This document shows, in pieces, positions 1-64,000 of a stretch of DNA of 64,000 nt. The stretch lies in contig CAVXXB010000006.1 in the NCBI GenBank assembly GCA_963765585.1, positions 68,007-132,006 on the forward strand, in the 5' to 3' direction. The notes below the pieces were generated by a model. The model had not been told where the DNA came from. It saw only the letters and a list, made by a program, of their open reading frames with translations, and searched no databases. How positions within the stretch are numbered: the stretch's first letter is position 1; each line of letters begins with the position of its first letter. The translations under genes were made by a program, and so were the position numbers. This stretch comes from Calditrichia bacterium (lineage in GTDB: Bacteria; Calditrichota; Calditrichia; JAJRVZ01).

Positions 1-2110
1 TTCTTGCAACATCAATCAGCACTTCCAATTCCTGGGATGATACCTGTAGTGCATTTAATAATCCCTGGTTAATATTCATCAGTTCTCCCAGCTGCTCCAG
101 TTTGTAATCTTCAATTGCTTCTACTGCCTGTAAAGACAAGTCATCAATTTCTTTAAATATCCGGTTATATAGTTTTTTATTATTTTCCCATCTCTGATGA
201 ACGCCGGAGACCATCCGGGCGGTGAGGCTTTCAATACCACTAATCCCGATTACAATGGGTATGGATTTTTTAATTTTCAATTCCTGCATAAATGGTGGTT
301 CACCCTTTTTAAACAGAATGAATTTTCCATATGTCGCCAGTGTGTTATCAATCCCGGACGCATTTCCATGGGCAAGTATTTCAGATTCATATGCCAGTTT
401 ATTAATCTCCTCGGCTGAGAGTTTTAAATCGTATTGATCATCCAGCGCGCGTACGATTGCAACGGCCAATGCGGCTGATCCACCCAACCCCATGGCTCTG
501 GGTATATGGGGCACCACTTCAATTTTCATTCCCCGGTCCTGCAAATTCAGTTTTTCGAGAATCAAATCAAGCGACTTATAAATTGAATATTTATGATCTG
601 CACCCCGTTGTATTTTTTCTTCGACACCCCACCTTGGAATAAGCAGATGCACACCGTTTGAATTATCCCACACTTTCGCCTGCATGGCCAGATTGATTGG
701 CGCTGCGATGGCATGCACGCCATAAATAACAGCATGCTCACCTAATAATATGACTTTTCCATAACCTGAAGGAAATCCTTCAATGGTTTCAGTATCATCA
801 ATCTGGGTAACAAGTTCATCCGTTTGCTCCTGAAAATGTTGTAATATTTCTTTTGCCCGCCAAACCTTGATATTTCCATCTTCTACCAGCCGTTCAACCA
901 CATCATCAAACATTTCCGGCGGTGCGCCGGCAGATACGGCAACACTTCTGGCATGCAATGTCATATGCCCTTGTTGTATTCCTTCGGTGACCAGCGCTTT
1001 GAGTGCCGAGAAATTTTGCGCAAGGCCAACCGCACCCATTACTTCAGCCAGTTCTTTGGATGATTTGACATTTAATATATTCTGTGCAACCCCGACCGCC
1101 GGATTCGATTGTAATGATCCACCAACAATACCGACCTTTAGAGGCAGTTCGATGCAACCAAGAAGATCTCCGTTATCTGCTTTTTCCCAATTAGTCAGAC
1201 TGGTATAATTATTTCCGCGCGCAGCATATGCATGTGCCGCGGCTTCAATTGCCCGCCAATCATTTCCGGTTGCAATTGCTACCGCATCAATACCGTTCAT
1301 AATTCCTTTATTATGCGTCGTAGCACGATATCTGTCGACGGTAGCAAAATCATTGGCCACTATAATTCCGTCTCGTGCTTCCTCACCGCTATAGCCTTTT
1401 CCATCAAGTAATTTTGTCGGAATCCGGCACCTTGCCTTAACCATTGACCGGTCGGTTAGATTGGATAATATTCTTAAGAACACCTTACCATCGCTGATTT
1501 TTTCAATAAGTGATGCGACCGTTTCGCACATGCTGTTTACCAGATTGGCACCCATCGCATCCTGGGTATCGACAATCAGATGTACAACGACCATATCGCC
1601 ACGGTCCGATGATCCGGGATGAATGATCACCTCTACATCTTTGACACCGCCACCACGTGCCACCATCTTCGGGTGAAGACTATTGGCCAGATTGATAATT
1701 TCCTTTTTGTTCTGCATGATCGAATGTTGTGCTTTTGTAGGATGGTCCACATCAACTATCTGGATCTGACCAATCATTAAGGGATCATCACTCTCACAAA
1801 AAAATCCACCTGAATTTCGGATTGTTTTTGCGGCTGAACTTACGGCTGCCACAATGGATGGTTCTTCTACTACCATGGGAATAACATATGGTTTTTCATT
1901 TATCAAAAAATTCAATCCTAATCCAAGAGGCATGCCAAAAACGCCAATCACATTTTCGATCATCTTATCCGCTTCGGAAATTGTCAGAACATTGTCACCA
2001 TTAAAAAATGAAAAATATTCTTCTTTACTCAGGATTCCTTTTTCCCTGAGAATTTCCAGCCGTTCCGGTATTGACATTTTATAAAATTTTGGAATTCTTG
2101 AACGATCCAT
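1..2110 (-). CDS. Class II-type HMG-CoA reductase fused in-frame to a C-terminal GHMP-kinase (mevalonate kinase-like) domain. The 3' end runs off the window edge, so the ORF is absent from the supplied track.
   Basis: I translated the reverse strand by hand from the ATG at 2110. It is open to position 1. HMGR motif DAMGANLVN and ENVIGxxxxPLG are present. Downstream in the same frame are the kinase motifs GKVILLGEHAVIYG and PRAMGLGGSAALAVAIV (GHMP P-loop). A phosphomevalonate kinase and MVD follow on the same strand. Confidence 0.8.
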   Translation of the reverse strand, partial: MDRSRIPKFYKMSIPERLEILREKGILSKEEYFSFFNGDNVLTISEADKMIENVIGVFGMPLGLGLNFLINEKPYVIPMVVEEPSIVAAVSSAAKTIRNSGGFFCESDDPLMIGQIQIVDVDHPTKAQHSIMQNKKEIINLANSLHPKMVARGGGVKDVEVIIHPGSSDRGDMVVVHLIVDTQDAMGANLVNSMCETVASLIEKISDGKVFLRILSNLTDRSMVKARCRIPTKLLDGKGYSGEEARDGIIVANDFATVDRYRATTHNKGIMNGIDAVAIATGNDWRAIEAAAHAYAARGNNYTSLTNWEKADNGDLLGCIELPLKVGIVGGSLQSNPAVGVAQNILNVKSSKELAEVMGAVGLAQNFSALKALVTEGIQQGHMTLHARSVAVSAGAPPEMFDDVVERLVEDGNIKVWRAKEILQHFQEQTDELVTQIDDTETIEGFPSGYGKVILLGEHAVIYGVHAIAAPINLAMQAKVWDNSNGVHLLIPRWGVEEKIQRGADHKYSIYKSLDLILEKLNLQDRGMKIEVVPHIPRAMGLGGSAALAVAIVRALDDQYDLKLSAEEINKLAYESEILAHGNASGIDNTLATYGKFILFKKGEPPFMQELKIKKSIPIVIGISGIESLTARMVSGVHQRWENNKKLYNRIFKEIDDLSLQAVEAIEDYKLEQLGELMNINQGLLNALQVSSQELEVLIDVAR

Positions 2111-2127
2111 GACAAAGCACCTGTGTT

Positions 2128-3168
2128 TTAGTGATCAATGAAGTGAACACCCATTTCTTCTGCTGAGATATCCATAACGTCAATATTTTTACTAACCAGT
2201 TTTTTGTGAAGATCCTGATAGATTGTTTCTGAAGAACAAAAGGCGATTCCCAGATCCCCGCCGCCCGCGCCTGACGGCTTATAAACTGCGCCAAGATTCA
2301 TTACTTCTTCGGCAATATCACAATGATTTTTCGATATAATTGGGATTCCCGCTTTTTCTCCCATAATTTTCATTTGCAGATAGTACTCCTTTACAATATC
2401 TAAGAATGCTTTTGTATCAGTTGAATAACTTTGACAACCCTGATTTGCAAGATCCTTTAGTTTATTAATCAATTCCGAAAATATTTGAGGATTGGACTGT
2501 TGAAATATGTTTAGAGTTTCGAGCATATCACTTGTTGATGCAGCTTCCCCGGACCATATGTATATCATATATAAATCACTGTTTTTATTTACTTTAACGA
2601 CTCCATCAGGTGCAATCACCATTTTATACTTAAGTATGCTTCCAAAAACACTGGCAGCGATATCAATTCCACTCCCCTTTTTCCCCTGTGCAGTAAAATG
2701 AACATCATGACTCATTTTAAATAAATTATCAGGCGAAACTGTATAGTTGTTAAACTCCAACAATGCTTTTAAAATGGCAACTGAAAAAGCCGCACTGGAA
2801 CCCAGTCCCAATTTGCTCCCGGTCAACCGATGATAGAAATCAGATGTATCGGCTGTTATCACACAGGGGTGGAATTTTAAACCATTGTCTTTTAAAAATT
2901 GATACACATGCTGAACAGCATGTTGCGCAAACGTCAGATCGGATAGCACAGGTGTCAGAAATTCTAATTCAGATTGATCATCCAGTCGAAATCTGAATTC
3001 AGAACCGGGTATATTTTTTGCGCGGAAAATGGACTCTTCAGTAATCGATGATTTGACAGTCACTTTGCAATAACGATCGACACTTGTGACAAGTGATTCT
3101 GATCCGTAAAGGACCGCATATTCTCCGATGATAATGAGTTTACCCGGTGCTAACCAAGTTCTATCCAA
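2128..3168 (-). CDS. GHMP kinase, probably ERG8-type phosphomevalonate kinase
   Basis: 346 aa. N-terminal APGKLIIIGEYAVLYG resembles the ERG8-type PMK N-terminus. GHMP motif KLGLGSSAAFSVAIL. It sits between the HMGR-MVK fusion and MVD. Confidence 0.65.
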   Translation of the reverse strand: MDRTWLAPGKLIIIGEYAVLYGSESLVTSVDRYCKVTVKSSITEESIFRAKNIPGSEFRFRLDDQSELEFLTPVLSDLTFAQHAVQHVYQFLKDNGLKFHPCVITADTSDFYHRLTGSKLGLGSSAAFSVAILKALLEFNNYTVSPDNLFKMSHDVHFTAQGKKGSGIDIAASVFGSILKYKMVIAPDGVVKVNKNSDLYMIYIWSGEAASTSDMLETLNIFQQSNPQIFSELINKLKDLANQGCQSYSTDTKAFLDIVKEYYLQMKIMGEKAGIPIISKNHCDIAEEVMNLGAVYKPSGAGGGDLGIAFCSSETIYQDLHKKLVSKNIDVMDISAEEMGVHFIDH

Positions 3169-3169
3169 A

Positions 3170-4153
3170 TTATTTCTCCAGATACGAATCAGGCCCCAGT
3201 TTTGAAGGGATTATTTTTTGAATACCCCTTACTGTTTTTAATGCCGTGAACACTTTTTCCTCATATTCAGGCAGGGTAAGCAGTTTAACCTGTGGCCCGG
3301 CATCGATGGTAAAATATACCGGAATACCCTCCTTGCGCAATTGTTGAACGAGGTGAATAATGATCATGGTCACGTTATTCCAATATATCAGTGCAGGCTG
3401 GGTAGAAATCATGACGGCATGCATTTTGAGACAACTGCTTTCACTTAACTCACCCAATTTTTGGAAATCTTTACTGGCAATGGCCTGGTGCATTTCTTGA
3501 ATATCATTAGCAGAAGTGCTTAACCAGGAGTTATAATAGGCGGATGTATGCGCACTGTTTTCCATGCCGATGGTTGAGTTATAGGTTTTTTCTGCTTCGG
3601 TTGTGACGGCCACCAGCACCCGCAGATCCCAGTAATTTTCATCCTGTATCTGATATGCATGTGCGTCGCTGCCATCTGGTAATTCGCCCATCTTCATTTC
3701 GGCAAATCCGCCAAAAAGTGATCTTGCAGCCGAACCAGACCCTCTTCGGGCCAGAACGGATAATTGTTTTAAGGGGAGGTTTAATCCAAGTGCTTCGGTT
3801 GATGCCAGCGCCAGAGCGGCGAATGCCGAAGCCGAGGACGCTAATCCGGCTCCAGTGGGAAAATTGTTTTCACTGGTAACCGAGGCAAAGATTGAAATAC
3901 GAGATTGAGTTCGGACCAGATCAAGAAACTTGCTAACACGAGCTTGTTTAAGTCCTCTGACGCGTCTACCTCCCAGAATAAATTCATCCTCATTCAGAGA
4001 TTCATCAAACGTCACTTTCGTGCGCGTAGATAACGCATCCAGGGTTATGGAGATGGAACCGACCGCAGGTAGATTGAGGGCAGAGTCACGTTTCCCCCAA
4101 TACTTAATAAGTGCAATATTAGAATGAGCCACGGCAGAAGCAGAATTTTTCAT
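3170..4153 (-). CDS. mvaD: Diphosphomevalonate decarboxylase
   Basis: Signature NIALIKYWGKRD and GHMP fold. The track ORF extends to 4297, but the extra N-terminal residues are a translation of the adjacent repeat. The true start is probably MKNSASAV at 4153. Confidence 0.8.
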   Translation of the reverse strand: MKNSASAVAHSNIALIKYWGKRDSALNLPAVGSISITLDALSTRTKVTFDESLNEDEFILGGRRVRGLKQARVSKFLDLVRTQSRISIFASVTSENNFPTGAGLASSASAFAALALASTEALGLNLPLKQLSVLARRGSGSAARSLFGGFAEMKMGELPDGSDAHAYQIQDENYWDLRVLVAVTTEAEKTYNSTIGMENSAHTSAYYNSWLSTSANDIQEMHQAIASKDFQKLGELSESSCLKMHAVMISTQPALIYWNNVTMIIIHLVQQLRKEGIPVYFTIDAGPQVKLLTLPEYEEKVFTALKTVRGIQKIIPSKLGPDSYLEK

Positions 4154-4204
4154 AAGAATATCTGAACCTTGATTGATTCTAAGACAGCAATATAAAAAAT
4201 GTGG

Positions 4205-5640
4205 ATGTAGGTTGCAATTCAGGAGGCAAGATACAGGATGCAAGATGCAGGATACAGGATTCAGGATGCTGGATGCTCGGTACTCGCAACTCGGCACTCG
4301 CTTCTCGGCGCTCGCCGCTGGATGAATAAAATTGTTCCCGATAACTGGTACAAAAATGCATTATTATTGCTCATCTACCTTTTACAAAAGCCCCGAAGGG
4401 GCTAAATATTTGTAGCCGCGGGCAAGGCCCGCGGTGGAAGATACATCCCACAACCCATAACCCCGAAGGGGTTAAATAAATGCTCACACATCGGGAAGAT
4501 TCCTGCGGAATGACAGGCAGGAGACAATATACAGATTCAGGATGCAGGATGCATCGGTGCTCGATACTCGGCACTCGTCAAGATGCTAGGATGCTCTGTA
4601 CTCGCAACTCGGCACTTACCGCTGGCCAATCTATCTTTTAGAAAAGCCCCGAAGGGGCTAAACAATTATAGCCGTGGGCGCAGCCCACGGTAGAAGATAC
4701 ATCCACAACCCATAACCCCGAAGGGGTTAAATAAAAACTCACACACGGGAAGATCTCTGCGGAATGACAGGGCAGGAGACAAGATACAGGATCAGGATTC
4801 AGGATACAAGATGCTCGATGCTGGATACTGGATTCAAGATGCTGGATGCTCGGTTCTCGGTACGCGGCACTGGCCGCTGGCCAATCATCATTCAGATAAG
4901 CCCCGAAGGGGCTAAATAATTATAGCCGTGGGCGCAGCCCACGGTAGAAGATGCATCCACAATCCATAACCCCGAAGGGGTTAAATAAAAAATCACACGA
5001 CGGGATGATCTCTGCGAGATGACATGGCAGGAGACAAGATACAGGATTCAGGATTCAGGATACAAGATGCTCGATGCTGGATACTGGATTCAAGATGCAG
5101 GATGCTCGGTACTCGCAACTCGGCGCTCGCCGCGTGGCCAATCATCATTCAGAAAAGCCCCGAAGGGGCTAAAAATTATAGCCGCGGGCAAGGCCCGCGG
5201 TAGAAGATACATCCACAACCCATAACCCCGAAGGGGTTAAATAAATACTCACACGATCGGGAAGATCTCCTGCGGAGATGACAGGACAGGAGACAAGATA
5301 CAGGATTCAGGATTCAGGATACAAGATGCTCGATGCTGGATACTGGATTCAAGATGCAGGATGCTCGGTTCTCGGTACGCGGCACTGGCCGCTGGCCAAA
5401 TCATCATTCAGATAAGCCCCGAAGGGGCTAAATAATTCTAGCCGCGGGCAAGGCCCACGGTAGAAGATACATCCAAAACCCATAACCCCGAAGGGGTTAA
5501 ATAAAAAATCACACGACGGGATGATCTCTGCGAGATGACAGAGCAGGAATCAGGATACAGGATACAAAATTCTGGATACTGGATGCTGGATGCTCGGTTC
5601 TTGGCACTGGACGCAGGATAAAAGTCCTTCTCCATAGGAT
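4205..5640. repeat. Tandem array of a ~256-bp composite structured repeat: 5 full units starting at ~4387, 4643, 4897, 5153 and 5412, plus a leading partial unit. Each unit holds four hairpins and a ~90-bp degenerate 7-bp-periodic tract.
   Basis: Direct reading. Each unit contains, in order: AAAAGCCCCGAAGGGGCTAAA; TAGCCGYGGGCRMRGCCCRCGGT; AACCCCGAAGGGGTTAAATAAA; GATCTCTGCGAGATGACAG or GATTCCTGCGGAATGACAG; then (GGATNCA/GATGCTN)n. Stem differences between copies are compensatory. Confidence 0.9.
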
Positions 5641-5737
5641 CCTGTTGCGGGACAGGATGACAGTGTTAATTTGGAAGTACTTAGGGACTAAGGCGCTTAG
5701 GGACTTTCTCTTAGCCTCTTTTCCTCTTCGCCTTCTA

Positions 5738-6193
5738 TTACTCAATCACCTTCGTTATCGTAAAAAAAGATCGATTACTTTCGGCCATATTTTTAGAGAT
5801 ATTTCTGGAGATTAACGCACTGATGCCCAATCCGGCAAGTCCACCTGCAAAGAAAAGTAATTCCTGATGAATTCCGGCAATAGTAAAGTCAATTATATAT
5901 AGAACTATAATTCCCAGCAAAAAACCGATAAAAGGAATGCCATATTGCACGGCTGATACTTTTAGTAGAAAATCTGAGGACTCGCTGATGGCTACACGAT
6001 TGCCGACACCGGCATTTAAAGGATTTGAGACTTTTAATGCTCTTTTTCCGTCCTTATCCGGGACACATAACACCCTGGCACCACAATTTTCGCATGCAGG
6101 TTGTATGTTCAACTCGACAATGGCATTGCCATTCTGAACCTGCGTGATAATTCCGGTTTCAAAATCCTGGGCACCGGACTCCTGATTAGGCAC
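5738..6193 (-). CDS. rseC: RseC/MucC-family protein (SoxR-reducing-system component often linked to rsx/rnf operons)
   Basis: 151 aa. N-terminal Cys-rich region (CENCGARVLC) followed by two predicted TM helices. Immediately downstream of rnfB in the same operon orientation. Confidence 0.55.
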   Translation of the reverse strand: MPNQESGAQDFETGIITQVQNGNAIVELNIQPACENCGARVLCVPDKDGKRALKVSNPLNAGVGNRVAISESSDFLLKVSAVQYGIPFIGFLLGIIVLYIIDFTIAGIHQELLFFAGGLAGLGISALISRNISKNMAESNRSFFTITKVIE

Positions 6194-7028
6194 TTTCAGC
6201 CACTTCCTTTTCAGGCATCGGGCTCATATTCAAAACAACCAGACCGTCGGTCGGGCATTTTTCTACCGGAAAATCTGTGTCGGTACCATACACATTATAA
6301 TTGATTACAGCCAGGTTATTATCCATAACCATATTTGTTTCACCGGCAACCCGGGCACAGATACCACATCCCACGCAGGCACGGGTACATATTTTGCGGG
6401 ATTCCTTTGGTGAATCATGGTTCTTACAAAGGACAAACAATTTATGACTTTCAGGGTGTAATTCAATAATATCCCGTGGGCATGCTTCAACACAATTTCC
6501 ACATCCGGTGCATTTTGCATCGATCACCACCGGCAAACCATTATCGTTCATAAAGATGGCATCAAATGGGCATGAGGCAACACAATCAGCAAATCCAATA
6601 CAGCCATAGCTGCATAGTTTATCGCCACCACCGGCAAAAGTTGCGGCCACACAGGTTTCGATTCCATCATACACACCTTTTTTCGCCGTTTCTGCTTCAC
6701 CGCCCTGACAAAATACGCGGGCCAACATACGATCCGATTGTTCAACTTCCACACCGAGTATTTCCGAAATGGCAATTACCGCATCATCCGTACTTACCGG
6801 ACAGGCTGACGGTGCCATTTCGCCATTGACCACAGCTTCGGCAAACTTACCACATCCCGGTAATCCGCATCCGCCGCAATTTACACCCGGCAGTTCTTCT
6901 ACCACCAAAGCGATTCGCGGATCTTCCTCTACGTGTAACTTTTTATTTGCAATGGACAACCCGGCTGAAAAGATAATACCGAGCCCGCCCATACTGGCTA
7001 CTGAAATTAAAATTGATCCAAGATCCAT
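6186..7028 (-). CDS. rnfB: Rnf electron-transport complex subunit B (polyferredoxin)
   Basis: N-terminal TM helix, the CGGCGLPGCG motif, and multiple CxxCxxCxxxCP 4Fe-4S motifs. Confidence 0.8.
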   Translation of the reverse strand: MDLGSILISVASMGGLGIIFSAGLSIANKKLHVEEDPRIALVVEELPGVNCGGCGLPGCGKFAEAVVNGEMAPSACPVSTDDAVIAISEILGVEVEQSDRMLARVFCQGGEAETAKKGVYDGIETCVAATFAGGGDKLCSYGCIGFADCVASCPFDAIFMNDNGLPVVIDAKCTGCGNCVEACPRDIIELHPESHKLFVLCKNHDSPKESRKICTRACVGCGICARVAGETNMVMDNNLAVINYNVYGTDTDFPVEKCPTDGLVVLNMSPMPEKEVAESA

Positions 7029-7059
7029 GCTTACCTCATATTATGATTTATCCAAAAAA

Positions 7060-7180
7060 CATGCTATTTGATTAGAGATTAGAAATGAGAGATGAGAGAT
7101 GGTAATCGGTAATTAGTTATTTTTTCTTAGGAATTTGGCAGATCATTCCAAATCTCTAATCTCTAATCTCTAATTTCTAA
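7060..7180. repeat. Imperfect inverted repeat built from (AGAGATT)n heptamers, with ~35-bp arms and a ~50-bp spacer, lying between rnfB and rnfA
   Basis: Left arm gattagagattagaaatgagagatgagagatgg. Right arm ccaaatctctaatctctaatctctaatttctaatc, which is its reverse complement with mismatches. Confidence 0.7.
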
Positions 7181-7759
7181 TCATACCGATATCAGCCCGG
7201 CAAAACCCATAAAAGCCAGTGCCAGCGAGGCTGCGACGATCATGGTAATTCCGGCGCCTTCAAATGGTTTTGGTACTTTGGCAAGTTCCAGTTCCTCACG
7301 GATACCCGCCATAATTACGATGGCCAGGGTAAATCCGGCACCCGCACCAATTCCAAATACCAGACTTTCCATAAAATCATATTCACGGAGTACTGAAAAC
7401 AATGCCAGACCCAATATGGCACAATTTGTCGTAATGAGCGGCAGGTAAATACCCAGCGCATCATACAGAGGTTTACTTATTTTTCGTACAAACATTTCAA
7501 CCAGTTGCACCAATGATGCAATAACCAGAATAAATGAAACATACTGTAAAATTTCCAACTGGAATGGCACCAGAATCAGATTATAAATCAACCAGGTAAC
7601 CGCGGCTGTAATTGTCATTACAAACGTTACTGCCATCCCCATACTCACCGCAGATGATATTTTTTTTGAGACGCCAACAAAGGGACAGATTCCCAGGAAG
7701 TATGACAAGACAAAGTTATTTACAACCGCCGCAGATACAAATAATAAGAAAAATTTCAT
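7181..7759 (-). CDS. rnfA: Rnf complex subunit A
   Basis: 192-aa polytopic membrane protein of the RnfA/NqrE family, in rnf operon context. Confidence 0.8.
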   Translation of the reverse strand: MKFFLLFVSAAVVNNFVLSYFLGICPFVGVSKKISSAVSMGMAVTFVMTITAAVTWLIYNLILVPFQLEILQYVSFILVIASLVQLVEMFVRKISKPLYDALGIYLPLITTNCAILGLALFSVLREYDFMESLVFGIGAGAGFTLAIVIMAGIREELELAKVPKPFEGAGITMIVAASLALAFMGFAGLISV

Positions 7760-8370
7760 GCCTTGGCCCTCCTGTCATTGATCCAGTTAGTTAGGGCAAT
7801 AAAGAATCCCAATCCCAGAAATGCACCTGGCGGTAAAATCATCACCATCCATGGTGTAAACCAATCACCAAGAACTGTAAAACCAAATAAGGTTCCAGTA
7901 CCCAGTATTTCCCGGAACCCACCAAGAACAATTAATACAAATATAAATCCCACACCCATACCAGAGCTATCCAGCAAGGATTTACCTATACCATTTTTTG
8001 AAGAAAATGCCTCCTGCCGGCCTAGAATCAGACAGTTCACCACGATCAGTGGCACATATGGACCAAGTGCTTTACTGATATCTGGAAAATATGCGGCCAG
8101 AAACCTGTCAGCCACGGTTACAAAGGTGGCAATAATAACGATATAACTGGCAATTCTAACCTGATGGGGTATCACTTTTCTGAGTAAAGATATAATAATA
8201 CTCGAGTGAAGTAACACAAATGTAGTCGCCAATCCCATGGCCAAACCGTTAATCGCCGAGTTGGTAACAGCCAGAACCGGACAGAGCCCAAGTAATGAAC
8301 TTAATACCGGATTCTCAGCCCATAAGCCTTTTGCAAATTCAGCCGCTGCAGAAATCTTTGATTTTGCCAT
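7756..8370 (-). CDS. rnfE: Rnf complex subunit E
   Basis: 204-aa membrane protein of the RnfE/NqrD family, adjacent to rnfA. Confidence 0.8.
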   Translation of the reverse strand: MAKSKISAAAEFAKGLWAENPVLSSLLGLCPVLAVTNSAINGLAMGLATTFVLLHSSIIISLLRKVIPHQVRIASYIVIIATFVTVADRFLAAYFPDISKALGPYVPLIVVNCLILGRQEAFSSKNGIGKSLLDSSGMGVGFIFVLIVLGGFREILGTGTLFGFTVLGDWFTPWMVMILPPGAFLGLGFFIALTNWINDRRAKA

Positions 8371-8389
8371 TCTTTATCCTTCAGTTTAT

Positions 8390-8998
8390 TTACAAAACCT
8401 CTTTTGCCGGCCCGGATGGGGCAGAGGTATATGCTTGTCTTACCTTTTTAATATAATCATTCAATATATTTACAACTGCCTGTGATGAAATCGTCGCCCC
8501 TGTAATGGCCTGAATATCATACGGATTAGTGGGCTTGACATTTTTCACCACACCAATCTGAGGTTCTGTCTTTAGTTTTTTGAACTGATTGGGAAACCAG
8601 TATGGATCTTTTTTATTTGACGGATCAACCACAATTTTTGTACCCAAGCCCGGGGTTTCTATCTGCTCTAGAATTTTGATCCCGGTTATTTCCGTAAAAT
8701 CCATGGTCAAACCAACCATGATCGAGACTTTACCCTGAAATCCGCTTCCCACTGCTTCACAGGCGACACCAACCGGTTGTCCATCCTGATCTTTGCCAAC
8801 ATAAAGTGTAATGCCATTATTGACAATCTCATCATATTCCTGATATGGCGGTAACACTTCAGAGATGGCTTTCTTTAATTCGGCAAGTTTATGGGCTTCA
8901 ATTTTGGGTTTTGTAATTCCATCCCACGTTGAAAGCAGACCACCGGAAAACATTGTAATCACTGTTAATACAACAATCATTTTTTGTGTCGTGGTCAT
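8390..8998 (-). CDS. rnfG: Rnf complex subunit G (FMN-binding)
   Basis: Single N-terminal TM helix. FMN-attachment motif AITGATISS. Confidence 0.75.
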   Translation of the reverse strand: MTTTQKMIVVLTVITMFSGGLLSTWDGITKPKIEAHKLAELKKAISEVLPPYQEYDEIVNNGITLYVGKDQDGQPVGVACEAVGSGFQGKVSIMVGLTMDFTEITGIKILEQIETPGLGTKIVVDPSNKKDPYWFPNQFKKLKTEPQIGVVKNVKPTNPYDIQAITGATISSQAVVNILNDYIKKVRQAYTSAPSGPAKEVL

Positions 8999-10092
8999 AT
9001 TTTTACCTCACCGAATATTTTTGGTCTGGTTTTACGGTTTATGATCGGTGTAAATGCATTCATCAACAGAATTGAGTACATCACACCCTCGGGTACCCCG
9101 CCAAATAACCTGATCACGATAAGAATGATACCTGCGCCAATACCAAATATATAGGATCCGCGCGGCGTGATCGGTGATGTTACCATGTCAGTAGCCATAA
9201 AGAAAGCACCTAACATTAAACCACCTGAGAGAAGATGAAACAATGGATTCGCATAATCCTCAGGTGACGTTAGCCAAAAGATACCACTCAGGATAAATAC
9301 GGTACCAATATAGCTGACAGGGATGCGCCAGTCGGCATATTTTCTGATCAACAAAAATGCACCACCCAATATAACGGCCAGGGCAGAAGTTTCTCCCAGC
9401 GAACCTGCGATATTACCTACCAACAGATCGTTATACCCTGTCAGAATTTTCTCAAATTTGAATATCCCCAGAGGTGTCGCTGCCGTAACCGCATCAACCG
9501 CAGCAAATTTTTCCGTTTGCGGAAAAGTCCATGTTGTCATGGCAACGGGAAAACTGGCCTGGAGAAATGCACGACCCAGCAATGCCGGATTAAAAATATT
9601 ATATCCCAGACCACCAAATACCTGTTTGCCGATCGCAACGGCAAAGATCGAGCCCAGTATTGCCGCACTCAGGGGTAATGAAGGCGGAAGCGTCAATGCC
9701 AGTAACAAGCCGGTAATGGCAGCACTGCCATCACCAATTGTGAAGGATTCGCCCTTCATTTTGTTCATCAGCATTTCTGTTAAAAGCGCCGTGATGATAC
9801 AGACTGTAATTAAAATTGCAGCTGACATACCGAAATAATAAACGGCCATGGCTGATGCCGGTACTAAAGCGGCAACTACTGACCACATTATTTTAGGTAC
9901 GCTATCCGTTGTTACAAAATGAGGTGAAGAGGAAATCAACAGAGGTGTGCCCTCTGGTTTCCACAATTTTGCTCTGGGATCCGGTTTTGGTTTTGGAGCA
10001 GGTGGTGTTGGTTTTTCCACTACCGCCTGTACAGGTTTCTCTTCCGGAACTGGTTTTTCTTGCGCTTCTTCAGATGTTTTATTCGTTTCCAT
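8995..10092 (-). CDS. rnfD: Rnf complex subunit D
   Basis: 365-aa polytopic membrane protein of the RnfD/NqrB family, with a proline/lysine-rich N-terminal extension. Confidence 0.8.
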   Translation of the reverse strand: METNKTSEEAQEKPVPEEKPVQAVVEKPTPPAPKPKPDPRAKLWKPEGTPLLISSSPHFVTTDSVPKIMWSVVAALVPASAMAVYYFGMSAAILITVCIITALLTEMLMNKMKGESFTIGDGSAAITGLLLALTLPPSLPLSAAILGSIFAVAIGKQVFGGLGYNIFNPALLGRAFLQASFPVAMTTWTFPQTEKFAAVDAVTAATPLGIFKFEKILTGYNDLLVGNIAGSLGETSALAVILGGAFLLIRKYADWRIPVSYIGTVFILSGIFWLTSPEDYANPLFHLLSGGLMLGAFFMATDMVTSPITPRGSYIFGIGAGIILIVIRLFGGVPEGVMYSILLMNAFTPIINRKTRPKIFGEVKI

Positions 10093-10105
10093 TTGATCTC
10101 TCTAA

Positions 10106-11467
10106 CTAGGCAACTTTTTTGCGTTTATTTTCGGTAACTTTCATTTTGCCAACCCTGATCCACTGTACAAGCGGTATATGAGACGGGCAAACATACGCAC
10201 ATGAGCCACATTCAATACAGTTTAAAATTCCAAGATTATTCGCTTCATCCCATTGTGCCATTTCAGAAAAACTTGCCAGACGGGTCGGCAGTAAATTCAT
10301 CGGACAGGCCAGGACACAACTTCCGCATTGGATACATGGGTACGTTTTGGATTTATTGATTGTGGATTCTGTTTTGCATACAATACCACTGGTAGCCTTT
10401 ACCACTGGAACGGATAATTCATATTGGGCAAATCCCATCATAGGGCCACCCATAAATATCTCGACCGTTTTTTCGTCAAGTCCGCCACAAAAATCAATGA
10501 CTGAGCGGAATGGCGTTCCAATCCGGGTCAGAACATTTTTTGGCTCTTTGATCCCTTCTCCGGTAACCGTGACTACGCGTTCAATCAGCGGCTTACCATC
10601 CAGAATTGCATCGGCAACTGAGAGTGCGGTGCCTACATTGTTAACTACAGTGCCCACATCCATCGGCAATCCACCGGCAGGAACTCTTCGTTTAACAACT
10701 GCTTCGATTAGCATTTTTTCGGCACCCTGGGGGTATTTTACTTTTAATGGAATTACTTTATAGGGTAGTTTTTTTGCGGCGATCAGTTCGGACATATGCT
10801 TGATCGCATCGGGCTTGTTATTTTCAATACCGATATATCCATTTTCCGTGCCAAGCACTTTCATAATGATTGCCATGCCAATCAGCATTTTTTCACCCAT
10901 TTCCAGCATAGCACGATGATCGGCTGTCAGATAAGGCTCACATTCTACACCATTGAGAATAAAAGTATCAATTTTTTTCTCTCTGGGCGGGGCAAGTTTT
11001 ACGTGAGTGGGAAATGCAGCACCACCAAGGCCCACGATACCGGCATGCCAGATTGCGTCACGCAACTTTTCAATCGGGGTATTCTGCCAATCATCAAATG
11101 CCGGCAGTTTTTCCCATTCATCATCACCTGTGCGCTCGATATGTATCATAGTGACTTTCATTCCCAGCGGATGCAGGAATGAATCAACCGCTTTAACCTT
11201 TCCTGTTACGGATGCATGAACCGGACTGGAAACAAATTTTTCACTTTCTCCAATCACCTGACCGGTTTTTACCTCAGCCCCTTTTTCCACCAGTGGTTCG
11301 CCGGGAACTCCAATATGCTGCTGGAGAGGGATAAATACCTCTTCCGGCACCGGCATTACTTCAATGGGTTTCTGATTGGTATATTCCTTATGATCATGCG
11401 GATGCACACCCTTTTTAAAAGTCGGTAATTTCAATCTGTTTCCTCTCTTTATATATAGCTGAACCAA
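10106..11467 (-). CDS. rnfC: Rnf complex subunit C (NADH-binding, 2x[4Fe-4S])
   Basis: 453 aa. C-terminal CIQCGSCVLACP and CIECGSCAYVCP ferredoxin motifs. First gene of rnfCDGEAB. Confidence 0.85.
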   Translation of the reverse strand: MVQLYIKRGNRLKLPTFKKGVHPHDHKEYTNQKPIEVMPVPEEVFIPLQQHIGVPGEPLVEKGAEVKTGQVIGESEKFVSSPVHASVTGKVKAVDSFLHPLGMKVTMIHIERTGDDEWEKLPAFDDWQNTPIEKLRDAIWHAGIVGLGGAAFPTHVKLAPPREKKIDTFILNGVECEPYLTADHRAMLEMGEKMLIGMAIIMKVLGTENGYIGIENNKPDAIKHMSELIAAKKLPYKVIPLKVKYPQGAEKMLIEAVVKRRVPAGGLPMDVGTVVNNVGTALSVADAILDGKPLIERVVTVTGEGIKEPKNVLTRIGTPFRSVIDFCGGLDEKTVEIFMGGPMMGFAQYELSVPVVKATSGIVCKTESTINKSKTYPCIQCGSCVLACPMNLLPTRLASFSEMAQWDEANNLGILNCIECGSCAYVCPSHIPLVQWIRVGKMKVTENKRKKVA

Positions 11468-11545
11468 CGCGGAATAGTATGCAAATTTAACGCCAAGTAA
11501 TTTAAATCTATATTTTTCAACATGTTGAGTTGTTTTGTACTTAAA

Positions 11546-11558
11546 TTATAGTACACAA
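11546..11558 (-). promoter_or_regulatory. Candidate extended -10 promoter element (TGTGTACTATAAT on the minus strand) upstream of rnfC
   Basis: The reverse complement of 11546..11558 reads TGtgTAcTATAAT, about 80 nt upstream of the rnfC start. No clear -35 at canonical spacing. Confidence 0.25.
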
Positions 11559-11599
11559 TTTTTCTCAATTTTGCGAAAATAATAAGATGGAATTTACAG

Positions 11600-12390
11600 C
11601 TTCAGGAATTAATTTCAAAGAGAAAGTGGATACGGGGCACAGGGTGCGGGATTCAGGAGACAAGATGCCGGATGCTGGATACTGGATGCTCGTCACTGGG
11701 CACTCGGCACTGGCCAAATCATGGAATATTTGGCCCCGATTTACCGACCGGAGAGAGGTGTTGTTATCGGGAATGCTGGATTCTCGGTACTGGATGAAAA
11801 AAGGTTTCCATACTACCCATTAAAAAAAGCCCCGAAGGGGCTAAACATTCTAGCCGCGGGCAACGCCCGCGGTACAGGATCCATCCACAGCCCATAACCC
11901 CGAAGGGGTTAAATAATAATTTACACGACGGGAGGATCCTGCGAGATGACAGACCAGAAAACAGGATGCAGGATTCTCGGTTCTAGGCACTTGGTACTGG
12001 CACTCGCTTCTCATTTCCGGATGCTTGCCGTTGAATGGGTATAATAATTCCGTATGACTGGAATAAAAATGCATTGTTATTGCTCATCTACCGTTTACAA
12101 AAGCCCCGAAGGGGCTAAACAATTCTAGCCGTGGGCGTAGCCCACGGTGGAAGATCCACCCACAACCCATAACCCCGAAGGGGTTAAATAATTGACCACC
12201 CATCGGGAAGATTCCTGCGGAATGACATGGCGGGATTCAAGATACAGGATCCAGGCTTCAGGTCCCAGGTTTAGGATCACCGAGTGGTCCTGGAGCCTGG
12301 TACCTTACTCCTTGGTCCTTGTACCTTGAGCCTAGAACCTACCTGTATCCTGTATCCTGCATCCTGAATCTATTCCTCCGCCTCTGGCTT
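11600..12390. repeat. Second array of the ~256-bp structured repeat family: 2 units (hairpin blocks start at ~11825 and ~12099) plus flanking heptamer tracts
   Basis: Carries the same AAAAGCCCCGAAGGGGCTAAA, GCCGCGGGC..GCCCGCGG, AACCCCGAAGGGGTT and ..CTGCG..ATGACA hairpins as the 4205..5640 array. Confidence 0.85.
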
Positions 12391-12496
12391 CAACACAAAC
12401 TGTGCCACATTTTTTTCATCAAAGTATTTTTCAGCCGTGGCACGAATGGTCTCACGATCCAACTTGTTAACATACATCTCCTGATATTTGAGAATG

Positions 12497-15194
12497 TCAA
12501 GTGGATCCCAACCATAATAATAATAAGTTTCCAGTCTTGTTTAGCCAGAATTTATTTTCTTTTTCGCTCTTTTCGCGTGCCCTTAGTTGAGATTCTTTAA
12601 CCTTTGTCAGATATAATTCGTCAACAAGTTCTGTTTTCAAACTGTCAATTTGTTTATTTACATTTTCCACCAGTTCTTCCACGCGGGATGGATCGCAACC
12701 AAATGATACGATAATGCGGTACGTCTGTCTCGGGTATCGGGAACTAAAAGCACTGGCACCAACACTATACGTACCTCCCAATTGCTCACGCAAAACTTCA
12801 CGAAGTTTAATCTGCAGTACCTGTGCCATCGATCTCAGACGATAGTCATTTAAGGCTGACCATTCAAAGTCACCGGTATATTGGATCTGGACCTCGCTCT
12901 GCTCTTCAATGCCCTTTTTAACAACTTTTTGAATGATTCCTTCCGGCGTTTTAATTTCTGTGTCTTCCCACTCTTCTTTCCGGTTCATATCTGGTAGATT
13001 TGCCAGGTAGGTTTCAACAAACGGCTTTAAGGAATCAGGCGTAAAATTCCCGACAAAAATAAAAGTAAAATCACTGGCATCCGCAAAACGATCTTTATAA
13101 ATAGCCAGCGACTTATTAATATCCATTTCAGCGAATAATTCTTCAGTCCAGGGTCTGCGCCGGGGATGATACTGTGCCATGGTCAATTGAATGGTGTCCT
13201 GAAATGCAGATTTTGGATCGGCGTGTCTGTTTTTTATATACTCCTGAAGCCGGTATCTATAAGAGGCAAACGCCGTACTGTCTACCCGCGGTGAATAAAA
13301 ATAAAGATAGATCAGTTGAAACATCGTCTCCAGATCCTGTGGGGAAGCCGATCCCATGAAGCCTTCTTCCAGTTCCCCGATCCATGGTGTAACTCGTGCT
13401 ATTTTTCCTGTGAGTAATTTCCCCAGTTCAATCATACTAAAATCAGAGATACCGGATTGTTTAATGATCGCCGTGGCACTCACTGCCGGAACATAATCTT
13501 TATTATCAACCAGAGAGTTTCCTCCGGGACTTGAGGCTGTAAATAAAATTTCATCATTTTTAAATTCAGTCGGTTTGAGGATTACTTTAATGCCATTTGC
13601 CAATTGCCATTCGGTTACATCAATGCCTGCAATATATTTTTCACCCGTAATAGTCACCGGTTTCAATTCTTTATCAAAAAGTGGTGTGTCTTTTAATTTA
13701 TCTTCATATGCAGTAATTTCCATTGCCGCAACGGCCTTGTAGACATTGGCCAATTCATCCTCTGTGGGTATAATTAAACCTTCCTTTTCCGGGGCAGTTA
13801 CAGTAATTACCCGGCTCTTTACCGACATCCATTGTTCACCCAGATGATTTATTTCCTCTAATGTAATTTGTGGTAAAAAGAACTTTTGATATGCAAACTC
13901 TGTCTCAATACCAGGGATAGGTTCGGCACTCAGAAAGTTCCGGATATACTCGGCAGCATACTGACCCGATTCCGATTTATCCCGTTCGGCATATGACTGC
14001 TCCATTCGGCGTAACATAGCCGTTTTTGATCGATCCAGTTCTGATTGTGTAAAACCATGTTTCTTTACCCGCTCCGATTCTATCAATACTGCTTCCAGAC
14101 CCGCCAGGATTCCATCATCTTTTACCGATGCGCTCAGGGTGTAGGCATCTTTTGTCCTGACAAATCCTCCTTTTGATGACATCGCATATAGAAATGGAGG
14201 TTCCGGTTGCTGTAAAAGTTCCTGGAATCTGCGATTCAACATAGAATTATACAAATTCTCTACCAGCATACGCCGGTAGTCGCCGATTTTACTCTCCTCT
14301 TGTCCTTCCAGTTTATGATACACACGTAATGCGGTTCCGGTTGCCTCTGGATCTGTCGCAATGGCAAAAAGTGTTTCGTCATGATCCGGCACCGTATATA
14401 CGGTTCGTTCAGCAGCATCATCTGCGAGTGTAAGACGGCTAAAATGAGTCTTAATTTTTTGCTCGATATAATCAGGATCAAAATCTCCAACCGCTACAAC
14501 GGCCATCAGATCAGGGCGGTACCATTTTTTATAAAACTGGCGCAATGTTTCATGATCAAAATTTTCAATAATATCCATTTTACCAATAGGTAATCTTTCA
14601 GCATAGCGTGAATCATGCAAAATTACCGGCAGTACTTTATCAAATAAGCGGGCACCGGCGCCTCTTGCGTAACCGCCATTCTTCAATTATCACACCCCGT
14701 TCCTTGTCAATTTCTTCACCTTCCATGGAAATCTGGTGCGCCCAGTCCTCCAGTATCTGAAACGCCTTGTTCATAATTGATACGCTGTCAGTGGGAATTT
14801 GCAGCATATATACGGTTTCATCAAAGCTGGTATACGCATTTAAATCCGGACCAAAGCGCATACCGATTGATTCCAGATAATCCACCAATTCGTGTTTTTG
14901 AAAATTCTGTGTTCCGTTAAATGCCATGTGCTCGAGAAAATGAGCGAGTCCCTGCTGGTCGTCATCTTCCAAAACTGATCCTGCATTTAAAACCAAACGA
15001 AGCTCGGCCCTGTTCTCCGGTTTTTTATTCACTCTGATGTAATAAGTCAATCCATTATCCAGTTTTTCGATTTTAATATCGGGACTTACCGGAATTTTAT
15101 CTTCGATATTAAATTCCTGAGCGGAAAGGGTCAAAAAAGACAAAAGAAAAAAGACAAAAGAAAAAAGTAGAACAATTGACAATCTGGTTTTCAT
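12497..15194 (-). CDS. M16-family zinc peptidase (pitrilysin/insulinase-like), interrupted by a frameshift near 14655..14665
   Basis: The N-terminal ORF (14640..15194) has a signal peptide and the HxxEH zinc motif (HFLEHMAFNGT). The 729-aa ORF (12497..14686) continues in frame +1. The junction reads EEWRLR | GAGARLFD, consistent with a single-base indel in ttacgcaAgaggc. Confidence 0.75.
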
Positions 15195-15442
15195 TGATAT
15201 TTACTCCTGGGTTTTTATCGCTAAACGAAAGATTTGATGTAGAGTTTCAAATACATGTAATTACTGAAGATAATATGAAAGATATTCACCTTAAGTTCAA
15301 TTTATACGCGGTTTATTATTCAATTTAAAAAAAATAATACGTCATTCCGAACTTGTTTCGGAATCTAAATTTCAGACCCTGAACCAAGTTCAGGGTGACG
15401 GATTCGAGATTCCTAAAAAATGTGCGTGCTAATTTAATTTTT

Positions 15443-16651
15443 CTATTTCTTTTTTTTACCCGCCAGTTTAACCACTTCATTCATAATTTTTTCTGCCACC
15501 TGGGTTTTCTTGAGCATGGGCAGATCCACAGGCTTTCCGCCTTTTTTTATTATTGTTACCCGGTTTGTTTCGCTGGCAAATGCCGCTGCATCTTCGGTTG
15601 GATTATTCAGAACAATCATATCCAGATTTTTGTTCTTCATCTTCCTTCGCGCATTTTCAACCTCGTTATCCGTTTCTAATGCAAAGCCGATAAGAATCCT
15701 GTGTCCTTTGCGTTTCCCGGCCTCGGCCAGTATATCCGGATTTGCTACCAGGGCAATATCAATTTCCTTTTTATCTTTTTTCATTTTGCGAAACAGCACA
15801 TTCTTGGCGCGATAGTCAGAAACGGCCGCATTGGCAATTAAAATATCGACATCATCCAGGTTTTCGAATACCGCATCATACATATCTTCCGCACCACTTA
15901 CCGGATAGTATTCCATCCCGGGTGGCGGTATTAGGTTGTTTGGACCGGATACTAATTTGACCCGTGCGCCGCGGTAAAAAGCCTCTGCAGCGAGAGCAAA
16001 TCCCATTTTGCCTGAAGACCTGTTGGTGATAATCCGAACCGGATCGATTTCTTCTTCAGTGCGACCCGCGGTGACCATAACAGTTTTCCCTGCAAGATCT
16101 TTTTTAACCGTCATGGCATATTTCAACCAATGTAAAAGAACCGGCAAATCCGGAAGCCGTCCCGTACCTGTATATCCACAAGCCAGATCCCCTTCATCCG
16201 GATCTACAATCACATATCCATTTTGAGACAGACGTTCCAGATTATTTTGTACCGCTGGATTGGCCCACATATTTGAGTTCATCGCCGGGGCAATTACGGT
16301 CTTAGACCAGGCCGCAAGACAGACAGTACTCAGCAAATCATCACCGATACCGTTTGCAATTTTTGCGATTATATTCGCAGTTGCCGGGGCAATCAAAACA
16401 ATATCGGCCCAGTCAGCCAGATCAATATGCACCGTTGCACTGAATTCATTTTCAGGGAACAGATTGGTATGTACCTTCCTGCCAATCAGTGTCTCCATAG
16501 TCAGAGGGGTAATGAATTTTTGGGCGGATTGGGTCATGATTATTTCAACTTCTGCCCCGGAACGTATCAGATGCCGGACTAATTCCGCACACTTATATGC
16601 AGCGATTCCACCACTGATACCTACTAGTATTTTTTTATTTTCGAAACTCAT
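15443..16651 (-). CDS. coaBC: Bifunctional phosphopantothenoylcysteine decarboxylase / phosphopantothenate-cysteine ligase
   Basis: 402 aa. N-terminal flavoprotein motif ILVGISGGIAAYK plus a C-terminal CoaB domain. Confidence 0.85.
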   Translation of the reverse strand: MSFENKKILVGISGGIAAYKCAELVRHLIRSGAEVEIIMTQSAQKFITPLTMETLIGRKVHTNLFPENEFSATVHIDLADWADIVLIAPATANIIAKIANGIGDDLLSTVCLAAWSKTVIAPAMNSNMWANPAVQNNLERLSQNGYVIVDPDEGDLACGYTGTGRLPDLPVLLHWLKYAMTVKKDLAGKTVMVTAGRTEEEIDPVRIITNRSSGKMGFALAAEAFYRGARVKLVSGPNNLIPPPGMEYYPVSGAEDMYDAVFENLDDVDILIANAAVSDYRAKNVLFRKMKKDKKEIDIALVANPDILAEAGKRKGHRILIGFALETDNEVENARRKMKNKNLDMIVLNNPTEDAAAFASETNRVTIIKKGGKPVDLPMLKKTQVAEKIMNEVVKLAGKKKK

Positions 16652-16655
16652 GTTC

Positions 16656-17213
16656 TCACCTGTTGTTAATGATTTCTTCGATCTGCTCGATCGTGTGTTT
16701 TAAGGTGTCATTTACCACAGTATGATCAAATTTATCGGCATAAGATAATTCCATTTCAATCCGTTCTAAACGTTTTCGGATTGTTTCTTCGTCTTCACTT
16801 TTCCGGTTGCGGAGCCTGTTCAACAATTCTTCATGCGAAGGCGCATTTATAAATATCAGAATAGCATCCGGATATTTGTTTTTAATTGACATTGCGCCTT
16901 TAACATCAATATCAAATACAATCGATTTACCCTGCGAATGCAATTCTTCGATTATGCTCTTCAGTGTGCCATAATAGTTGCCGTGCACTTCTTCATATTC
17001 GACAAAATTTCCTTTGTCGATATTCTCCCTGAACTCCTCAGCAGTTAAAAAATAATAGTCGAAACCCTCTTTCTCCTGTGGACGACGATTTCTCGTTGTC
17101 GCAGAGATGGAGATGACCATTTCTTTATGTTTCTCAACCAGATTCCGCGCAATTGTTGTCTTTCCTGCTCCGGATGGGGCAGAGAGTACAACATATTTTC
17201 CATTTTTTTTCAT
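16656..17213 (-). CDS. gmk: Guanylate kinase
   Basis: 185 aa. P-loop LSAPSGAGKTT and guanylate-kinase fold motifs. Confidence 0.85.
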   Translation of the reverse strand: MKKNGKYVVLSAPSGAGKTTIARNLVEKHKEMVISISATTRNRRPQEKEGFDYYFLTAEEFRENIDKGNFVEYEEVHGNYYGTLKSIIEELHSQGKSIVFDIDVKGAMSIKNKYPDAILIFINAPSHEELLNRLRNRKSEDEETIRKRLERIEMELSYADKFDHTVVNDTLKHTIEQIEEIINNR

Positions 17214-18100
17214 TCCAGATTCTGAACCTGTTCGCGTAATTTTTCGATTTCTTCTTTTATACCAATCACTTTATGTGAGACTGAGGTATCGGTTGTTTTA
17301 GAACCGATTGTATTTGTTTCCCGTAACATCTCCTGTAAGATAAAGGTCAATGATTTTCCGACCTCCGGTTTATTCTCCAAAACATCCCGGAACATATCGA
17401 TATGGCTTTTTAATCTTGTACACTCTTCTGTGATATCCACACGATCTGCGATTAAGGCCAATTCAAGTTCCAGGCGATCTTTATCAACATCCCCTTTTGT
17501 AATTAAATCATTTATACGCTGATGTAGTTTTTCTAATTCCCGTCTGGGATTTTCTGTGCCTTTTTTTTCAATCTCTGTGAGTGCATCCTCAATCATATTA
17601 AGTCGTTTGACAATATCAGGCTGAATATTCAGAAATTCTTTTACCCGCATCTCATTCATATTAATGAGTGCGTTTTTGACGACTTCCATCAGGCTTTTCT
17701 CAATTTCCTTGTCTTCAGAATCCGATTCCTCCGGTTCCCAGAATTCTTTTAGCGCCAGCAAATGATTTAAGGAAATATCTTCTTTAATACCGGTGTGTTT
17801 TTTTAACATTTCCAGAAAATGATAATACTCTTTTACCGAATCTTCATTTATTGATAATCCTACCGAAGTCTCAGCAAGATCCTTGAATGAAACTGACAAT
17901 GCTATTTTACCTCTTGCCACATGTTTTTTAATCAATTCTTTAATTTTGAATTCGTAAGGTAATATTTTTTTGGGCATGCGCATGTTAATATCCGCATAGC
18001 GGTTATTCAAATTTCTAATTTCAACAACAATCTCGAAATGATCATTTTTAAATTCCGCTTTTCCATATCCAGTCATACTTCGGGCCATAGACACCAACAA
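17210..18100 (-). CDS. yicC: YicC-family stress-induced protein (UPF0701)
   Basis: N-terminal MTGYG motif. 296 aa. Conserved yicC-gmk neighbourhood. Confidence 0.75.
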   Translation of the reverse strand: MLVSMARSMTGYGKAEFKNDHFEIVVEIRNLNNRYADINMRMPKKILPYEFKIKELIKKHVARGKIALSVSFKDLAETSVGLSINEDSVKEYYHFLEMLKKHTGIKEDISLNHLLALKEFWEPEESDSEDKEIEKSLMEVVKNALINMNEMRVKEFLNIQPDIVKRLNMIEDALTEIEKKGTENPRRELEKLHQRINDLITKGDVDKDRLELELALIADRVDITEECTRLKSHIDMFRDVLENKPEVGKSLTFILQEMLRETNTIGSKTTDTSVSHKVIGIKEEIEKLREQVQNLE

Positions 18101-18308
18101 TTTTATGTGATTTGTCTGTAAATTAGGTAAATTGTAAAGATTAAAAATTTAAGTAAATCGCGATTGAAATGCAAAGTACGTAAATTTTGATAAATATTAT
18201 ATTTAGGATGGGAAATTTTTCTCTCGCAGAGACGCACAAAAACAAAATTAGAGATTAGGAGAATTAGAGATTAGAGATTTTAAATCAGAAAAATATAAAG
18301 TTTCCTTG

Positions 18309-18328
18309 CCCCAGGATTAATCCTGGGG
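18309..18328. promoter_or_regulatory. Perfect 20-bp palindrome CCCCAGGATTAATCCTGGGG (copy 1) in the yicC/rqcH divergent region
   Basis: Exact palindrome. A second identical copy lies 167 bp downstream. Confidence 0.35.
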
Positions 18329-18475
18329 TAAAAGTCAGATGGATTTGTAGTCACTAATTTCAATGAGCAAAGATTAAAGTTCAAAGCAATATTTTATTTA
18401 AAAATTTTTAAGCTATTTAAAAAAAATAGTTATCAGCAAAAGGCATTCTATTTTAAATCTCCTTACCCCAGGATT

Positions 18476-18495
18476 AATCCTGGGGCAATTCAATC
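18476..18495. promoter_or_regulatory. Perfect 20-bp palindrome CCCCAGGATTAATCCTGGGG (copy 2), ~135 bp upstream of the 18632 gene start
   Basis: Exact duplicate of 18309..18328. Candidate operator site or hairpin. Confidence 0.35.
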
Positions 18496-18631
18496 GGGAA
18501 TATGATTTACGAAAAGTGAGTATAATATAATTCATCTTAAAAAAATCATATATTCTTTTTAATGAAAACATTGGAAGCGACTTAATAATTTAGTATTAAA
18601 CCATTCACATAATTAGTACTATATAAAATCC

Positions 18632-20287
18632 ATGCACCGTAATTATTATACATTTGCTGCACAGATCAACTTTCTCAATCAGGTTCTCTCAGGAGGAATC
18701 ATCTCTTCCTGCTTTACCCATCGTAAAAACGAACTTGTCCTGGAAATTGAATCAGATGATGTCTACCTTCTGAGGATCAGTATTGATCAACAGTATCCAT
18801 ATATTCTGCTATATAATCAGCAGAATATTAAAGATCCCAGAATTGATTTTTTTTCACCTGTTCGCTACGAAAAAGTCTCTGCGTTAACGATCAAACCATT
18901 TGATAAATTTATCCGGATCCAGACCAGCTCGCATTTAATTAATTGTCAATTTTATGGAAAATCCGCCAATATATATCTTATTGATCAGGATAAAAATGTT
19001 ATCGATTCATTTAAGAAAAAAACATTAGAAATTAATAGCCCTGAAACACAGGATAAAATCTCTCCTGATTCCAAATTTGAGGATAGTTTACTCCACCTCA
19101 CTGAGCAAAATGTAAACATGCCCCTGGCTGACTTTATAACCAAGAATATCGCCGGATTCGACAAATTATTGGCACAGGAATTATGTTTTAGAGCGGGAGT
19201 GAGTATCACACAGACAGTCAAAGTTATCGGCCAAAATGAATGGCAAAAAATTATAGAATCGATATCTGAGATTTATAGAGAAATTATGAGTGGCCATTCA
19301 CAGATTTACTACTTACCGGGCAACATTCATACCTTTGCCCCACTTCGGCTGTTACATTTGAAAGATGTTGAGAAAGAACAGGAGTTTGAATCTGTAAACC
19401 AGGGCTGGATCCGTTATATCCATGAACAAAAAGTCAACCAGGGATTTGAAAAAAAGAAATCGGAAATACTTAAATCTATTAAAGGAAGGATCACCTATCT
19501 TAAACGTACTTTAAAAAAAGTCGTCGATGCCGAAATGCTGGAGCAAAGGAAACAGGAAGCAGAAAAAAAAGGTCATTTATTACAGACATTTGCCCATGAA
19601 ATAGCTAGAGGTGCAGAAAAAGTAGTATTAAAAAATATTTTTAGTCCGGAACAGGAAGACATCGAAATAAAATTAAATCCAGGAAAAAGTATCCAGGAAA
19701 ATGCGCAAAAATATTTCGAAAAATTTAAAAATATCGAGGAACAAAAAGAGTCCCTCTCTATTAAAAAAGACACCTATGAATTTGAACTGAAATCGGGAGA
19801 GAGTCTGTTATCACAAGCTGAAAATGCAACATCAATAAAAGATATCGAAAAATTGGAAACCGTTCTGATCGAAAAAAACATCCTACAGGAACCCAAAATA
19901 AAACAACCCGACCGGGATAATCTGGCATACTCATTTAACCGGGTATTACTGGGGAAAAAATGGGAAATTTTTATCGGGAAGAATGCAGCAAATAATGATC
20001 TTTTAACATTTAAGTTTGCACGAAAATATGATTTGTGGTTCCATGCACAGGGTGTTCCGGGGTCACATGTTATCATTCGCAAACCCGATCGTAATCACAA
20101 TCCGCCAGAGAAAATAATTGAACAAGCTGCTGCAATTGCAGCATATAATAGTGATGCAAAACATTCTTCGACCGTGCCGGTAAATCTCACTGAAGTGCGG
20201 TATGTCCGTAAACCGAGGAAGGCCGCGCCCGGTGCCGTAACTATCATAAACGAAAAAACGGTGTTTGTAAAACCGATGAAGGTTTAA
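18632..20287 (+). CDS. rqcH: NFACT-family protein (RqcH/Rqc2-like, formerly 'fibronectin-binding protein A')
   Basis: 551 aa. Coiled-coil middle region. C-terminal DUF814/NFACT-R motif WFHAQGVPGSHVIIRK. Confidence 0.65.
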   Translation: MHRNYYTFAAQINFLNQVLSGGIISSCFTHRKNELVLEIESDDVYLLRISIDQQYPYILLYNQQNIKDPRIDFFSPVRYEKVSALTIKPFDKFIRIQTSSHLINCQFYGKSANIYLIDQDKNVIDSFKKKTLEINSPETQDKISPDSKFEDSLLHLTEQNVNMPLADFITKNIAGFDKLLAQELCFRAGVSITQTVKVIGQNEWQKIIESISEIYREIMSGHSQIYYLPGNIHTFAPLRLLHLKDVEKEQEFESVNQGWIRYIHEQKVNQGFEKKKSEILKSIKGRITYLKRTLKKVVDAEMLEQRKQEAEKKGHLLQTFAHEIARGAEKVVLKNIFSPEQEDIEIKLNPGKSIQENAQKYFEKFKNIEEQKESLSIKKDTYEFELKSGESLLSQAENATSIKDIEKLETVLIEKNILQEPKIKQPDRDNLAYSFNRVLLGKKWEIFIGKNAANNDLLTFKFARKYDLWFHAQGVPGSHVIIRKPDRNHNPPEKIIEQAAAIAAYNSDAKHSSTVPVNLTEVRYVRKPRKAAPGAVTIINEKTVFVKPMKV

Positions 20288-20400
20288 GAGATATAGGCTA
20301 AATGGAAAAAAGGATAAGAGGCAAAGAGACAAAGAAAACATAACCAATAAAATTATTAGGTAGTGTCAAAAGTTCTGTAAAAAAATAAAAAACAGAATTA

Positions 20401-20722
20401 AAAGATGAAACCACAGAGCACTCAGAGGAAAACTCTGAGAACTCTAAAAGAATATCCTTTAAGAGATATTACTGAGAAAATAATTTCATGTGCTATTAAA
20501 GTTCACTCATTACTTGGGCCAGGTCCATTAGAATATTCATATTGCCCAGGTTCTCTTACCTGATAGCAGAAAATCTAAAAATCGGATTATTGATCAATTT
20601 TAATGTTGACAAATTAAAAGAAGGAATAAGGAGAGTTATCTTATAAGAGATCACAGAGGGGAGATGATTAAAAATAGCATTAACACAAATAATATTAATT
20701 ATTTACTCAGTGTACTCTGTGG
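20401..20722. mobile_element. Decayed TIR-bounded cassette (~320 bp) carrying a frameshifted 3' fragment of a GxxExxY-family gene
   Basis: Left end CCACAGAGCACTCAGAGG. Right end, reverse-complemented, CCACAGAGTACACTGAG. The interior translates to …IISCAIKVHSLLGPG…LLINFNVDKLKEGIRRVIL, homologous to the intact GxxExxY gene at 30773. Confidence 0.55.
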
Positions 20723-20761
20723 TTATTTTTTACACTACCAATCATCAATAGAGGAGCAATT

Positions 20762-22024
20762 ATGAAGAATTTAATATTACTTCTGATTTTTTGTGTGCTT
20801 ATAGGCATATTACCTGTTCAGGCACAACTTACCGAACAGAATTATTATAACTACCTGCATGAATCTTATTCACGCCAGGATGACAATGTCTATGATTATC
20901 TGATCGAGGAATTCCAGATTTTTCTATTGACCTTTCCCGACTCGCCCAACTCAGATGAAGTTCTGTTTATGCTCGCCTCACTTTATGATGCCAGCAATGA
21001 TAATGAAGAGGCATTTTGTATCTTCATAAAGCTCAAATTTCTTTATCCGAATAGTACCCGCGTGAACGATGCCGTAACCGCAGTAAATGACATCGTTCAC
21101 AATAAAGCCGAAAGAACATTTGAGGATTATAAGACCAAAATTGATGAAAAAGTGACCAATACGCCCCAAAGTCCCGATAAGTTAACTGCACTTTATGAAT
21201 ATCTCAGGTTCTTATATGAACTGAATATTGATGATGTAAATCAGTTTCTGCGTACGGAAATCAAAAACTATCTTCATACCTATTCGGAGAACGCAAAAAA
21301 CAGTGATCAACTGTTTTTATGGATTGCTGATCTCTATGAAAAGGATTCCGATTGGGATGAAGCCATATATTCTTATACAAAGCTAAGCTATCTGTATCCA
21401 AACAGTCCTCTCATGCCGGATGTCATCTTTAAACGTTCCTATGTATTGTATAAGGAAAAACGAGCCTATCAGCAGGCCAGAGATTCATTTATTCGCGTGA
21501 TTACGGACTATCCCGAAAGCGAATCTGCCGCAGAAGCGCAATTTTATCTTGCAGAACTCTATCAGGAAGAACTTGAGAATCCCCAGGAGGCGATCACAAA
21601 CTATCAGGTACTCGTTGAAGCCTATCCCAAAAACTGGCATGCGGTTGAAGCATTGAAACGTGTCGCTGAAATATATTATAGCCAGGAGAAGTATCAGGAT
21701 GCAATAAATTCATATTATCAGATATATGAATTATATCCTGAAAATCCATATACTCCGGATGCATTAATTGAGATCAGTGATTTATATAAAGGCAAACTAA
21801 AAAACTTTGAAAAAACCATCGAAATACTAAAATTATTTGCCGCCCAGTATCCCGAACATGCAGACGCAGCGGAGAGGCTGTTTGAGGCAGGTGAAATTTA
21901 TGAAGACGATCTGGAGCGCAAACAGGCAGCAATTGATACCTACCATGAAGTTAAAAATAAATTTCCTACATCAAAATATGCCGAACGCGCCCAGGATCAC
22001 ATTGACGACATAAGCCAGGAATAG
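20762..22024 (+). CDS. Secreted tetratricopeptide-repeat protein
   Basis: Signal peptide MKNLILLLIFCVLIGILPVQAQ. Repeated ~34-aa TPR-like units rich in Y/A/L (…AEIYYSQEKYQDAI…). Confidence 0.55.
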   Translation: MKNLILLLIFCVLIGILPVQAQLTEQNYYNYLHESYSRQDDNVYDYLIEEFQIFLLTFPDSPNSDEVLFMLASLYDASNDNEEAFCIFIKLKFLYPNSTRVNDAVTAVNDIVHNKAERTFEDYKTKIDEKVTNTPQSPDKLTALYEYLRFLYELNIDDVNQFLRTEIKNYLHTYSENAKNSDQLFLWIADLYEKDSDWDEAIYSYTKLSYLYPNSPLMPDVIFKRSYVLYKEKRAYQQARDSFIRVITDYPESESAAEAQFYLAELYQEELENPQEAITNYQVLVEAYPKNWHAVEALKRVAEIYYSQEKYQDAINSYYQIYELYPENPYTPDALIEISDLYKGKLKNFEKTIEILKLFAAQYPEHADAAERLFEAGEIYEDDLERKQAAIDTYHEVKNKFPTSKYAERAQDHIDDISQE

Positions 22025-22207
22025 CGGGATTATAATATCCTCAGGGAGAGACGCATTGATATGCGTCTAAACTCTGATCATACCAAATACTTTAGAAATC
22101 GCAGCACAATTGTGTAAAAACAAGTATGAACCTGTATAATTAATATTACAATCAAATTGAAACATGTCACTCTTAAGAACATTGGTTAGCCTGCCGAACA
22201 TAAGCGT

Positions 22208-23744
22208 ATGCAAATAAATCATTTTTTAGAAAAATCAGCCGAAAATTTTCCCGATAAAAATGCAATTTGGTATTCAGATAAATGGATAACCTATGGGGAA
22301 TTAGATATTTATGCGAATAAGTTGGCTAATTTTTTTGTTGAAATAGGAATTAACAGAGAAGATCGAATTGCCCTATTAATTGAGAATTCCTTCGAATATG
22401 TCATCAGTTATTTTGCTGTTTTAAAAGTTGGTGGTATCGTCGTTGGATTAAACACTGATACAACAAGTGATGCGCTTGCGTATCTCCTTCAGGATTCAGG
22501 ATCACGGGTTCTTTTAACACAAAAAAAATATTTACGTCATCTATTACCTATTTTATCCGAGCAAAATCACCTTGAGCACATTATAACAGATTTGAGTGCA
22601 ATGGATAAGTTTCAGAACTATCCGGATTGTTCTTTCTGGAATTATGGAGAAATATTTAAAGAATTTCCCTCTTCGAATCCCGGTATAAGATGCATTGACG
22701 TGGACCTTGCAGCATTGGTTTATACATCCGGCAGTACAGGTAAACCGAAAGGGGTAATGCTCACCCACTTAAATATCGTCACAAACACTCAATCAATTGT
22801 TAAATATTTAGAACTAACCGAAAAAGATCGAGTCCTGGTTGTCTTGCCGTTTTTTTACATTTATGGCATGTCTTTACTTAACACCCATATCTATACCGGT
22901 GGCTCATTGGTAATCGACAATCGCTTCGCCTTTCCTAATGTTATCCTTGAAACCCTAAAGAAGACACAAGCTGACAGGATTTGCTGGCGTACCTTCTACA
23001 TTTATGATACTAATCAATAAATCTACAATTAAAAAACAAAAATTCCGTGATCTGCGCTATGTAACACAAGCAGGGGGTGCAATGGCGCCCAGTATTCAGA
23101 AGATTGTCACTAATTTGTTTCATCCAGCAAAACTATACATCATGTACGGAGCAACAGAGGCATCTGCCCGATTATCTTATCTCCAACCTGATCATTTTCA
23201 AAAAAAGATAGGATCGATCGGAAAAGCGATTCCAAATGTAGAGATGTATATTGCCGACGAGCATGGTTCCAGGTTGCCGGCTAATACCGAGGGTGAGATT
23301 GTTGCACGCGGACTAAATATCATGCAAGGTTATTGGAATGATTCTAAGGCAACTAAAGAGGTGTTAAAAAATGGAGTATATTTTACAGGCGATATAGGTA
23401 AAATGGATGATGATGGATTTTTCTATATCATCGGAAGAAAAAAAGACATGATCAAAGTAGGTGGACAAAGAGTTAGTTCAAAAGAAGTAGAAGAAGTCTT
23501 ACTTGAGTTACCAGAAATAAATGAAATTGCCGTAATTGGCTATGCAGATGAATATTTGGGGGAAGCAATTCTTGCTTTCGTGGTAACTAACTCGGAGCAT
23601 GACTTAGCCAGAAAAAGGATTATGTTACATTGTAAAGAACACCTGCCGCAATACAAAACACCGAAAAAGATAATATTTCTTCCTTCCCTGCCAAAAAACG
23701 AATCCGGAAAAATATTAAAAACAAAGACTGAGCGAACACTATAA
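22208..23744 (+). CDS. AMP-dependent acyl-CoA synthetase/ligase, interrupted by a +1 frameshift near 22962..22975
   Basis: ORF1 has the AMP-binding motif YTSGSTGKPKGV. ORF2 has YGATE and GDIGKMDDDGFFYIIGRKKDMIKVGGQRV. The ORF2 frame is open upstream as …TGFAGVPSTFMILINK…, so this is one gene broken in ctaaagaagacacaag. Confidence 0.75.
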
Positions 23745-23870
23745 ATAAATCTCTTTATGAATCATTTTTAATGAAACTGATGGTTTAAATATTTTTGGGT
23801 ATACAAAGATCCTGGTGGTTGGAACCAAGGGGAGACTGTACACAACTTAAGTTTCATGTCTTACAATATT

Positions 23871-24515
23871 TCATAACCTCCAACTTTCATCCAATTTGAT
23901 CATATCTCCCTGCCAATCCATTTTGTTTTCAAATTTTAACCTATTGATCACCCGGGACAAAGTTTCCGGCACCGTGCCAATTGCCGAGGCCACATCTTTT
24001 TTGGATAACTTTGGTTTTATAGTTAATTGGTCACCGTACTGTTCTTTTAAAAAATGGTATAACCGTTCTTCAACATCCTGGGTTGAAAGCATTTGAATTT
24101 TGTGGACGAGATACCGTTGCTTTTGTATTAACATACTGATAAAGGCATCGCGAAAATCTGTTTTACCGAGCAAGTTATTAAATTCTTGTTTGGGAATCAC
24201 AAGCAATTCACTGGTTCTCAAAGCAACCGCACTTACAGGATATTTCTCTTTTTCAAATAGAATGACTTCTGCAAACGTCTCACCTGCCTTGATGGTTTTG
24301 ACGACTGCTTCACGACCTCCGGACTGTATACGATACAGTTTAACATTACCTCGTACACAAAAATAAATAGCAGTACCCGGTTCGCCCTCGATAAAGATGA
24401 CTTCTTTTTTATCATACTCTTTTTTGTAACAGATCTCCGATAGAGATTTGAGATTATTGGCATCGAGGTTCCGGAATAAATCAATTTGCCTGATGTATGT
24501 ATCAATAATATTCAT
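23871..24515 (-). CDS. Crp/Fnr-family transcriptional regulator
   Basis: cNMP-binding beta-barrel (FIEGEPGTAIYFCVRGNVKLY) plus a C-terminal HTH (SKKDVASAIGTVPETLSRVINRL). Likely start MNIIDT at 24515. Confidence 0.8.
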   Translation of the reverse strand: MNIIDTYIRQIDLFRNLDANNLKSLSEICYKKEYDKKEVIFIEGEPGTAIYFCVRGNVKLYRIQSGGREAVVKTIKAGETFAEVILFEKEKYPVSAVALRTSELLVIPKQEFNNLLGKTDFRDAFISMLIQKQRYLVHKIQMLSTQDVEERLYHFLKEQYGDQLTIKPKLSKKDVASAIGTVPETLSRVINRLKFENKMDWQGDMIKLDESWRL

Positions 24516-24589
24516 GCAATTTTCCTTTTTTGTAAAATATCGTCTTTTCTTGATCCGAGTCAAGGAAATAATTTTGAGTGTGTATTATC

Positions 24590-24845
24590 TTATACAAGAT
24601 ACAAGATACAAGATACAGGATTCTGGATGCGGGATACTCGGCACTGGGCACTCGCTCCTCGTTACTGGATGCTGGATGCTGGATGCTGGGTAAAAGATGC
24701 AAGATACAGGATATTTCACAAATGAAAGTGCATGTGAAAAAGCTAGCCCCGAAGGGGCTAAACAATTCTAGCCGTGAGCGTAGCCCACGGTGGATGATAC
24801 ATTTACAACCCATAACCCCGGAGGGGTTAAATTATTGTAGGAGAT
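24590..24845. repeat. Single copy of the ~256-bp structured repeat family (heptamer tract plus hairpins), immediately upstream of the 24850 gene
   Basis: Contains (caagata)n / ggatgct tracts, then AGCCCCGAAGGGGCTAAACAATTCTAGCCGTGAGCGTAGCCCACGGTGGATGATACAT…AACCCCGGAGGGGTTAAAT. Confidence 0.8.
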
Positions 24846-24849
24846 TATA

Positions 24850-25680
24850 ATGATTCGACAGATTATAGAAATAGATGAAGATAAATGTGACGGTTGCGAA
24901 CAGTGTATTCCCGGTTGCCCGGAAGGTGCGATTCAAATGGTCGATGGTAAGGCCAAATTGGTTAATGATGTATATTGCGATGGATTAGGTGCCTGTCTTG
25001 GTAATTGTCCCCAGGGTGCAATTACAGTTATTGAACGTGAAGCGGATGAATATAATGAAGTCGAGGTAATTCAGAATATTATGCAGCAGGGAGATGAGGC
25101 CGTTCAGACACATCTTGAACATCTGCGTGAACATGGTGAAAATGATTTATTACAGATAGCAAAGGATGTGCTGGAAAAATCAGGCAAACCTAGCCAGGGT
25201 TTGGAAATGGCAGCACCAAAACCAAGCGGATGCCCGGGATCCAGAAATATGACTTTTGAAAAACCGGCGGCAGTTACACAAAACACGGAAGCCGTTTCAT
25301 CCGCCCTCACACACTGGCCGATTCAGTTACATCTCATTTCGCCAATGGCACCACAATACGCCGGATCAGATCTGGTTCTGGCTGCAGATTGTGTTGCGTT
25401 TTCTATGGGCGATTTTCATCAAAAATATCTCCAGGGAAAAACACTGGCAATTGCCTGTCCCAAATTGGATAGTTCACAAAATATCTACCTGGAAAAACTA
25501 AAACATATGATTAATGATGCCAAAATTAACACCTTAACAGTTCTAATTATGCAAGTGCCGTGTTGTTCCGGTTTGTTACAAATGGCGCAGCAAGCACTGG
25601 CTCAGGCATCTCGCAAAGTACCTCTAAAAGCTATTGTTGTCGGTATCCAGGGGGATATTCTTCAGGAAGATTGGGTATAA
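24850..25680 (+). CDS. 4Fe-4S dicluster-domain protein (N-terminal ferredoxin-like domain, C-terminal domain of unknown function)
   Basis: N-terminal CDGCEQCIPGCP…CDGLGACLGNCP. 276 aa. Divergent from the Crp/Fnr regulator. Confidence 0.55.
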   Translation: MIRQIIEIDEDKCDGCEQCIPGCPEGAIQMVDGKAKLVNDVYCDGLGACLGNCPQGAITVIEREADEYNEVEVIQNIMQQGDEAVQTHLEHLREHGENDLLQIAKDVLEKSGKPSQGLEMAAPKPSGCPGSRNMTFEKPAAVTQNTEAVSSALTHWPIQLHLISPMAPQYAGSDLVLAADCVAFSMGDFHQKYLQGKTLAIACPKLDSSQNIYLEKLKHMINDAKINTLTVLIMQVPCCSGLLQMAQQALAQASRKVPLKAIVVGIQGDILQEDWV

Positions 25681-25770
25681 TTTAAAATAGTGACATTTCG
25701 CACAACTCAGTTTTTATAATTTGATTTTTTTCTTTCCTTACGTATATTATTTTCATGACGTCAGGCTTAT

Positions 25771-27955
25771 TTGTACCATAAATCACATATATTATTTACC
25801 ATTAACTTTGGAGCAGAAATGTATCGAAAATTATTGATCATTTGGCTTTTAGTAGTGGTATTGATGCCCTCCCTGGTTCATTCCGCAAACCGACTCTATA
25901 TCAGAGATCCCCAAAGTTGGCGTTATGGAACCGGAACCATCGAAGATGCCACCATATCTGTCAAACCAAAGGGCATTTATATGGAGGTCGGCCTTTATTT
26001 GACCATCTCAGCAAAAGGACTAAATTTTTACGGTCAGGAACAGCTGGAGGTAGAACTGGATTTTACCCTGCCGGAAGGGGCTATTATCAAAGATTCATGG
26101 CTATGGGTTGGAGATGATATTATCCGTGGTGAACTCATGGACAAATGGACCGCTTCTTCAATTTATGAAGACATTGTCAATCGCAGAAGAGATCCATCCA
26201 TTTTATTTAAACAATCAGGCACACAATATGAATTGCGTATTTATCCCCTCTCACCAACAGAGCCCAGAAAAGTAAAAATAACCTACCTTGTGCCAGCTCA
26301 ATGGACTGCGAGTGACGTAATCATACCCTTACCAAATCATATTTTAAATCTCTCTTATTATAATCTAAATACTTTTCATGTAATCACATGGCCAGACGAG
26401 ACCTGGCAAAATCCCAGGACTGGTTGAACTTCCAGAAAAATCCTTTGAATTGCGGAAGGATCCCGAAGCCGGTGATTTTTTAGTTGCAGATCTACCTCAG
26501 AGTAATAGTCTTAATTTCTCTGTCGATGCACCTTTTAAACATGGTATATACATCAGCATGTTTGAGGACAAGGGAGATCCATACTATCAAATGGCCATGA
26601 TGCCATCGGCTGCACTGAATATTACTTCATCAAAAAAGGCCGCAATTCTTGTTGACATCGATGGAAATAATACCGGTCTGGAATCCGCAGAATTAATTCA
26701 ATTGATTAAATCCATGCTGCTGTCTTACTTTGATGAGGGTGACTATTTTAATCTGCTTTTTTCCAAGTTATCCATTTACCAGGTAAGCAATAATTGGATC
26801 AGTGCCCATCCGGACACGATTAATCAAATATTTAATTCTATTACAGAGGATGCTATATCTGGTTATAGCAATCTACCGGCACTTTTGTCTGATGGTATTG
26901 ATTTTGTGAAGGACAATGGCAATGACGGTTCTCTGATCCTGTTATCCTCGTCAGATCAGTTGGGTAGCAATGAAGCCGCCAATCAAATGATTGACGATAT
27001 CATGGATCTAATGGATCCGACACTCCAGATTCATATTGGAGATCTGCAGGATAGAAATTATTCATACTATTGGATTGGCGGGCTTTCATACAGGGGAAAT
27101 GAATATTTCTATAAAAATCTAACGAGATTAACCGGCGGCAATTTGTACAGAAGACTCAACATTTCAAGTGATTCACAGGTTTTAACGAACGTATTCCAGG
27201 GACTGGGAGAATTTTTACCTGTCTTCGAAATATATACCAAACTTCAGGATGGCGTTTGTTATGGCAGATATAACTTCAGTGACATGAGTGGATCAACGTA
27301 TCTTCATCAACCGGTGTTACAAGTAGGGAAATTTGAGGGAACGCCACCGTTTATCATCGAAGCATCCGGTATTTATAAAGATGATATCTTTACACAAAAT
27401 TTTGAAGTTGATGAAAGCGGTATCTTTACTGGAGATAGTACTACACGTGAGATTTGGGCAGGTAAATTTGTACAAACCCTTGAGCATCAATCTCAAACAA
27501 ATGATATCGTGGGTGAAATAATTGAGAGGAGTCTTGAGGAGGGAATTCTTTCCCTCTATACCGCATTTTTATGTCTCGAACCATCCATGGGCGGAGAGGT
27601 ATGTTATGATTGTTTTGATGAATCAGACATGGTATCGGTTGAAGATGAGTTGAACCAAACCGAGAGTGACAGCACATTTATAAACGTATTTCCCAATCCT
27701 TTTAATATAGAAACAAAAATTCAGATTAACTTAGGGAAATTAAAGAATGCGCAATCCATCGATCTGAAAATATACAATATCTTAGGTGCTCTGGTTCGTG
27801 ATTTCAATTTGTCCGGGCAGAGTATAAAAAATAATTTTGAAATTATTTGGGATGGAAAAAATAATTCAGGCACGTCGGTTGCCAGTGGAACATACCTGCT
27901 TGTGTTATCTACACCCGATTATAAAAAGTCTCATAAATTGCTGTTGATGAAATAA
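25771..27955 (+). CDS. Secreted VIT/VWA-like protein with T9SS C-terminal sorting domain, split by a frameshift near 26427..26450
   Basis: Signal peptide only on the first ORF (MYRKLLIIWLLVVVLMPSLVHSA). T9SS CTD only on the second (FINVFPNPFNIETKIQINLG…GTYLLVL…). The two ORFs are 23 bp apart in different frames. There is a VWA-like ILVDIDGNNTG motif. Confidence 0.55.
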
Positions 27956-28223
27956 CAAATTTAAAAGCGCTTTCTGCTTTCGGCTATCCGCAATCAGCGA
28001 CTTTTTGTTTATAAGTATTTATCGAAAAATCAGGGCGGAAAGCCGATAGCAGATGGCAGGAAAACAGGATACGGGATACAGGACACAAGAGGCTGGATGC
28101 TGGATAAGAATTTATGTGGTTTTCAATTCAACAATTTCCAACTATCCTGTTATCCTGTCTAAAAAAATATCTGCGCCAAACTATAATTCTCGAACCCAGA
28201 TGTTGCGGTAGCTGACCGGGTTA

Positions 28224-28931
28224 TCATGATCCTGCAGAGAAATTGGCTCTTTCATTTTGTGTGAGTTCATATTTGGGTTCCCCGCGATACACGGTTGATC
28301 CTTTTATTTCAACGTGATTCTGTATCAATACACCATTATGGACTACTGTGATGTATGCAGGAAATTCCAGCAATCCATCTTCAGTAAATCTGGGCGCATT
28401 GTAGAATATGTCATAGGTCTGCCATTCTCCCGGTGGGAGCGATGCATTGACCATGGGAATATGTTGTTTGTAAATACTTCCCGCCTGACCATTCGAATAT
28501 GTCCGGTTCTGGTATGAATCAAGTACTTGTACTTCATATCTGTTTTGCAGAAAAATGCCACTATTACCTCTACCCTGACCTTCCCCTTTTACGATTTTTG
28601 GCGTTCTGAATTCAACATGCAACTGACAATCGCCAAAGCCTCTCTTTGTAAGAATGATTCCAGTTTCGGGTTGAACCACCATTGCGCCATCTTCAAGCTT
28701 CCATTTCACCGGACCGCCATCCTTGTTTGTCCACTGATCAAACGAGGTACCATCAAACAGAACTATGGCATCTGAAGGCGGCTCGCCATTCGTACCGGGT
28801 GTAACCACTGCGGGTTCCGGCTCCCATACCTCTGTTAATTTTGGATCGATTTCATCCTGACCAACACATTGCAGTGAGAACATCATGCTGATAATCAATA
28901 AACCTGCCCACAAACTGTTACGTAATTTCAA
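28224..28931 (-). CDS. DUF1080 (3-keto-disaccharide hydrolase-like, LamG fold) secreted protein
   Basis: Signal peptide. Motifs [28 protein letters not shown] and [12 protein letters not shown] are typical of DUF1080. Confidence 0.65.
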
Positions 28932-28984
28932 GTCGACCTCCCAAAAATATCTTTATTTGAAAAATTTAGTAATATAAATATTTG

Positions 28985-29075
28985 ACATATGTAATTAGGA
29001 ACTGGGAATTGGGAACTGGTGATTAATCATCTAATATCCAATTACCAATTCCGAATTCCTAATTTCTAATCTACC
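28985..29075. repeat. Imperfect inverted repeat of GGAACTGGGAATTGG-type oligo repeats around a central TGATTAATCA palindrome
   Basis: …aattaggaactgggaattgggaactggTGATTAATCAtctaatatccaattaccaattccgaattcctaat…. Confidence 0.6.
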
Positions 29076-30584
29076 AAATCTACCGTGAACCTTTTTTTTG
29101 AACCCAATACCGGCGCACTGCGGTCTGCAATCACATATTGATCCAGCACAATTTGCAGTTTTTTAACTACGTCCTGCCGCTCATTCCACAGATTATTTTC
29201 TTCATGTGGATCATTTGACAGATCGAATACCATTCCCGGTTTGTTTGTTATGATCACATCTTCATTGGTATATTTTTGATCCCCATATACAACTTTCCAA
29301 TTTTTATAACGCAGTGCTAATAATCCATCCTCAGCATGATGCACCGTTGCCTCGCGCAGTGGTGTTTCATATTCTTCGCCAAAAAATACTTTTGAGATAT
29401 CATAACTATCGCTGGCTTCAAAATAGGTCAGTTTTTGTCGGGTGATCGAGGCCAGGGTTGCCATAATATCCGTATGACAAATCACTTCATCCGATAATTG
29501 TCCCGGTTTAATACGATCCGGCCAGACAGCAATAAACGGAACCCGATGCCCTCCTTCATACATTTGTCCTTTATGACCATGATAGGTAGAAGATACTGAT
29601 GCCGCATGAACGTGCGATTCATCCTTAGCCGCGCCATTATCACTGGTAATAATGATCAAAGTGTTATCAAAAATGTCTCTCTCTTTAAGGACCGTTACCA
29701 ATTCACCTATCATCCAGTCAAAAAGCCAGATGAGATCGCCATGCGGTCCCCGCTTGCTCTTATTTTTTGCTAATTCTGGTATATGATATGGTGCTCGTGG
29801 TGCATATGGTGTGAAATAAAGAAAAAATGGTTTTTCCGGATTTTTCTCGCGGTGAAAATTGATAAATTCACACGCTTCCCGTGTAAATTTTATGTCCACT
29901 TCTTGTTCGACCCATTCCGGTGAGACCCATGAAGTTTCGGCCCGAACATCTTCATAGGCATGTTTTGACAATGCTTCCGGCAGATTATAGATATGTTTAT
30001 CCGCAACAAAGAAAAATGGTGCATCGGAAAGACTCGCACCAGAAGTATAAAAGGCATGATCAAATCCAAATTCATTCACGCCATAGGTAACCGGCATGGA
30101 GATATTTAATGAATCTTGTCTGGCACCTTTGAGGCTCCAGCCCACACCCAGATTCCATTTACCAGCGAGGTAAGTTATATAACCATGCTCGGCGCATCAT
30201 CATGGGTAAATTTGTAAGAAACGGATCGATCAATGGACGGCCATATCCCTCGTGGCTCGATTTGAGCATGTCCAGACGATAGCCATAACGTCCGGTAATC
30301 AGGGCATAACGGGATGGCAGATCAAATGATGATGACGCATGGGCATCTGTGAATCTTAGACCTGATTCCGCCAGATTATCAATATTTGGTGTGTGAATTC
30401 CGGCATTGGGGTTGTAACAGGAAATATCATCATAGCCAAGATCATCCGCTACAATGAGAATAACATTGGGATCTTTATATTTTTGTTGAGAAGTGGAACA
30501 ACTTGACAAGATTAATGAGAAAATAATGAGGGCTAAATAAAATAATGTCCTAATAGCCTGATGATCTGAGTATTTGGTTTTCAT
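29066..30584 (-). CDS. Sulfatase-family (alkaline-phosphatase superfamily) protein, frameshifted near 30150..30200. The formylglycine-precursor Cys/Ser is replaced by Asp (DLPSR).
   Basis: N-terminal ORF: signal/lipoprotein sequence, ADDLGYDD, then …ASSSFDLPSRYALITGRYGYR, which aligns to the canonical …CSPSRAALLTGRY. The C-terminal ORF is upstream-open as GKWNLGVGWSLKG…, typical of sulfatases. Confidence 0.65.
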
Positions 30585-30671
30585 TTTTGTGCGATTTCGA
30601 AATATGGACTACTCAATAATACGAATTGTAAAACAAAATTAAAAGTAGAAGTTATGGTAGGATTCCATTAA

Positions 30672-31206
30672 CCGCAGTGGACGCAAAGGAAATGAAAATT
30701 CGCAAAGAAATTGGTATGATATTTGTAATATAATTATTCAACAGGTTAGAAAAAAATGGAACTAATTTTATTATGAAAAAGATACTAAATCTTAGTGAGA
30801 ATCAGATATCACATTTAGTCATAAACAAGGCATTAAAAGTTCACAGAACTTTAGGTCCGGGACTATTGGAATCTGCATATTCTAAATGCCTTACCATCGA
30901 ACTTAATAAAGAAAATTTAATCATAGAAAGGGAAAAATATATTTCATTAGAATATGAAGGAATACCTGTAGACAAAGCTTATAAAGTTGATCTAATGATA
31001 AATAATAAAGTTATAATTGAAATTAAAGCTGTCACCTCACTCACAAATGTGCATTTATCTCAAATTTTAACATACCTTAGATTAACTAATTGTAAATTAG
31101 GATTACTCATAAATTTTAATGTCAATTTATTAAAAAATGGTATTCGCAGAGTCGTCAATAATTTATAACTTTGCGTACCTTGCCCATCGTAGCGATCTTT
31201 GCGGTT
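30672..31206. mobile_element. TIR-bounded cassette (~535 bp) carrying an intact GxxExxY-family gene. TTAA on the left flank, TTCTTA on the right.
   Basis: Left end TTAA|CCGCAGTGGACGCAAAGG. Right end …CTTTGCG…GATCTTTGCGG|TTcTTA. Inserted immediately after the GH127 stop codon. Confidence 0.5.
30773..31168 (+). CDS. GxxExxY-family protein (predicted PD-(D/E)XK nuclease fold)
   Basis: 131 aa. GLLESAYSKCL matches the GxxExxY signature. The core …KVDLMINNKVIIEIK… resembles the D..E.K motif. Confidence 0.7.
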   Translation: MKKILNLSENQISHLVINKALKVHRTLGPGLLESAYSKCLTIELNKENLIIEREKYISLEYEGIPVDKAYKVDLMINNKVIIEIKAVTSLTNVHLSQILTYLRLTNCKLGLLINFNVNLLKNGIRRVVNNL

Positions 31207-31207
31207 C

Positions 31208-33651
31208 TTATTCTACCATCCATTCATATACACCGAGAATTTGCTCATTTTTGGCGGTGGCCTCCAGGCGGATGGCATTGGTGCGGACGGTTTCGAACTC
31301 AACCAGGTTAAATTCCCCTGGTCTGGTGCCATACTCCTGCTCGGTAAAGACCCGAACCCATTTATCATTTGATTTATAAACCACTTTCCAGGAATCGGGT
31401 ATTTGGCATTTCTGATCCGAGACCCAGGAGACTGCAACCGCTGACAGCTCTTCCCGGTTTGGAAAATTGTATTCAACCCAGTAAATGCCAGATGTATCCG
31501 CAGACCAGGTAAAATAATCAGGTTTTACATTATTTGGCTTGGATAGTGATAACTGATCATTCAAAGCATTGGGATTTTCTCCTGCAGAGTATTTTATCAT
31601 CGCATTCATTGAAATTGGTGGAGAATTAACAGGCTCTGCAGCCGATGCCTCATCGGCCAGCCAGACACTCATGGCACCCTTACCCCTGTGTGCCCAGGCA
31701 TAATACGGGACCAATTTTATTTCCTGAACCGATTCAATTAAGTTCTGATTATCCGGATCATAATCCAGGGCTTTGACCTGACCCGAGATCATCTGAATTC
31801 CGTTTAGCAGCTCGGGATGAAATTCAGAATGAAAGCTGGTCGTATCATTTAAAACCAGATTCGTTATCTTTCCCTGATTATTATCAACTGACTCGGCACA
31901 AAAAACAATCGGACCTCTTTGCAGTGCTATTTTATTGATATTTGTTTCCACTTCTTCATTGGTTACAATTTTTCTCACCGGCATTGGTAATTTCAGATTA
32001 ATGATATCATCCTTTTTCCATTTTCTCCGGAACGCTGCGTATCCATTAACCAAGGTATAGTCTACATTTTCCCCATTAATCGTGATTAAAATTCTGCGTG
32101 ACTCTTTTTTTAAGTATTTATACAGATCTCCGGGAACCGGTTCGTTTTGCGCCCATCCTGGTATGCGAATATTTAATGTGAAAAAACAGGGCGTATCGGG
32201 ATTCAGGGAAATATTGATATCTCCTTCCCATGGATATTTGGTTTTTTGCGATATGCCAATTCTGGTGTTATCTACAATCAGTTCTGCGTCATTGTCTACA
32301 AATAAATTAATATAAGCCGCCGCCGGTGCAGTAGCATATATATAACCCGGCAATGAAGCCATGAATCGCGTAATATTCCCAGGGCAACAGGCACAGCGAA
32401 ACCAAGAACTTCTCTGGTCATGTCCTTTGGATTGCAGCACATTTGGATAAAAAAATTGTGTGCCGTCAAGTGAAATTCCGGATAATAATGCATTATACAT
32501 GGTTCGTTCCATCACATCAATATATTTTGCATCACCATTTAGCTGAAACATGCGATGATTCCAGAATACATTGGCCACCGAAGCACAGGTCTCATCATAT
32601 GCACTGAGATTTGGCAGATCGTACTCCGGACCAAATGCTCTCACCATAAGCTTACCGAACCGAGACCGCCGGTGATATGCATTTTTTTATCGACCACGTT
32701 TTCCCAGAGCAGATCAAGTGGACTTTGATAAGTATCATCGGATGTGAGAATAGTAATATCCGCCATGGCCGAATACATGTAAGCGGCACGCACCGCATGG
32801 CCTACGGCTTCAGTCTGTTCACTCACCGGTTTATGATCCTGCCAGTATGATCCATTTTGCCACATATCCATACTGGAAGGATCATATTTTTTATGCCCTC
32901 TCTGCTTTAGAAAAAAATCGGCCAGATCCAGATACATAGATTCACCAGTTACCTTGTATAGTTTGACCAGGCCCAATTCTATTTCCTGGTGTCCGGGAGG
33001 CTCCTCTATCTTTCCCGGTCCAAATTCATTTACAATCAGATCAGCATTCTTTATGGCAACGTCCAGTAACTTTCGCTTACCGGTGGCCTGAAAATATGCG
33101 ACCGCCGCTTCATAAAGATGCCCGGCACAGTATAGTTCGTGTCCCGAACTGACATCCGACCATCTTTCTGCTGTACCGGACCAGCTACTCGGTGGTTTGT
33201 TGGGATCTATGGTACGCCAGGTCATAAGATATCCATCATCTTCCTGAGCCGCAGCAATAATATCAATCAGGCTGTCCACATAGGATTCCAGTACCGGGTC
33301 AGGATAAGTTTGAAAAGAATACGCGGTACCCTCAATAATTTTATAGACATCACTGTCATTGAAAGGATAAACACCCTGATATTCACCTGTTTTTAAACCT
33401 GCTGCAATTTCAAAGTTTTGTATGCGGCCGGTATTTTCACACATCTTAAATGAATGCGGAATGGTTACCTGCTGGTTTGTTTTGATGCGTGGACCCCAGA
33501 AATTGTCGGTGATTTTTACTTTGGTAAATGAGACCGGGGTAATCCTCTGTTCTGTGTTGTTAAGGGAACAGGAGGCAAATATTACCAGTAGTAGCAAAAT
33601 GTAATAGGGATGATTCATTTTTTTATCCTGGATTTGTTTGTTAGGGTTCAT
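31208..33651 (-). CDS. Glycoside hydrolase family 127 (DUF1680, beta-L-arabinofuranosidase-like), frameshifted near 32640..32670
   Basis: N-terminal ORF: signal peptide plus the DUF1680 N-domain, ending …HITGGLGS. C-terminal ORF: …FGPEYDLPN…CCPGN… The frames differ by one nucleotide in ggtaagcttatgg. Confidence 0.7.
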
Positions 33652-33661
33652 ATTGCTTTAA

Positions 33662-35011
33662 CCGCAAAGATCACCAAGAGGATGCCAAGAACGCAAAGAA
33701 ATTATCATTTAACTCTTTTTAGGTGTTATAATAATTATGCAATTTGTCACCCTGAATTTATTTCAGGGTCTTTTAAGTTCAATTCAGAAATAATTTCTTT
33801 ATATATTAATTCTAAAGAAGTGATCTCTTTAATATTATATAAATCGAATTTATCTTTGCGGTATCTTGACAGTTCAAATAAGAGCAGTTGAAAATGTCTT
33901 ATAGTTGGATGATACTTTTGAAGGGCATAATCAACTATATAGTTTACTAGATGACTTTTTTAAACATCATAAAGATGAAACTTTGTTTTCAGAAGTAGAA
34001 AGTAAAGGAGGGTTAGAAAATAACTGGCTGGATATGTTTAAAAGTTTATATGATATAATGAATATAAAATAAAGAAGGATAAAAAAAGTAGGGAAAAAGG
34101 AGTTGCACAGGGCTTCATTAAAGTGTAACAGTGATGATGAAATAAGTGAGAAATAAATAGAAGAATACATAATTAATTAAAAGAGAAGGTGGATAAAAAA
34201 GTGATGATATATATACATATTTAAGGAAACAATGGAATATGATAGAGATATATAAAAAGAAAAAGATACAACTGCTCAATAAATTAAGTATCATTTAGTA
34301 TACTTAGATGAAGTTATTGGTTAAATACTGCAAAAATGGTGTGAGAAAATGGCTTTTACTTTTGTTAAGTAAATACTCATCAGCATCAAAACTAATAAGG
34401 ACAAAAGAAAGAACTCTGGATAAAATAACAAATATATATTATAAAAGAGCTCAGGAGATAGTCACAGATGACAGAGAACACATTGGTGCGGATGATGATG
34501 AGGCAATCAGTTTTATCATATGGTACACAGTAGAACAGATTTTGCAACTCAAGGGCAAGATCGAAACGCATAAACAGTTTATGATTAAACGTTGTGTCCT
34601 ACCGGAAGTAGATTTATTGCAATCTTTTACCGGAATCGGGATCTATTCTGTGATTGGTCTTGTGCTGAATGTCGTATCAGTTGACCGGTTCCCATCGGCA
34701 AAACATCTGGCATCTTATTTTGGCGTTCACCCTGTTTATAAGACCAGCGGCGATGGATCCGGCACATTTCGCATGAGTAAGAAGGGTCGCTCTGCTCCCA
34801 GAACAATCCTTTATATGGTTGCACGAACGAGCATCGCCCATAATCCACTGATAAAAGAAGTGTATGCAAAGACGAGAAGGAGACACAAAGGACGCCGAGA
34901 AATTAGTACTGTAAAGACCCTGATATAAATTCATGGGTGACCTTTATGGTATCGTTCAGGAAATATGATTCATAGACTAATAAATTGATTTTATCTCTGT
35001 GTACTCTGTGG
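33662..35011. mobile_element. TTAA-flanked TIR element (~1.35 kb) with an AT-rich, decayed interior and a 5'-truncated IS110-family transposase gene
   Basis: Left TTAA|CCGCAAAGATCACCAAGAGG. Right CTCTGTGTACTCTGTGG|TTAA. The interior is far more AT-rich than the flanks. Confidence 0.5.
34308..34928 (+). pseudogene. IS110-family transposase, C-terminal (Transposase_20) portion only. The N-terminal DEDD catalytic domain is missing.
   Basis: LLQSFTGIGIYSVIGLVLNVVSVDRFPSAKHLASYFGVHPVYKTSGDGSG…RMSKKGRSAPRTILYMVARTSIAHNP matches the conserved IS110/IS116/IS902 C-terminal domain. No DEDD domain upstream. Confidence 0.6.
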
Positions 35012-35019
35012 TTAAATTA

Positions 35020-36780
35020 CTAATAACCGATGGCACATCCATCTTTCCTCGAATCAGAACCACCAAAGTAACGTCTGGGTTCTTCCCGGCGCCAAATGCC
35101 CTGATAGCCGCCAAATGTGCCGTAGGACTTCAATACTTTATGCCCCATATCCGTCAGTTTTTGTCTGACCTCATCCCCAATAAACCGCTCAAAAATTACC
35201 TCCCCGCCATCTTTCATTATTCCTCCCATTGGAGTTGAACTTTCATAGTGGGCAATTCGTGGAAATTCCCCGGCCTGTTGCGGTGACATACCATAGTCTA
35301 TCAAATTCATTAATACCTGGGAATGGCCTTGCGGCTGAAAATCACCTCCCATGACACCAAATGAAAATACCGGTTTTTCATTCTGTGTGACAAATGCCGG
35401 AATGATTGTGTGGAACGGGCGCTTGTGCGGCTCCAGCCGGTTTCTGTGTGAATCGTCCAGGGCAAAAAGTTGACCGCGATTTTGTATGGCAAATCCCAGA
35501 CCATCCGGTACCATGCGAGATCCAAATGAGTAATAGACACTCTGAATCAGAGAAACCATATTGCCTTCGCTATCTGCTGCGGTCAGATAAACAGTGTCAG
35601 ATTTTCCCGGGCTGCCCGGTGTAACTGAAACGGATGCCTTTAGCGGATCAATCAACTCAGATCTTTTTTTGCCGTATTCCTTTGATATAAGCCATTCCAC
35701 CGGAACCTCGGCAAAATCCATATCAGCATAGTAAACCGCCCGGTCTTCAAAGGCCAGTTTTTTGGCTTCCAGAAATAAGTGTAACTGTTCTGCCGAATTT
35801 GGTTTTAGCGACGCAATATCAAAATTTTCCAGAATATTCAGGATTTGCAAGGCTGCAATACCCTGACCGTTGGGTGGTAGTTCCCAGACATCGTATCCCC
35901 GATAGTTCGAACTGACCGGCTCCACCCAGGATACTGAATGCTCGCGAAAATCCCGCAAGGAAAATCTTCCACCGTTTTCTTTTGAGTATTGGACGATCCG
36001 GTCTGCAATTTCACCCTGATAAAAACTTCCGGCACCTTCCGCTGCGATTTTCTCAAAAAACGAGGCCATATCGGGGTTTTGAAAGATATCTCCAAACTGC
36101 GGTACCTGACCATCCGGTGCATAGACGGCAGCCAGTGATGGGTAATTCTTAAAATCAATGCCGTTCCAGGCACGTGCGATCACCGGGGATACAGGGAAAC
36201 CATCACGTGCATAATTTATCGCGGATCCGAATAATTCTTTAAAGGCAAGTTTACCAAATTTTTTACTCAGGGCATCCCAACCGCTGACACATCCCGGCAC
36301 ACTCCAGGAAAGCGGTCCAAAAGTCGGGATTTCCTTTAGATTCATTTTTTTGGCTTCATCCAGCGACCAGTCAAAGGGTGACCTTCCACTGGCATTCAAT
36401 CCATATAATTTTTTTTCCTTTTCAATCCATACGATGGCGAACAAATCTCCACCCGGTCCGCAGCTCATGGGTTCTACAACACTCAACGCTGCATTGGCTG
36501 CGATAGCGGCATCAATCGCATTGCCGCCTGCTCGCAGAACATCAATTCCTGTGATCGTAGCCAGTGGTTGACTGGTGCAGACCATACCATTGCTACTCAC
36601 GACCGTTGAACGATTCTGATTTCTATATTGCAGATCTTCTTTATCAATCATCATCGATTCCTTGTTTATAATGCCACCCTGATTTTGTCCAAATGCGTTT
36701 TGACTAAAAAGTAAACCGGTTATGCTGCCACTGCCGGCAAATTTTAAAAATGATCTGCGTTTCATGATTTTGATCCTCAT
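35020..36780 (-). CDS. ggt: Gamma-glutamyltranspeptidase (secreted)
   Basis: 586 aa. Signal peptide MKRRSFLKFAGSGSITGLLFSQNAFG. GGT family motifs. Autoprocessing region …SDTVYLTAADSEGNMVSL…. Confidence 0.8.
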   Translation of the reverse strand: MRIKIMKRRSFLKFAGSGSITGLLFSQNAFGQNQGGIINKESMMIDKEDLQYRNQNRSTVVSSNGMVCTSQPLATITGIDVLRAGGNAIDAAIAANAALSVVEPMSCGPGGDLFAIVWIEKEKKLYGLNASGRSPFDWSLDEAKKMNLKEIPTFGPLSWSVPGCVSGWDALSKKFGKLAFKELFGSAINYARDGFPVSPVIARAWNGIDFKNYPSLAAVYAPDGQVPQFGDIFQNPDMASFFEKIAAEGAGSFYQGEIADRIVQYSKENGGRFSLRDFREHSVSWVEPVSSNYRGYDVWELPPNGQGIAALQILNILENFDIASLKPNSAEQLHLFLEAKKLAFEDRAVYYADMDFAEVPVEWLISKEYGKKRSELIDPLKASVSVTPGSPGKSDTVYLTAADSEGNMVSLIQSVYYSFGSRMVPDGLGFAIQNRGQLFALDDSHRNRLEPHKRPFHTIIPAFVTQNEKPVFSFGVMGGDFQPQGHSQVLMNLIDYGMSPQQAGEFPRIAHYESSTPMGGIMKDGGEVIFERFIGDEVRQKLTDMGHKVLKSYGTFGGYQGIWRREEPRRYFGGSDSRKDGCAIGY

Positions 36781-36954
36781 ATTTTGTCATCCCGAACTTG
36801 TTTCGGGATCTATTGGGAATTACAAATGTGAAGATAATGGAAAAAAGGAAAAGAGGCAAAGGGGGAAAAAGGAATAAGGAAAAAGGATCAAGGTGCAAGG
36901 AAGGCAACACGGGCTTCAAGGCGCCAGGCTCAGGAACAGGAATCAGGTTTTCGG

Positions 36955-37135
36955 GTAGTAGTCATCCTGGGTGCTGTTTCTTGAATCGTGTCCCATGTCA
37001 TTCCGCAGGAATCTTCCCGACGTGTGGGCATGTATTTAACCCCTTCGGGGTTAGGGGGTGTGGATGTATCTTCCACCGTGGGCTACGCCCACGGCTAGAA
37101 TTGTTTAGCCCCTACGGGGCTCTTTATTAACGGTA
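36955..37135. repeat. Single inverted-orientation copy of the hairpin block of the ~256-bp structured repeat
   Basis: …GTCATTCCGCAGGAATCTTCCCG…TTTAACCCCTTCGGGGTTAGG…CCACCGTGGGCTACGCCCACGGCTAGAATTGTTTAGCCCCTACGGGGCTCTTT, the reverse complement of the unit seen at 4640..4760. Confidence 0.8.
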
Positions 37136-37353
37136 GTTTGTTCTAATTTCGCAGCAGCATTTTCTTGATTTGTCATACTGAATGGTCATTTCAACCACTG
37201 CTAAATCTTCTCATAATACCTTTAAGTTGAGCCTATAACCGGGTATCATGCATTCAAAAAACACAACCCCCTGGCCCCCTTTTTTAAGGGGGAAATATTT
37301 CATTCTGCAACCAGTACCGAGTGCCGAGCGCCGAGTATCTAGTGTCGAGCCAC

Positions 37354-37557
37354 TCACACACTCATAAAGCATTCCCTGCCTGATTGACACATATCCGGTC
37401 GCACCAGATCATTGTCCGGACCGACCGCATTAGCGGTTTTTAAACACTTGTACTGGGCAGTATGTATCCGCGAATCCCCTTCTTCATTGTGCAACATGCC
37501 GGGATAACGCGGACCTTCCTTCATGATCATGGTACAAAATTTTATATTATTATCCAT
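37354..37557 (-). CDS. Small hypothetical protein (67 aa, 4 Cys) with a good Shine-Dalgarno sequence
   Basis: GGAGATAAATT precedes the ATG on the minus strand. No recognisable family. Downstream of the Mo-hydroxylase operon. Confidence 0.3.
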   Translation of the reverse strand: MDNNIKFCTMIMKEGPRYPGMLHNEEGDSRIHTAQYKCLKTANAVGPDNDLVRPDMCQSGRECFMSV

Positions 37558-37597
37558 AATTTATCTCCATTTTCAGATTAAACGAATTGAATATTAA

Positions 37598-37783
37598 CCA
37601 CAGAGGCCACAGAGATAGAAGACAGGTTTTATAGAATCAGGAATTTGTAATTAGTAATTTGTTAATGGTCTCTGGTTACAGGTCATCTATATTTTTAATA
37701 CTTATGTGAAGTTGTCAATTTAAAATTGAAAATTCATAATTTATAATTTATAATTGCATTTTTATGCTCTGTGGTCTCTGTGG
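37598..37783. mobile_element. Empty MITE (~186 bp) of the same TIR family, flanked by TTAA on both sides
   Basis: TTAA|CCACAGAGGCCACAGAGATAG … GCTCTGTGGTCTCTGTGG|TTAA. 18-bp near-perfect TIRs. No ORF inside. Confidence 0.65.
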
Positions 37784-37823
37784 TTAAATTTTAATATCTC
37801 CTAATGCAATTTTATACATAACT

Positions 37824-38795
37824 CTAAGAACTAATGAGTTCATTCACCGCCCGGCTGATCAGGTTTTTTGCCAGCAATACTTTGTAGGCATTCTGATCAA
37901 GCGGATCCGCACTCTGCATTTCTGCCTTCCCTGCTTCGTCAAGTAATTGATCGTCGATGGTTTTTCCTTCCAGCACCTGCTCCGCTTTTTTTGCTCGCCA
38001 GGGCGCCGGCGCCACACCACCAAGAACAATGCGTAAATCTGACATCGTTTTGCCATTCACCTTTGCAGCTACGGCCACACTGACGATGGCAAAATCAATT
38101 GAATTACGTTCACGAAATTTTACATAATGGGATTTCAATGAATTATTCGGAATTTGTACCTCTGTCAATAATTCGTCCGGCTTGAGAATGGTTTCATTAT
38201 AGGGATCCGTTTCCGGTAAGACAAAGAAGTTCCCGATATCTTCTGTTCGTGGTCCTTTTTGCGATTGGATAACCACCTTGGCATCGAGTGCCAGCAGCAT
38301 GGGGGCCAGATCAGACGGATGTACTATATAACAGGGATCACCGCCCATAATGGCATGATATTTATTTTCACCGGAAACCGCATAGCAAACATCTCCCCCT
38401 TTACGGAGGCAATCAAAATGACGGCTACGATAGTACCAGCAGCGCGGGCGCTGACACAGGTTACCACCCACAGTACCCATATTCCGTAATTGAATCGTAC
38501 CGATGGACGTAACGGCTTCATATAGTCCGGTATTTTTTTGGACTGCCTTATGTTCCACCATATCAATCAATTTTGTAGTTGCCCCGATCTGCAAACCGGA
38601 TGATGATGACTTTATGTAGCTGAGATCTTCCAGAAATTTAATATTGATTACTTGCTCCGGTTTGTGTATACCTTCTTTCATTCTGGCAAGTGCATCGGTA
38701 CCACCGGCGTATAACATTGATTTGCCAGCGGTTTTTTTAAGGATTGCCGGCACGCTCTCTACTGTTTTGGGATAAATATATTCGAAATTTTTCAT
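37824..38795 (-). CDS. Molybdenum hydroxylase (xanthine dehydrogenase/CO dehydrogenase family) FAD-binding medium subunit
   Basis: 323 aa. FAD_binding_5-type motifs (AGGTDAL…, GTVGGNL). Sits after the large subunit. Confidence 0.75.
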   Translation of the reverse strand: MKNFEYIYPKTVESVPAILKKTAGKSMLYAGGTDALARMKEGIHKPEQVINIKFLEDLSYIKSSSSGLQIGATTKLIDMVEHKAVQKNTGLYEAVTSIGTIQLRNMGTVGGNLCQRPRCWYYRSRHFDCLRKGGDVCYAVSGENKYHAIMGGDPCYIVHPSDLAPMLLALDAKVVIQSQKGPRTEDIGNFFVLPETDPYNETILKPDELLTEVQIPNNSLKSHYVKFRERNSIDFAIVSVAVAAKVNGKTMSDLRIVLGGVAPAPWRAKKAEQVLEGKTIDDQLLDEAGKAEMQSADPLDQNAYKVLLAKNLISRAVNELISS

Positions 38796-40909
38796 GACCG
38801 GCCCTCCTCTTTTTTCGCAATGGCCATCAATACTTTGTCCGGTGTGATCGGTAATTCGTAGACTCTGGCACCGGTAGCATTGGCAATCGCATTGGCAATT
38901 GCCCCTATACCCGGTATGGCAGGCGGTTCACCCAATCCGATAACACCCCGGTGAGATTCATCCATCATAGTTACGTCAAATTCCGGCATTTCAAGAGCGC
39001 CTGGAATCTTATAGTTCTCCATATCAGCGGTTACAATTACACCTTTTTCCTGATCAAAAAGTCTGTTTTCATATAAGGTATAACCTACTTCACCAATTAT
39101 GGCACCCTGAACCTGATTTTTTGCGGTTAATTGATTTAATACCAGACCACAATCCTGCACGGCGGTCATCTTTAAGACCTTAACTTCGCCGGTCTCTGTA
39201 TCCACCTCAACTTCAGCAAACTGGCATCCTGCAGTTCCATGAGTTGACAATCCCTCTCCCCATGACTCCAGTTCGCTTATGGGCTGGCCATCCAGTATAG
39301 CGCAGACTTCTTTCCATGGCACTTTGTTTTCTTTCGCACCCTGTACAATTGCCTGACCGTCTGCAAGTGATATTTTATCCTTTGTTACGTCATAATGGCT
39401 GGCTAATTTGGTGATCAATTTTTCTTTTGCTTTCTCCGCTGCCAGCTTAATGGCTGGAGAAATAGAAGGTGCTGTGGTACTTCCGCCACTGGCCGGGGCA
39501 AAAGGGTAATCACTTTCACCAATAAGCGGAGTAATCTGAGATATATCCAGGGATAATTCCTCAGCTACGATACCTGCCACAATGCTGCGCGTACCGACGC
39601 CGATATCCTGAGTACCAATTTTCACTTCAACTGTACTATCGGGATAGATACTCACAATCGCCTTGGTATCATCATTTCCCCCGCCTCCCCAGCGGCCGGC
39701 TCCGACACCCAGACCTCTTTTTTTAGTACCATTTCCGGATCCGGATGGTTTTCTTTTATCCCAACCGGCTTTTTCCGCACCAATTTTAAATTCCTTTTGC
39801 CGGGTTTGATTGGGGTCATTTTTTTGTCGCAAAACCAGAGGATCCATGCCCAGTTTTTCTGCCAGTTCATCCATGAGTGATTCCATGGCAAAATTAGCCG
39901 TAGGATGTCCCGGAGCACGCATGGGTCCGGCATTGGTGGAATTGATATGAATATCTTTATGCGAAACCTTATAATTGGGAATTGAATACACGTAGGGCTG
40001 CGGTACACCGGCGCCACCACCAATACCGCCACTACCATATGAATCCATTTCAAAAGCAGTCAACGTACCATCTTTTTTGGCGCCAATTTTTAATTTTTGC
40101 ACCGAAGACGGACGAAATGGTGTGGCAAAATATTCTTCTTCACGGTCCAGCATTAATTTTACCGGAACCCCGGCCTTCTTCGCCAGTTTTGCAGCCACAA
40201 AATTATAACTCTTAGGACCAAATTTACTGCCAAATCCACCCCCCATATGATGGGTGATCACATGAACTTTATTTTCCGGCATATCAAAATGTCTGGCCAA
40301 TCCGCCGCGTGTACCATGTACACCCTGGGTGGAATCCCAAACATACAGTTCATCACCTTCCCATTTTGCCACGCAACCATGGGTCTCAAGCGAGTTATGA
40401 TGCTGCACCCGGATTTTGTAAGTGCGCTCGACGACTACATCGGCCTGACGAAAACCTTTTTTTACATCTCCTTCTTGCTCAGTTTCATCTTCACCAATAT
40501 TGTCATCCCGTTTTTGAAACACTTTGGGCGCATTTTTTGCCATGGCCTGTTCTTCCACCACACTAAAAGGCAGTACCTCATACTCAACTTCAAATAAGTC
40601 CAGAGCATCCTGGGCATGTTGTTCGGTTTCGGCAGCAACAGCGGCCACTTCATCTCCCACAAACAACACTTCATCCTTTATATCAGTCAGCACCGTTTTT
40701 ACGCATTCGGCTTTTAATACCTTAGTGGCATCAATGTTTTTTATCTTTGCATGGGGATGGGGGCTACGTAAAATCCGGCCATACAGCATACCTGGGAGTT
40801 TAATATCATAGGTATATTTTGCCCTGCCTGTAACTTTTTCAATACCATCCACACGGGTAAATGATTTACCAATATATTTTGAATCAGATATTTTTTTCCA
40901 TTTTGCCAT
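38792..40909 (-). CDS. Molybdenum hydroxylase large (molybdopterin-binding) subunit
   Basis: 705 aa. Aldehyde oxidase/xanthine dehydrogenase a/b hammerhead and MoCo-binding motifs (…GGGFGSK…, GEPPAIPGIGAIANAI). Confidence 0.8.
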   Translation of the reverse strand: MAKWKKISDSKYIGKSFTRVDGIEKVTGRAKYTYDIKLPGMLYGRILRSPHPHAKIKNIDATKVLKAECVKTVLTDIKDEVLFVGDEVAAVAAETEQHAQDALDLFEVEYEVLPFSVVEEQAMAKNAPKVFQKRDDNIGEDETEQEGDVKKGFRQADVVVERTYKIRVQHHNSLETHGCVAKWEGDELYVWDSTQGVHGTRGGLARHFDMPENKVHVITHHMGGGFGSKFGPKSYNFVAAKLAKKAGVPVKLMLDREEEYFATPFRPSSVQKLKIGAKKDGTLTAFEMDSYGSGGIGGGAGVPQPYVYSIPNYKVSHKDIHINSTNAGPMRAPGHPTANFAMESLMDELAEKLGMDPLVLRQKNDPNQTRQKEFKIGAEKAGWDKRKPSGSGNGTKKRGLGVGAGRWGGGGNDDTKAIVSIYPDSTVEVKIGTQDIGVGTRSIVAGIVAEELSLDISQITPLIGESDYPFAPASGGSTTAPSISPAIKLAAEKAKEKLITKLASHYDVTKDKISLADGQAIVQGAKENKVPWKEVCAILDGQPISELESWGEGLSTHGTAGCQFAEVEVDTETGEVKVLKMTAVQDCGLVLNQLTAKNQVQGAIIGEVGYTLYENRLFDQEKGVIVTADMENYKIPGALEMPEFDVTMMDESHRGVIGLGEPPAIPGIGAIANAIANATGARVYELPITPDKVLMAIAKKEEGRS

Positions 40910-40913
40910 GCCC

Positions 40914-41543
40914 CTACCCTCCGTTTCTCATTTTTTGTGCCGCTTCTTCCACTGCGGTAAAAATATTGGGATAGGTGCCGCACCGGCACAGATTTCCCGA
41001 GACACCATGTTTTATATCTTCCAGTTTGGCATCCGGATTCTTTTTCAGCATATCAACGCTGGACATGATAAAACCCGGCGTACAAAATCCGCACTGCAAG
41101 GCATCATGTTTTACAAAACTTTCCTGAACCGGATGCAGATCATCACCATCTGCTAAACCTTCGATCGTTTCCAGATCCGCACCATCGGCATCAATCGCCA
41201 GCATGCTGCACGCCAGCACCGTCCGGCCATTCATTATAATAGTGCACGCACCACATTGACCACGATTACATACCCGTTTTGTCCCGGTATAATCCAGTTC
41301 ATCACGGAGGGCATCCAGCAAAGTGATTCTAGGTTCCACCTTAATGGTTTGACTTTTTCCATTCACTGAGAAGCTCACCGCTACTTTTTCCGGTCCGCAT
41401 ACAGCAGATCCCTGCGGTCCTTCCTTTTCGGTTTTGCATGCAGAGACGGTGGAAATCAGCGTAGCTGTGCCAAGCACACCGCCACCAACTCCCTTGAGAA
41501 ATTTTCGTCTCGACAGGCCTGAATTTTGGTTGTCTTTAGACAT
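40914..41543 (-). CDS. Molybdenum hydroxylase small [2Fe-2S] subunit with a twin-arginine (TAT) signal peptide
   Basis: SRRKFLKGVGGGVLGTATLISTVSA, then plant-type and 4-helix 2Fe-2S motifs (CNRGQCGACT…CGFCTPG). Probable start MSKDNQ at 41543. Exported, implying a periplasmic enzyme. Confidence 0.75.
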   Translation of the reverse strand: MSKDNQNSGLSRRKFLKGVGGGVLGTATLISTVSACKTEKEGPQGSAVCGPEKVAVSFSVNGKSQTIKVEPRITLLDALRDELDYTGTKRVCNRGQCGACTIIMNGRTVLACSMLAIDADGADLETIEGLADGDDLHPVQESFVKHDALQCGFCTPGFIMSSVDMLKKNPDAKLEDIKHGVSGNLCRCGTYPNIFTAVEEAAQKMRNGG

Positions 41544-42036
41544 TGGATATCTCCAATTTTTATAATGATTTTTATTTGATTGAAAGAATAAGTCCCTCAG
41601 CACCTGAGTCCCTGAGTCCCTGGGAGTAGAAGTGAAAAAGAGACAGAGCGACAAAGATACAAAGTCAATAATTGATTAAATTAAAAAATCCCGAAAGGAT
41701 TCAACAATTACAGGTTACGGAAGTTTATTTCCATGTTCAATAAAAATATTTAGAAAATTTATTTTTTAGATTTGAAGTAGTTTGATTTGCATGAAGTCCC
41801 TGAGTTCCTAAGTCCCTAAGCATAGATTTTAGTACCAAGTTTTAAGAATATTATTTCAATAGAAAGATACTCATTATAGATTAAAGGAGTCTCTTTTTAG
41901 TAGCATTTCGCTGCAGATCATTTTTATGCTCAGGGACTCAGGGACTCAGGCGCTGAGGGACTATTCTATTTAAAATAAGGGTTCCACTTGCAATAATTAT
42001 CCCAAATTCTGATATTATCCAAAACCCGGAAATACT

Positions 42037-42738
42037 ATGGAATTCAAAGACAGACTTTTTCTTTTACTAAGCGGTATTTTCCTAACGGCACTGGTAATGG
42101 GCAATATTATCGGAACCACCAAATTCGTGAATGTATTTGGTTTAATCGTTCCGGCCGGTGTACTTGCCTATCCTTTTACATTTTTAGCCACAGATCTGAT
42201 TTGCGAGTTATATGGCAAGAAGAGAGCCCAGACTCTGGTTTGGATTGGATTTATCCTCAATTTCTTCATGTTAGGAATAATGACACTTGGGCATATACTG
42301 CCTGATGCATCTGGTGTGTCGGGTGCCGCCTCGGTGTTTGAAGAGGTATATGAATTCATGGTGGCCAATGTAATCGCATCTATGATTGCTTATCTGACGG
42401 CTCAAACAGTTGATGTACATCTGTTTCATTTTTGGAAGAAGCTGACCAAGGGAAAACATTTGTGGCTGCGCAACAATGCATCAACGATATTCAGTCAGTT
42501 GGTAGATACAACAGCAATACTGAGTATTTTATATATTGCCAATAACCTGGGACCGGATATCAATACTGTTGGCCGTTTAATTGAATTAATATATGCATCC
42601 TACTTGTTCAAATTCTTTTTTGCCCTGTTTGACACACCTCTATTTTACCTGGGAGTATATTTTCTGAAGGACAGAGTGCATGACGATCCCGATGAAAAGG
42701 GATGGGGAAATCAAAGTTTTAAGGAAGAAGCGCTGTAA
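42037..42738 (+). CDS. yhhQ: Queuosine-precursor transporter YhhQ (DUF165/VUT family)
   Basis: 233-aa polytopic membrane protein. The conserved N-terminus …LLLSGIFLTALVMGNIIGTTKF…AYPFTFLATDLICELYG is typical of YhhQ. Confidence 0.7.
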   Translation: MEFKDRLFLLLSGIFLTALVMGNIIGTTKFVNVFGLIVPAGVLAYPFTFLATDLICELYGKKRAQTLVWIGFILNFFMLGIMTLGHILPDASGVSGAASVFEEVYEFMVANVIASMIAYLTAQTVDVHLFHFWKKLTKGKHLWLRNNASTIFSQLVDTTAILSILYIANNLGPDINTVGRLIELIYASYLFKFFFALFDTPLFYLGVYFLKDRVHDDPDEKGWGNQSFKEEAL

Positions 42739-43192
42739 GCAGGCAAAAGGCAAAAGGAATAAAAGGTAAAAGAAAAAATATTTCATACAGTCATCCCGTC
42801 CCGGAACGAGATCCTATGGATAGGGATCATGTTCCGTTTGTCACACCGAGATCCACTGAGAATACACAGAGTTCCACAGAATATATTAATTGAATATGCA
42901 ATACAACCTTACCTTTGGGATTGATAGGTAAATACAAATTCTTATAGAATCAGAACTCAGGGACTTAGGGACTAAGGTGCTCAGGGACTTTTTTTTATTA
43001 CACAAAGAACCCGAAGAATCCACGAAGTTCACGAAGAATAAATATTGAATTTATTTTAATTTTATTAGTTTGGCATATTGATTTATGAGTTTAGATATTT
43101 TAAATTTAAGATTCTCTGACTGAGCAATCAGTCATTTTTAATATAAAGACGTTTCTGATTTTGGAATTTGGATTTTAGATTTTGGATTACAT

Positions 43193-43264
43193 TCCGGCGT
43201 AGTCAGCTGGTAGAGCGGGTGACTGTTAATCATTAGGTCGTAGGTTCGAGTCCTACCGCCGGAG
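43193..43264 (+). tRNA. tRNA-Asn (anticodon GTT)
   Basis: Acceptor stem TCCGGCG/CGCCGGA. Anticodon loop CTGTTAA. T-arm GTAGG-TTCGAGT-CCTAC. Discriminator G. CCA not encoded. Confidence 0.8.
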
Positions 43265-43346
43265 CCTGACCCCACACATTTTTGTGCTGGGGTTTTTTAT
43301 TTTTACGAAGCAAATTCTAAGCACTAATATCTAAATCTTAAACAAT
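43262..43346. repeat. 85-bp direct repeat, copy A. Starts at the last nucleotides of tRNA-Asn and covers its terminator plus ~45 bp downstream.
   Basis: Matches 52378..52462 with 5 mismatches. Confidence 0.85.
43270..43299 (+). terminator. Rho-independent terminator after tRNA-Asn
   Basis: CCCCACACATTTTTGTGCTGGGG followed by TTTTTT. Confidence 0.5.
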
Positions 43347-43504
43347 ACCCAAATTCAAATGCTTAAATATAAAAGTTTTGAACATTAAATTATTGGTGTT
43401 TTGAATTTGTTTAGGATTTAGGGCTTAGAAATTAGGATTTTATAGATTGTATCGAATTTTAAAAACTGGATAAAAAATGGCCCTGCATTGCAGAGCCTTT
43501 AACA

Positions 43505-43640
43505 TGCTGTTTTTATGTATCTTACTTCAGCAATATCATCTTCTTGACTTCCCTATACTCCCCCGCCACCAACTGGTAGTAGTAGATTCCACTCGCCAGA
43601 TTCTTTCCGTCAAATTTGCTGTAACATTTATGTAATGTTA
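43505..43640 (-). pseudogene. Orphan 3' tail (~45 codons) of a T9SS-CTD gene, with its terminator at 43474..43497 and no upstream body
   Basis: Minus-strand translation …KFDGKNLASGIYYYQLVAGEYREVKKMILLK*, followed by the GGCTCTGCAATGCAGGGCC hairpin plus a T-run. This matches the 3' ends of the genes at 53300 and 55118. Confidence 0.5.
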
Positions 43641-43673
43641 ATCGTAATTTAAGATACACATCATTTAAAAATA

Positions 43674-45701
43674 ATGTTCATGGGAGGAAACGTGTATCAA
43701 ATTCAAAGATTGGTTTCCATCTTTTTGCTAGTTGTAATTCCAATTTCCGGTCACACAACACATGGCAAAGATTCAGATAACGAAACTGTCAGATTAACCA
43801 CCCATAAATCACTCGAACGGGAAATGAAAAAGGGCGATACGCATAGCTACCGGATCAGTCTCGAACAGGGAAAATTCCTATATGTCAGGGTGGAACAGCG
43901 TGGAATTGATGTCATAATCCGCGTGTTAGATCCAGTTGGCAAAGTATTAGAAGAGATCGATAGTCCCACTGGTGATCAGGGGACCGAGACCGTTATGCTG
44001 GTTAGTAAAGCAAGTGGTGATTTTACACTGGAGATTGCTCCATTTGATCCACTTACAAAACCAGGTAAGTATAAACTGACAGTTGAAAGTGTCACAGATG
44101 CTGCAACTACTTCTGAGGGAAGAATCGACCAATTGTTTATACCCTGGTCGAATAAAAACACGCCAGGAGCTGCCCTCGCGGTTGTCAGAGATGGGAAAAT
44201 CATATTCAAGAAAGGATATGGTATGGCCAATCTTGAGTATGATATAAAGATCACTCCGCAAACGGTATTTCATATGGCATCGGTATCTAAACAATTTACC
44301 GCCTTCTCAATTGCCTATCTGGCCAGGCAAGGTAATGTATCATTGGAAGACGATATTCGTAAATATTTACCTGAGTTACCGGATTTTGACCAGCCAATAA
44401 CCATTAGGCATCTCATTCATCATACAAGTGGATTACGCGATCAATGGAGCTTGCTTATGATAGCTGGCTGGCGCTTGGATGATGTTATTACACGTGAGCA
44501 TATTCTCAAGATGGTCAGCCGGCAAAAGGAATTAAACTTCACACCAGGTGATCAGTACAATTATTGTAATACCGGTTATACATTATTGGCGGAAATAGTG
44601 GCACGGGTAAGTGATATGTCATTCTCCCAGTGGACCAAACAAAATATTTTTGATCCCTTAAATATGCACCATACACTTTTTTATGATGATCATGAAAAAA
44701 TTGTCAAGAACCGGGCCTATTCCTATTATCAGGACACAGATGAGAACTATAAAAAAAGTGTGCTGAGCTACGCCAATGTGGGGGCAACCAGTCTGTTTAC
44801 AACAGCCGAAGATCTTGCCAAATGGGCTATGAATTTCGATAATCCCGTCGTTGGCGATTTTGATTTAATCAAACAGATGGAACAAAAAGGTATCCTGAAT
44901 AATAATGATACAATCGATTATGCTTTTGGTCAGGGTGTCGGTCGTTACAAAGGGCTCAAATTTATTGATCACAGTGGTGGAGATGCCGGTTACCGTACTT
45001 ATCTGGGTCGTTTTCCCGACCAAAAATTTTCAGTAATGGTGATGAGCAATTTGGCATCTTTTAATCCCGGAAGTTTGGCCCTTAAAGTTGCTGATATTTA
45101 TCTTGAGGATTTATTGGTTGAAGAAGAAGTGGTTACGAATCAACCGGATTTTACCACCATTGAAATTGATCCGGAAGTGCTGGAAACCTATACGGGGCAA
45201 TTTGCAACTGATCCGGGAGAAGAATATCGTGTCCGCCGTAATGGGCGGCAATTGAATATATTGCCCCCTGGTTCTGGCTGGCAAAATATGTATCCCGTGA
45301 ATATGACAAAATTTCTGTTAATTAACGGTGAATCCAGCAATGATTTTGTATTTGACGAAAATAAAAACGTAATTCACATCCGCATAAGTCACGAGGGCAA
45401 TGAATTTATTGCAAAAAAAATGGAACCTTTCGTATTAACACAAGACAAAATGTCTGAATATTGCGGTAACTATTATAGTGAGGAGTTGTTAACCAGCTAT
45501 ACGATTGTTCACAAGGATTCTGTTTTAGTTATGCAACATCAACGCAATTCAGATTTTATATTGCGACAAGTGCGTTCTGATATCTTTTTCGGTGGTGATA
45601 ATGGTATTGAGTTTCACTTCGAACGCAATCCGGAAGGCCGAATCAGTGGATTTCGATTGGATACGGGCCGCGTAGAACGTTTACTGTTTATCCGGCAATA
45701 A
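43674..45701 (+). CDS. Beta-lactamase-fold serine hydrolase family protein with N- and C-terminal accessory domains
   Basis: 675 aa. Signal sequence. S-x-x-K active-site motif (MASVSKQFTA). The middle region is typical of class C / PBP-like hydrolases. Confidence 0.65.
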   Translation: MFMGGNVYQIQRLVSIFLLVVIPISGHTTHGKDSDNETVRLTTHKSLEREMKKGDTHSYRISLEQGKFLYVRVEQRGIDVIIRVLDPVGKVLEEIDSPTGDQGTETVMLVSKASGDFTLEIAPFDPLTKPGKYKLTVESVTDAATTSEGRIDQLFIPWSNKNTPGAALAVVRDGKIIFKKGYGMANLEYDIKITPQTVFHMASVSKQFTAFSIAYLARQGNVSLEDDIRKYLPELPDFDQPITIRHLIHHTSGLRDQWSLLMIAGWRLDDVITREHILKMVSRQKELNFTPGDQYNYCNTGYTLLAEIVARVSDMSFSQWTKQNIFDPLNMHHTLFYDDHEKIVKNRAYSYYQDTDENYKKSVLSYANVGATSLFTTAEDLAKWAMNFDNPVVGDFDLIKQMEQKGILNNNDTIDYAFGQGVGRYKGLKFIDHSGGDAGYRTYLGRFPDQKFSVMVMSNLASFNPGSLALKVADIYLEDLLVEEEVVTNQPDFTTIEIDPEVLETYTGQFATDPGEEYRVRRNGRQLNILPPGSGWQNMYPVNMTKFLLINGESSNDFVFDENKNVIHIRISHEGNEFIAKKMEPFVLTQDKMSEYCGNYYSEELLTSYTIVHKDSVLVMQHQRNSDFILRQVRSDIFFGGDNGIEFHFERNPEGRISGFRLDTGRVERLLFIRQ

Positions 45702-45842
45702 TCCGTAACACAAGTATATGAATCTCATAGCGAAGCGGGGAAGATCTTATTGTAGTGGAAAACAGTAGTTAGACGTAACTGGTAATTACCAATTACAAGT
45801 TACAAATCTGAACCTACCGCAAAAGTATCATCTTCTTCACTT

Positions 45843-47592
45843 CCCTGTAACGTTGTCCTGAGCCTGTCGAAGGATCACCCGCCACCAACTGGTAGTAGTA
45901 GATTCCACTTGCCAGATTTTTTCCATCAAATGTGATAGGTATGATTTCCTTGATTCAGTTTTTTGATACAAGAGTCGTCACTTCTTTTCCAAGAATGTTA
46001 TAGACTTTCAGTTCAACATATTCAGATTTGGGTAAAGTAAATTCGATTGTAGTTAATGGGTTGAAAGGGTTGGGAAAATTTTGATGTAGATAATTTTCTG
46101 CAGGCAAAATAATTTTATCATTTTTGTTTTTATCAATTGCAGTAACATAGTGATAAATACTATCCGGATTTCCGCCATATGCCCCCATGTCATTTCTCGC
46201 AGAATCCATTGCCGGCCATACTGCCATACCTCCTGATTCGATGTCATTGTATATGCTACTGTCATACCCGGCATCAATACATGGAGATTCAGCAGACAAA
46301 TAAAAGTTTTCTGAACCGGTGAATAAAGGATCTTCGAAGTAAAGATTGTCTACTGAATCATGGTATGAACTATAGGCAAAAAATGAAGTGAGTATCGGCA
46401 ATAAAATTGTTATACAACTCAATACCATTATACGCGGTCCTGGCGTTAAATAAGACTTCAAACCTGAAATCACATGAAGCTGGAATTGAAATTTTTCAAA
46501 GATATTATTTACAAAAAACGGAATCGATTGAAATATGATGAATATACCGAAACACCATTATTGTCAACAATGGTGTTATTGCATATAAAAGGCCTCGGAC
46601 TTATATCAGCATTCGGATATTTATGGCGAAATAAGTTCCATATTGAGATAGCCGAGCCATGTTTCGGTGAATTATTGTTATAAATCAGATTATTGTAAAT
46701 ACTTGGATTCGTATTGTAATCACGAACATTTGACTGTTGCCAATACGTAATGATAGATTCCAGCCCCAAAGGTGTTGAAACAATGTAGTTCATTATTTCG
46801 GAATGGTATTGCCACAGATAATAACTTCACCACTGAAAGGAAGATTTAAGTTGACAGGCTATTCCCCCACCCCAGGCTTTCCATGTTTTTGAAATGTATA
46901 CATGATTATTCTCAACAATATTATTCTTCACAATAATAACGACCACCTATCGCACTGTAATATTATAAATATCAATTCCACCTCCACCTAGTTTTCAGTA
47001 CCCTTATGATATTGTTTTATAATATAGTTTACGAATAATTACTTACCGATTTGCCCTGCCGGGATAGCCCAGGCACGAATACCGGCTCCTCGGTAGCATA
47101 AAGATCGGACTGAATTGTATTATCTCTTATAATATTATTTCGAATATTTGCACCGGAAGAATTAACAAAAATTCCTCCGCCCTGGCGCATCACTCCTGGT
47201 CCAAAGTCAGGATCAACATAAGTGCTTCTCGTGCCGGAACCTCCAGTAATAGTAAAGCCATATAGCACAGAAGTAGTATCTTCTCCATTATCATAAAGAA
47301 TACTACTGAACCACTATCGGGATGACTGGGTTGGCTGCCATCAATAATTGTCCGTGAAATATGACTGGTATCTTCATCAAGTCATAAAATGACTGGCGAC
47401 TATGATCGCTTTTCCCCGGAAATTAATATTTTCATAATATGTACCTTCCGCCACCAACACTGTATCTCCTTGATTGGCGATATCGATTGCTCCCTGAATA
47501 GATGAGGTATCAACCGGAACATTGATAGTGGACCCAGATGATTGACAGCATAAAAAGATTGAAACGACAATAAAGATGGTAAAAATTTTCAT
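45843..47592 (-). pseudogene. Degraded right-handed beta-helix (pectate-lyase-like) protein gene with T9SS CTD, broken into at least 4 ORF fragments by frameshifts and stops
   Basis: Signal peptide MKIFTIFIVVSIFLCC at 47592. Beta-helix repeats (NIIRDNTI…, IVENNHV…, NNTIVDNNG…). CTD FPNPFNPLTTIEFTLPKSEYVELKVYNILG… in ORF 45955..46473. The CTD tail …FDGKNLASGIYYYQLVAG continues out of frame to ~45843. Confidence 0.6.
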
Positions 47593-47738
47593 GGCACACC
47601 TCCAGAATATGTAATATGATTTCCGGGATTTGTACCATAAAGATATAGAACTGATAATCATGATGGTTAGCAAATATTCGTCAATATATGAAACAAATTA
47701 TGCAAATCGGTTAAAAAACGGTCGCTATTAAATAGATT

Positions 47739-50700
47739 TTACTTTTGTTGAAATGTCAGTTCCTGAGAAGGGGTAATTCCAAACTGCTTTTTATAACATT
47801 TTGCAAAATAACTGAGAGAGTTAAAACCAACTGCGTTGGCTACTTCTGATATATTGCCATATCCTGATAATAATAACTGCTTCACTCTTTTCATCCGCAT
47901 CGTACGAAGGAATTCCGAAGGTGTCAGGTCTACCAGGGCTCTGATTTTTCGGGTTAATGTGGCCAGACTCATATTCATTTGAGTGGCAATTTCATCTATC
48001 TTTAAATTTACATTTGAGGATTCAGTATTTACGGTCTTGGTTAATAGTGTAAAAAATACTTTATCTGCTGATGTAATGGCAATTTCATCCGGATCAATTT
48101 CAAATGAGCGTTTGAAATTTTCATAATTACGTTTTTTAGCGGCTAAAGTATTGTGAACTCGCAAGTGTAGTTCTTTTGCCTCAAAAGGCTTTATGATGTA
48201 GTCGTCTGCACCGGCATCCAATCCGATATATTTCTCTTCCTGAGTAGACTCTTGCTGTTAGTAAAATTACCGGAATATGCGAGATTTCTATTTCGCTTTT
48301 TACCAACCGGCATAATTCAAAACCATCCATTTCCGGCATCATCACATCGCTGATTATCAGATCAGGCGCATGTGACCGTGCTAATTTCAGACCTTCATTG
48401 CGATTAGCGGCCTGAAATAGGATATACTCTGATTGAAGAAGGCTTGTCAAATAATTCCGGACATCAGGATTGTCCTCAATTATTAATATCTGAGCATGAT
48501 GATTCCCGATCGGTTTTTCAATAGTGGTAGCATAGTCTGTAGGTGATTCCAAATATGCAGTTTCTGGATATATCTCAGTTTTCACCCTGTCTTCAGCTAG
48601 AATCTCATCATCGGAAAGGTGTTTCCGCCCTAGTGGCAGATAAATTGTAAAACAGGTCGATTGCCCCTCCTTGCTGGAGACAGATATCGAGCCGGAATGC
48701 AATTCAAGGTATTCTTTTACCAGCGCCAGCCCTATTCCGCTTCCTAATCCATGTGTACCATCAGATTCATTTACCTGATAAAAACGATCAAATACCTTTG
48801 TAAGACTGATCAGACGAAATCTCTGAACCCGAGTTTGAAATAGTGATTTGAATAAACTCAGCATCTCCGGCAGAGAGTGTATTACTACTATAATCGCTGC
48901 CATTTGTGCTTACTAATACCGAAATCTCACCATCTTCCGGAGTGAATTTAAAGGCGTTAGATAGCAGATTATTAATTATTTTTTCAAATTTTTCTGTGTC
49001 TAAGTAGATTTCCAATTCAATTAAATCCGTCTTAAATGTAAAATCTATATTTCGTTTTACTGCAAGGGATTCAAAGGATTGCACCAATCCACTGACCAGA
49101 GGAATAAGGTTTTGCCTGCAGGCTTTAAGTTTTACATGGCCTGATTCAAGTTTGGATAAGTCCAGTAACTGGTTTACTAAGTCAAGCAGACGCCGCGTGT
49201 TTTTCAATACAACCTTACAATGTTCTTTAAGATTGCCTTTAAGATCGCCATCAAGAAATTGTTTTATCGGACTCTCGATAAGAGTTAGTGGAGTGCGGAA
49301 TTCATGCGATATATTTGTAAAGAATTTTGACTTGGCCCGATCGACTTCTTTAAGTTTTTCAGTTTCCAGGTGTTCTATTTCACTCTTGTGTCGTGAACGA
49401 ATCCGGTTCAATTGAATGTACCAAAGAGCACCAACCAGTAGGATTCCCAATATAATATAAATAAAATAAGCGAGGTTGGTCTGCCACCATGGCGGTAAAA
49501 TAGTAATGTTTATACTTGCATCTTTATCATTCCAGATACCATCATTATTGGAGCCTCTGACTCTGAATACATAATCTCCAGGATCCAATTTGGTATATGT
49601 TGCCAATCGTCTGGCGGCATTCGTATATACCCAGTCACGATCCACACCTTCCATTTTATAGGAATATCGGTTTTTACCAGGGGCATTATAATCCAGGGCT
49701 GCAAATTTTATCGTAAAATTATCCTGATCGTACGCAAGAATTATATTATCTGATTCAGATAGAGATTTTTTTATTGGACTATCTTCACCAGGAATTTGTA
49801 CACGATTGAATAATTCTAAATCAGTAAAAACGAGATCGGGAACATTAGTATTTACTCTTATACTTTCAGGATGAAAAAAATTAAAACCATTATTACCACC
49901 AAAATACAGCCAACCTTTTTTGTCTTTCATCACCGATAGTAACCAGATTTCATTGCCCTGAAGTCCATCGTTTATATCATAGTTTCTAAATATCTCTGTT
50001 TTCTGATTAAAATGAGACAATCCGCCCATTGTACCTAACCATAATTGGTTAATATTATCCTCAACAATGGTACTGATAAAACTATTCGATAATCCATCCT
50101 TCTTGGTATAATAATCAAAAGTGTTATCATTTTCATTCATTCTATTGAGACCTGCTTCAAGTAGTTATCCAAAGTGTACCATTCTTGTCTCTATGAATAA
50201 AATATGAAGAATTGTTGCTCAAAGATTTGGGATGCAGGGGATTGTGTTTAAATGAGGTCATTTTATCTAAAGAAATATCAAACCGGCTCAATCCACCAGA
50301 TGTGGCAATCCAGATAATATTTTTATCTTTAGGATCGGGATAAAGATGCTGAATATAGTCATTACATAAAGAATAGGGATCGGACGGGATATTGAAGTAT
50401 CGAAAATATTTTTGAGTCTTATAATTATATTTGATTAAACCTTTGTCCGTACCAATCCATAATGTACCATTTTTTTCCCTTTCTACCTGACAGATAGACT
50501 GTATCCAAAAAGATGATTCGAATTCCTGACCTGGAACTTCCTGTAAATAGTGTATAAAATGGTCATTCAGCCGGTCATATCTTGCCAACCCATGGGCAGT
50601 ACCGAGCCAGATATTTCCATCATAATCTTCATATACGGCCTGAACTTTACCGCTTGGTGGGGTTGTGGGATCATTTGGGATATGCGGATAATGTTTGAAT

Positions 50701-52140
50701 GTCTTTTGATTGCGGATCATAACGGTCTACACCTTCTGTTTCCAGCCCAATCCAAACATATCCAAAGGAGTCTTCGCAAAACTGGAATACCGTTTTTTGG
50801 GCCAGACTATTGGGATCATCGGGATTATGATTATAGTAATAGAAGGGTTTTTGATTGAGCAAGAACTTGCTCAAGCCAGCACTTTCGCTGCCAACCCAAA
50901 AAATATCAGATTTACCATCGGTATAAATAGACCTTAATACATCGCTATTGATACTATGTGGATCATAGGAATTATTTTGATAACGGATAAATTTCTCAGT
51001 ATCTGGGTTAAATTTATTTAATCCCTTGCCGTGAGTGACTATCCAAAGATTTCCATCTGAATCCTCAGTGATATCAATTACCCAGTTTCCCGATATACTA
51101 TACTCATCTTGAGAATCATGAATATATCGTTTAAATGATATTTCGGGGAGTTTGCTTGTATTGTTTATATTTGTTAACTGTGATGCATCTATTTTATTTA
51201 ATCCGTTTTGCGTGCCGATCCACAAATGCCCTGCATTGTCCTGGTAAATCGCCCAAACAAAATTATTACTCAGGCTTCTATTATCGTTTTGGTCACTTCT
51301 GAAATGCATAAATCGTCGTGATTCCGGATCATAGAAATCGACACCACTTCCAAGTGTACCGATCCACAATTGCCCGTGATTGTCAAACTGTAGATTGTTG
51401 ACATAATCGCTTCCCAAACTATTGATATCATCCGGATCATTACGTATATGAGAAAATTTCTGCGTTTTTGGGTCAAAGCGGTTTATACCACCTGTGGTAC
51501 CCAGCCAGATATAGCCACTGTCATCTGTACAAATGGCATTGATATAGTCGTTGCTGATACTATTACTATTATCAGGATCATGGGTAAAATAAGTAAAGGT
51601 TTCCGCATTAATATCAAGACAGTTTAATCCTCCTCCATGAGTTGCTAGCCATAGATGTCTGCTCGTATCTGTGTTTACCTCAATCATTTTCCAAATGTAA
51701 TTACTATTGAGACTTTTAGGATCATAAGGATCAGGACGAAAAATTTTGAAATCCACGCCATCATAGCGGTTTAATCCACCACAGGTTCCGATCCATATAA
51801 AACCTTTGCTATCTTTCAAAAAACAATTAACTGTATTTTGGGATAATCCATCTGTTATGGAAATATTTTCAAATTTTAGAGGAATATCATTCGAAGAATT
51901 AACTGGACAAACAAGTAAAATGATAATAATTCCGACTTGAAATATTTTCATTATATTAAGATGTTTTAGATGAAAATGATTACTTCTAGGGAGTATTATA
52001 CAATAAAGATATAAATCAAAGATAACAAAAACAACGAAAAAGAGGATATAGTTAGTGTGGATCTGAATTATTAAAAAATTCCTGATAATTCCAAGGCTAT
52101 ATACATCGATGAGGATCAGTCTAAAAATTAAATTTAACAA
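47739..52140 (-). pseudogene. Bacteroides-type hybrid two-component sensor (HTCS) in 5 ORF pieces. Domain order: signal, Reg_prop beta-propeller repeats, Y_Y_Y, TM, HisKA, HATPase, REC, AraC HTH.
   Basis: Pieces: 50671..52140 and 50157..50720 (WIGTxxGLxxYD repeats); 48788..50140 (Y_Y_Y, TM, HisKA EKLKEVDRAKSKFFTNISHEFRTPL); 48181..48903 (HATPase GLGIGLALVKEYL, then REC DLIISDVMMPEMDGFE); 47739..48221 (AraC HTH). Adjacent pieces overlap or abut in shifted frames at ~50690, ~50145, ~48850 and ~48200. Confidence 0.7.
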
Positions 52141-52377
52141 AATTCACCCCAACTCCCGCATAACAATCGTAACCCAGGCGCGGGAGACGCCCAACTTTCT
52201 TGCTAATGCTGCTCTGCTTCCGATTTTCGGGTTGTTAACCATTTTTTGGTATTTTAAGGCAAGTTCATACCGGGAAATACGTTTCTTCAATTTTTTGGTG
52301 TTAATCTTTTGTTGGCGTTGGCCAAGTCGCAGTGGGAATTCTGTAGTAAAAAAGTTCGAGTTTAGGACGGATGAGGG

Positions 52378-52462
52378 GAGCCTGACCCCACACATTTTTG
52401 TGCTGTGGTTTTTTATTTCTACGAAGCAAATTTTGAGCACTAATATCTAAATCCTAAACAAT
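52378..52462. repeat. 85-bp direct repeat, copy B, matching the tRNA-Asn 3' end / terminator copy at 43262..43346
   Basis: GAGCCTGACCCCACACATTTTTGTGCTGtGGTTTTTTATTTcTACGAAGCAAATTtTgAGCACTAATATCTAAATCcTAAACAAT. Only ~6 nt of the tRNA itself are shared. Confidence 0.85.
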
Positions 52463-52519
52463 TCAGTTATGGGGAATTGTCCAATTGTATATCGACTATT
52501 TTTACGCTAATTTGGCTAA

Positions 52520-53086
52520 TTGAATAGCGTAATTTACGTTAATTGGGTTGACACGTTATTAAGATTACTTGCTTTTCAGATCGGATCTCAGGTTTCTTTA
52601 AATGAACTGGGTAATTCCCTAAACATGAGCAAGGATACGGTTGCTTCTTATATTGACTTATTGGAGAAGGCATTTGTCATATTCAGATTATCCGGTTTCA
52701 GCAGAAATTTACGCAAAGAAGTCGTTAAGATGGATAAAATATATTTTTATGATTTAGGTATACGCAACACCCTAATTGATAATTACAACAGTCTGGATTT
52801 CAGAGACGATCAGGGAAAATTGTGGGAAAACTTTATCATCAGCGAACGAAAAAAATACTTGTCCTATACCAGGAATTTTAAAAATTGTTATTTTTGGCGT
52901 ACCTATACCGGAGCTGAACTGGATTATGTTGAGGAAGGCTCAGGAAAATTAAACGGTTTTGAAATAAAATGGTCTGTTAAAAATAAAAAAGCACCCGCCT
53001 CCTGGTTAGAGACTTACAAAAATGCCACCTATGAAGAAATCAATAAAACTAACTTTATTGATTTTATTTCCAATTTAAAGAATTAA
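52520..53086 (+). pseudogene. C-terminal (DUF4143) portion of a COG1373-type AAA+ ATPase. The N-terminal ATPase domain is absent, so the gene is 5'-truncated.
   Basis: …FRLSGFSRNLRKEVVKMDKIYFYDLGIRNTL… is the conserved DUF4143 region. The ORF begins immediately right of direct-repeat copy B. Confidence 0.55.
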
Positions 53087-53254
53087 GCCGGCTGAAAAAT
53101 GTCTTTAAATCCTCAATTTTAAATTGAAATTTCATCATCGAGATATGAAATATCAATGATAATTCAAAGTAAAATTGTCATATCTGAGATCTAATCCTTT
53201 TTAGATTCATTACATTTTATACTGACAATAACTATTAGAAATTTGTTCAACCAA

Positions 53255-53280
53255 CAAAAAAGGCCCTGCATTGCAGAGCC
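53255..53280 (-). terminator. Rho-independent terminator (GGCTCTGCAATGCAGGGCC plus T-run on the minus strand) after the 53300 gene
   Basis: Perfect 8-bp stem, GC-rich, followed by TTTTTT on the minus strand. The same hairpin recurs at 43474 and 55034. Confidence 0.6.
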
Positions 53281-53299
53281 TCTATAAAAAGTTTTGACA

Positions 53300-54730
53300 C
53301 TATCGCATCAGGATCATTTTTTTTGTCTGATGAAATTTCCCGGCTGCAATCGTGTAGAAATAAACTCCGCTGGCCAGATTTGAGGCATCAACGGTTAAAA
53401 AATGCGTACCAGCCGTTTTATGGCCCGCAAATACCGAACCCACAACCTGTCCGGTTAAGTTGTGCAGCGTGATTTCTACAAATTCATTTGCGGGCAGCGT
53501 AAATGATATGGTGGTGCTCGGATTAAAAGGGTTTGGATAGTTTTGCGATAAATGATATCCAAGCGGAGTTTTTATTAAACTCTCATCCGTTGCATCAATT
53601 GCTGCAAGTTCGCTTTCAATAATATTTAAAAAGTAAATGTCACCAGCACTGCCGTATGATTGGGTTGATCCTATAATCGTATAACTGCCCTCTCCACTGC
53701 AAATCACCTGGTTCGCCCAGTCATTCCCTTCACCGCCATAGGCCTTAGTCCATACTGTATCGAGATTTGCATCGAGTTTTAGCACATATATATCACCTAA
53801 GCCGGCTCCAATCGAAGTGGTAGATCCACAGACTATATAACCGCTATCCGGAGTTTGGGCAATAGAATACCCATATTCATCTTGGGCAAAACCGTAAGTT
53901 CTGGTGGATAATGTATCACCGTCCGATGTTATCTCCGCCAGGTACACATCGTACCCGCCGGCGCCCGACGACTTTGTTGTACCAAGAACGAGAAATCCAC
54001 CATCAGAAGTATTGCATATATCGTAACCAAAATCAACATCGTTTCCGCCGAGCGTACAGGTCCATAACGTATCACCGTTGGATGAATCCAATTTCGCGAT
54101 ATACATTTTGTTCGGACTGCCAACGGCGCCGGTCATCAGGTAATGTTTATCCGCTGTCTCAATAATTTTGTATCCAATAACCGGACCATATGTCCGTGAC
54201 CATTTTTCCACTCCTTTGGCATCGGTTTTCACCGCCCAAAGATCACTATAATTATATTGACCGGTAAACACAAATCCGGAATCGCAAGCCTGGACAACTG
54301 AGTAAGAGCCGTCTTTTCTCGAACTGCCAAAGTTCTTCTGCCAGATTAAATTCCCCAGGTTATCGACTTTTATAAGACAGACATCGCCGGAATTTGCACT
54401 GCCGCTGCTGAATGTTCTGCCACAAATAAGATAATTGCTGTCCAGGGTAGCGATGACTTCCATCCCGTTATCCCATGATACACCACCATAAGTTCTGGTC
54501 CAAATGGTATCTCCTTCTGCATTTGTTCGGATTAAATAGATATCATTATAATATGATTCCTGGTAAATACCGGTAATTAAAAATCCGCCATCATCCAATT
54601 GTACCGCACCGTAACCAATGTCATTGTAATCTCCGCCATACCATCTTTCTGAAACAATGGTTTGTGAAAAAAGATTCATGAAAAGAGCAAAAAAGACAAT
54701 CACAAAAAGCAGATTAAATCGTTTCAACAT
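53300..54730 (-). CDS. Secreted beta-propeller repeat (SBBP-like) protein with T9SS C-terminal sorting domain
   Basis: Signal peptide. About eight ~45-aa repeats (…GGxxxDxGxxxxxTxDGG(F/Y)(L/I)(I/V)xG…). CTD LSQNYPNPFNPSTTISFTLP…GVYFYTIAAG…KKMILMR. Confidence 0.65.
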   Translation of the reverse strand: MLKRFNLLFVIVFFALFMNLFSQTIVSERWYGGDYNDIGYGAVQLDDGGFLITGIYQESYYNDIYLIRTNAEGDTIWTRTYGGVSWDNGMEVIATLDSNYLICGRTFSSGSANSGDVCLIKVDNLGNLIWQKNFGSSRKDGSYSVVQACDSGFVFTGQYNYSDLWAVKTDAKGVEKWSRTYGPVIGYKIIETADKHYLMTGAVGSPNKMYIAKLDSSNGDTLWTCTLGGNDVDFGYDICNTSDGGFLVLGTTKSSGAGGYDVYLAEITSDGDTLSTRTYGFAQDEYGYSIAQTPDSGYIVCGSTTSIGAGLGDIYVLKLDANLDTVWTKAYGGEGNDWANQVICSGEGSYTIIGSTQSYGSAGDIYFLNIIESELAAIDATDESLIKTPLGYHLSQNYPNPFNPSTTISFTLPANEFVEITLHNLTGQVVGSVFAGHKTAGTHFLTVDASNLASGVYFYTIAAGKFHQTKKMILMR

Positions 54731-55033
54731 TTCAAACCTCCGTAAGTGAATTCATTTCAAGTTCTGAACCATAATTAATTAAGAGCAGACATGTACCATA
54801 TTAATAGTCGGAAGCATCCCGATTTGATTGTCATAAAAGTCGAACCATTTGATAATTTTTTATTTTATACTCGGATTATTCTTTTAATGCTTTAATTCTC
54901 AGAGTCAGATTGGTCGAGGTAATTCATGACGGTTGTGTCCGCAACACCGAGGTAGATTATGTCTTTGCGTATCAGGATAAATTAATTCCTATTGAGGTTA
55001 AATCAGGAGCAACCGGGCGTTTAACATCGTTGT

Positions 55034-55060
55034 AAAAAAAAGGCCCTGCATTGCAGAGCC
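55034..55060 (-). terminator. Rho-independent terminator (the same GGCTCTGCAATGCAGGGCC hairpin) after the 55118 gene
   Basis: aaaaaaaaggccctgcattgcagagcc read on the minus strand. Confidence 0.55.
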
Positions 55061-55117
55061 TTTAACATTTTGTTTTTATACATCTTACTTGATGCAGATA
55101 TCATCTTCTTCACTTCC

Positions 55118-56387
55118 CTATAAATCACCCGCCACCAACTGATAGTAATAAACACCACTCGCCAGATTATTGCCGTCAAACCGATACTGATGCACACCTG
55201 CCTTTAGCCATTGGCCTATTAGCCTTTTAACCTTCTGGCCTGCAACATTATAAATTGTTAACGTAACAAATTCGGATTTCGGAATTCGGAATTCTATATT
55301 CGTAATTGGATTAAAAGGATTGGGATAATTTTGTAATAGTACAAATCTTTCCGGCATTCCAGAATGAAATACTTCATCAATATCAGTAAAAATTGGATTT
55401 TTTTCATCGTGCTTAGTCCAGGTAAAACCATCCGGTGATGTGGCATAGCCAATTTGACATTCAGTTCTCCAGGGATTTTCATTTATCCTACTGGTATCAC
55501 TGCCACTGTACCACATGCGGTATGTGGTTGTAACGGTATCCAGCAGAACGGAACAAAATCCAGTCCAGGTATCATCCCAACTTCCAGCAGACCCCTTTTT
55601 TAACACAGGATTCCCTGCATGTTTAGTCCAACTTACACCATCTTCGGAAGTGGCATATCCAATTTGCCCGTCAGAATGTTCACCGCCCGAATACCACATA
55701 TGAAAAGTTTTACCATCAAAGATCACATTTGGTGCTTCAACTCTGGGATAATCCCAATTTCCTGAGATTCCGGTCTTCAGAACCGGATTTTTTGCATTTT
55801 TTGTCCAGGTAACACCATCTGGTGATGTGGCATGACCGATGCGAACATAATTTCCATCGGCACCAGCATACCACATATGATAGATACTATCAACCAATAT
55901 AATACAATGACTGTCAACAAATACATCATCCCAACTCCCATTCGGTCCAGGACTCAGGACCGGATTATTCACCGAATCTTTTGACCAGATAAGACCATCC
56001 GGAGAAGTGGCATGATGGATATGTATCGGTCCGGGAAGGAGAGGATCATCTGATGAAGTGTACCACATTCGGAATAGCGAACCATCATGAATAACGTTCG
56101 GCTCATACACAGTCGCCTCATTCCATCCGCCAAATGGCTCATGAACCAGCACCGGATTTCCAATATGCATAGCCCAGTCAATCCCATCGCTTGACGATGC
56201 AAAACCGATACCACCTACTGGAGCCGGTGATTTCCCGGCATACCACATATAGTAGGTATTGTCAACTATAAGCACGGAAGGCATGCCGGCAACTTTATAA
56301 TCCCATGCATTCTGTGCCAATCGAGCTGGTGAGGATTGATGCTAAGAACAACATCATTATACTTAAATTTGTAAAAACTGACCTCAT
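55118..56387 (-). CDS. Secreted tandem-repeat beta-propeller protein (GH43/GH130-like blades) with T9SS CTD. The signal peptide is out of frame, with a frameshift near 56320..56345.
   Basis: Seven ~55-aa repeats with a W(T/S)K…NPVL…G.WD…V..P.V…MWY pattern. CTD LLQNYPNPFNPITNIEFRIP…GVYYYQLVAGDL. The track ORF starts at TTG 56320. A signal peptide MRSVFTNLSIMMLFLASILTSSIG is encoded at 56342..56387 in the -1 frame. Confidence 0.6.
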
Positions 56388-56661
56388 GAGACACCTCCTT
56401 AATAGATGATTGATATGACTTGCTGAAGAACAACTTCGGATTTAATTTTCTGTAATTTGTACTCTACAAATAAATATATACTCAATAATTGTGCCAATCA
56501 GCCAGCCTATGATCGTAGCTGATGCAAATTGTTTTATATTATTGTTTATTATAGATTTAGGAACATAACAATTAAACATAAGTTGTTTTCATGAGAGATG
56601 ATTCGTAATTTATGACGATTTTAATTCGTAAATTGTTACGATTCCCAATATCAGGAGTCTG

Positions 56662-58225
56662 GTGATGACTGAATTAATCCCTCCTAAAAATGAAGTTAAA
56701 GAATTAAAAAACCGGCTTGATGATTTCGAACGATTATTCCTAATAATCAGATCGGTATCATCTTCTTTACAGGTTAAAGACGTACTCAAGATGATCATTT
56801 CTGAAGCCATCAGTTTATGTCATGCTGATCAGGGATCGATTATCCTGTTTGATCCGGATAAAGAGAAGTTAACCCGAACATTAATCCGGGGCGCGGATGC
56901 CGTAAAATCCCAAATTGATTCTACACTCAATAATCTGCTGGCTGGATGGGTTTATGACAATGGTAAAAGTTTGCAAACTAATGATCTCACCGGTGTGTTT
57001 GGAGAAAAAATCATTAAACAAAAGTATCGAAACATCATCTCAGTAGTAAGTATACCTATAATAAATACAGATAAAATTCTTGGAGTTATCAATCTGATCT
57101 CACTCAGCAAAAAAGTTTATTTTCAAATTCAGAGAAGTTGAGCTAATGGAGCTGTTGGCTACACAATGTGTTCATCTTATCATCAATGCCCGATTACATG
57201 AATTATTGTTTGAAGAGACAAACCGCCTACGTAGGGAATTAGATAAGGCTTATGCCTTTAGAGAAGTTATCGGCAACAGTCCAAAGTTGCAGGATGTTTT
57301 TTCATTGCTTGAGAGGATCATCCCCACTGATGCACGAGTTATGATTGAAGGAGAGAGCGGGACCGGTAAAGAATTAATCGCCAAAATTCTCCACTACAAC
57401 GGACCTCACAAAGCAGGCCCCTTTGTTGCCGTCGATTGCGGTGCATTTCCGGAAAATCTTCTGGAAAGCGAATTATTCGGTTATGTTAAAGGTGCCTTCA
57501 CCGGTGCTTCACGAGACAAACCGGGCCTTTTTGAGGAAGCACATAACGGCACTCTGTTCCTTGATGAGATTACCAATATGCCGACCAGCATACAAAGCAA
57601 ACTATTGCGGGTTCTTCAGGAAGGTGAGATCCGCCCGTTGGGCAGCACGAAGATGAAAAAAGTAAATGTCCGACTGCTTTCAGCAGCCAGTGACAATCTA
57701 AAAAACAGGGTAGAAGCCGGTACGTTCCGGGAGGATCTTTACTATCGTTTGAGTATCGTCAATGTAAATCTCCCCCCTCTAAGAGAGCGTAGTGGGGATA
57801 TCCTATTATTAACCACTCATTTCTTGAAAAAGTATGCTGAAAAATATCAAAAAAAGACGGCAAGATTAAAAACTGAGACCATCCAGATTATGGAATCATA
57901 TCATTGGCCGGGTAATATCCGCGAACTTGAAAATGTCATCGAAAGAATGATCATCCTCTCAGAACCAGAGACAGATTATGTTCCACCCAGTCTTCTACCA
58001 GAAGGAATTCTATCAAAAGCAGGAAAAATATATTCAGGGAAGACCAAAGCAGTAAATAGCCAGGCCTTAAGCGTAAAAGATAAAAAAGCGGAGTATGAAA
58101 AAGAATTGATTTTAAAATCTCTGCAAAAAAATAACTGGAATCAGACCGCAGCAGCAGAAGAACTCGGCCTGCATGAGAGCACATTAAGGTATCGGATGCG
58201 GAAGTTTGGAATAAAAAAGGACTGA
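56662..58225 (+). CDS. Sigma-54-dependent transcriptional activator (GAF sensor, AAA+ sigma-54 interaction domain, Fis-type HTH), frameshifted in an A6 run at 57108..57113
   Basis: GAF domain in ORF1. ORF2 has GESGTGKE, the GAFTGA-type motif ESELFGYVKGAFTGA, and a C-terminal HTH (NWNQTAAAEELGLHESTLRYRMRKFGI). The ORF2 frame is open upstream as …KKFIFKFREVELMELLATQ, i.e. the GAF C-terminal helix. The break coincides with agcAAAAAAgtt. Confidence 0.75.
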
Positions 58226-58230
58226 CCTAC

Positions 58231-58283
58231 CCCTAAATCCCCTCCCTCCATCCCGCAAATCGGGATGTAAGGAGGGGACCATG
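58231..58283. terminator. Bidirectional terminator hairpin between the convergent sigma-54 activator and Ser/Thr kinase genes
   Basis: CCCCTCCCTCCATCCCGCAAATCGGGATGTAAGGAGGGG is a long GC-rich nested hairpin. Confidence 0.45.
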
Positions 58284-58290
58284 GGGGGAG

Positions 58291-60531
58291 TCAAGCATCA
58301 AATTTTTCCCATTCATGTTTTACCCGTTTCATCAGTTTTTTAAATTGCTCTTCACCACGAATTGCGTCCAGAATCGGATCCAGCGCAGACATAAGCGGAT
58401 AATTGATAAATCCCTGATGGACCGCCTGTTCAAGAAGATCTAAAGCCGCATTCTGCATACCGGCAACGACATACATCACAGATGTAAAATAAGTGATTTG
58501 CGTATCAGTTCTAACGGTTTTCTCATAATCTCCGGTGACTAATTTCTTTATTTTATTGACATCTTTCTTTACTGCGTATTTAATGAGGAGACTTGATTTT
58601 GTAAAAGTATCAGGCCAATCGGAATGAACATGTTCATCAATCATCATGGTTGCTTCTTCTAATCTGCCAGCATATACTAAAGCTAAGGCGTAAAAGTAAA
58701 CAGCTGCCGGATTTTGTGGTTCAAAGTGCAACCAGTCATAAATACCTTTAACAGCCTGCTCACCATCCCCTTCATATAAGGCAAGCACGCCAGGTGCTGC
58801 GCGGCTCATGGGTGTGAGCGGATCAATTTGTGTCAAGTTTTGTATTAGTGCACGGGCCTCATCTAACTTTCCCAAATTACAAAGAGAAACACCTAGCCAT
58901 GCAATCGCATGAATATCACCGGGATTAATAGACAGTGTCTGCCTGAGATGTGTGATTGTCTTGTAAGCATTACCGCCAATAGTTTCGCTAAGTAAACCTA
59001 GGGTCAGATACGCTTCGGATGACTCCGGATCGAGTTCTAATGCCTTTTGTGCATAGTCTTCGGCTTTTGCAATATTTGACTCCATTTCAAATCCCAGGTT
59101 TACATACTGGGTATGAACATAGCCCATTCCGGCATAGAGCATTGCATTCTCACCTATAATATCCAGGCCATTCTGCAGATAACCGATAGCACGCTCCAGT
59201 GCGTCAGGATTAAACAGCCAGCCTTCCTGACGGGCACGCAGATAACACTCGTAGGCCTGAATATTCTTGATCGGTCTCTTGGCCAGTTTTTTCTCCTCTT
59301 CCGGACTTAAGGTCAACTGCAGCGCATCGACAATTGAGCGGGAGACCTTTTCCTGAATATCAAAAACATCCTCCAATGTACCACTGTATTTTTCCGCCCA
59401 GATATGTGTGTCGTTTTTTGTGTCAATCAACTGGGCATGAATACGGAGTTTATCAGCGGATTTTCGCACACTGCCTTCCAGGGCATATTGTACATTAAGT
59501 TCTTTACCAATCTCCTTCACTTTTTTTTCCGTATCCTTAAAGGTCATAGCCGAACTGCGTGATATCACCAGAAGATTTTTCACTTTTGACAAATCGGTAA
59601 TGATTTCTTCAGTTAACCCATCGCTGAAATACTCATTCTCTTTCTTCTCACTAAAATCTTTAAAAGGCAGAACCACAATCGAGTTTTCCATGGCCGGCAG
59701 GTTGACATCCGGCGCCGATTTCGCCTGCAGATCTTTAACCAGTTCACCAACATGTTGATAGCGTTCATCCAAATCTTTTATCAGCGCTTTAAATATCACT
59801 TTTTCGATATAATCAGGAACATCCTTACGATATGAGGTGGGTGGCTTTGGATCCTTATTCAGGATGGCATACATCATCGCCTGTTCATTATCCCCTTGAA
59901 AGGGAGGGCATCCGCAAAGCATTTCATACAAAATAACGCCCAAAGACCAGATATCAGTTCGCTGGTCGACTTTTTCACCGCTGGCCTGTTCCGGAGACAT
60001 GTAAACAGTTGTACCAAGCATGGTTCCGGTTCTGGTCAGGGTGGTGTGCCCGGACAATTTAGCCAGACCAAAATCTAGAATTTTCACCACCCCATCGGTG
60101 GTGATCATGATATTTGCCGGTTTGATGTCACGGTGGATGATGCCTTTTTCATGGGCTTTTGAGAGTCCGGCTGCTGTTTGAATTGTGATATTAATCGCCT
60201 CACTGGTATCCAGAGGGCCATGGGATATTTTTTGATTTAAGGTTTCACCTTCATAAAATCCCATAGCAATAAACATCTCATCATCTTCAGATGTACCGAT
60301 TTCATGTATGGTACAAATATTGGAATGATCTAATGACGAGGCGGATTGTGCTTCAGTTATAAATCTTTTTCTGGTTTCTTTATTGACCGTGAGTTGAGGC
60401 GGGAGAAACTTTAGTGCGACGGCGCGTTTTAAATTGATATCCTCTGCTTTATAAACAATAGCCATTCCGCCGGAGCCAATTTTTTCCAGAATGCGATAAT
60501 GGGAAATTGTCTTACCAATTTCAACAGGCAT
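58291..60531 (-). CDS. Hanks-type serine/threonine protein kinase with a C-terminal TPR-repeat region
   Basis: N-terminal kinase domain (GSGGMAIVYKA, HRDIKPANI, DFG, SPE). Central TolB-like, Pro-rich linker. C-terminal TPR-like repeats. 746 aa. Confidence 0.8.
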   Translation of the reverse strand: MPVEIGKTISHYRILEKIGSGGMAIVYKAEDINLKRAVALKFLPPQLTVNKETRKRFITEAQSASSLDHSNICTIHEIGTSEDDEMFIAMGFYEGETLNQKISHGPLDTSEAINITIQTAAGLSKAHEKGIIHRDIKPANIMITTDGVVKILDFGLAKLSGHTTLTRTGTMLGTTVYMSPEQASGEKVDQRTDIWSLGVILYEMLCGCPPFQGDNEQAMMYAILNKDPKPPTSYRKDVPDYIEKVIFKALIKDLDERYQHVGELVKDLQAKSAPDVNLPAMENSIVVLPFKDFSEKKENEYFSDGLTEEIITDLSKVKNLLVISRSSAMTFKDTEKKVKEIGKELNVQYALEGSVRKSADKLRIHAQLIDTKNDTHIWAEKYSGTLEDVFDIQEKVSRSIVDALQLTLSPEEEKKLAKRPIKNIQAYECYLRARQEGWLFNPDALERAIGYLQNGLDIIGENAMLYAGMGYVHTQYVNLGFEMESNIAKAEDYAQKALELDPESSEAYLTLGLLSETIGGNAYKTITHLRQTLSINPGDIHAIAWLGVSLCNLGKLDEARALIQNLTQIDPLTPMSRAAPGVLALYEGDGEQAVKGIYDWLHFEPQNPAAVYFYALALVYAGRLEEATMMIDEHVHSDWPDTFTKSSLLIKYAVKKDVNKIKKLVTGDYEKTVRTDTQITYFTSVMYVVAGMQNAALDLLEQAVHQGFINYPLMSALDPILDAIRGEEQFKKLMKRVKHEWEKFDA

Positions 60532-60727
60532 TTCTGATCTCTATTAATGTTCAAGCAGGGTTAGAAGTCAAGATTCTAAACAAGATAACCCTTTATAAGC
60601 AGCATTTCCAGAAAAAACTTTACCATTTCCATAAGAAGGATATTACATCTCAAGCAGACAATACATCCACCGTACTATTTACTGCGGATCGGCTACCGAT
60701 TGACTATAGGATTTGAATTCCTGTTGA

Positions 60728-61756
60728 TTAAAATCCTATTCCCTTGGCCTCCAGACGAATTCGCAGCAGGTACATGTCGGCGGTGATGTACAATGTTGAG
60801 CCATCATCGCCAAAAGTGCAGTTGGACGTTGCCTGGGTCGTCTCCAGGGTACCAAGGTGCGTGCCGTTTGGCGCAATTATCAAAACACCACCCGGACCAG
60901 TCGCATACATATTGCCTTTCTGGTCAACGGTCATCCCGTCACCCCATGATTCAAAAAAGACACGGCCGTTTGCCAAATTTCCATTCTCCAGCACATCATA
61001 GGCCATGATGACCGCCTGATTCCTGTCCGAATTGGCCACATACAGCGTTTTCTCATCAGGTGAAAAGGCAATGCCGTTGGGTCGCGATAATTCAGCGGTA
61101 AGCAGCGTAACCGATCCATCTGTGGAAAGACGATACACACCCTGAAAATCCAGTTCTTTATCGGGATCTTCCATACCTTTTTCCAAACCATAGGGCGGAT
61201 CGGTGAAGTAGATATCCCCGTTACTTTTCATGGCCAGATCATTCGGCGAATTAAACCGTTTTCCTTCGAACTTATCAGCAAGGGTTTTAAAGTGTGCCTC
61301 AGGGGCATCCCAGGGAGCCTCCAGTTGGGCAATGCGACGATCTCCGTGCTGAGCCAGGATTAGTTGCCCTTTGCCGTTGACAACCAGACCATTTGAGCCG
61401 CCTTCACCTTCTCTCGGAGTTGAGCCTGTATATCCCGATGGTTTTAGCCAGACTGAGGCTTTCTCTCCTTTTTTCCAGCAATAAATGGCATTTCTGGGAA
61501 TATCCGAATAAAGTACAGATTGAAGGGCAGGAACCCACACGGGACCTTCTGTCCATTCATGACCCTCCGCGAGTATCTCAAGTACCGCATCCGGCGCCAC
61601 CAGTTCATCGATGCCCGGATCGAGCTGTTTAATGCTCCCGATGGTCTTAATCTCATTTAGACCGATTTCTTCAACTTGTGAGTCCCGGTTCGTACAGGAT
61701 GAAATACACACAATTAAAAGTACTACTGATAGATATCTGACTATTTTCATCATCAA
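60728..61756 (-). CDS. SMP-30/gluconolactonase/LRE-family six-bladed beta-propeller lipoprotein
   Basis: Lipoprotein-type signal (LIVCISSC). Motifs TEGPVW, NGLVV, NDLAMK and NGIAFSPD are typical of gluconolactonase-like propellers. Confidence 0.65.
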   Translation of the reverse strand: MMMKIVRYLSVVLLIVCISSCTNRDSQVEEIGLNEIKTIGSIKQLDPGIDELVAPDAVLEILAEGHEWTEGPVWVPALQSVLYSDIPRNAIYCWKKGEKASVWLKPSGYTGSTPREGEGGSNGLVVNGKGQLILAQHGDRRIAQLEAPWDAPEAHFKTLADKFEGKRFNSPNDLAMKSNGDIYFTDPPYGLEKGMEDPDKELDFQGVYRLSTDGSVTLLTAELSRPNGIAFSPDEKTLYVANSDRNQAVIMAYDVLENGNLANGRVFFESWGDGMTVDQKGNMYATGPGGVLIIAPNGTHLGTLETTQATSNCTFGDDGSTLYITADMYLLRIRLEAKGIGF

Positions 61757-61987
61757 AGATCTCCTTTTCTCATTTTATCTAATTCAAATTCTTCCATAAA
61801 ATTTCACGACCCAAATATGCGGCATTCACAATGAATAAGCCAAAATGTTGATCACCATTTACAATATCACTTGCCTGATTAATTTACAAAATTTACCACC
61901 AAGACTCTAAGACACGAAGAAAAAAGGACGATAAGAATTATACTAAATAAATTGTATTGCCCTGACCATGTGTTTACATGTTTTTAA

Positions 61988-62806
61988 CCGCAAAGTTCGC
62001 AGAGGAGACGCTAAGTACGCAAATCAAATAATTATATCCTATAATCCTGTCCCAAAGGGATCCCGTTGGGATTATCCCGTCTAAAAAACACATTTAGTAA
62101 GCAGGAGAGACTTACGTTATCGCATCACTCCCAGAGAAGAATCTCCTGCTCTCCCCGGGGAGAAATTTTGTACACACCCTGCGACTCCCTCTCAAACCAG
62201 CCGTATACGTTTCTGTAAAGGATCGCCCGGGCATCAGGTTCGCTGAGATTTTTGGCTATATGAGAGGCCTTTGTCGGCCCGTTCTCCTGCAGGAACCGGC
62301 CAATTGACAGGGCTCTCTGCCGGTAGGCTGTCATAATGCCTTTTCTCATGTTCGATCCTCCCGGATTCGGGTCGCCTACCCGCCGGACGAACTCACCGAG
62401 CAAACGCTCCCGGCGCGGCTTTGATTTCCGGGGACGATACTCACCGGGATCGAGAAGTACTTCCACACTGCCCGTTACAAGTCTGGGATCTACAACCACC
62501 AGCCCCAGGCCAAGCATTCTGAGCAGTTTGATGATCTGCTTCCGTCGTCTTTTTAGAGCACCACATTGTCTGGGAACGCCAATATACACCTTCGAAGTGA
62601 GATTAAGTCTGTCTACGGCTTGCAGGATGACTTCAAGATTGAGAGAGAGTTTGAGTTCAACAACAACCGGATCTTCCTTACCGCGTATGGCGACAATATC
62701 ACAGTTGTGAATCTCGCCCTTTACTTCATAATTTTGAGATTCCAGGAATTGTTTTATGGGTAGATAGAGATCCGCTTCTCTCATTTATTCTTTCGGCACC
62801 TCACGG
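61988..62806. mobile_element. TTAA-flanked TIR cassette (~820 bp) carrying a GC-rich PD-(D/E)XK-fold gene
   Basis: Left TTAA|CCGCAAAGTTCGCAGAGG. Right CCTCACGG|TTAA, whose reverse complement is CCGTGAGG. The cargo ORF is ~53% GC in a ~40% GC background. Confidence 0.55.
62125..62784 (-). CDS. Hypothetical protein with an N-terminal PD-(D/E)XK-like motif and a basic C-terminal region
   Basis: …NCDIVAIRGKEDPVVVELKLSLN… fits the D-(x)n-E-x-K pattern. 219 aa. Anomalously high GC. Lies inside the TIR cassette. Confidence 0.4.
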   Translation of the reverse strand: MREADLYLPIKQFLESQNYEVKGEIHNCDIVAIRGKEDPVVVELKLSLNLEVILQAVDRLNLTSKVYIGVPRQCGALKRRRKQIIKLLRMLGLGLVVVDPRLVTGSVEVLLDPGEYRPRKSKPRRERLLGEFVRRVGDPNPGGSNMRKGIMTAYRQRALSIGRFLQENGPTKASHIAKNLSEPDARAILYRNVYGWFERESQGVYKISPRGEQEILLWE

Positions 62807-63199
62807 TTAAAATTAAGATGATATAATCCTGTCAGAATTGCTTTTAAATGCAAAATGTTTCAATTCAGTCCAAATTTAAATCGGAAATTAGTAAATTTCA
62901 CCAAAAATGATGATAAATCTTATTCCTATCTTACTAAATTAGTAATTAGTTATTTGTAATTGGGAACTGGGGAATCAGTTGGCAGTAGGCCGTAGACGGT
63001 TAGCGAAACTACCAGTTGTAAGGAACGGTCTAAGACCGTTCCGGGTCTCAAAATGATAACTTATCTGTCATTACGAGGAGTCCTCCAACAAAGGACGACG
63101 AAGTAATCCCGTTCTCCGACTTTGATTGCAGATATAAATTCTTGATTATCCTGATTTAATTCTTAAATTGTCCGATGTCCGTGGGGGTGTTTCACAAAA

Positions 63200-63320
63200 G
63201 GTGGAACTGAGAAAAAACCCTTCGAACCTGATCTGGATTATGCCAGCGTAGGGAAACGGTAAAATATATCAGGAATCTCCCATTGTAACCGTTTTCTTCA
63301 GTCTGGAAAACGGTTTTTTT
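63200..63320 (+). promoter_or_regulatory. Riboswitch-like leader (cobalamin-riboswitch-like core) with an intrinsic terminator expression platform, upstream of the TonB-dependent receptor gene
   Basis: AGGGAAACGGTAAAAT…TCTCCCATTGTAACCG resembles the cobalamin-riboswitch core (GGGAA.CGGTG.AAA…CCCGCAACTGTAA.CGG). It is followed by the hairpin AACCGTTTTC-ttcagtct-GGAAAACGGTT plus TTTTTTT at 63287..63320, 20 nt before the ATG. Confidence 0.35.
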
Positions 63321-63339
63321 ATTTGTCGGGAGAGTTTCC

Positions 63340-64000
63340 ATGATATCCAATTATTCATATCGCCTGTATATTTTTTCTTTTGTCTTTTATCTTCTGTCTT
63401 CCCTCTCCGCCCAGGAACTGGTACTGGTAAAGGGCACTGTTTTCGATGCGCAAACAAAAGAACCATTGGCCGGCGCCAATTTACTCATCGAATCACTAGA
63501 TCGTGGCAGCACTTCTGATATATCCGGACATTTTTTATTTTCTGATATTCCGCACGGTGACTATATCATAAGCGCCAGTTTTATAGGATATAAGGTTAAT
63601 AAACAGAAACTGAATATAAAAGATACTTCACAGATTACCATGCGGATTGAGTTAACTCCGACAATTCTTGAAGGTCAATCGATTGAGGTGACCGCAACCA
63701 GAGCAGCGGATGGGAGAACACCGGTTACCTTTACCAATATAACGCAAAAAGAGCTGAGTGAACAATATACCGCCAGTGATATCCCAATTCTACTCGATCA
63801 ACTACCCAATGTTTACTCCTATTCACTTACCGGTGATAATCTCGGTTACTCGTTTTTAAAAATCCGCGGCTTTGATCAATCACGGGTAGGTGTAATGGTC
63901 AATGATATTCCGCTGAATGATCCTGAGGACCAACAGGTGTATTGGGTTGACCACCCGGATCTGGCCGAAAGTGTTCAGGATATCCAGGTTCAGCGCGGTG
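63340..64000 (+). CDS. TonB-dependent outer-membrane receptor with an N-terminal carboxypeptidase-regulatory-like domain; 3'-partial
   Basis: Signal peptide. CarbopepD_reg-like domain (…VKGTVFDAQTKEPLAGANLLIE…GDYIISASFIGY…). Then the plug-domain start (…NDIPLNDPEDQQVYW…). Runs off the window edge. Confidence 0.75.
   Translation, partial: MISNYSYRLYIFSFVFYLLSSLSAQELVLVKGTVFDAQTKEPLAGANLLIESLDRGSTSDISGHFLFSDIPHGDYIISASFIGYKVNKQKLNIKDTSQITMRIELTPTILEGQSIEVTATRAADGRTPVTFTNITQKELSEQYTASDIPILLDQLPNVYSYSLTGDNLGYSFLKIRGFDQSRVGVMVNDIPLNDPEDQQVYWVDHPDLAESVQDIQVQRG

What the first reader, a model, noticed from the sequence alone, without database searches (positions are those of the whole stretch)
1..4153. 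Mevalonate pathway operon with an HMG-CoA reductase–mevalonate kinase fusion gene
Reading the reverse strand from 2110 to the window edge gives one uninterrupted ORF. It starts with a class II-like HMGR (DAMGANLVN) and continues without a stop into a GHMP kinase with mevalonate-kinase-like motifs (GKVILLGEHAVIYG, PRAMGLGGSAALAVAI). An ERG8-type phosphomevalonate kinase and MVD (ALIKYWGKRD) follow. Two points are unusual. Bacterial MVA operons normally encode HMGR and MVK separately; the known fusion is thiolase-HMGR (MvaE), not HMGR-MVK. And MVA-pathway use is itself atypical for FCB-type bacteria, which mostly use MEP. The fusion ORF is invisible in the supplied track because it runs off the window edge.
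Basis: partly seen in the sequence, partly recalled or inferred. Interest (0 to 1): 0.55.

Follow-up and report, generated by a model that had tools for sequence, protein, structure and literature searches.

The report
Natural HMG-CoA reductase–mevalonate kinase fusion
The window edge carries a real gene that joins two consecutive mevalonate-pathway enzymes (HMG-CoA reductase and mevalonate kinase) into one protein; this fusion is common in public genomes from several bacterial phyla but is labelled there only as "HMG-CoA reductase", and I found no paper describing it.

Summary
On the minus strand, 2110→1 is one stop-free frame of 703 codons; the other two frames have 42 and 62 stops. The full protein (P0001) is 749 aa. 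Residues 1-425 are a complete class II HMG-CoA reductase, 426-444 a variable linker, and 445-749 a mevalonate kinase. Both domains score above NCBIfam trusted cut-offs, and the catalytic residues of both are conserved in 17 diverse fusions.

It is not an assembly artefact. The same architecture occurs in more than 120 protein clusters at 64% identity or higher, in at least 15 full-length 50%-identity clusters reaching down to 33-35% identity, and as a single ORF in about 42 GTDB species genomes. These include cultured Caldithrix abyssi and Cryobacterium psychrotolerans.

It sits in a conserved cassette: MVD, probable PMK, HMGR::MVK, type-1 IDI. Rough trees suggest one main origin plus a second, independent fusion in an Ignavibacteriaceae MAG. 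HMGR-MVK-IDI triple fusions also exist.

Mevalonate-pathway use is not unusual here: a 2026 survey lists C. abyssi as mevalonate-only. Databases name the protein only as HMGR, and no paper on the fusion was found.

Verdict: a genuine bifunctional enzyme, biochemically unsurprising, under-annotated and apparently undescribed. Moderate interest.

The parts
836..2110 (-). HMG-CoA reductase domain (class II) of the fusion, residues 1-425, including the C-terminal flap region
   Evidence: PF00368 scores 369.7 bits over residues 14-387. TIGR00532 scores 406 bits against a cut-off of 260. Residues 4-425 align to residues 5-424 of the 428-aa P. mevalonii HMGR 1qax, E 1e-118. E83, K268 and D284 are invariant and H382 is conserved in at least 90% of 17 diverse fusions.
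779..835 (-). Inter-domain linker, residues 426-444 (QHFQEQTDELVTQIDDTETIEGFPS region)
   Evidence: No profile or PDB chain covers it. It varies in sequence and length across fusions. AlphaFold pLDDT is below 50 for residues 430-442, between the last HMGR helix (416-430) and the first MVK strand (451-456). The DNA has no stop and no frame change.
1..778 (-). Mevalonate kinase domain of the fusion, residues 445-703 within the window; the last 46 residues, with the KLTGAGGGG motif, lie beyond the window edge
   Evidence: TIGR00549 scores 213.5 bits against a cut-off of 163, and PF00288 scores 69 bits. PDB mevalonate kinases 2hfs, 6mde and 4hac match residues 445-747 at E 1e-42 to 1e-39. K452, E458/H459, S545, E577, D588 and K711-T713-G714 are conserved. 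The full C-terminus is seen in P0001.
2128..3168 (-). GHMP kinase, probable phosphomevalonate kinase (346 aa), ending 17 nt upstream of the fusion start
   Evidence: The best NCBIfam hit is TIGR01220 PMK at 127 bits, below its cut-off of 165.7; TIGR00549 MVK scores 96 bits. The best PDB hit is 3k17 (Listeria Lin0012), E 1e-26, followed by S. pneumoniae PMK 1k47/3gon. The gene holds the same position in about 35 related cassettes.
3170..4153 (-). Diphosphomevalonate decarboxylase (MVD, 327 aa), first gene of the cassette
   Evidence: TIGR01240 scores 299.9 bits against a cut-off of 171. The phosphomevalonate-decarboxylase model NF040704 scores only 200.8 against 475. PF22700 and PF18376 both match.

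Best explanation
The gene encodes a genuine bifunctional enzyme. An N-terminal class II HMG-CoA reductase reduces HMG-CoA to mevalonate using two NAD(P)H. It is tethered by a flexible linker of about 20 residues to a C-terminal mevalonate kinase, which phosphorylates that mevalonate with ATP. The gene is the third in a tightly packed biosynthetic cassette: MVD, probable PMK, HMGR::MVK, type-1 IDI. This cassette makes IPP and DMAPP by the classical mevalonate route. In this lineage it is probably the only route, because the cultured relative C. abyssi is scored as mevalonate-only. Shown here: the continuous ORF, the identity of both domains, conservation of the catalytic residues, and the conserved cassette across phyla. 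Inferred: the fusion fixes a 1:1 stoichiometry and keeps two consecutive steps together. Because the kinase step is effectively irreversible, it may also pull the readily reversible class II reductase in the biosynthetic direction. The fusion most likely arose from adjacent hmgr-mvk genes by loss of the stop codon and intergenic spacer. That adjacent, unfused order is still seen in Virgibacillus and Myxococcus. The cassette then probably spread between phyla as a unit.
For: The frame is open for 703 codons while the other frames carry 42 and 62 stops. A second assembly with 7 nucleotide differences encodes the same protein. Both domains exceed curated equivalog cut-offs and match solved HMGR and MVK structures end to end. 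The catalytic residues of both domains are invariant or nearly so in 17 fusions that are 33-67% identical to the window protein. The 120 best-scoring database proteins (64% identity or more, all 100% query coverage) all carry PF00368 + PF00288 + PF08544; 119 are 744-771 aa and one is a 715-aa partial. At least 15 full-length 50%-identity cluster representatives exist. In the genome scan, 42 of 49 loci with both domains have them in one ORF, partial contigs included; the taxa include Calditrichaceae, Woeseiaceae, Rhodanobacteraceae, Nevskia, Acidobacteriota, a Nakamurella MAG and cultured Cryobacterium. The order MVD-PMK-HMGR::MVK-IDI is conserved in about 30 loci. IDI in relatives scores above cut-off, with TIGR02150 at 156-158 bits. 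In the window's own strain the gene after the fusion starts 8 nt downstream with an IDI-like N-terminus. HMGR and MVK identities to the window co-vary across loci, and fused proteins form one clade in both rough NJ trees. C. abyssi and Woeseia are listed as mevalonate-only.
Against: No biochemical data exist for any member, and no PDB chain spans both domains. The AlphaFold model has modest confidence (mean pLDDT 73, pTM 0.50), and the inter-domain geometry is not resolved. Channelling and kinetic pull are therefore pure inference. HMG-CoA synthase and thiolase were not found among the window ORFs I scanned. The rest of this genome was not available, so pathway completeness and absence of the MEP pathway in this particular organism are not shown. 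NCBIfam's best HMGR model is named 'degradative'. The PMK assignment is below the trusted cut-off. The NJ trees have no support values.
Confidence: 0.87

Rival explanations
1. Artefact: two separate genes (hmgr and mvk) were joined by a sequencing or assembly error that removed a stop codon or hid a frameshift at the junction.
For: The ORF runs off the window edge, and the source is probably a metagenome assembly. Unfused adjacent hmgr-mvk genes do exist in other bacteria (L045, L048, L049, L051, L055, L062).
Against: The identical architecture is found in more than 120 independent clusters, in two complete assemblies of the C. abyssi genome, in the cultured Cryobacterium psychrotolerans, and in about 42 species genomes. 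A second assembly with 7 nucleotide differences has the same ORF.
Confidence: 0.01
2. Roles swapped or different: the fused GHMP domain is not the pathway's mevalonate kinase. It could be a PMK or a kinase with another substrate, with the neighbouring 346-aa GHMP kinase acting as the real MVK.
For: GHMP kinases cross-hit each other. The neighbour scores 96 bits on the MVK model, and its PMK score is below the cut-off.
Against: The fused domain scores 213.5 bits on the MVK equivalog, above cut-off even though truncated, but only 50 bits on PMK. The neighbour scores higher on PMK (127) than on MVK (96). The best solved relatives of the fused domain are all mevalonate kinases. The neighbour's best solved relative is Listeria Lin0012; mevalonate kinases (6mde, 4hac) and S. 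pneumoniae PMK (3gon, 1k47) follow at nearly equal, far weaker scores, so the PDB ranking does not separate PMK from MVK for it.
Confidence: 0.05
3. Catabolic or regulatory reading: the reductase works in the degradative direction, as in Pseudomonas mevalonii. Alternatively, one domain is a catalytically dead regulatory appendage.
For: The best NCBIfam model is 'HMG-CoA reductase, degradative', and the closest solved structures are proteobacterial enzymes that include P. mevalonii's. One divergent fusion (P0136) has lost several conserved HMGR residues.
Against: The gene is embedded between MVD/PMK and IDI, which are biosynthetic genes. A kinase acting on mevalonate is pointless in a pathway that oxidises mevalonate. 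Catalytic residues of both domains are conserved in the window protein. C. abyssi is scored as having only the mevalonate route, so the enzyme must be biosynthetic there.
Confidence: 0.04

Closest known systems
MvaE (acetoacetyl-CoA thiolase / class II HMG-CoA reductase fusion of Enterococcus faecalis and relatives)
   Same: It is a natural bifunctional mevalonate-pathway protein containing a class II HMGR. The HMGR half of MvaE-type proteins matches the window protein (PDB 7m1z/7m3h, E 2e-86). MvaE-like architectures with HMGR at the C-terminus also appear in the representative search.
   Different: In MvaE the partner is a thiolase at the N-terminus, and the two activities are steps 1 and 3, which are not consecutive. 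Here the HMGR is N-terminal and the partner is a C-terminal GHMP kinase catalysing the next step. No thiolase domain is present.
Stand-alone class II HMG-CoA reductases (P. mevalonii 1QAX; 6DIO; 6P7K; S. pneumoniae 5WPJ)
   Same: Residues 4-425 align over the whole length of these enzymes at E 1e-104 to 1e-122. The catalytic Glu/Lys/Asp/His are at almost the same numbering.
   Different: Those enzymes end about 3-5 residues after the point where the window protein continues into a linker and a 305-aa kinase.
Stand-alone mevalonate kinases (Leishmania 2HFS, Methanosarcina 6MDE/4HAC, S. aureus 2X7I)
   Same: The GHMP fold motifs I-III and the catalytic Lys/Asp are conserved. The fused domain aligns to them across nearly the full chain length.
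   Different: Here the kinase has no free N-terminus; it is fused behind the HMGR flap region.
Adjacent but unfused hmgr-mvk genes in Virgibacillus, Paucisalibacillus, Myxococcus and Corallococcus (L048, L051, L049, L062, L045)
   Same: The gene order hmgr then mvk is the same, on the same strand, with short spacers of tens to about 200 nt. MVD, and PMK where detected, lie nearby.
   Different: These are separate ORFs in the order HMGR-MVK-MVD-PMK, with 30-35% MVK identity to the window. They fall outside the main fused clade in rough trees.
IspDF bifunctional enzyme of the MEP pathway
   Same: It is another naturally fused pair of isoprenoid-precursor enzymes, widespread in bacteria (mentioned in PMC13001223).
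   Different: It belongs to a different pathway with unrelated folds, and it catalyses non-consecutive steps.

Membership tests
Class II HMG-CoA reductase (TIGR00532 / PF00368) | Profile score above the curated cut-off over the full domain | tested here: met
   TIGR00532 scores 406.2 bits against a cut-off of 259.95, covering profile positions 19-395 of 395. PF00368 scores 369.7 bits. The class I model TIGR00533 scores only 48.6 against 441.8.
Class II HMG-CoA reductase (TIGR00532 / PF00368) | Catalytic Glu83, Lys267, Asp283 and His381 (P. mevalonii numbering, from established enzymology) are present | tested here: met
   E83, K268 and D284 are invariant, and H382 is present in at least 90% of 17 diverse fusions and in the window protein.
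Class II HMG-CoA reductase (TIGR00532 / PF00368) | Reduces HMG-CoA to mevalonate; cofactor preference | not testable with these tools
   This needs an enzyme assay.
Mevalonate kinase (TIGR00549, GHMP superfamily) | Equivalog profile above the cut-off and better than other GHMP models | tested here: met
   TIGR00549 scores 213.5 bits against a cut-off of 163.05 on the truncated 703-aa product. The next non-MVK GHMP models score 52 bits or less.
Mevalonate kinase (TIGR00549, GHMP superfamily) | GHMP motifs I (GKxILxGEH), II (PxGxGLGSSAA) and III (KLTGAGGGG), plus the catalytic Asp | tested here: met
   GKVILLGEHAV, PRAMGLGGSAALAVA, KLTGAGGGGA and SGIDN (D588) are all present and conserved.
MvaE-type thiolase-HMGR fusion | An N-terminal thiolase domain fused to the HMGR | tested here: not met
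   There is no thiolase hit. The HMGR begins at residue 1 and the extra domain is a C-terminal GHMP kinase.
Classical (eukaryote/Gram-positive type) mevalonate lower pathway cassette | Diphosphomevalonate decarboxylase rather than phosphomevalonate decarboxylase | tested here: met
   TIGR01240 scores 299.9 against a cut-off of 171.35. NF040704 scores 200.8 against 475.
Classical (eukaryote/Gram-positive type) mevalonate lower pathway cassette | A GHMP-type phosphomevalonate kinase | tested here: inconclusive
   The best model is TIGR01220 at 127.1 bits, below its cut-off of 165.7. The assignment rests on this being the best hit, on PDB 3k17 and 1k47, and on a conserved position in the operon.
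Classical (eukaryote/Gram-positive type) mevalonate lower pathway cassette | An IPP isomerase linked to the cassette | tested here: met
   Type-1 IDI lies directly downstream in C. abyssi and L004, with TIGR02150 at 158 and 156 bits against a cut-off of 105.8. In the window's own strain only the first 36 aa are available; they align to those IDIs.
Complete mevalonate pathway in this organism | HMG-CoA synthase and acetoacetyl-CoA thiolase present; MEP genes absent | not tested
   Neither enzyme was among the 20 window ORFs scanned with Pfam. The rest of the genome was not available. For the relative C. abyssi, a published survey lists mevalonate-only.

The most novel reading that the evidence does not exclude
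HMGR::MVK is a functional two-step module in which the tethered kinase captures mevalonate at the reductase, making the reversible class II reductase effectively unidirectional. The four-gene cassette MVD-PMK-HMGR::MVK-IDI, sometimes extended to an HMGR-MVK-IDI triple fusion, would be a horizontally mobile isoprenoid-precursor unit. On this reading it has been installed, probably in place of the MEP pathway, in at least five phyla, including abundant sediment groups (Calditrichota, Woeseiaceae). Fusion would have been selected at least twice independently.
Probability: 0.3. Interest if true: 0.55.

Novelty: new variant of a known kind. Interest (0 to 1): 0.38.

Why it matters
Both enzymes and the pathway are textbook, so the biology is not surprising in kind. 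Three things give it value.

1. The architecture joins two consecutive mevalonate-pathway steps. It appears undescribed in the searched literature although it is widespread, including in cultured strains that could be studied at once.
2. Databases label the protein only as "HMG-CoA reductase (degradative)". Automated pathway reconstruction may therefore miss the mevalonate kinase step, or read the gene as catabolic, in Calditrichota, Woeseiaceae and other environmentally abundant groups.
3. A naturally optimised HMGR-MVK (or HMGR-MVK-IDI) fusion is a ready-made compact part for isoprenoid metabolic engineering. It is also a clean system for testing whether fusing consecutive enzymes gives channelling or thermodynamic pull.

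Tried and rejected
- **Leftward extension.** The look-up of encoding contigs for P0001 returned only a 2.8-kb Logan contig, not the 139.6-kb record. Only 36 aa of the downstream gene could be read, so mvaS, thiolase and MEP genes could not be checked in this genome.
- **Literature.** Eight searches on HMGR/MVK fusion, Caldithrix, Calditrich*, Woeseia, gene fusion and class II HMGR found no description of a natural HMGR-MVK fusion; a ninth search, Caldithrix abyssi + isoprenoid, also found nothing relevant. The library is open-access only, so absence is not proof. Hoshino & Gaucher 2018 mention trimming proteins fused to a different protein without naming them.
- **Structure.** AlphaFold2 on a 36-sequence alignment gave a mean pLDDT of 73 and pTM of 0.50. 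The domains and a disordered linker are recognisable, but the inter-domain packing is not reliable. I make no claim about active-site proximity and did not run fold search.
- **Artefact, swapped-kinase and degradative readings.** Considered and rejected (see rivals).
- **Rfam.** No RNA family was found in or next to the operon.
- **Internal start for the MVK domain.** I saw no in-frame ATG in the DNA of the linker and MVK start (residues 404-470). I did not check GTG/TTG starts or a ribosome-binding site.


Full report

Yes. Translating window 1-2110 on the minus strand gives 703 codons without a stop, beginning MDRSRIPKFYKMSIPERLEIL. Over the same 2.2 kb the other two minus-strand frames have 42 and 62 stops, and the last in-frame stop upstream is at 2137. 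An open frame this long is not chance in a 40.7% G+C sequence. The mechanical ORF list omits it only because it runs off the window edge. All four quoted motifs are present.

The complete product is in public collections as P0001. It is 749 aa and 100% identical over the 703 residues; the missing 46 residues include the GHMP motif III, KLTGAGGGGA. A separate Logan assembly (L001) differs at 7 of 2508 nucleotides, has no gaps, and encodes exactly the same protein.

**2. What are the two halves?**

- **Profile searches.** Pfam finds HMG-CoA_red at residues 14-387 (369.7 bits) and GHMP_kinases_N at 510-594. NCBIfam equivalog models give class II HMGR TIGR00532 at 406 bits (cut-off 260). They give mevalonate kinase TIGR00549 at 213.5 bits (cut-off 163), even though the domain is truncated. 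Every other GHMP model scores 52 bits or less, and the class I HMGR model scores 49 bits against a cut-off of 442.
- **Solved structures.** Residues 4-425 align to residues 5-424 of the 428-aa P. mevalonii enzyme (1qax, E 1e-118), and similarly to 6dio, 6p7k and 5wpj. Residues 445-747 align to whole mevalonate kinases (2hfs, 6mde, 4hac, 2x7i; E 1e-42 to 1e-37). No PDB chain covers both halves.
- **Domain boundaries.** The HMGR is complete, including its C-terminal flap region. The linker is only about 20 residues (426-444), at window 779-835.
- **Catalytic residues.** I aligned 17 fusions that are 33-67% identical to the window protein. The HMGR residues E83, K268 and D284 are invariant, and H382 is conserved in at least 90%. 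These match Glu83/Lys267/Asp283/His381 of P. mevalonii, which I take from established enzymology. In the kinase half, K452, H459, S545, E577, D588, K711 and G714 are invariant, and E458 and T713 are conserved in at least 90%. Both halves therefore look catalytically competent.
- **Predicted structure.** The AlphaFold2 model has a mean pLDDT of 73 and pTM of 0.50. It shows the two folds separated by a segment with pLDDT below 50 (residues 430-442). The relative domain orientation is not reliable.

**3. Neighbours.**

The cassette lies on the same strand and is tightly packed.

- **MVD, 4153→3170.** TIGR01240 scores 300 bits against a cut-off of 171. The phosphomevalonate-decarboxylase model is far below its cut-off.
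- **Probable PMK, 3168→2128.** This 346-aa GHMP kinase has its best model in TIGR01220 PMK at 127 bits, below the cut-off of 165.7. Its best solved relative is Listeria Lin0012 (3k17); mevalonate kinases and S. pneumoniae PMK follow at similar, much weaker scores.
- **The fusion** starts 17 nt further on.
- **IDI downstream.** In L001, which is the same species, the next gene starts 8 nt after the fusion's stop. Its first 36 residues align with the type-1 (Nudix) IPP isomerases that follow the fusion in C. abyssi and in L004 (TIGR02150 at 156-158 bits against a cut-off of 106).

The cassette is therefore MVD, probable PMK, HMGR::MVK, IDI. HMG-CoA synthase and thiolase were not among the window ORFs I scanned, and the rest of the genome was not available.

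Upstream on the same strand lie a 256-nt tandem repeat array and an RseC + rnfBAEGDC cluster. L004, whose fusion is 76% identical, shares the Rnf and RseC gene order with the window. A T9SS sorting domain elsewhere in the window and the named nearest relatives (Calditrichaeota, KSB1) place the organism in or near Calditrichota, in the FCB group.

**4. Artefact or biology?**

Biology. The evidence is as follows.

- The 120 best database proteins (64-100% identity, 100% coverage) all carry PF00368 + PF00288 + PF08544. All but one 715-aa partial are 744-771 aa. They come from NCBI, ENA, JGI and Logan assemblies.
- An exhaustive HMMER search of 50%-identity representatives found at least 15 full-length fused representatives, down to about 35% identity, plus fragments that span the junction.
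- In the scan of GTDB species genomes, which was capped so counts are lower bounds, 49 loci had both domains and 42 had them in one stop-free ORF. Six had adjacent separate genes and one was ambiguous.
- The fused loci include Calditrichaceae/Caldithrix, Woeseiaceae, Rhodanobacteraceae, Nevskia, Chiayiivirga, other Gammaproteobacteria, Acidobacteriota/Thermoanaerobaculia, a Nakamurella MAG and an Ignavibacteriaceae MAG. They also include the cultured Cryobacterium psychrotolerans, whose domains were confirmed by Pfam.
- Both complete assemblies of the C. abyssi genome have the fusion.

**5. Evolution (rough).**

About 30 loci share the order MVD-PMK-HMGR::MVK-IDI. HMGR and MVK identities to the window fall together across loci: 80/73, 70/67, 61/50 and 52/40%. 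In neighbour-joining trees without support values, these fused proteins form one clade in both the HMGR and the MVK tree. The unfused Virgibacillus/Paucisalibacillus and Myxococcus/Corallococcus pairs fall outside that clade. Those unfused genomes have the order hmgr-mvk-MVD, followed by PMK where it was detected. This is a plausible picture of the pre-fusion state.

The Ignavibacteriaceae MAG L050 has a fused ORF (Pfam-confirmed) but the hmgr::mvk-MVD-PMK order. It groups with the unfused myxobacterial genes in both trees, which suggests a second, independent fusion.

Further extension also occurs. P0122 (Desulfobacterales MAG, 952 aa), P0124 (928 aa) and a 944-aa stop-free frame in Woeseiaceae L038 add the IDI (Nudix) domain, making HMGR-MVK-IDI triple fusions. 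Class II HMGR also occurs fused to squalene/phytoene synthase, polyprenyl synthase, epimerase-type and cyclase-like domains. It is evidently a frequent fusion partner.

**6. How it most likely works.**

- **Shown:** one polypeptide carries intact catalytic machinery for two consecutive steps, in a biosynthetic operon.
- **Inferred:** HMG-CoA is reduced to mevalonate, and the tethered kinase phosphorylates it.
- **Inferred:** the fusion guarantees equimolar expression and proximity. Class II reductases are readily reversible, and the P. mevalonii enzyme works catabolically (established knowledge). An attached, effectively irreversible kinase may therefore commit flux to synthesis.
- **Consequence:** a 2026 survey lists C. 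abyssi and Woeseia as mevalonate-only (PMC13001223 supplement). On that basis the fusion enzyme is probably essential in those organisms.

**7. Comparison with what is known.**

The known natural HMGR fusion is MvaE, a thiolase-HMGR pair whose steps are not consecutive and whose partner is N-terminal. This protein fails that membership test because it has no thiolase domain. It is a full member of both the class II HMGR family and the mevalonate kinase family.

Bacteroidetes are listed among the main mevalonate-bearing phyla (PMC6107057), and several Bacteroidota genera as well as C. abyssi are scored as mevalonate users.

I found no paper describing a natural HMGR-MVK fusion. One evolutionary study mentions trimming unnamed fused partners. 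A 2026 review of bacterial isoprenoid pathway diversity mentions only IspDF as a fusion. Source annotations call the protein only "hydroxymethylglutaryl-CoA reductase (degradative)".

**8. Verdict.**

The finding is real and correctly interpreted. It is not rare in sequence space, and the biochemistry is expected. However, the architecture appears undescribed and under-annotated, has cultured representatives, and has evolved more than once. I rate it a new variant of a known kind, of moderate interest (0.38).

Noticed in passing
window 4386-5594 (related 7-nt periodic sequence from about 4200); dispersed copies at 11639-12262, 24668-24832, 28064-28106 and 36964-37140 (-): There is a tandem array of 4.7 copies of a 256-nt unit (88% matches, TRF score 1779) immediately upstream of the MVD gene. 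Each unit has a run of 7-nt periodic motifs (CAGGATA/CAGGATG/CTGGATG/CTCGGTA...) and three small GC hairpins (for example AGCCCCGAAGGGGCT and AACCCCGAAGGGGTT). Partial copies sit in other intergenic gaps of the window. It matches no Rfam family and none of the 84 related loci. It looks like a genome-specific REP/MITE-like intergenic repeat.
   Followed up: partly
L038:5962-8793; proteins P0122 and P0124: Triple fusions HMGR-MVK-IDI (928-952 aa), with the Nudix-type IPP isomerase in frame after the kinase, occur in a Woeseiaceae MAG, a Desulfobacterales MAG and a Pseudomonadota MAG.
   Followed up: partly
L050:5899-8238 (Ignavibacteriaceae MAG): This HMGR::MVK fusion has the different gene order HMGR::MVK-MVD-PMK. 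In rough trees both of its domains group with unfused myxobacterial genes, so it is probably an independent fusion event.
   Followed up: partly
proteins P0156, P0162, P0164, P0173, P0165, P0197, P0227: Other class II HMGR fusions exist in metagenomes: HMGR + squalene-hopene-cyclase-like domain, HMGR + NAD epimerase/dehydratase, HMGR + squalene/phytoene synthase + epimerase, and HMGR + polyprenyl synthase + squalene/phytoene synthase. Several proteins of about 750 aa have a C-terminal half of about 350 aa with no Pfam hit.
   Followed up: no
window 5738-11467 (-): A complete Rnf-type ion-translocating ferredoxin:NAD+ oxidoreductase cluster (rnfC, D, G, E, A, B) plus an RseC/MucC-like gene lies upstream of the mevalonate cassette on the same strand. 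The relative L004 has the same Rnf and RseC gene order.
   Followed up: yes
window 31208-33651 (-): ORF 31208-32647 starts mid-way through the GH127 catalytic domain (profile positions 275-375). The preceding ORF 32641-33651 overlaps it by 7 nt. This may be a frameshifted or split beta-L-arabinofuranosidase gene. The upstream ORF was not scanned.
   Followed up: no
window 63173-63272 (+) and 43193-43264 (+): There is a TPP riboswitch (72.7 bits, above the gathering score) and a tRNA gene.
   Followed up: no
L031:7321-8657 (Nakamurella lactea MAG): The MVK part of the fusion matches in two pieces (7321-7800 and 8238-8657) separated by about 440 nt, and the stop-free frame ends at 8280. This could be an insertion or an assembly problem inside the kinase domain.
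   Followed up: no

Follow-up and report, generated by a model that had tools for sequence, protein, structure and literature searches.

A five-copy hairpin array behind the rnf cluster of a Calditrichia bacterium is probably a REP/BIME-like cluster of transposase ends

The tandem hairpin array behind the rnf cluster is best explained as a REP/BIME-like cluster of non-autonomous ends of an IS200-like Y1/HUH transposase, and not as a new RNA gene; from sequence comparison, this reading is given a probability of about 0.7. It is preferred because the hairpin block in each unit matches the ends that flank an IS200-like transposase gene in other bacteria. An earlier note on this DNA took the hairpins to be either an RNA or a protein-binding DNA. 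The second part of that proposal is favoured, as, at 12 of 63 loci selected by motif and at four of four selected by protein, the inverted ends that frame the transposase gene are colinear with the block. An apparently exotic 'structured RNA array' would thus become an explained object, a transposase-end repeat cluster.

The array and its copies in the window

The window is the whole 64-kb stretch of DNA analysed. The five-copy array of ~256 bp described in the earlier note is real: Tandem Repeats Finder (TRF) places it at 4386-5594 (period 256, 4.7 copies, 88% matches, score 1779), and the measured periods (256, 254, 257 and 259 bp) agree with the 254-259 bp originally given. It is flanked by the rseC stop (5738) and by the start (4153) of the minus-strand diphosphomevalonate decarboxylase gene. 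rseC closes the rnf cluster, which runs on the minus strand, and the array follows it, so the gene positions confirm that the array is where the rnf/rseC cluster has its 3' end.

A search of the whole window with covariance model R1 (filters off) recovered exactly nine full hairpin modules, the same 5+2+1+1 copies counted before and no more. Those on the + strand start at 4389, 4645, 4899, 5156, 5415, 11828, 12102 and 24745; the sole inverted one in the window is on the - strand (37121-37076). R1 also found nine half modules, which are the third hairpin. The features are as follows.

4203-4315, + strand: leading heptamer tract (CAGGATG and CTCGGYA types), homologous to tracts at 11616-11714, 24585-24713 and 28064-28106
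4316-4385, + strand: AT-rich spacer X, ending CTACC-N-TTTACAAA right before h1
4386-4641, + strand: array unit 1; module 4389-4434, third hairpin 4459-4482, h4 ~4499-4511, then heptamer tract
4642-4895, + strand: array unit 2; module 4645-4690, third hairpin 4714-4737, h4 ~4753-4765 with a broken pair, then heptamer tract
4896-5151, + strand: array unit 3; module 4899-4944, third hairpin 4968-4991, h4 ~5008-5020, heptamer tract 5028-5140
5152-5411, + strand: array unit 4; module 5156-5200, third hairpin 5224-5247, h4 ~5265-5279, heptamer tract 5286-5395
5412-5640, + strand: array unit 5, partial and most divergent; module 5415-5460 with a C.A mismatch in h2, third hairpin 5484-5507, h4 ~5524-5536, shortened heptamer tract
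11616-11714, + strand: heptamer tract of the same family as those of the array, upstream of units 6 and 7
11828-11965, + strand: unit 6; module 11828-11872, third hairpin 11896-11920, h4 with a broken pair
12102-12240, + strand: unit 7; module 12102-12147, third hairpin 12171-12194, then h4
12225-12370: heptamer tract after unit 7, with its own inverted copy
24585-24840, + strand: unit 8; heptamer tract 24585-24713, module 24745-24790 with an A.C mismatch in h2, third hairpin 24814-24840, no h4
36993-37124, - strand: unit 9, inverted copy; module 37121-37076, third hairpin 37052-37030, h4 present

Spacer X is shared with 12030-12100, and 4289-4475 matches 12002-12188 at 75%. Unit 8 ends 10 nt upstream of the ATG (24850) of a ferredoxin-like gene. 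Small ORFs of 60-78 aa within the units overlap a period-7 tract. The array units are only 70-94% identical to one another, the edge units being the most divergent, and are therefore not the identical copies that the earlier note would have taken as a sign of recent amplification.

The hairpin block and the transposase gene it frames

The block occupies ~95 nt of each unit. It opens with hairpin hA (CCCC-GAA-GGGG), which a conserved 12-nt linker (AAATaTGAATAr) joins to hB, a variable GC hairpin; after hB, ~20 nt of A/C-rich spacer lead to a second hairpin of the hA type. Among the window copies the h1 and h3 stems do not vary. The h2 stem is CGCGGGC/GCCCGCG in units 1, 4 and 6 and CGTGGGC/GCCCACG in units 2, 3, 7 and 9, with a broken pair in unit 5 (a hybrid) and unit 8 (A.C). 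The h4 stem is ATTCC/GGAAT in units 1, 7 and 9, ATCTC/GAGAT in units 3 and 5 and ATCTCC/GGAGAT in unit 4; it is broken in units 2 and 6 and missing from unit 8. Both h2 states and the h4 variants reported earlier as compensatory changes are therefore present, although within the window they amount to just one h2 pair and two h4 pairs, and this covariation probably stems from few events.

Strong support for selection on pairing, as claimed in the earlier note, comes only from other genomes. R1, whose seed alignment is gapless and restricted to 3-nt loops, gave 150 matches at E < 1e-3 in 490 kb. In the R1 alignment of 132 distinct module copies from many genomes, which is fitted to the model and in which many copies are related to each other, 97.8% of stem cells are paired (82.8% in shuffles), there are 214 double-change cells (46 in shuffles) and 14 of 14 stem pairs show double changes; slid controls give 26-62%. 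The covariance-model check proposed in the earlier note thus revealed strong compensatory change in both hA and hB stems.

Covariation cannot discriminate DNA hairpins from RNA hairpins. As RNA, one unit folds better than shuffles on the + strand (z -3.5) and not on the minus strand (z -0.8), and the module strand has 17 G.T against 8 A.C wobble pairs. The + strand fold and the G.T excess are compatible alike with a strand-specific RNA and with a role in single-stranded DNA; assignment of a strand from the wobble pairs was dropped, 17 against 8 being too weak and biased by the model. For RNA discovery the case is a caution, since strong stem covariation alone does not make a case for an RNA gene when the hairpins are intergenic and multi-copy.

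The module family is abundant and widespread, as its density of nine copies in 64 kb had suggested. A 20-mer from the third hairpin of the window retrieved 63 loci from several phyla (Bacteroidota, Ignavibacteriota, Victivallales, Planctomycetota, Parabeggiatoa, Blastocatellia and Neomarinimicrobiota), with a common hA-linker-hB plan. None of 77 full modules lies within an ORF. The modules have no dedicated orientation, since relative to co-directional flanking genes they point one way in 18 cases and the other way in 17. The intergenic regions with modules (n = 33) comprise 24 co-directional, 5 convergent and 4 divergent ones; divergent regions account for 4/50 when counted by module, and their depletion is treated as weak because by region the count is just 4/33.

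One module of 78 nt, with direct copies of hA on its flanks, is present in locus L055 and missing from the orthologous site in two other loci (L008 and L027). No phage or plasmid vector was evident in viral contigs or PLSDB: the 20-mer had no match in the viral contigs and the unit had none in PLSDB by blastn, and the plasmid check placed the transposase only on two large Cytophagales replicons. A metagenome scan with a lineage-specific 23-mer found two loci only, both from another lineage of higher GC, and exact-protein look-ups with the RnfD, RseC and MVD of the window returned short contigs breaking at repeats, or nothing.

A 148-aa ORF adjoins the modules at 12 of the 63 motif-selected loci. 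Its protein matches Pfam Y1_Tnp (PF01797; E 1e-21 to 1e-28) and NCBIfam transpos_IS200 (NF033573; 62-80 bits, cut-off 55), and contains the HUH motif and the catalytic Tyr (DHIH and Y114xxxQ118 are invariant) as well as WQ and Y(I/V)KNQEEHH. The nearest solved structures are the TnpA proteins of ISDra2 and IS608 (2XM3, 2A6M); the E. coli RAYT structure was not among the PDB matches at E ≤ 1e-3. With the RAYT model NF047646 REP_Tyr_transpos (cut-off 80), six of seven proteins scored 25-30 bits and the seventh had no match.

The geometry around this gene is constant. Upstream, the order is hA-linker-hB-spacer-hA2, then ~10 nt and the ATG; downstream, the stop is followed after 2-15 nt by an inverted copy of the block. 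The h1-h2-h3 block of the window aligns column for column with these transposase-flanking ends. A protein search found at least 7,988 clusters of transposase homologues. The reciprocal test used four homologues picked by protein alone, and R1 matched only within ~900 nt of the gene; at all four loci a + strand copy is directly upstream of the ATG and a - strand copy directly downstream of the stop, with extra copies in either orientation beyond those framing the gene. Each transposase homologue occurs at a single genomic place across samples, and next to the gene at loci L003, L021, L031, L039, L040 and L071 there are arrays whose periods range from 53 to 285 nt. There is no transposase gene within the 64-kb window.

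These observations suggest how the array may have arisen. Enzymes of the Y1/HUH superfamily recognise folded hairpins in single-stranded DNA, and copies that keep their stems would stay recognisable and could be copied or retained, which would explain the compensatory stem changes together with the conserved linker. Solo copies behave as REP/BIME or REPIN elements do, being strictly intergenic, in either orientation and single or clustered. Most likely, neighbouring copies underwent unequal recombination or replication slippage, so that the array grew to five copies; h4, the small fourth hairpin, and a heptamer tract of the ordinary intergenic kind may have been carried along. Effects on the host, if any, would be secondary; hairpins at transcript 3' ends and partial termination downstream of rnf are examples. 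The transposase-end model offers no explanation for h4, spacer X or the heptamer tract as such.

Alternative readings of the array

A broader reading, unlikely as a whole, takes the modules as the previously unrecognised cognate DNA of a group of 'orphan' Y1 nucleases (subclass 1.2, see below), this being a single-copy, domesticated IS200-like enzyme conserved in many phyla, with a repeat system that includes the unexplained Acido-Lenti-1 motif. Such a nuclease would actively shape intergenic DNA by seeding the arrays, and perhaps the period-7 tracts, and the host would use the arrays as transcript-end or insulator structures. The heptamer repeats of Beggiatoaceae, Cyanobacteria (STRR) and some Bacteroidetes (PMC4679880) resemble the tracts seen here in being period-7 tandem repeats, intergenic only and variable in their units, and these MacGregor-type heptamers occur in the same broad taxa as the carriers of the subclass 1.2 gene. 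They differ in sequence (TAACTGA there, CAGGATG and relatives here), and here one tract family lies inside a 256-bp repeat. Under the nuclease reading, the taxa shared by period-7 tracts and nuclease are Bacteroidota, Beggiatoaceae and Cyanobacteria.

It is improbable that the units are tandem small RNA genes, whether akin to the Acido-Lenti-1 sRNA or to the NsiR1 repeats of Anabaena, with covariation reflecting RNA function. The strong stem covariation, the + strand fold of the unit and the run of 4-7 T after the minus-strand h1 in five of nine copies would all fit. So would sub-threshold matches to Acido-Lenti-1 (RF01687; Weinberg et al. 2010) on the minus strand over h2 and h1 (18.7-30.5 bits, E down to 1.4e-4 in a 1.65-kb search). 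By cmscan, a window copy aligns over the full length of the model (positions 1-46 of 46); both stems pair, and GGCUA..UUAU is common to copy and model. The seed of Acido-Lenti-1 follows this two-hairpin plan in 46 nt, namely an 8-bp variable hairpin ending GG, then an AU-rich linker of 12-13 nt that begins with CUA and includes UUAU, and a hairpin of 5-6 bp whose loop is UUCG-like, and it too is multi-copy and often tandem (periods 74-200 nt). However, the sequence of its linker is unlike that of the modules, it was defined as an sRNA, on the opposite strand, and it is described from Acidobacteria and Lentisphaerae with no transposase link reported. Since it shares the module plan, Acido-Lenti-1 may itself be nuclease-recognised DNA and not an sRNA.

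Comparison with Rfam, as the earlier note had proposed, gave no family at its gathering threshold in the array, the best RF01687 score in the window being 30.5 bits against 37. Modules from other phyla mostly had no match, the one match among the other module loci scoring 34 bits in 56 kb. Nor do the two promoter types scanned (TAnnTTTG and sigma-70-like) support a discrete RNA gene per unit; NsiR1-like genes would have a promoter and a terminator in each repeat. The Bacteroidota-type -7 box TAnnTTTG occurs 83 times in the whole window and not once on either strand of 4150-5750, and six sigma-70-like sites are not above shuffles (3.8 ± 2.0). The minus strand, on which RF01687 matches, folds no better than shuffles. 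With respect to genes the modules point either way, and around the transposase gene they form inverted pairs, so a DNA element fits better than an RNA gene of one sense.

A further reading, also improbable, is that the hairpins serve mainly to end the rnf/rseC transcript, to protect it and to insulate the mevalonate genes downstream, and that the repeats are kept for that purpose. The position of the array immediately after rseC fits, as do the GC-rich perfect hairpins of the array, some of them T-tailed, and the prevalence of co-directional regions (24, with 5 convergent and 4 divergent). Elsewhere, the hairpin at the left end of IS200 is a terminator, and in E. coli the REPs stabilise the mRNA upstream of them. 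The earlier description of h1 as a 'canonical' minus-strand terminator is overstated, however. Its stem is 6 bp and its loop 3 nt, and its tails in the nine copies are TTTTGT, TTTTCT, TTATCT, TTTTCT, TTATCT, TTTTTTT, TTTTGT, TAGCTTTTT and TCTTTATT, that is, weak and mixed in four of nine. A terminator scan that required ≥ 5 T in 8 picked out h2 or h3 in some of the units and never h1 on the minus strand. Far fewer than five units and > 15 hairpins would suffice for termination, copy 8 sits right before a start codon in a divergent promoter region, and the depletion of divergent regions (4/33) is modest. Nor does termination account for the conserved linker, or for the block framing a transposase gene in several phyla.

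A protein-sponge RNA, in which + strand heptamers (CAGGATG, CAGGATA, CTGGATG) titrate an RNA-binding protein as CsrB/RsmZ do and the hairpins serve as stabilisers or terminators, is very improbable. The TRF consensus CAGGATG equals the CsrB repeat, CAGGA(U/C/A)G, and the + strand of the array has 3.6 GGA per 100 nt (0.76 on the minus strand, window average 1.6). However, CsrA is not known in Bacteroidota, and the promoter sought (TAnnTTTG, 4150-5750) is absent. Binding of CsrA, S1 or Csp has been proposed for intergenic heptamer repeats (MacGregor 2015, PMC4679880), which also counts for a sponge. Against it, the same genome has many heptamer tracts of unrelated units (AATCTCT, AAAAAAG, AATTTAT, GATTTTG), a general intergenic feature independent of the modules, and since such unrelated units also occur elsewhere in the window the GGA match is argued to be coincidence. 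Outside the window no local link between tracts and modules was found (tract coverage 2.27% near modules and 2.13% far from them).

A plain satellite, that is, neutral tandem duplication unrelated to any transposase with hairpins as copied local terminators, would suit the divergent edge units and 70-94% identity typical of unequal crossing-over arrays, as well as the ordinary intergenic heptamer tract, yet it is just as improbable and already contradicted by the presence of the same block at four unlinked places in the window and in dozens of genomes of several phyla, with compensatory changes and a fixed geometry around a Y1 transposase gene.

Comparison with transposon and REP systems

The transposase-module system resembles two known systems and matches neither textbook class (IS200/IS605 or RAYT) exactly. 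Like the REP, BIME and REPIN elements that accompany RAYT genes in E. coli, Pseudomonas and Stenotrophomonas ('REPtrons'), the modules are GC-rich short palindromes whose stems pair perfectly or nearly so, extragenic and of high copy number (nine in 64 kb), with copies single, paired or in tandem clusters that include flanking DNA. A low-copy Y1/HUH gene framed by inverted palindrome copies is likewise found, here in relatives (12/63 and 4/4 loci), and the cognate hairpins differ by protein subgroup, the Bernardetia homologue having GTTGCAGAGCAAC instead.

Several features set the modules apart from REPs. The window modules lack the unpaired GT[AG]G (or CGTC) tag that is conserved at the base of REP hairpins: at that position GTAG occurs once, ATAG three times and CTAG five times, the family consensus being A-T-A-R, and hB is preceded by A, G or C and then TAG or TAA. 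A module consists of two or three hairpins with a 12-nt AT-rich linker, whereas a REP is a single hairpin, and module sequence is conserved across phyla whereas REPs are lineage-specific. The module-framed protein belongs to class 1 (IS200-like) and RAYT to class 2. Among other hairpin-based elements, an integron attC site (GTTAAAT fits GTTRRRY) was rejected, as the matching inverse core RYYYAAC is absent 5' of the hairpin.

With the IS200/IS605 family (IS200, IS608, ISDra2, and PATEs as transposase-less derivatives) the system shares a Y1/HUH transposase of ~150 aa and subterminal hairpins at both ends. IS200 has a perfect GC hairpin just upstream of tnpA, as do the module-framed genes. In contrast to the left-end and right-end hairpins of IS200/IS605 elements, which are like-oriented on one strand, the module ends are inverted copies of each other; the gene is at one genomic place, where an insertion sequence would have several identical copies, tnpB is lacking, and solo ends far outnumber genes.

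The closest described group is TnpA-Y1 subclass 1.2, low-copy proteins of 148 aa from Bacteroidetes with DH[IV]H, WQ, Y---Q--HH (YIKNQKEHH) and a conserved C-terminal tail, for which no REP-like sequences were reported (Quentin, Siguier, Chandler and Fichant 2018, PMC6006769). Judged by these signature motifs, the module-framed transposase appears to belong to it. The wider claims made here, on a partner for subclass 1.2 and on Acido-Lenti-1, draw on 16 loci and the signature motifs. The genes described here differ from that group in being framed by hairpin modules, and their taxa extend to MAGs of Parabeggiatoa, Neomarinimicrobiota and Ignavibacteriota (Melioribacteraceae). This suggests that the orphan subclass may have its own REP-like repeat family as a partner, a candidate family with an unusual multi-hairpin architecture and unusually wide conservation of sequence across phyla.

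The repeat unit and its copies in the window

The tandem array described in the earlier note was recovered in two ways. Tandem Repeats Finder placed it at 4386-5594 (period 256, 4.7 copies, 88% matches, score 1779), and a repeat finder run on the window returned the same units, with further copies near 11.8 kb, 12.1 kb and 24.7 kb and one in inverted orientation at 36993-37124. When the whole window was scanned, filters off, with R1, a covariance model of the hairpin module found in other genomes (hA-linker-hB, next section), exactly nine full modules and nine half modules were found and no others above noise. The census of 5+2+1+1 copies and the periods first reported are thus correct. Each unit has the following parts.

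Parts of the repeat unit, in order
Part 1: first hairpin (h1), AGCCCC-GAA-GGGGCT
Part 2: linker, 11-12 nt
Part 3: second hairpin (h2), GCCGYGGGC-loop-GCCCRCGGT
Part 4: spacer, A/C-rich, 21-22 nt
Part 5: third hairpin (h3), TAACCCC-GAA-GGGGTTA
Part 6: fourth hairpin (h4), ATTCC/ATCTC-TGC-GGAAT/GAGAT
Part 7: period-7 tract, ~100 nt

The array is situated between the stop codon of rseC, final gene of the minus-strand rnfC-D-G-E-A-B-rseC cluster, and the start of the diphosphomevalonate decarboxylase gene (mvd), confirming its placement behind the rnf/rseC cluster. The other window copies neighbour unrelated housekeeping genes. Identical copies, which the earlier note had held to speak against its reading, were not found: array units are 70-94% identical to each other, edge units being the most divergent. 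T9SS sorting domains and Y_Y_Y/Reg_prop regulators suggest that the source organism is Bacteroidota-like (FCB group).

The stems of h1 and h3 are invariant across the window copies. One pair of h2 covaries (C-G in three copies, T-A in four, broken in two), as do two pairs of h4, broken in two copies. The compensatory changes originally cited are literally right but thin alone, comprising few events and hybrid copies with mismatches. The description of minus-strand h1 as a canonical terminator was too strong, since 4-7 T directly follow the stem in 5/9 copies and the terminator scan made no call for h1 on that strand.

h4 may belong to a separate, widespread family of hairpins, because its minus-strand reading (TCATTCCGCAGGAATC) resembles the GTCATyCC...GGrATC hairpin type. 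A hairpin of this type lies at about 36775-36800 (GTCATCCCGAAC-ttgt-TTCGGGATC), and another, GTCATTCCTGCGAAGGCAGGAATC, is directly 5' of a module in two loci from other genomes, L065 (~1620-1730) and L066 (~250-300).

Modules and a transposase in other genomes

A 20-mer comprising h3 and four further bases (TAACCCCGRAGGGGTTAAAT) was searched in species-representative genomes and matched 63 stretches, from Bacteroidota, Ignavibacteriota, Victivallales, Planctomycetota, Parabeggiatoa, Blastocatellia and Neomarinimicrobiota. Their flanks share a module in which a hairpin hA, CCC(C)-loop-(G)GGG, is followed by a linker, AAAT-a-TGAATA-r, and a GC-rich hairpin hB, whose sequence is wholly different between genomes and whose pairing is always kept. 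A module may stand alone, in an inverted pair (Victivallales, Parabeggiatoa) or in a tandem array, the array periods being 53, 66, 70, 134 and 285 nt.

R1, built from a gapless seed of 12 sequences, gave 150 hits (E<1e-3) in 490 kb. The family is abundant, as the earlier note had proposed. In the R1 alignment, which is fitted to the model and made up of related copies, 97.8% of stem cells were paired against 82.8% in shuffles, both sides had changed in 214 cells against 46 expected, and compensatory change occurred in 14/14 pairs. Sliding the partner column as a control gave pairing of 26-62%, and the hB stems were free of constraint from the search pattern. The stems covary, and structure is under selection.

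Copies are extragenic and lie in either orientation. None of 77 full modules was inside an ORF, and orientation relative to co-directional flanking genes was split 18 against 17. Wobble pairs on the module strand showed a weak asymmetry (17 G.T vs 8 A.C). An array of small RNAs is a weakened but live alternative: the + strand folds better than shuffles (z -3.5), whereas no promoter signal of the Bacteroidota -7 or sigma-70-like type stood out, modules occur in both orientations and Rfam scores are sub-threshold.

Copy number varies at orthologous sites. At one orthologous locus in Flavobacteriales, L055 has a 78-nt segment that L008 and L027 lack. The segment, made up of linker, hB, spacer and second hA, is bounded by a 26-nt direct repeat containing hA, making this a presence/absence polymorphism of one module. 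In a Bacteroidales MAG (L007, 5169-5606, minus strand), a PF05635 '23S rRNA-intervening sequence protein' ORF lies between modules of opposite orientation.

In the best-supported reading, the array is a REP/BIME-like cluster whose members are non-autonomous ends of a Y1 transposase element of the IS200-like subclass 1.2. In an ORF census of the 63 loci, an ORF of exactly 148 aa recurred next to modules. It encodes a Y1/HUH transposase (PF01797, E 1e-21 to 1e-28), scoring 62-80 bits on NCBIfam transpos_IS200 (cut-off 55) and only 25-30 bits on the RAYT (class 2 Y1) model (cut-off 80). With tblastn the transposase was detected in 12/63 loci, and no gene for it was found within the 64-kb window. 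Geometry around the gene is constant: on the sense strand, hA-linker-hB-spacer (~20 nt)-hA2 is followed after ~10 nt by the ATG, and 2-15 nt beyond the stop codon stands an inverted copy of the same block. The h1-linker-h2-spacer-h3 block of the window aligns with these ends column for column and is homologous to them.

The reciprocal test started from the protein. A profile search returned 7,988 or more clusters, almost all with a length of 148 aa, and four homologues were chosen only for location on long contigs, each with one genomic place across samples. R1 hits were confined to ~900 nt around the gene in 4/4 loci. In each, copies on the + strand stand right before the ATG and copies on the - strand right after the stop, and extra copies in either orientation lie beyond these. 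A more distant homologue, annotated as IS200/IS605 tnpA on a plasmid of Bernardetia sp. (53960-54430 of NZ_CP147018.1), shares 44% identity with the 148-aa family. It had no R1 modules and carries several GTTGCAGAGCAAC palindromes in its upstream flank, as co-evolution of protein subgroups and hairpins would predict. F. litoralis is now placed in Bernardetia.

IS200/IS605 and RAYT enzymes recognise folded hairpins and adjacent bases in single-stranded DNA. By analogy, stems would be retained because copies without pairing escape recognition, the conserved linker may carry recognition or cleavage information, and mobilisation or maintenance of solo blocks could occur in trans. The array most likely reached five units via unequal recombination or slippage between neighbouring copies. 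Arrays adjoin the transposase gene in six loci (L003, L021, L031, L039, L040 and L071), so clustering is typical of the hairpin family. Of the original interpretation, then, a structure under selection in an abundant family stands, and a new RNA is not the best-supported identity.

A host-level effect is plausible, either through hairpins at the rnf transcript 3' end or through partial termination. The Bacteroidota -7 box, TAnnTTTG, occurs 83 times in the window and not once on either strand of 4150-5750, from rseC to mvd; the array may therefore lie inside a transcription unit. Transcription of mvd may pass through the array or start at an atypical promoter. A pure terminator cassette leaves the conserved linker and the transposase link unexplained. 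Plain satellite DNA is contradicted by dispersed and cross-phylum copies.

Heptamer tracts and other features of the window

The heptamer tracts at 4203-4315, 11616-11714, 24585-24713 and 28064-28106 and those within units follow one common heptamer progression and are thus homologous. Period-7 tracts are a general property of intergenic DNA in the source genome. The window holds 32 short-period tracts, 27 of them of period 7; the heptamers are diverse (AATCTCT, AAAAAAG, ATTAGAG, GGAACTG, AATTTAT, GATTTTG and others).

Examples of intergenic short-period tracts
7151-7182
15133-15167
18247-18279
28998-29019
36839-36887
37717-37755
41591-41622
43157-43188
63371-63400

Over all loci examined, tracts cover 2.6% of intergenic bases vs 0.17% of coding bases. 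In intergenic DNA outside the window, the tracts show no enrichment near modules (2.27%, against 2.13% elsewhere), so the in-unit tract is best read as ordinary intergenic heptamer DNA swept into the duplication. The CAGGATG heptamer matches the CsrB repeat and the + strand of the array region is rich in GGA; both are probably coincidental. Intergenic heptamer tracts are known, unexplained, in Beggiatoaceae, Cyanobacteria and some Bacteroidetes, F. litoralis being among those listed (MacGregor 2015, PMC4679880).

Just after unit 7 (12225-12370), a heptamer tract (GGATTCAAGATACAGGATCC...) and, behind it, the reverse complement of that tract (...CCTGTATCCTGTATCCTGCATCCTGAATC) form a long imperfect palindrome. 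Another perfect hairpin, CCCCAGGAT-TAA-TCCTGGGG, has two copies (~18300-18325 and ~18466-18487) in a divergent intergenic region beside ATTAGAG heptamers, one being a weak R1 match (15 bits). Upstream of a gene for a Vut_1 transporter, a 282-nt segment lies between inverted 45-nt tracts of AGTCCCTG-type octamers (41591-41635 / 41918-41962).

A tRNA-Asn gene (43193-43266) is followed by an 86-nt stretch (43261-43346) repeated 9.1 kb downstream (52377-52462, 94% identity). The two copies may be the boundaries of an island that integrated at the 3' end of the tRNA; between them lie T9SS-tail proteins and a hybrid two-component sensor, and a DUF4143 gene follows the second. The terminator-like hairpin AAAAAAGGCCCTGCATTGCAGAGCC recurs at 43472-43527, 53255-53310 and 55035-55090, each time after a gene ending in a similar T9SS C-terminal sorting domain. 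A TPP riboswitch aptamer lies at 63173-63272 on the + strand (72.7 bits, gathering score 54.3).

Relation to known systems

The 148-aa protein has the motifs DHIH, WQ and Y(I/V)KNQEEHH and a conserved C-terminal tail. Its length and motifs equal the signature of TnpA-Y1 subclass 1.2, which is near IS200 transposases yet of low copy number, and for which that study reported no REP-like sequences (Quentin et al. 2018, PMC6006769). The nearest solved structures are those of ISDra2 TnpA and IS608 TnpA.

REPtrons and TIRtrons (PMC3733652, PMC6006769) likewise combine a low-copy Y1 gene, an inverted hairpin frame and many solo intergenic copies. The family described here differs in having no GT[AG]G tag, in a unit of two or three hairpins with a conserved AT-rich linker, in sequence conserved across phyla, and in a protein of class 1, not class 2.

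Rfam Acido-Lenti-1 is of unknown function, multi-copy, often tandem and 'sometimes near group II introns', and its reverse complement has the plan of the module. The Rfam comparison proposed in the earlier note left the window copies below threshold (at most 30.5 bits, 37 required), and modules elsewhere mostly miss the model. By Rfam's criterion Acido-Lenti-1 is a look-alike, not the same family, and it is possibly a relative. We suggest that a cognate repeat family may exist for the orphan subclass 1.2 transposases, and that Acido-Lenti-1 may share that nature.

Follow-up and report, generated by a model that had tools for sequence, protein, structure and literature searches.

The locus raises the question of whether five intergenic elements with related inverted ends, lying in a 64,000-nucleotide stretch of DNA (the window), are mobile cassettes and, if so, of what kind. 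A preliminary description had taken them for transposon-like units flanked by TTAA, with nuclease-fold genes, an IS110 transposase remnant, or nothing inside. The elements, E1 to E5, are real, and the relatedness of their inverted ends, AACC(A/G)C..., is confirmed. AACCRCRRWG occurs nine times in the window against 1.5 expected, a count reached by 0 of 100 shuffles, and all nine matches are correctly inverted element ends; TTAACCRCR (7 against 1.8 expected) and CRCNRAR doublets (12 against 1.4) are likewise in excess. What had been missed is that the supposed terminal inverted repeats are short tandem arrays of a heptamer, CRCRRAG (C-R-C-R-R-A-G), each arm having two to four units at a 9- to 10-nt period and a cap, TT(A/C)A(C), and that these tracts are one flavor among many heptamer-armed hairpins of the source genome. 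Past the terminal 10 to 12 nt, arm complementarity is weak in E1, E2, E3, and E5, with duplex energies of -19 to -31 kcal/mol; E4 reaches -45 kcal/mol.

Two elements hold GxxExxY genes. E2 (30668-31206, + strand) is intact, beginning TTAACCGCAGTG... and ending ...CTTTGCGGTTc, with no TTAA at the right end. Its 5' arm (30668-30712) reads TTAACCGCAGTGGACGCAAAGG...CGCAAAG and its 3' arm (31169-31206) CTTTGCG...CTTTGCGGTT, the latter terminating 1 nt from the stop codon of a GH127 gene. The gene between them (30773-31168) encodes a PDDEXK_3/GxxExxY protein (PF13366, E = 1e-40) whose conserved residues are E33/Y36 of the GxxExxY motif, D73, E83, and K85; judged from the sequence, the catalytic residues of the nuclease look intact. 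The minimum-free-energy fold of E2 is closed by 18 long-range pairs, and the gene for a 71% identical relative of the E2 protein has the same arms. E1 (20409-20724, + strand) is a decaying cassette with AACCACAGAG at both ends and arms at 20409-20431 and 20702-20724 (23 nt, 83% complementary); TTAA is absent from its ends. It had been described as decayed and frameshifted, and two GxxExxY fragments in different frames bear this out (20462-20542 and 20551-20640; residues ~10-36 and ~99-128; tblastn E = 5e-7 and 1e-3), the pseudogene having a frameshift and a deletion of the central ~65 codons.

The remaining elements hold no such gene. E4 (37594-37787, no strand assigned) is the ORF-less element with near-perfect arms that had been reported, its arms TTAACCACAGAGGCCACAGAG and CTCTGTGGTCTCTGTGGTTAA being 95% complementary over 21 nt with TTAA on both sides, and its palindrome reaches 37586-37795. 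No GxxExxY remnant was found in E4, and the element is absent from the syntenic site of the relative L205. E5 (61984-62810, - strand) begins TTAACCGCAAAG... and ends ...CACGGTTAA. One arm (61984-62025) has four CGCAAAG-type units and the second (62786-62810; reverse complement AACCGTGAGGTGCCGAAAG) is divergent; on the sense strand an ATG immediately follows the 5' arm, and the arm duplex is worth -31 kcal/mol on that strand and -19 on the other. The gene inside (62125-62784, - strand) is DUF2161 (E = 4e-35), with 51% GC in its ORF, compared to 26.5% in the E2 ORF and 40.7% in the window. In E5, arms of this kind enclose a foreign DUF2161 gene; homologues in Rhizobiales and Azospirillum are ordinary genes of a conserved family, a point that does not favor the original interpretation.

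E3 (33658-35015, no strand assigned) is composite, starting TTAACCGCAAAG... and ending ...CTCTGTGGTTAA, with a different heptamer flavor at each end (CGCAAAG type at 33658-33701, CACAGAG type at 34989-35015). Inside it, 33750-33778 and 34908-34936 form a further inverted repeat; also present are a weak arm partner (33847-33862), AT-rich filler, and, at 34868-34899, a degenerate tract of purines. The IS110 remnant (34308-34928, + strand) is 5'-truncated and holds the C-terminal Transposase_20 domain only. The earlier identifications of the GxxExxY gene, the PD-(D/E)XK-like ORF (now DUF2161), and the truncated IS110 were right, and the placing of IS110 as the cargo of a cassette was not, because relatives have a resident hairpin at the same site (L205, L206, L207, and L208). 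E3 is a resident hairpin beside a GGT gene, later disrupted by IS110, a family with a known preference for palindromic repeats.

The TTAA at some ends had been read as a piggyBac-like target duplication, a reading that we reject. Homologous cassettes in Bacteroides, Sphingomonas, and an IMG/VR contig end in TTCA...TGAA, in inverted orientation; TT precedes AACC at only 43 of 134 family ends (32%); and among 33 hairpins, the two flanks agree as direct repeats in none and as inverted repeats in nine. These comparisons show the terminal tetranucleotide to be part of the inverted repeat. In this window TTAA adjoins ends starting with CC, as it does in piggyBac-type TTAA-targeting DDE transposons, but here it lies inside the inverted repeat, and a DDE transposase, a direct duplication, and identical copies are all missing.

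The five loci are members of a class of palindromic elements that lie between genes in several phyla. CRCRRAG arms surround GxxExxY genes in Bacteroidota, Gemmatimonadota, and Alphaproteobacteria, and the architecture recurs in relatives across at least four phyla, so that a recurrent, inverted-repeat-bounded family tied to GxxExxY genes, as first proposed, is upheld. Arm-flanked genes were found in Bernardetia, Bacteroides finegoldii, Sphingomonas, Gemmatirosa, and Flavobacterium psychrophilum, in a DeoC|GxxExxY|Aldedh metagenome locus, in the IMG/VR contig, and in metagenome loci L088 and L194; arms stand on both sides of the gene at 10 or more independent loci. In the complete form the gene has ~125 to 131 codons and starts inside or just past the 5' arm, and its product is a bare nuclease core of ~130 amino acids with a Cas4/RecB-like fold, in which no extra DNA-binding or strand-transfer domain was found. 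The search for further copies of the ends also recovered ORF-less hairpins with identical arms on at least 120 metagenome contigs (60 to 200 bp, 33 to 71% GC), with a GxxExxY ORF in 2 of the 120. Copies share no interior sequence, and an identical GxxExxY protein was never seen in two contexts among 24 F. psychrophilum and 23 metagenome contigs, which together give no sign of recent transposition. Of the original interpretation, then, the GxxExxY-linked family stands, and the piggyBac-like TTAA duplication and the IS110 cargo of E3 do not.

Where the cassettes sit argues for insertion. They occupy short spacers separating housekeeping genes of like orientation, and in related genera the corresponding spacers are empty, as with fabD|GxxExxY|fabG versus a 32-nt fabD-fabG spacer and radA|GxxExxY|FAD versus a 13-nt spacer, and this partly explains the scatter of GxxExxY genes, as had been anticipated. 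No hairpin was found at the fabD-fabG, radA-FAD, or CO-DH/small-ORF junctions of relatives, so the structure comes together with the cassette. Once present, elements can persist: in the window, L205, L206, and L207, the element follows the GGT stop codon after 0 to 5 nt, and L208 has a degenerate remnant there, so that its presence in five diverged genomes points to long residence rather than turnover. Elements begin within a few nucleotides of stop codons, and solo hairpins lie between convergent (17), tandem (15), and divergent (2) genes (chi-square p = 0.001). Cassettes are co-oriented with their neighbors in 9 of 12 cases (p about 0.07); E2, L088, and L237 are opposed, and E2 and L237 have a promoter-like 5' region in common, so host cotranscription is not universal.

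The explanation that we favor, at about an even chance of being right, is that these are selfish hairpin cassettes resembling intervening sequences (IVS), whose ORF decay leaves hairpins at gene 3' ends. Such hitch-hikers, built like ORF-bearing 23S rRNA IVS, would insert into short gene spacers, usually co-oriented with the genes. In the transcript, the two arms would pair into a long stem enclosing the ORF and burying its ribosome-binding site, and the stem may be a substrate for RNase III-type processing, whereby the host transcript, instead of being disrupted, would be cleaved at a set position. After ORF decay the stem would persist long at gene 3' ends, and the window may hold the series: E2 complete, E1 losing its ORF, and E4 and the E3 element as ORF-less hairpins. 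Alongside the established anatomy, cross-phylum GxxExxY association, insertion character, orthologous-site persistence, and predicted closing stem, we infer the RNA-level function, the RNase III cleavage, and the decay from cassette to hairpin. In predicted sense-strand folds, 13 of 13 elements are closed by 10 to 38 pairs that join the 45 nt at one end to the 45 nt at the other, several with the ATG in or beside the closing stem.

By analogy, the family seems closer to 23S rRNA IVS than to a TTAA-targeting transposon. Like the IVS of Coxiella burnetii and Leptospira (PMC4990558), the cassettes measure a few hundred nucleotides, have terminal inverted repeats forming a stem of >20 bp around a small, often decaying ORF, and carry two to four tandem heptamers just upstream of the ATG, in numbers that vary between strains; their origin is likewise unexplained and mobility long suspected. 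In the C. burnetii IVS (PMC4990558), two to three tandem heptamers (GACAGAT) of strain-variable copy number precede the small ORF, and the 28-bp terminal stem is cleaved by RNase III, a step that is proposed for the cassettes. Unlike IVS, which lie in helix 25 or 45 of 23S rRNA and encode the four-helix-bundle S23p, the cassettes lie in protein-gene spacers, encode a PD-(D/E)XK GxxExxY nuclease, and use CRCRRAG. This difference of ORF family, the lack of any rRNA gene in the window, and the weak pairing beyond 10 to 12 bp in E1, E2, E3, and E5 count against the IVS-like reading. So do arm mismatches in 32 hairpins, which show no G.U bias toward one strand (37 versus 40), are dominated by transversions (91), and show p = 0.18 for overdispersion; they give no direct sign that the stems act as RNA.

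That the heptamer sequence itself is kept across phyla fits sequence-specific protein recognition better than a structure-only role. Accommodating this is an alternative that we consider unlikely, though the strongest of the rivals: a DNA transposon or homing-type element in which the GxxExxY nuclease is the mobility enzyme, recognizing subterminal CRCRRAG at both ends, with ORF-less hairpins such as E4 as its non-autonomous, MITE-like derivatives moved in trans. It amounts to the preliminary proposal minus the TTAA duplication. The heptamer accompanies the nuclease gene from phylum to phylum and at GC contents of 33 to 71%, like coevolving protein-binding sites, and multiple inverted subterminal repeats are typical transposase-binding architecture, as in Ac/Ds, CACTA elements, and Tn7. 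The intact catalytic residues and Cas4/RecB-like fold, presence or absence at conserved gene junctions, and the excess of ORF-less over ORF-bearing copies would also suit it, as would the PDDEXK_3 phylogeny, with its multiple transfers between divisions (PMC3424549). Against it stand the missing target-site duplication, interiors with nothing in common between any two copies, the single genomic context of each identical protein, the bare nuclease core, long residence at the GGT 3' end, and the non-nuclease genes enclosed by E5 and by long same-flavor arm pairs. Like MITEs, REP/REPIN, Correia, and ERIC sequences, the elements are short, transposase-free, intergenic, bounded by inverted repeats, and enriched at gene 3' ends, with empty copies far outnumbering gene-carrying ones. 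Unlike them, they lack target-site duplications, a common interior, and any partner transposase or RAYT that we could find, and their arms are heptamer arrays with spacers differing per copy; the same arms recur in different phyla, not just in a single species.

More doubtful still is that the hairpins serve the host as 3'-end or regulatory structures (bidirectional terminators, mRNA stabilizers, or protein-binding heptamer tracts like the heptamer repeats of cyanobacteria and Beggiatoa) in or beside which small selfish genes and IS merely lodged. The bias toward convergent and away from divergent genes, starts just past stop codons, retention at the orthologous GGT 3' end, the fit of IS110 in E3 to its palindrome preference, and the many cargo-free hairpins and single tracts of the source genome are all compatible with it. 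So too are the tracts that border family ends, A-rich on the 5' side and, given the symmetry, T-rich on the 3' side, but the T-rich one begins ~5 nt past the stem and not directly after it, and a terminator scan did not pick up the elements. Terminators, moreover, do not retain primary sequence across phyla, and a host function sits poorly with hairpin-free junctions in relatives and with arms on both sides of GxxExxY genes at so many loci. Unexplained intergenic heptamer repeats (TAACTGA) are known in Beggiatoaceae, Cyanobacteria, and Bacteroidetes (PMC4679880); like ours, these repeats and the cyanobacterial STRR are tandem heptamers of two to six units, intergenic, near start or stop codons, and patchy across phyla, suggesting horizontal spread. 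They are described as arrays in direct orientation, with inversion a rarity (a single set, in BOGUAY), and have no tie to an enclosed gene, whereas our tracts are inverted pairs forming hairpins, one flavor of which is tied to GxxExxY genes. Chance likeness of five low-complexity intergenic ends, which abundant simple repeats and short arm pairing in E1, E2, E3, and E5 might have suggested, is already refuted by motif counts far outside the shuffles, by matches confined to correctly inverted element ends, and by the same ends around homologous genes in unrelated genomes.

The source genome has many heptamer hairpins and single tracts of other flavors with no nuclease or other cargo, so a host process making such hairpins may exist independently of the cassette. 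The window, which is rich in simple repeats, has several. At 41591-42990 (no strand assigned; -84 kcal/mol), hairpins of an 8-mer flavor, AGTCCCTG, pair 41591-41635 with 41918-41962 (97% over 32 nt) and 41794-41831 with 42945-42990, the latter span including a Vut_1 transporter gene (42037-42738). Two ORF-less hairpins, also without assigned strand, have GATTAGA/GATGAGA arms (7070-7182) and GGGAACT/GGGAATT arms (28993-29064), the second lying directly 3' of a gene at 29066-30145 (- strand).

Five elements with inverted-repeat ends (arms), E1 to E5, were all present, with the ends that the preliminary description had assigned to them, when the loci were read directly. E1 (20409-20724) carries AACCACAGAG at either end and lacks TTAA; E2 (30668-31206) runs from TTAACCGCAGTGGACGCAAAGG... 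to ...CTTTGCGGTTc, E3 (33658-35015) from TTAACCGCAAAG... to ...CTCTGTGGTTAA, E4 (37594-37787) from TTAACCACAGAGGCCACAGAG... to ...CTCTGTGGTCTCTGTGGTTAA and E5 (61984-62810) from TTAACCGCAAAGTTCGCAGAGG... to ...CACGGTTAA. The motif AACCRCRRWG occurs nine times in the window against 1.5 expected, a number reached in 0 of 100 shuffles, and every one of the nine lies at an element end with the right inverted orientation; TTAACCRCR is found seven times against 1.8 expected. The arms are short tandem arrays of the heptamer C-R-C-R-R-A-G, capped by TTAAC, in which 2-5 nt between units produce a 9-10-nt period, as in E4 (CCACAGAGG-CCACAGAGA) and E5 (CGCAAAG/CGCAGAG/CGCTAAG/CGCAAAT), and CRCRRAG-type doublets number 12 in the window versus 1.4 in shuffles.

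Period-7/8/9 tracts are abundant throughout the window, and strong hairpins made of quite different units lie at 7070-7182 (GATTAGA), 12233-12364 (GGATACA), 28993-29064 (GGGAACT), and 41591-41962 (-84 kcal/mol) and 41794-42990 (both AGTCCCTG); the CRCRRAG elements are thus only one flavor (one variant of the unit) of a more general phenomenon that this genome displays. A search of Rfam at gathering or E-value thresholds returned no family for the elements, the sole matches being non-specific ones to miRNA-like hairpins. The heptamer region of locus L003, a single long ORF derived from the repeats, was uninformative. A perfect 26-nt inverted repeat, TTGCCCCAGGATTAATCCTGGGGTAA, is also present (18306-18331 and 18463-18488), its arms 131 nt apart and each itself a hairpin, upstream of an NFACT gene in an intergenic region between divergent genes, where CGCAGAG and ATTAGAG tracts (18225-18279) adjoin it.

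The cargo of the elements is as first proposed. Pfam assigns the E2 ORF to PDDEXK_3/GxxExxY (E = 1e-40), the E5 ORF to DUF2161 (E = 4e-35), and the E3 ORF to the C-terminal IS110 domain only, matching the call of a 5'-truncated IS110, and no other Pfam domain was found inside the elements. The E2 ORF covers PDDEXK_3 profile positions 2-117 of 117 and has the GxxExxY motif and D...ExK catalytic residues of the GxxExxY family (PF13366 / TIGR04256), with G30, E33, Y36, D73, E83, and K85 invariant across 20 homologues; its product is predicted to fold as an alpha/beta nuclease core. One search gave thousands of GxxExxY homologues at E <= 1e-10, and a search of solved-structure sequences gave no match. 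E1 is a fragmentary GxxExxY pseudogene, in which residues about 10-36 and 99-128 are kept in different frames and the middle is lost. GC content is 26.5% for the E2 ORF and 51% for the DUF2161 ORF, with 40.7% for the window, and both ORFs look foreign in origin. Homologues of DUF2161 are conserved, apparently ordinary genes in Rhizobiales and Azospirillum (best identity, 53%), and E5, in which the 5' arm directly abuts the ATG and the stem is stronger on the sense strand (-31 versus -19 kcal/mol), looks like a horizontally acquired gene between arms of the CRCRRAG kind. Beside E2 and E3, a GH127 gene is broken up into a pair of ORFs (32641-33651, with catalytic-domain profile positions 1-271, and 31208-32647, with the remainder), and a sulfatase (29066-30584) is apparently split too, 30159-30584 having the first 90 profile positions only; these are frameshifts, pseudogenes, or assembly errors.

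The TTAA at the element ends had been likened to the target duplications of piggyBac-type elements, a likeness that comparison with homologues overturns. As TTAA is palindromic, the window alone cannot separate a direct from an inverted repeat, but homologues can, and cassette ends in Bacteroides, Sphingomonas, and an IMG/VR contig read TTCA...TGAA, which is an inverted repeat and not a direct one. Among the metagenome matches listed, TT precedes AACC in 43 of 134 ends, and TTAA stands on both sides of 5 of 33 clean hairpins, whose 3-nt flanks are inverted complements in nine cases and direct repeats in none, with direct matches sought over 3-5 nt. The palindrome of E4 extends 8 nt further out than TTAA, and in some genomes (L088 and L207) the terminal TAA/TGA of the element is also the stop codon of the upstream gene. 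TTAA is simply the outermost portion of the palindrome, and a palindromic TTAA beside an inverted repeat should not be taken as a target duplication. E4, proposed to be an empty MITE, retains that description as far as a short non-coding element (194 bp) with terminal inverted repeats (21-nt arms at 95% complementarity) is concerned, but not with respect to a target duplication or to copies sharing a homologous interior: no interior similarity was found among the window elements, and the loops of metagenome hairpins are all different. A similar short ORF-less hairpin lies at L206:1857-2084.

Copies beyond the window, on which the case for an element family depended, are plentiful. Identical arms of one flavor, AACCACAGAGNNCACAGAG, were matched in at least 120 metagenome contigs from soils, sediments, and waters, with GC contents of 33 to 71%, so that the taxonomic spread of these hairpins, judged from the contigs, is very wide. 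Among the matches listed, AACCACAGAGNNCACAGAG almost always runs on into a third CACAGAG unit, an inverted partner lies within 5 kb in 76 of 140 instances, most inverted pairs are ORF-less hairpins of 60-200 bp (solo hairpins), and a GxxExxY ORF is present in only 2 of 120 loci (L088 and L194). Heptamer-armed hairpins of other flavors occur in unselected background loci of Verrucomicrobiota, Nitrospiraceae, and Hydrogenedentota. No small cargo recurs among the ORFs beside solo hairpins. Genes between long same-flavor arm pairs in the metagenome loci (lutBC, radA, and thrC) were considered as cassette cargo and rejected; they are ordinary housekeeping genes, each most likely flanked by two separate hairpins.

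The association with GxxExxY emerges from a search that was not selected on arms, a tblastn of the E2 protein against PLSDB, which matched eight cultured-bacterial genomes. CRCRRAG arms accompany all four closer homologues (44-50% identity) and none of the four distant ones (32-38%). Armed genes lie between ade and manC in Bernardetia (...AACACAGAG...CCACAGAG and CTCTGTG...CTCTGTGTT), between radA and a FAD gene in Bacteroides finegoldii (TTCACCACAGAGGACGCAGAGGACACGGAGG and CTCTGTGACCTCTGTGTCCTCTGTGGTGAA), and between fabD and fabG in Sphingomonas (TTCACGCGAAGGCGCGAGGACGCGAAG-ATG and CTTCGCGTGAA), and in Gemmatirosa AACCGCAGAGGACGCAGAGG... hairpins stand on both sides of the gene. Further armed cases are found between batA and batB in Flavobacterium psychrophilum, between DeoC and Aldedh genes at a metagenome locus, in the IMG/VR contig, which was the sole locus from a viral-contig scan for GxxExxY, and at L237, which encodes a relative 71% identical to the E2 protein. 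Of the distant homologues, that of Treponema has a 12-bp inverted repeat, that of Persicobacter has nothing at its flanks, and those of a Fusobacteria ZRK30 plasmid (L211) and Prevotella nigrescens (L212) have direct flank repeats, of 22 nt (AGATTTAATCCGTGTACCTAT) in the former and longer in the latter. The arms are therefore a feature of a PF13366 subfamily and not of the whole family. In F. psychrophilum (L217-L226, ~2885-3013), a strain-variable A-run (A7-A9) lies 3' of the GxxExxY stop, and past it a second purine-type arm is able to pair with the upstream arm's own 3' partner; the two mutually exclusive stems, one gene-enclosing and one local, may be a switch or the relic of a nested hairpin.

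The cassettes have the character of insertions. Between fabD and fabG, S. paeninsulae has a spacer of 32 nt, and between radA and the FAD gene Parabacteroides has one of 13 nt; in carriers the cassette takes up nearly the entire spacer, with a divergence between filled and empty sites across genera that is too great to fix exact junctions. Persistence can be followed at the GGT gene adjoining E3, by which relatives of the window organism were recovered at 81, 80, 77, and 73% protein identity (L205, L206, L207, and L208, respectively); a scan of genome contigs with the GGT protein gave only relatives of <= 69% identity, none of them syntenic. In all five genomes, an element starts 0-5 nt past the GGT stop codon: TAACCACAGAGTACACAGAG in the window, TAACCGCAAAGTGCGCAAAG in L205, a complete 228-bp ORF-less hairpin in L206 (TTAACCGCTAAG...CATTGCGGTTTAA), TGAACCGCAGAGTGCGC... 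in L207, and a degenerate AACC...GGTT remnant in L208. From this conservation, E3 is best read as a resident hairpin that was later enlarged by IS110 insertion and AT-rich filler. Its arm nearer GGT is now of the CACAGAG flavor, and within E3 lie a further, inner inverted repeat and a weak partner arm. E4 is absent at the syntenic site of L205, where 15 nt separate the CO-DH flavoprotein gene from a conserved 67-codon ORF, versus 266 nt in the window, although the flanks cannot be aligned, and the site therefore does not qualify as a clean empty one. Between the 67-codon ORF and the GGT gene, the motif TTCCCCCTnAAAnAAAGGGGGCnAGGGGGTTGTG is conserved in the window (~36880-36915, minus strand) and L205 (335-375) while the surrounding heptamer tracts differ wholly in sequence, indicating that tracts turn over and the core is kept.

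Active transposition is argued against by the unshared interiors and by the single context of each identical GxxExxY protein, found in 24 F. psychrophilum contigs in one case and 23 metagenome contigs in another. Mobilization by a transposase acting in trans had been offered as one possibility, but neither a trans-acting nor an element-encoded DDE transposase was seen among the scanned window ORFs, and no Y1 transposase was found there either. Loci L227-L231 contain an ORF of 161 aa that gives a faint Y1_Tnp (IS200/RAYT-like) match. It sits between two aldehyde dehydrogenase genes, about 2.1 kb downstream of the GxxExxY gene and 1.7 kb from the cassette, and its product might be an enzyme that acts in trans.

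Placement points to gene 3' ends. Among the matches listed, and with crude ORF calls, solo hairpins are placed between convergent genes 17 times, between tandem genes 15 times, and between divergent genes twice (chi-square p = 0.001), frequently a few nucleotides from a stop codon; likewise, E2, E3, and E4 are 1, 5, and 36 nt from one. Such placement and the A-rich and T-rich flanks fit intrinsic terminators, but the T-rich tract is offset ~5 nt from the stem, and a terminator consensus scan calls none of these elements. In 9 of 12 loci, the GxxExxY ORF points the same way as its neighbors (p about 0.07 by our arithmetic), the opposed cases being E2, L088, and L237; E2 and L237 have a common conserved promoter-like 5' region.

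The known elements most like these are the intervening sequences (IVS) of 23S rRNA. That of Coxiella burnetii has a 28-bp terminal stem, cut by RNase III, and two to three tandem heptamers (GACAGAT), their number differing among strains, immediately before a small decaying ORF, and IVS were long ago proposed to be mobile elements or their remnants (PMC4990558). The elements described here share a terminal inverted-repeat stem around a small ORF and tandem heptamers 5' of that ORF. They differ in lying between protein genes and not in 23S helix 25 or 45 (Rfam finds no rRNA in the window) and in encoding PF13366 PDDEXK_3 and not the four-helix-bundle S23p (PF05635). RNase III cuts IVS out of their transcripts; for the elements here, the stems are predictions. 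The sense transcripts of 13 elements are all predicted to fold with their two ends joined in a long-range stem of 10-38 pairs, in several of them with the ATG in or directly after the closing stem; a test for strand-consistent G.U wobble bias, as a sign of RNA-level selection, gave a negative or underpowered result. Because this predicted architecture matches that reported for the Coxiella IVS, we favor the view that the elements are IVS-like selfish cassettes resident in protein-gene spacers. At the RNA level, the stem would allow processing of the host transcript at a set position and would hold down nuclease expression; the ORF would then decay, with E2, E1, and E4 looking like consecutive stages, and the hairpin would stay on at gene 3' ends.

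The main rival to IVS-like cassettes acts at the DNA level, with the nuclease recognizing the heptamers and driving their spread. Conservation of the heptamer sequence itself across phyla is better explained in this way than by structure alone, but target duplication, identical copies, and signs of recent movement are all missing. Host hairpins at 3' ends, colonized secondarily by selfish genes, would agree with the placement data and yet clash with sequence identity across phyla and with the hairpin-free spacers of relatives. REP/REPIN-RAYT systems pair species-specific 20-40-nt palindromes with a Y1 (RAYT) transposase, and the arms here are common to several phyla. Intergenic tandem heptamers also include the cyanobacterial STRR repeats. 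Integron attC cassettes are rejected on architecture, as the ORF has an arm at either side in place of a single 3' attC hairpin and the elements stand one at a time among housekeeping genes, not in unidirectional arrays beside intI, with no integrase nearby. A reading that joins the IVS-like and nuclease-recognition views seems to us improbable, if worth stating: GxxExxY proteins would be the mobility or homing enzymes of cross-phylum palindromic cassettes, recognizing the CRCRRAG arms, and together with the four-helix-bundle IVS would constitute an unrecognized selfish class that invades transcribed spacers and rRNA and is neutralized by stem formation and RNase III cleavage, its ORF-less hairpins being exapted as 3'-end structures.

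Parts of this picture are already known, namely rRNA IVS with heptamers and the unexplained intergenic tandem heptamers of Beggiatoaceae, Cyanobacteria, and Bacteroidetes, for which horizontal spread was suspected (PMC4679880). A non-exhaustive literature search found no description of GxxExxY cassettes with CRCRRAG arms or of the cross-phylum ORF-less hairpins. The elements link two old puzzles: where ORF-bearing rRNA IVS come from and whether they can move, and the unexplained tandem heptamers in intergenic DNA of Cyanobacteria, Bacteroidetes, and others. Although PDDEXK_3/GxxExxY genes are very abundant, their family lacks a known function and a solved structure; placing them in a module with conserved heptamer arms makes their biology testable, since it supplies a candidate site for binding or cleavage and carriers that are in culture. 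For annotation, the elements account for many of the spurious small ORFs and broken-up spacers of MAGs from the FCB group and from soils.

Other repeats in the window deserve mention. A composite repeat of ~256 bp (regions 4203-5620, 11616-12370, 24571-24840, and about 36990-37120) is present 4.7 times in tandem at 4386-5594, at 11770-12201 and 24745-24837, and upstream of the GGT gene. In each unit, heptamer tracts (CAGGATN/GATGCTG and CTCGGNA) precede a set of three small hairpins rich in GC (AGCCCCGAAGGGGCT, GCCGTGGGCGTAGCCCACGGT, and AACCCCGAAGGGGTT); the repeat has no Rfam match and may represent either a structured RNA or a further repeat element. CAGGATG/ACAGGAT heptamers in long runs (4220-4276, 5028-5103, 5286-5362, 24592-24713, and 28064-28106) resemble the CAGGAUG repeats to which CsrA/RsmA binds in sponge RNAs of the CsrB type, although those repeats sit in hairpin loops and the runs here are in tandem. 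Several minus-strand genes end, at their 3' side, in a repeated 60-nt segment (43559-43618, 45875-45934, 53337-53396, and 55125-55184) that encodes the T9SS C-terminal sorting domain (Por_Secre_tail), and the proteins bearing this domain probably place the organism in the FCB group. Lastly, an 86-nt stretch that spans the last 6 nt of tRNA-Asn(GTT) (43193-43266) and its terminator is repeated 9.1 kb downstream at 94% identity (43261-43346 and 52377-52462). The two copies resemble attL/attR, as would border an island inserted at this tRNA gene, and the interval between them holds genes for proteins with T9SS tails.
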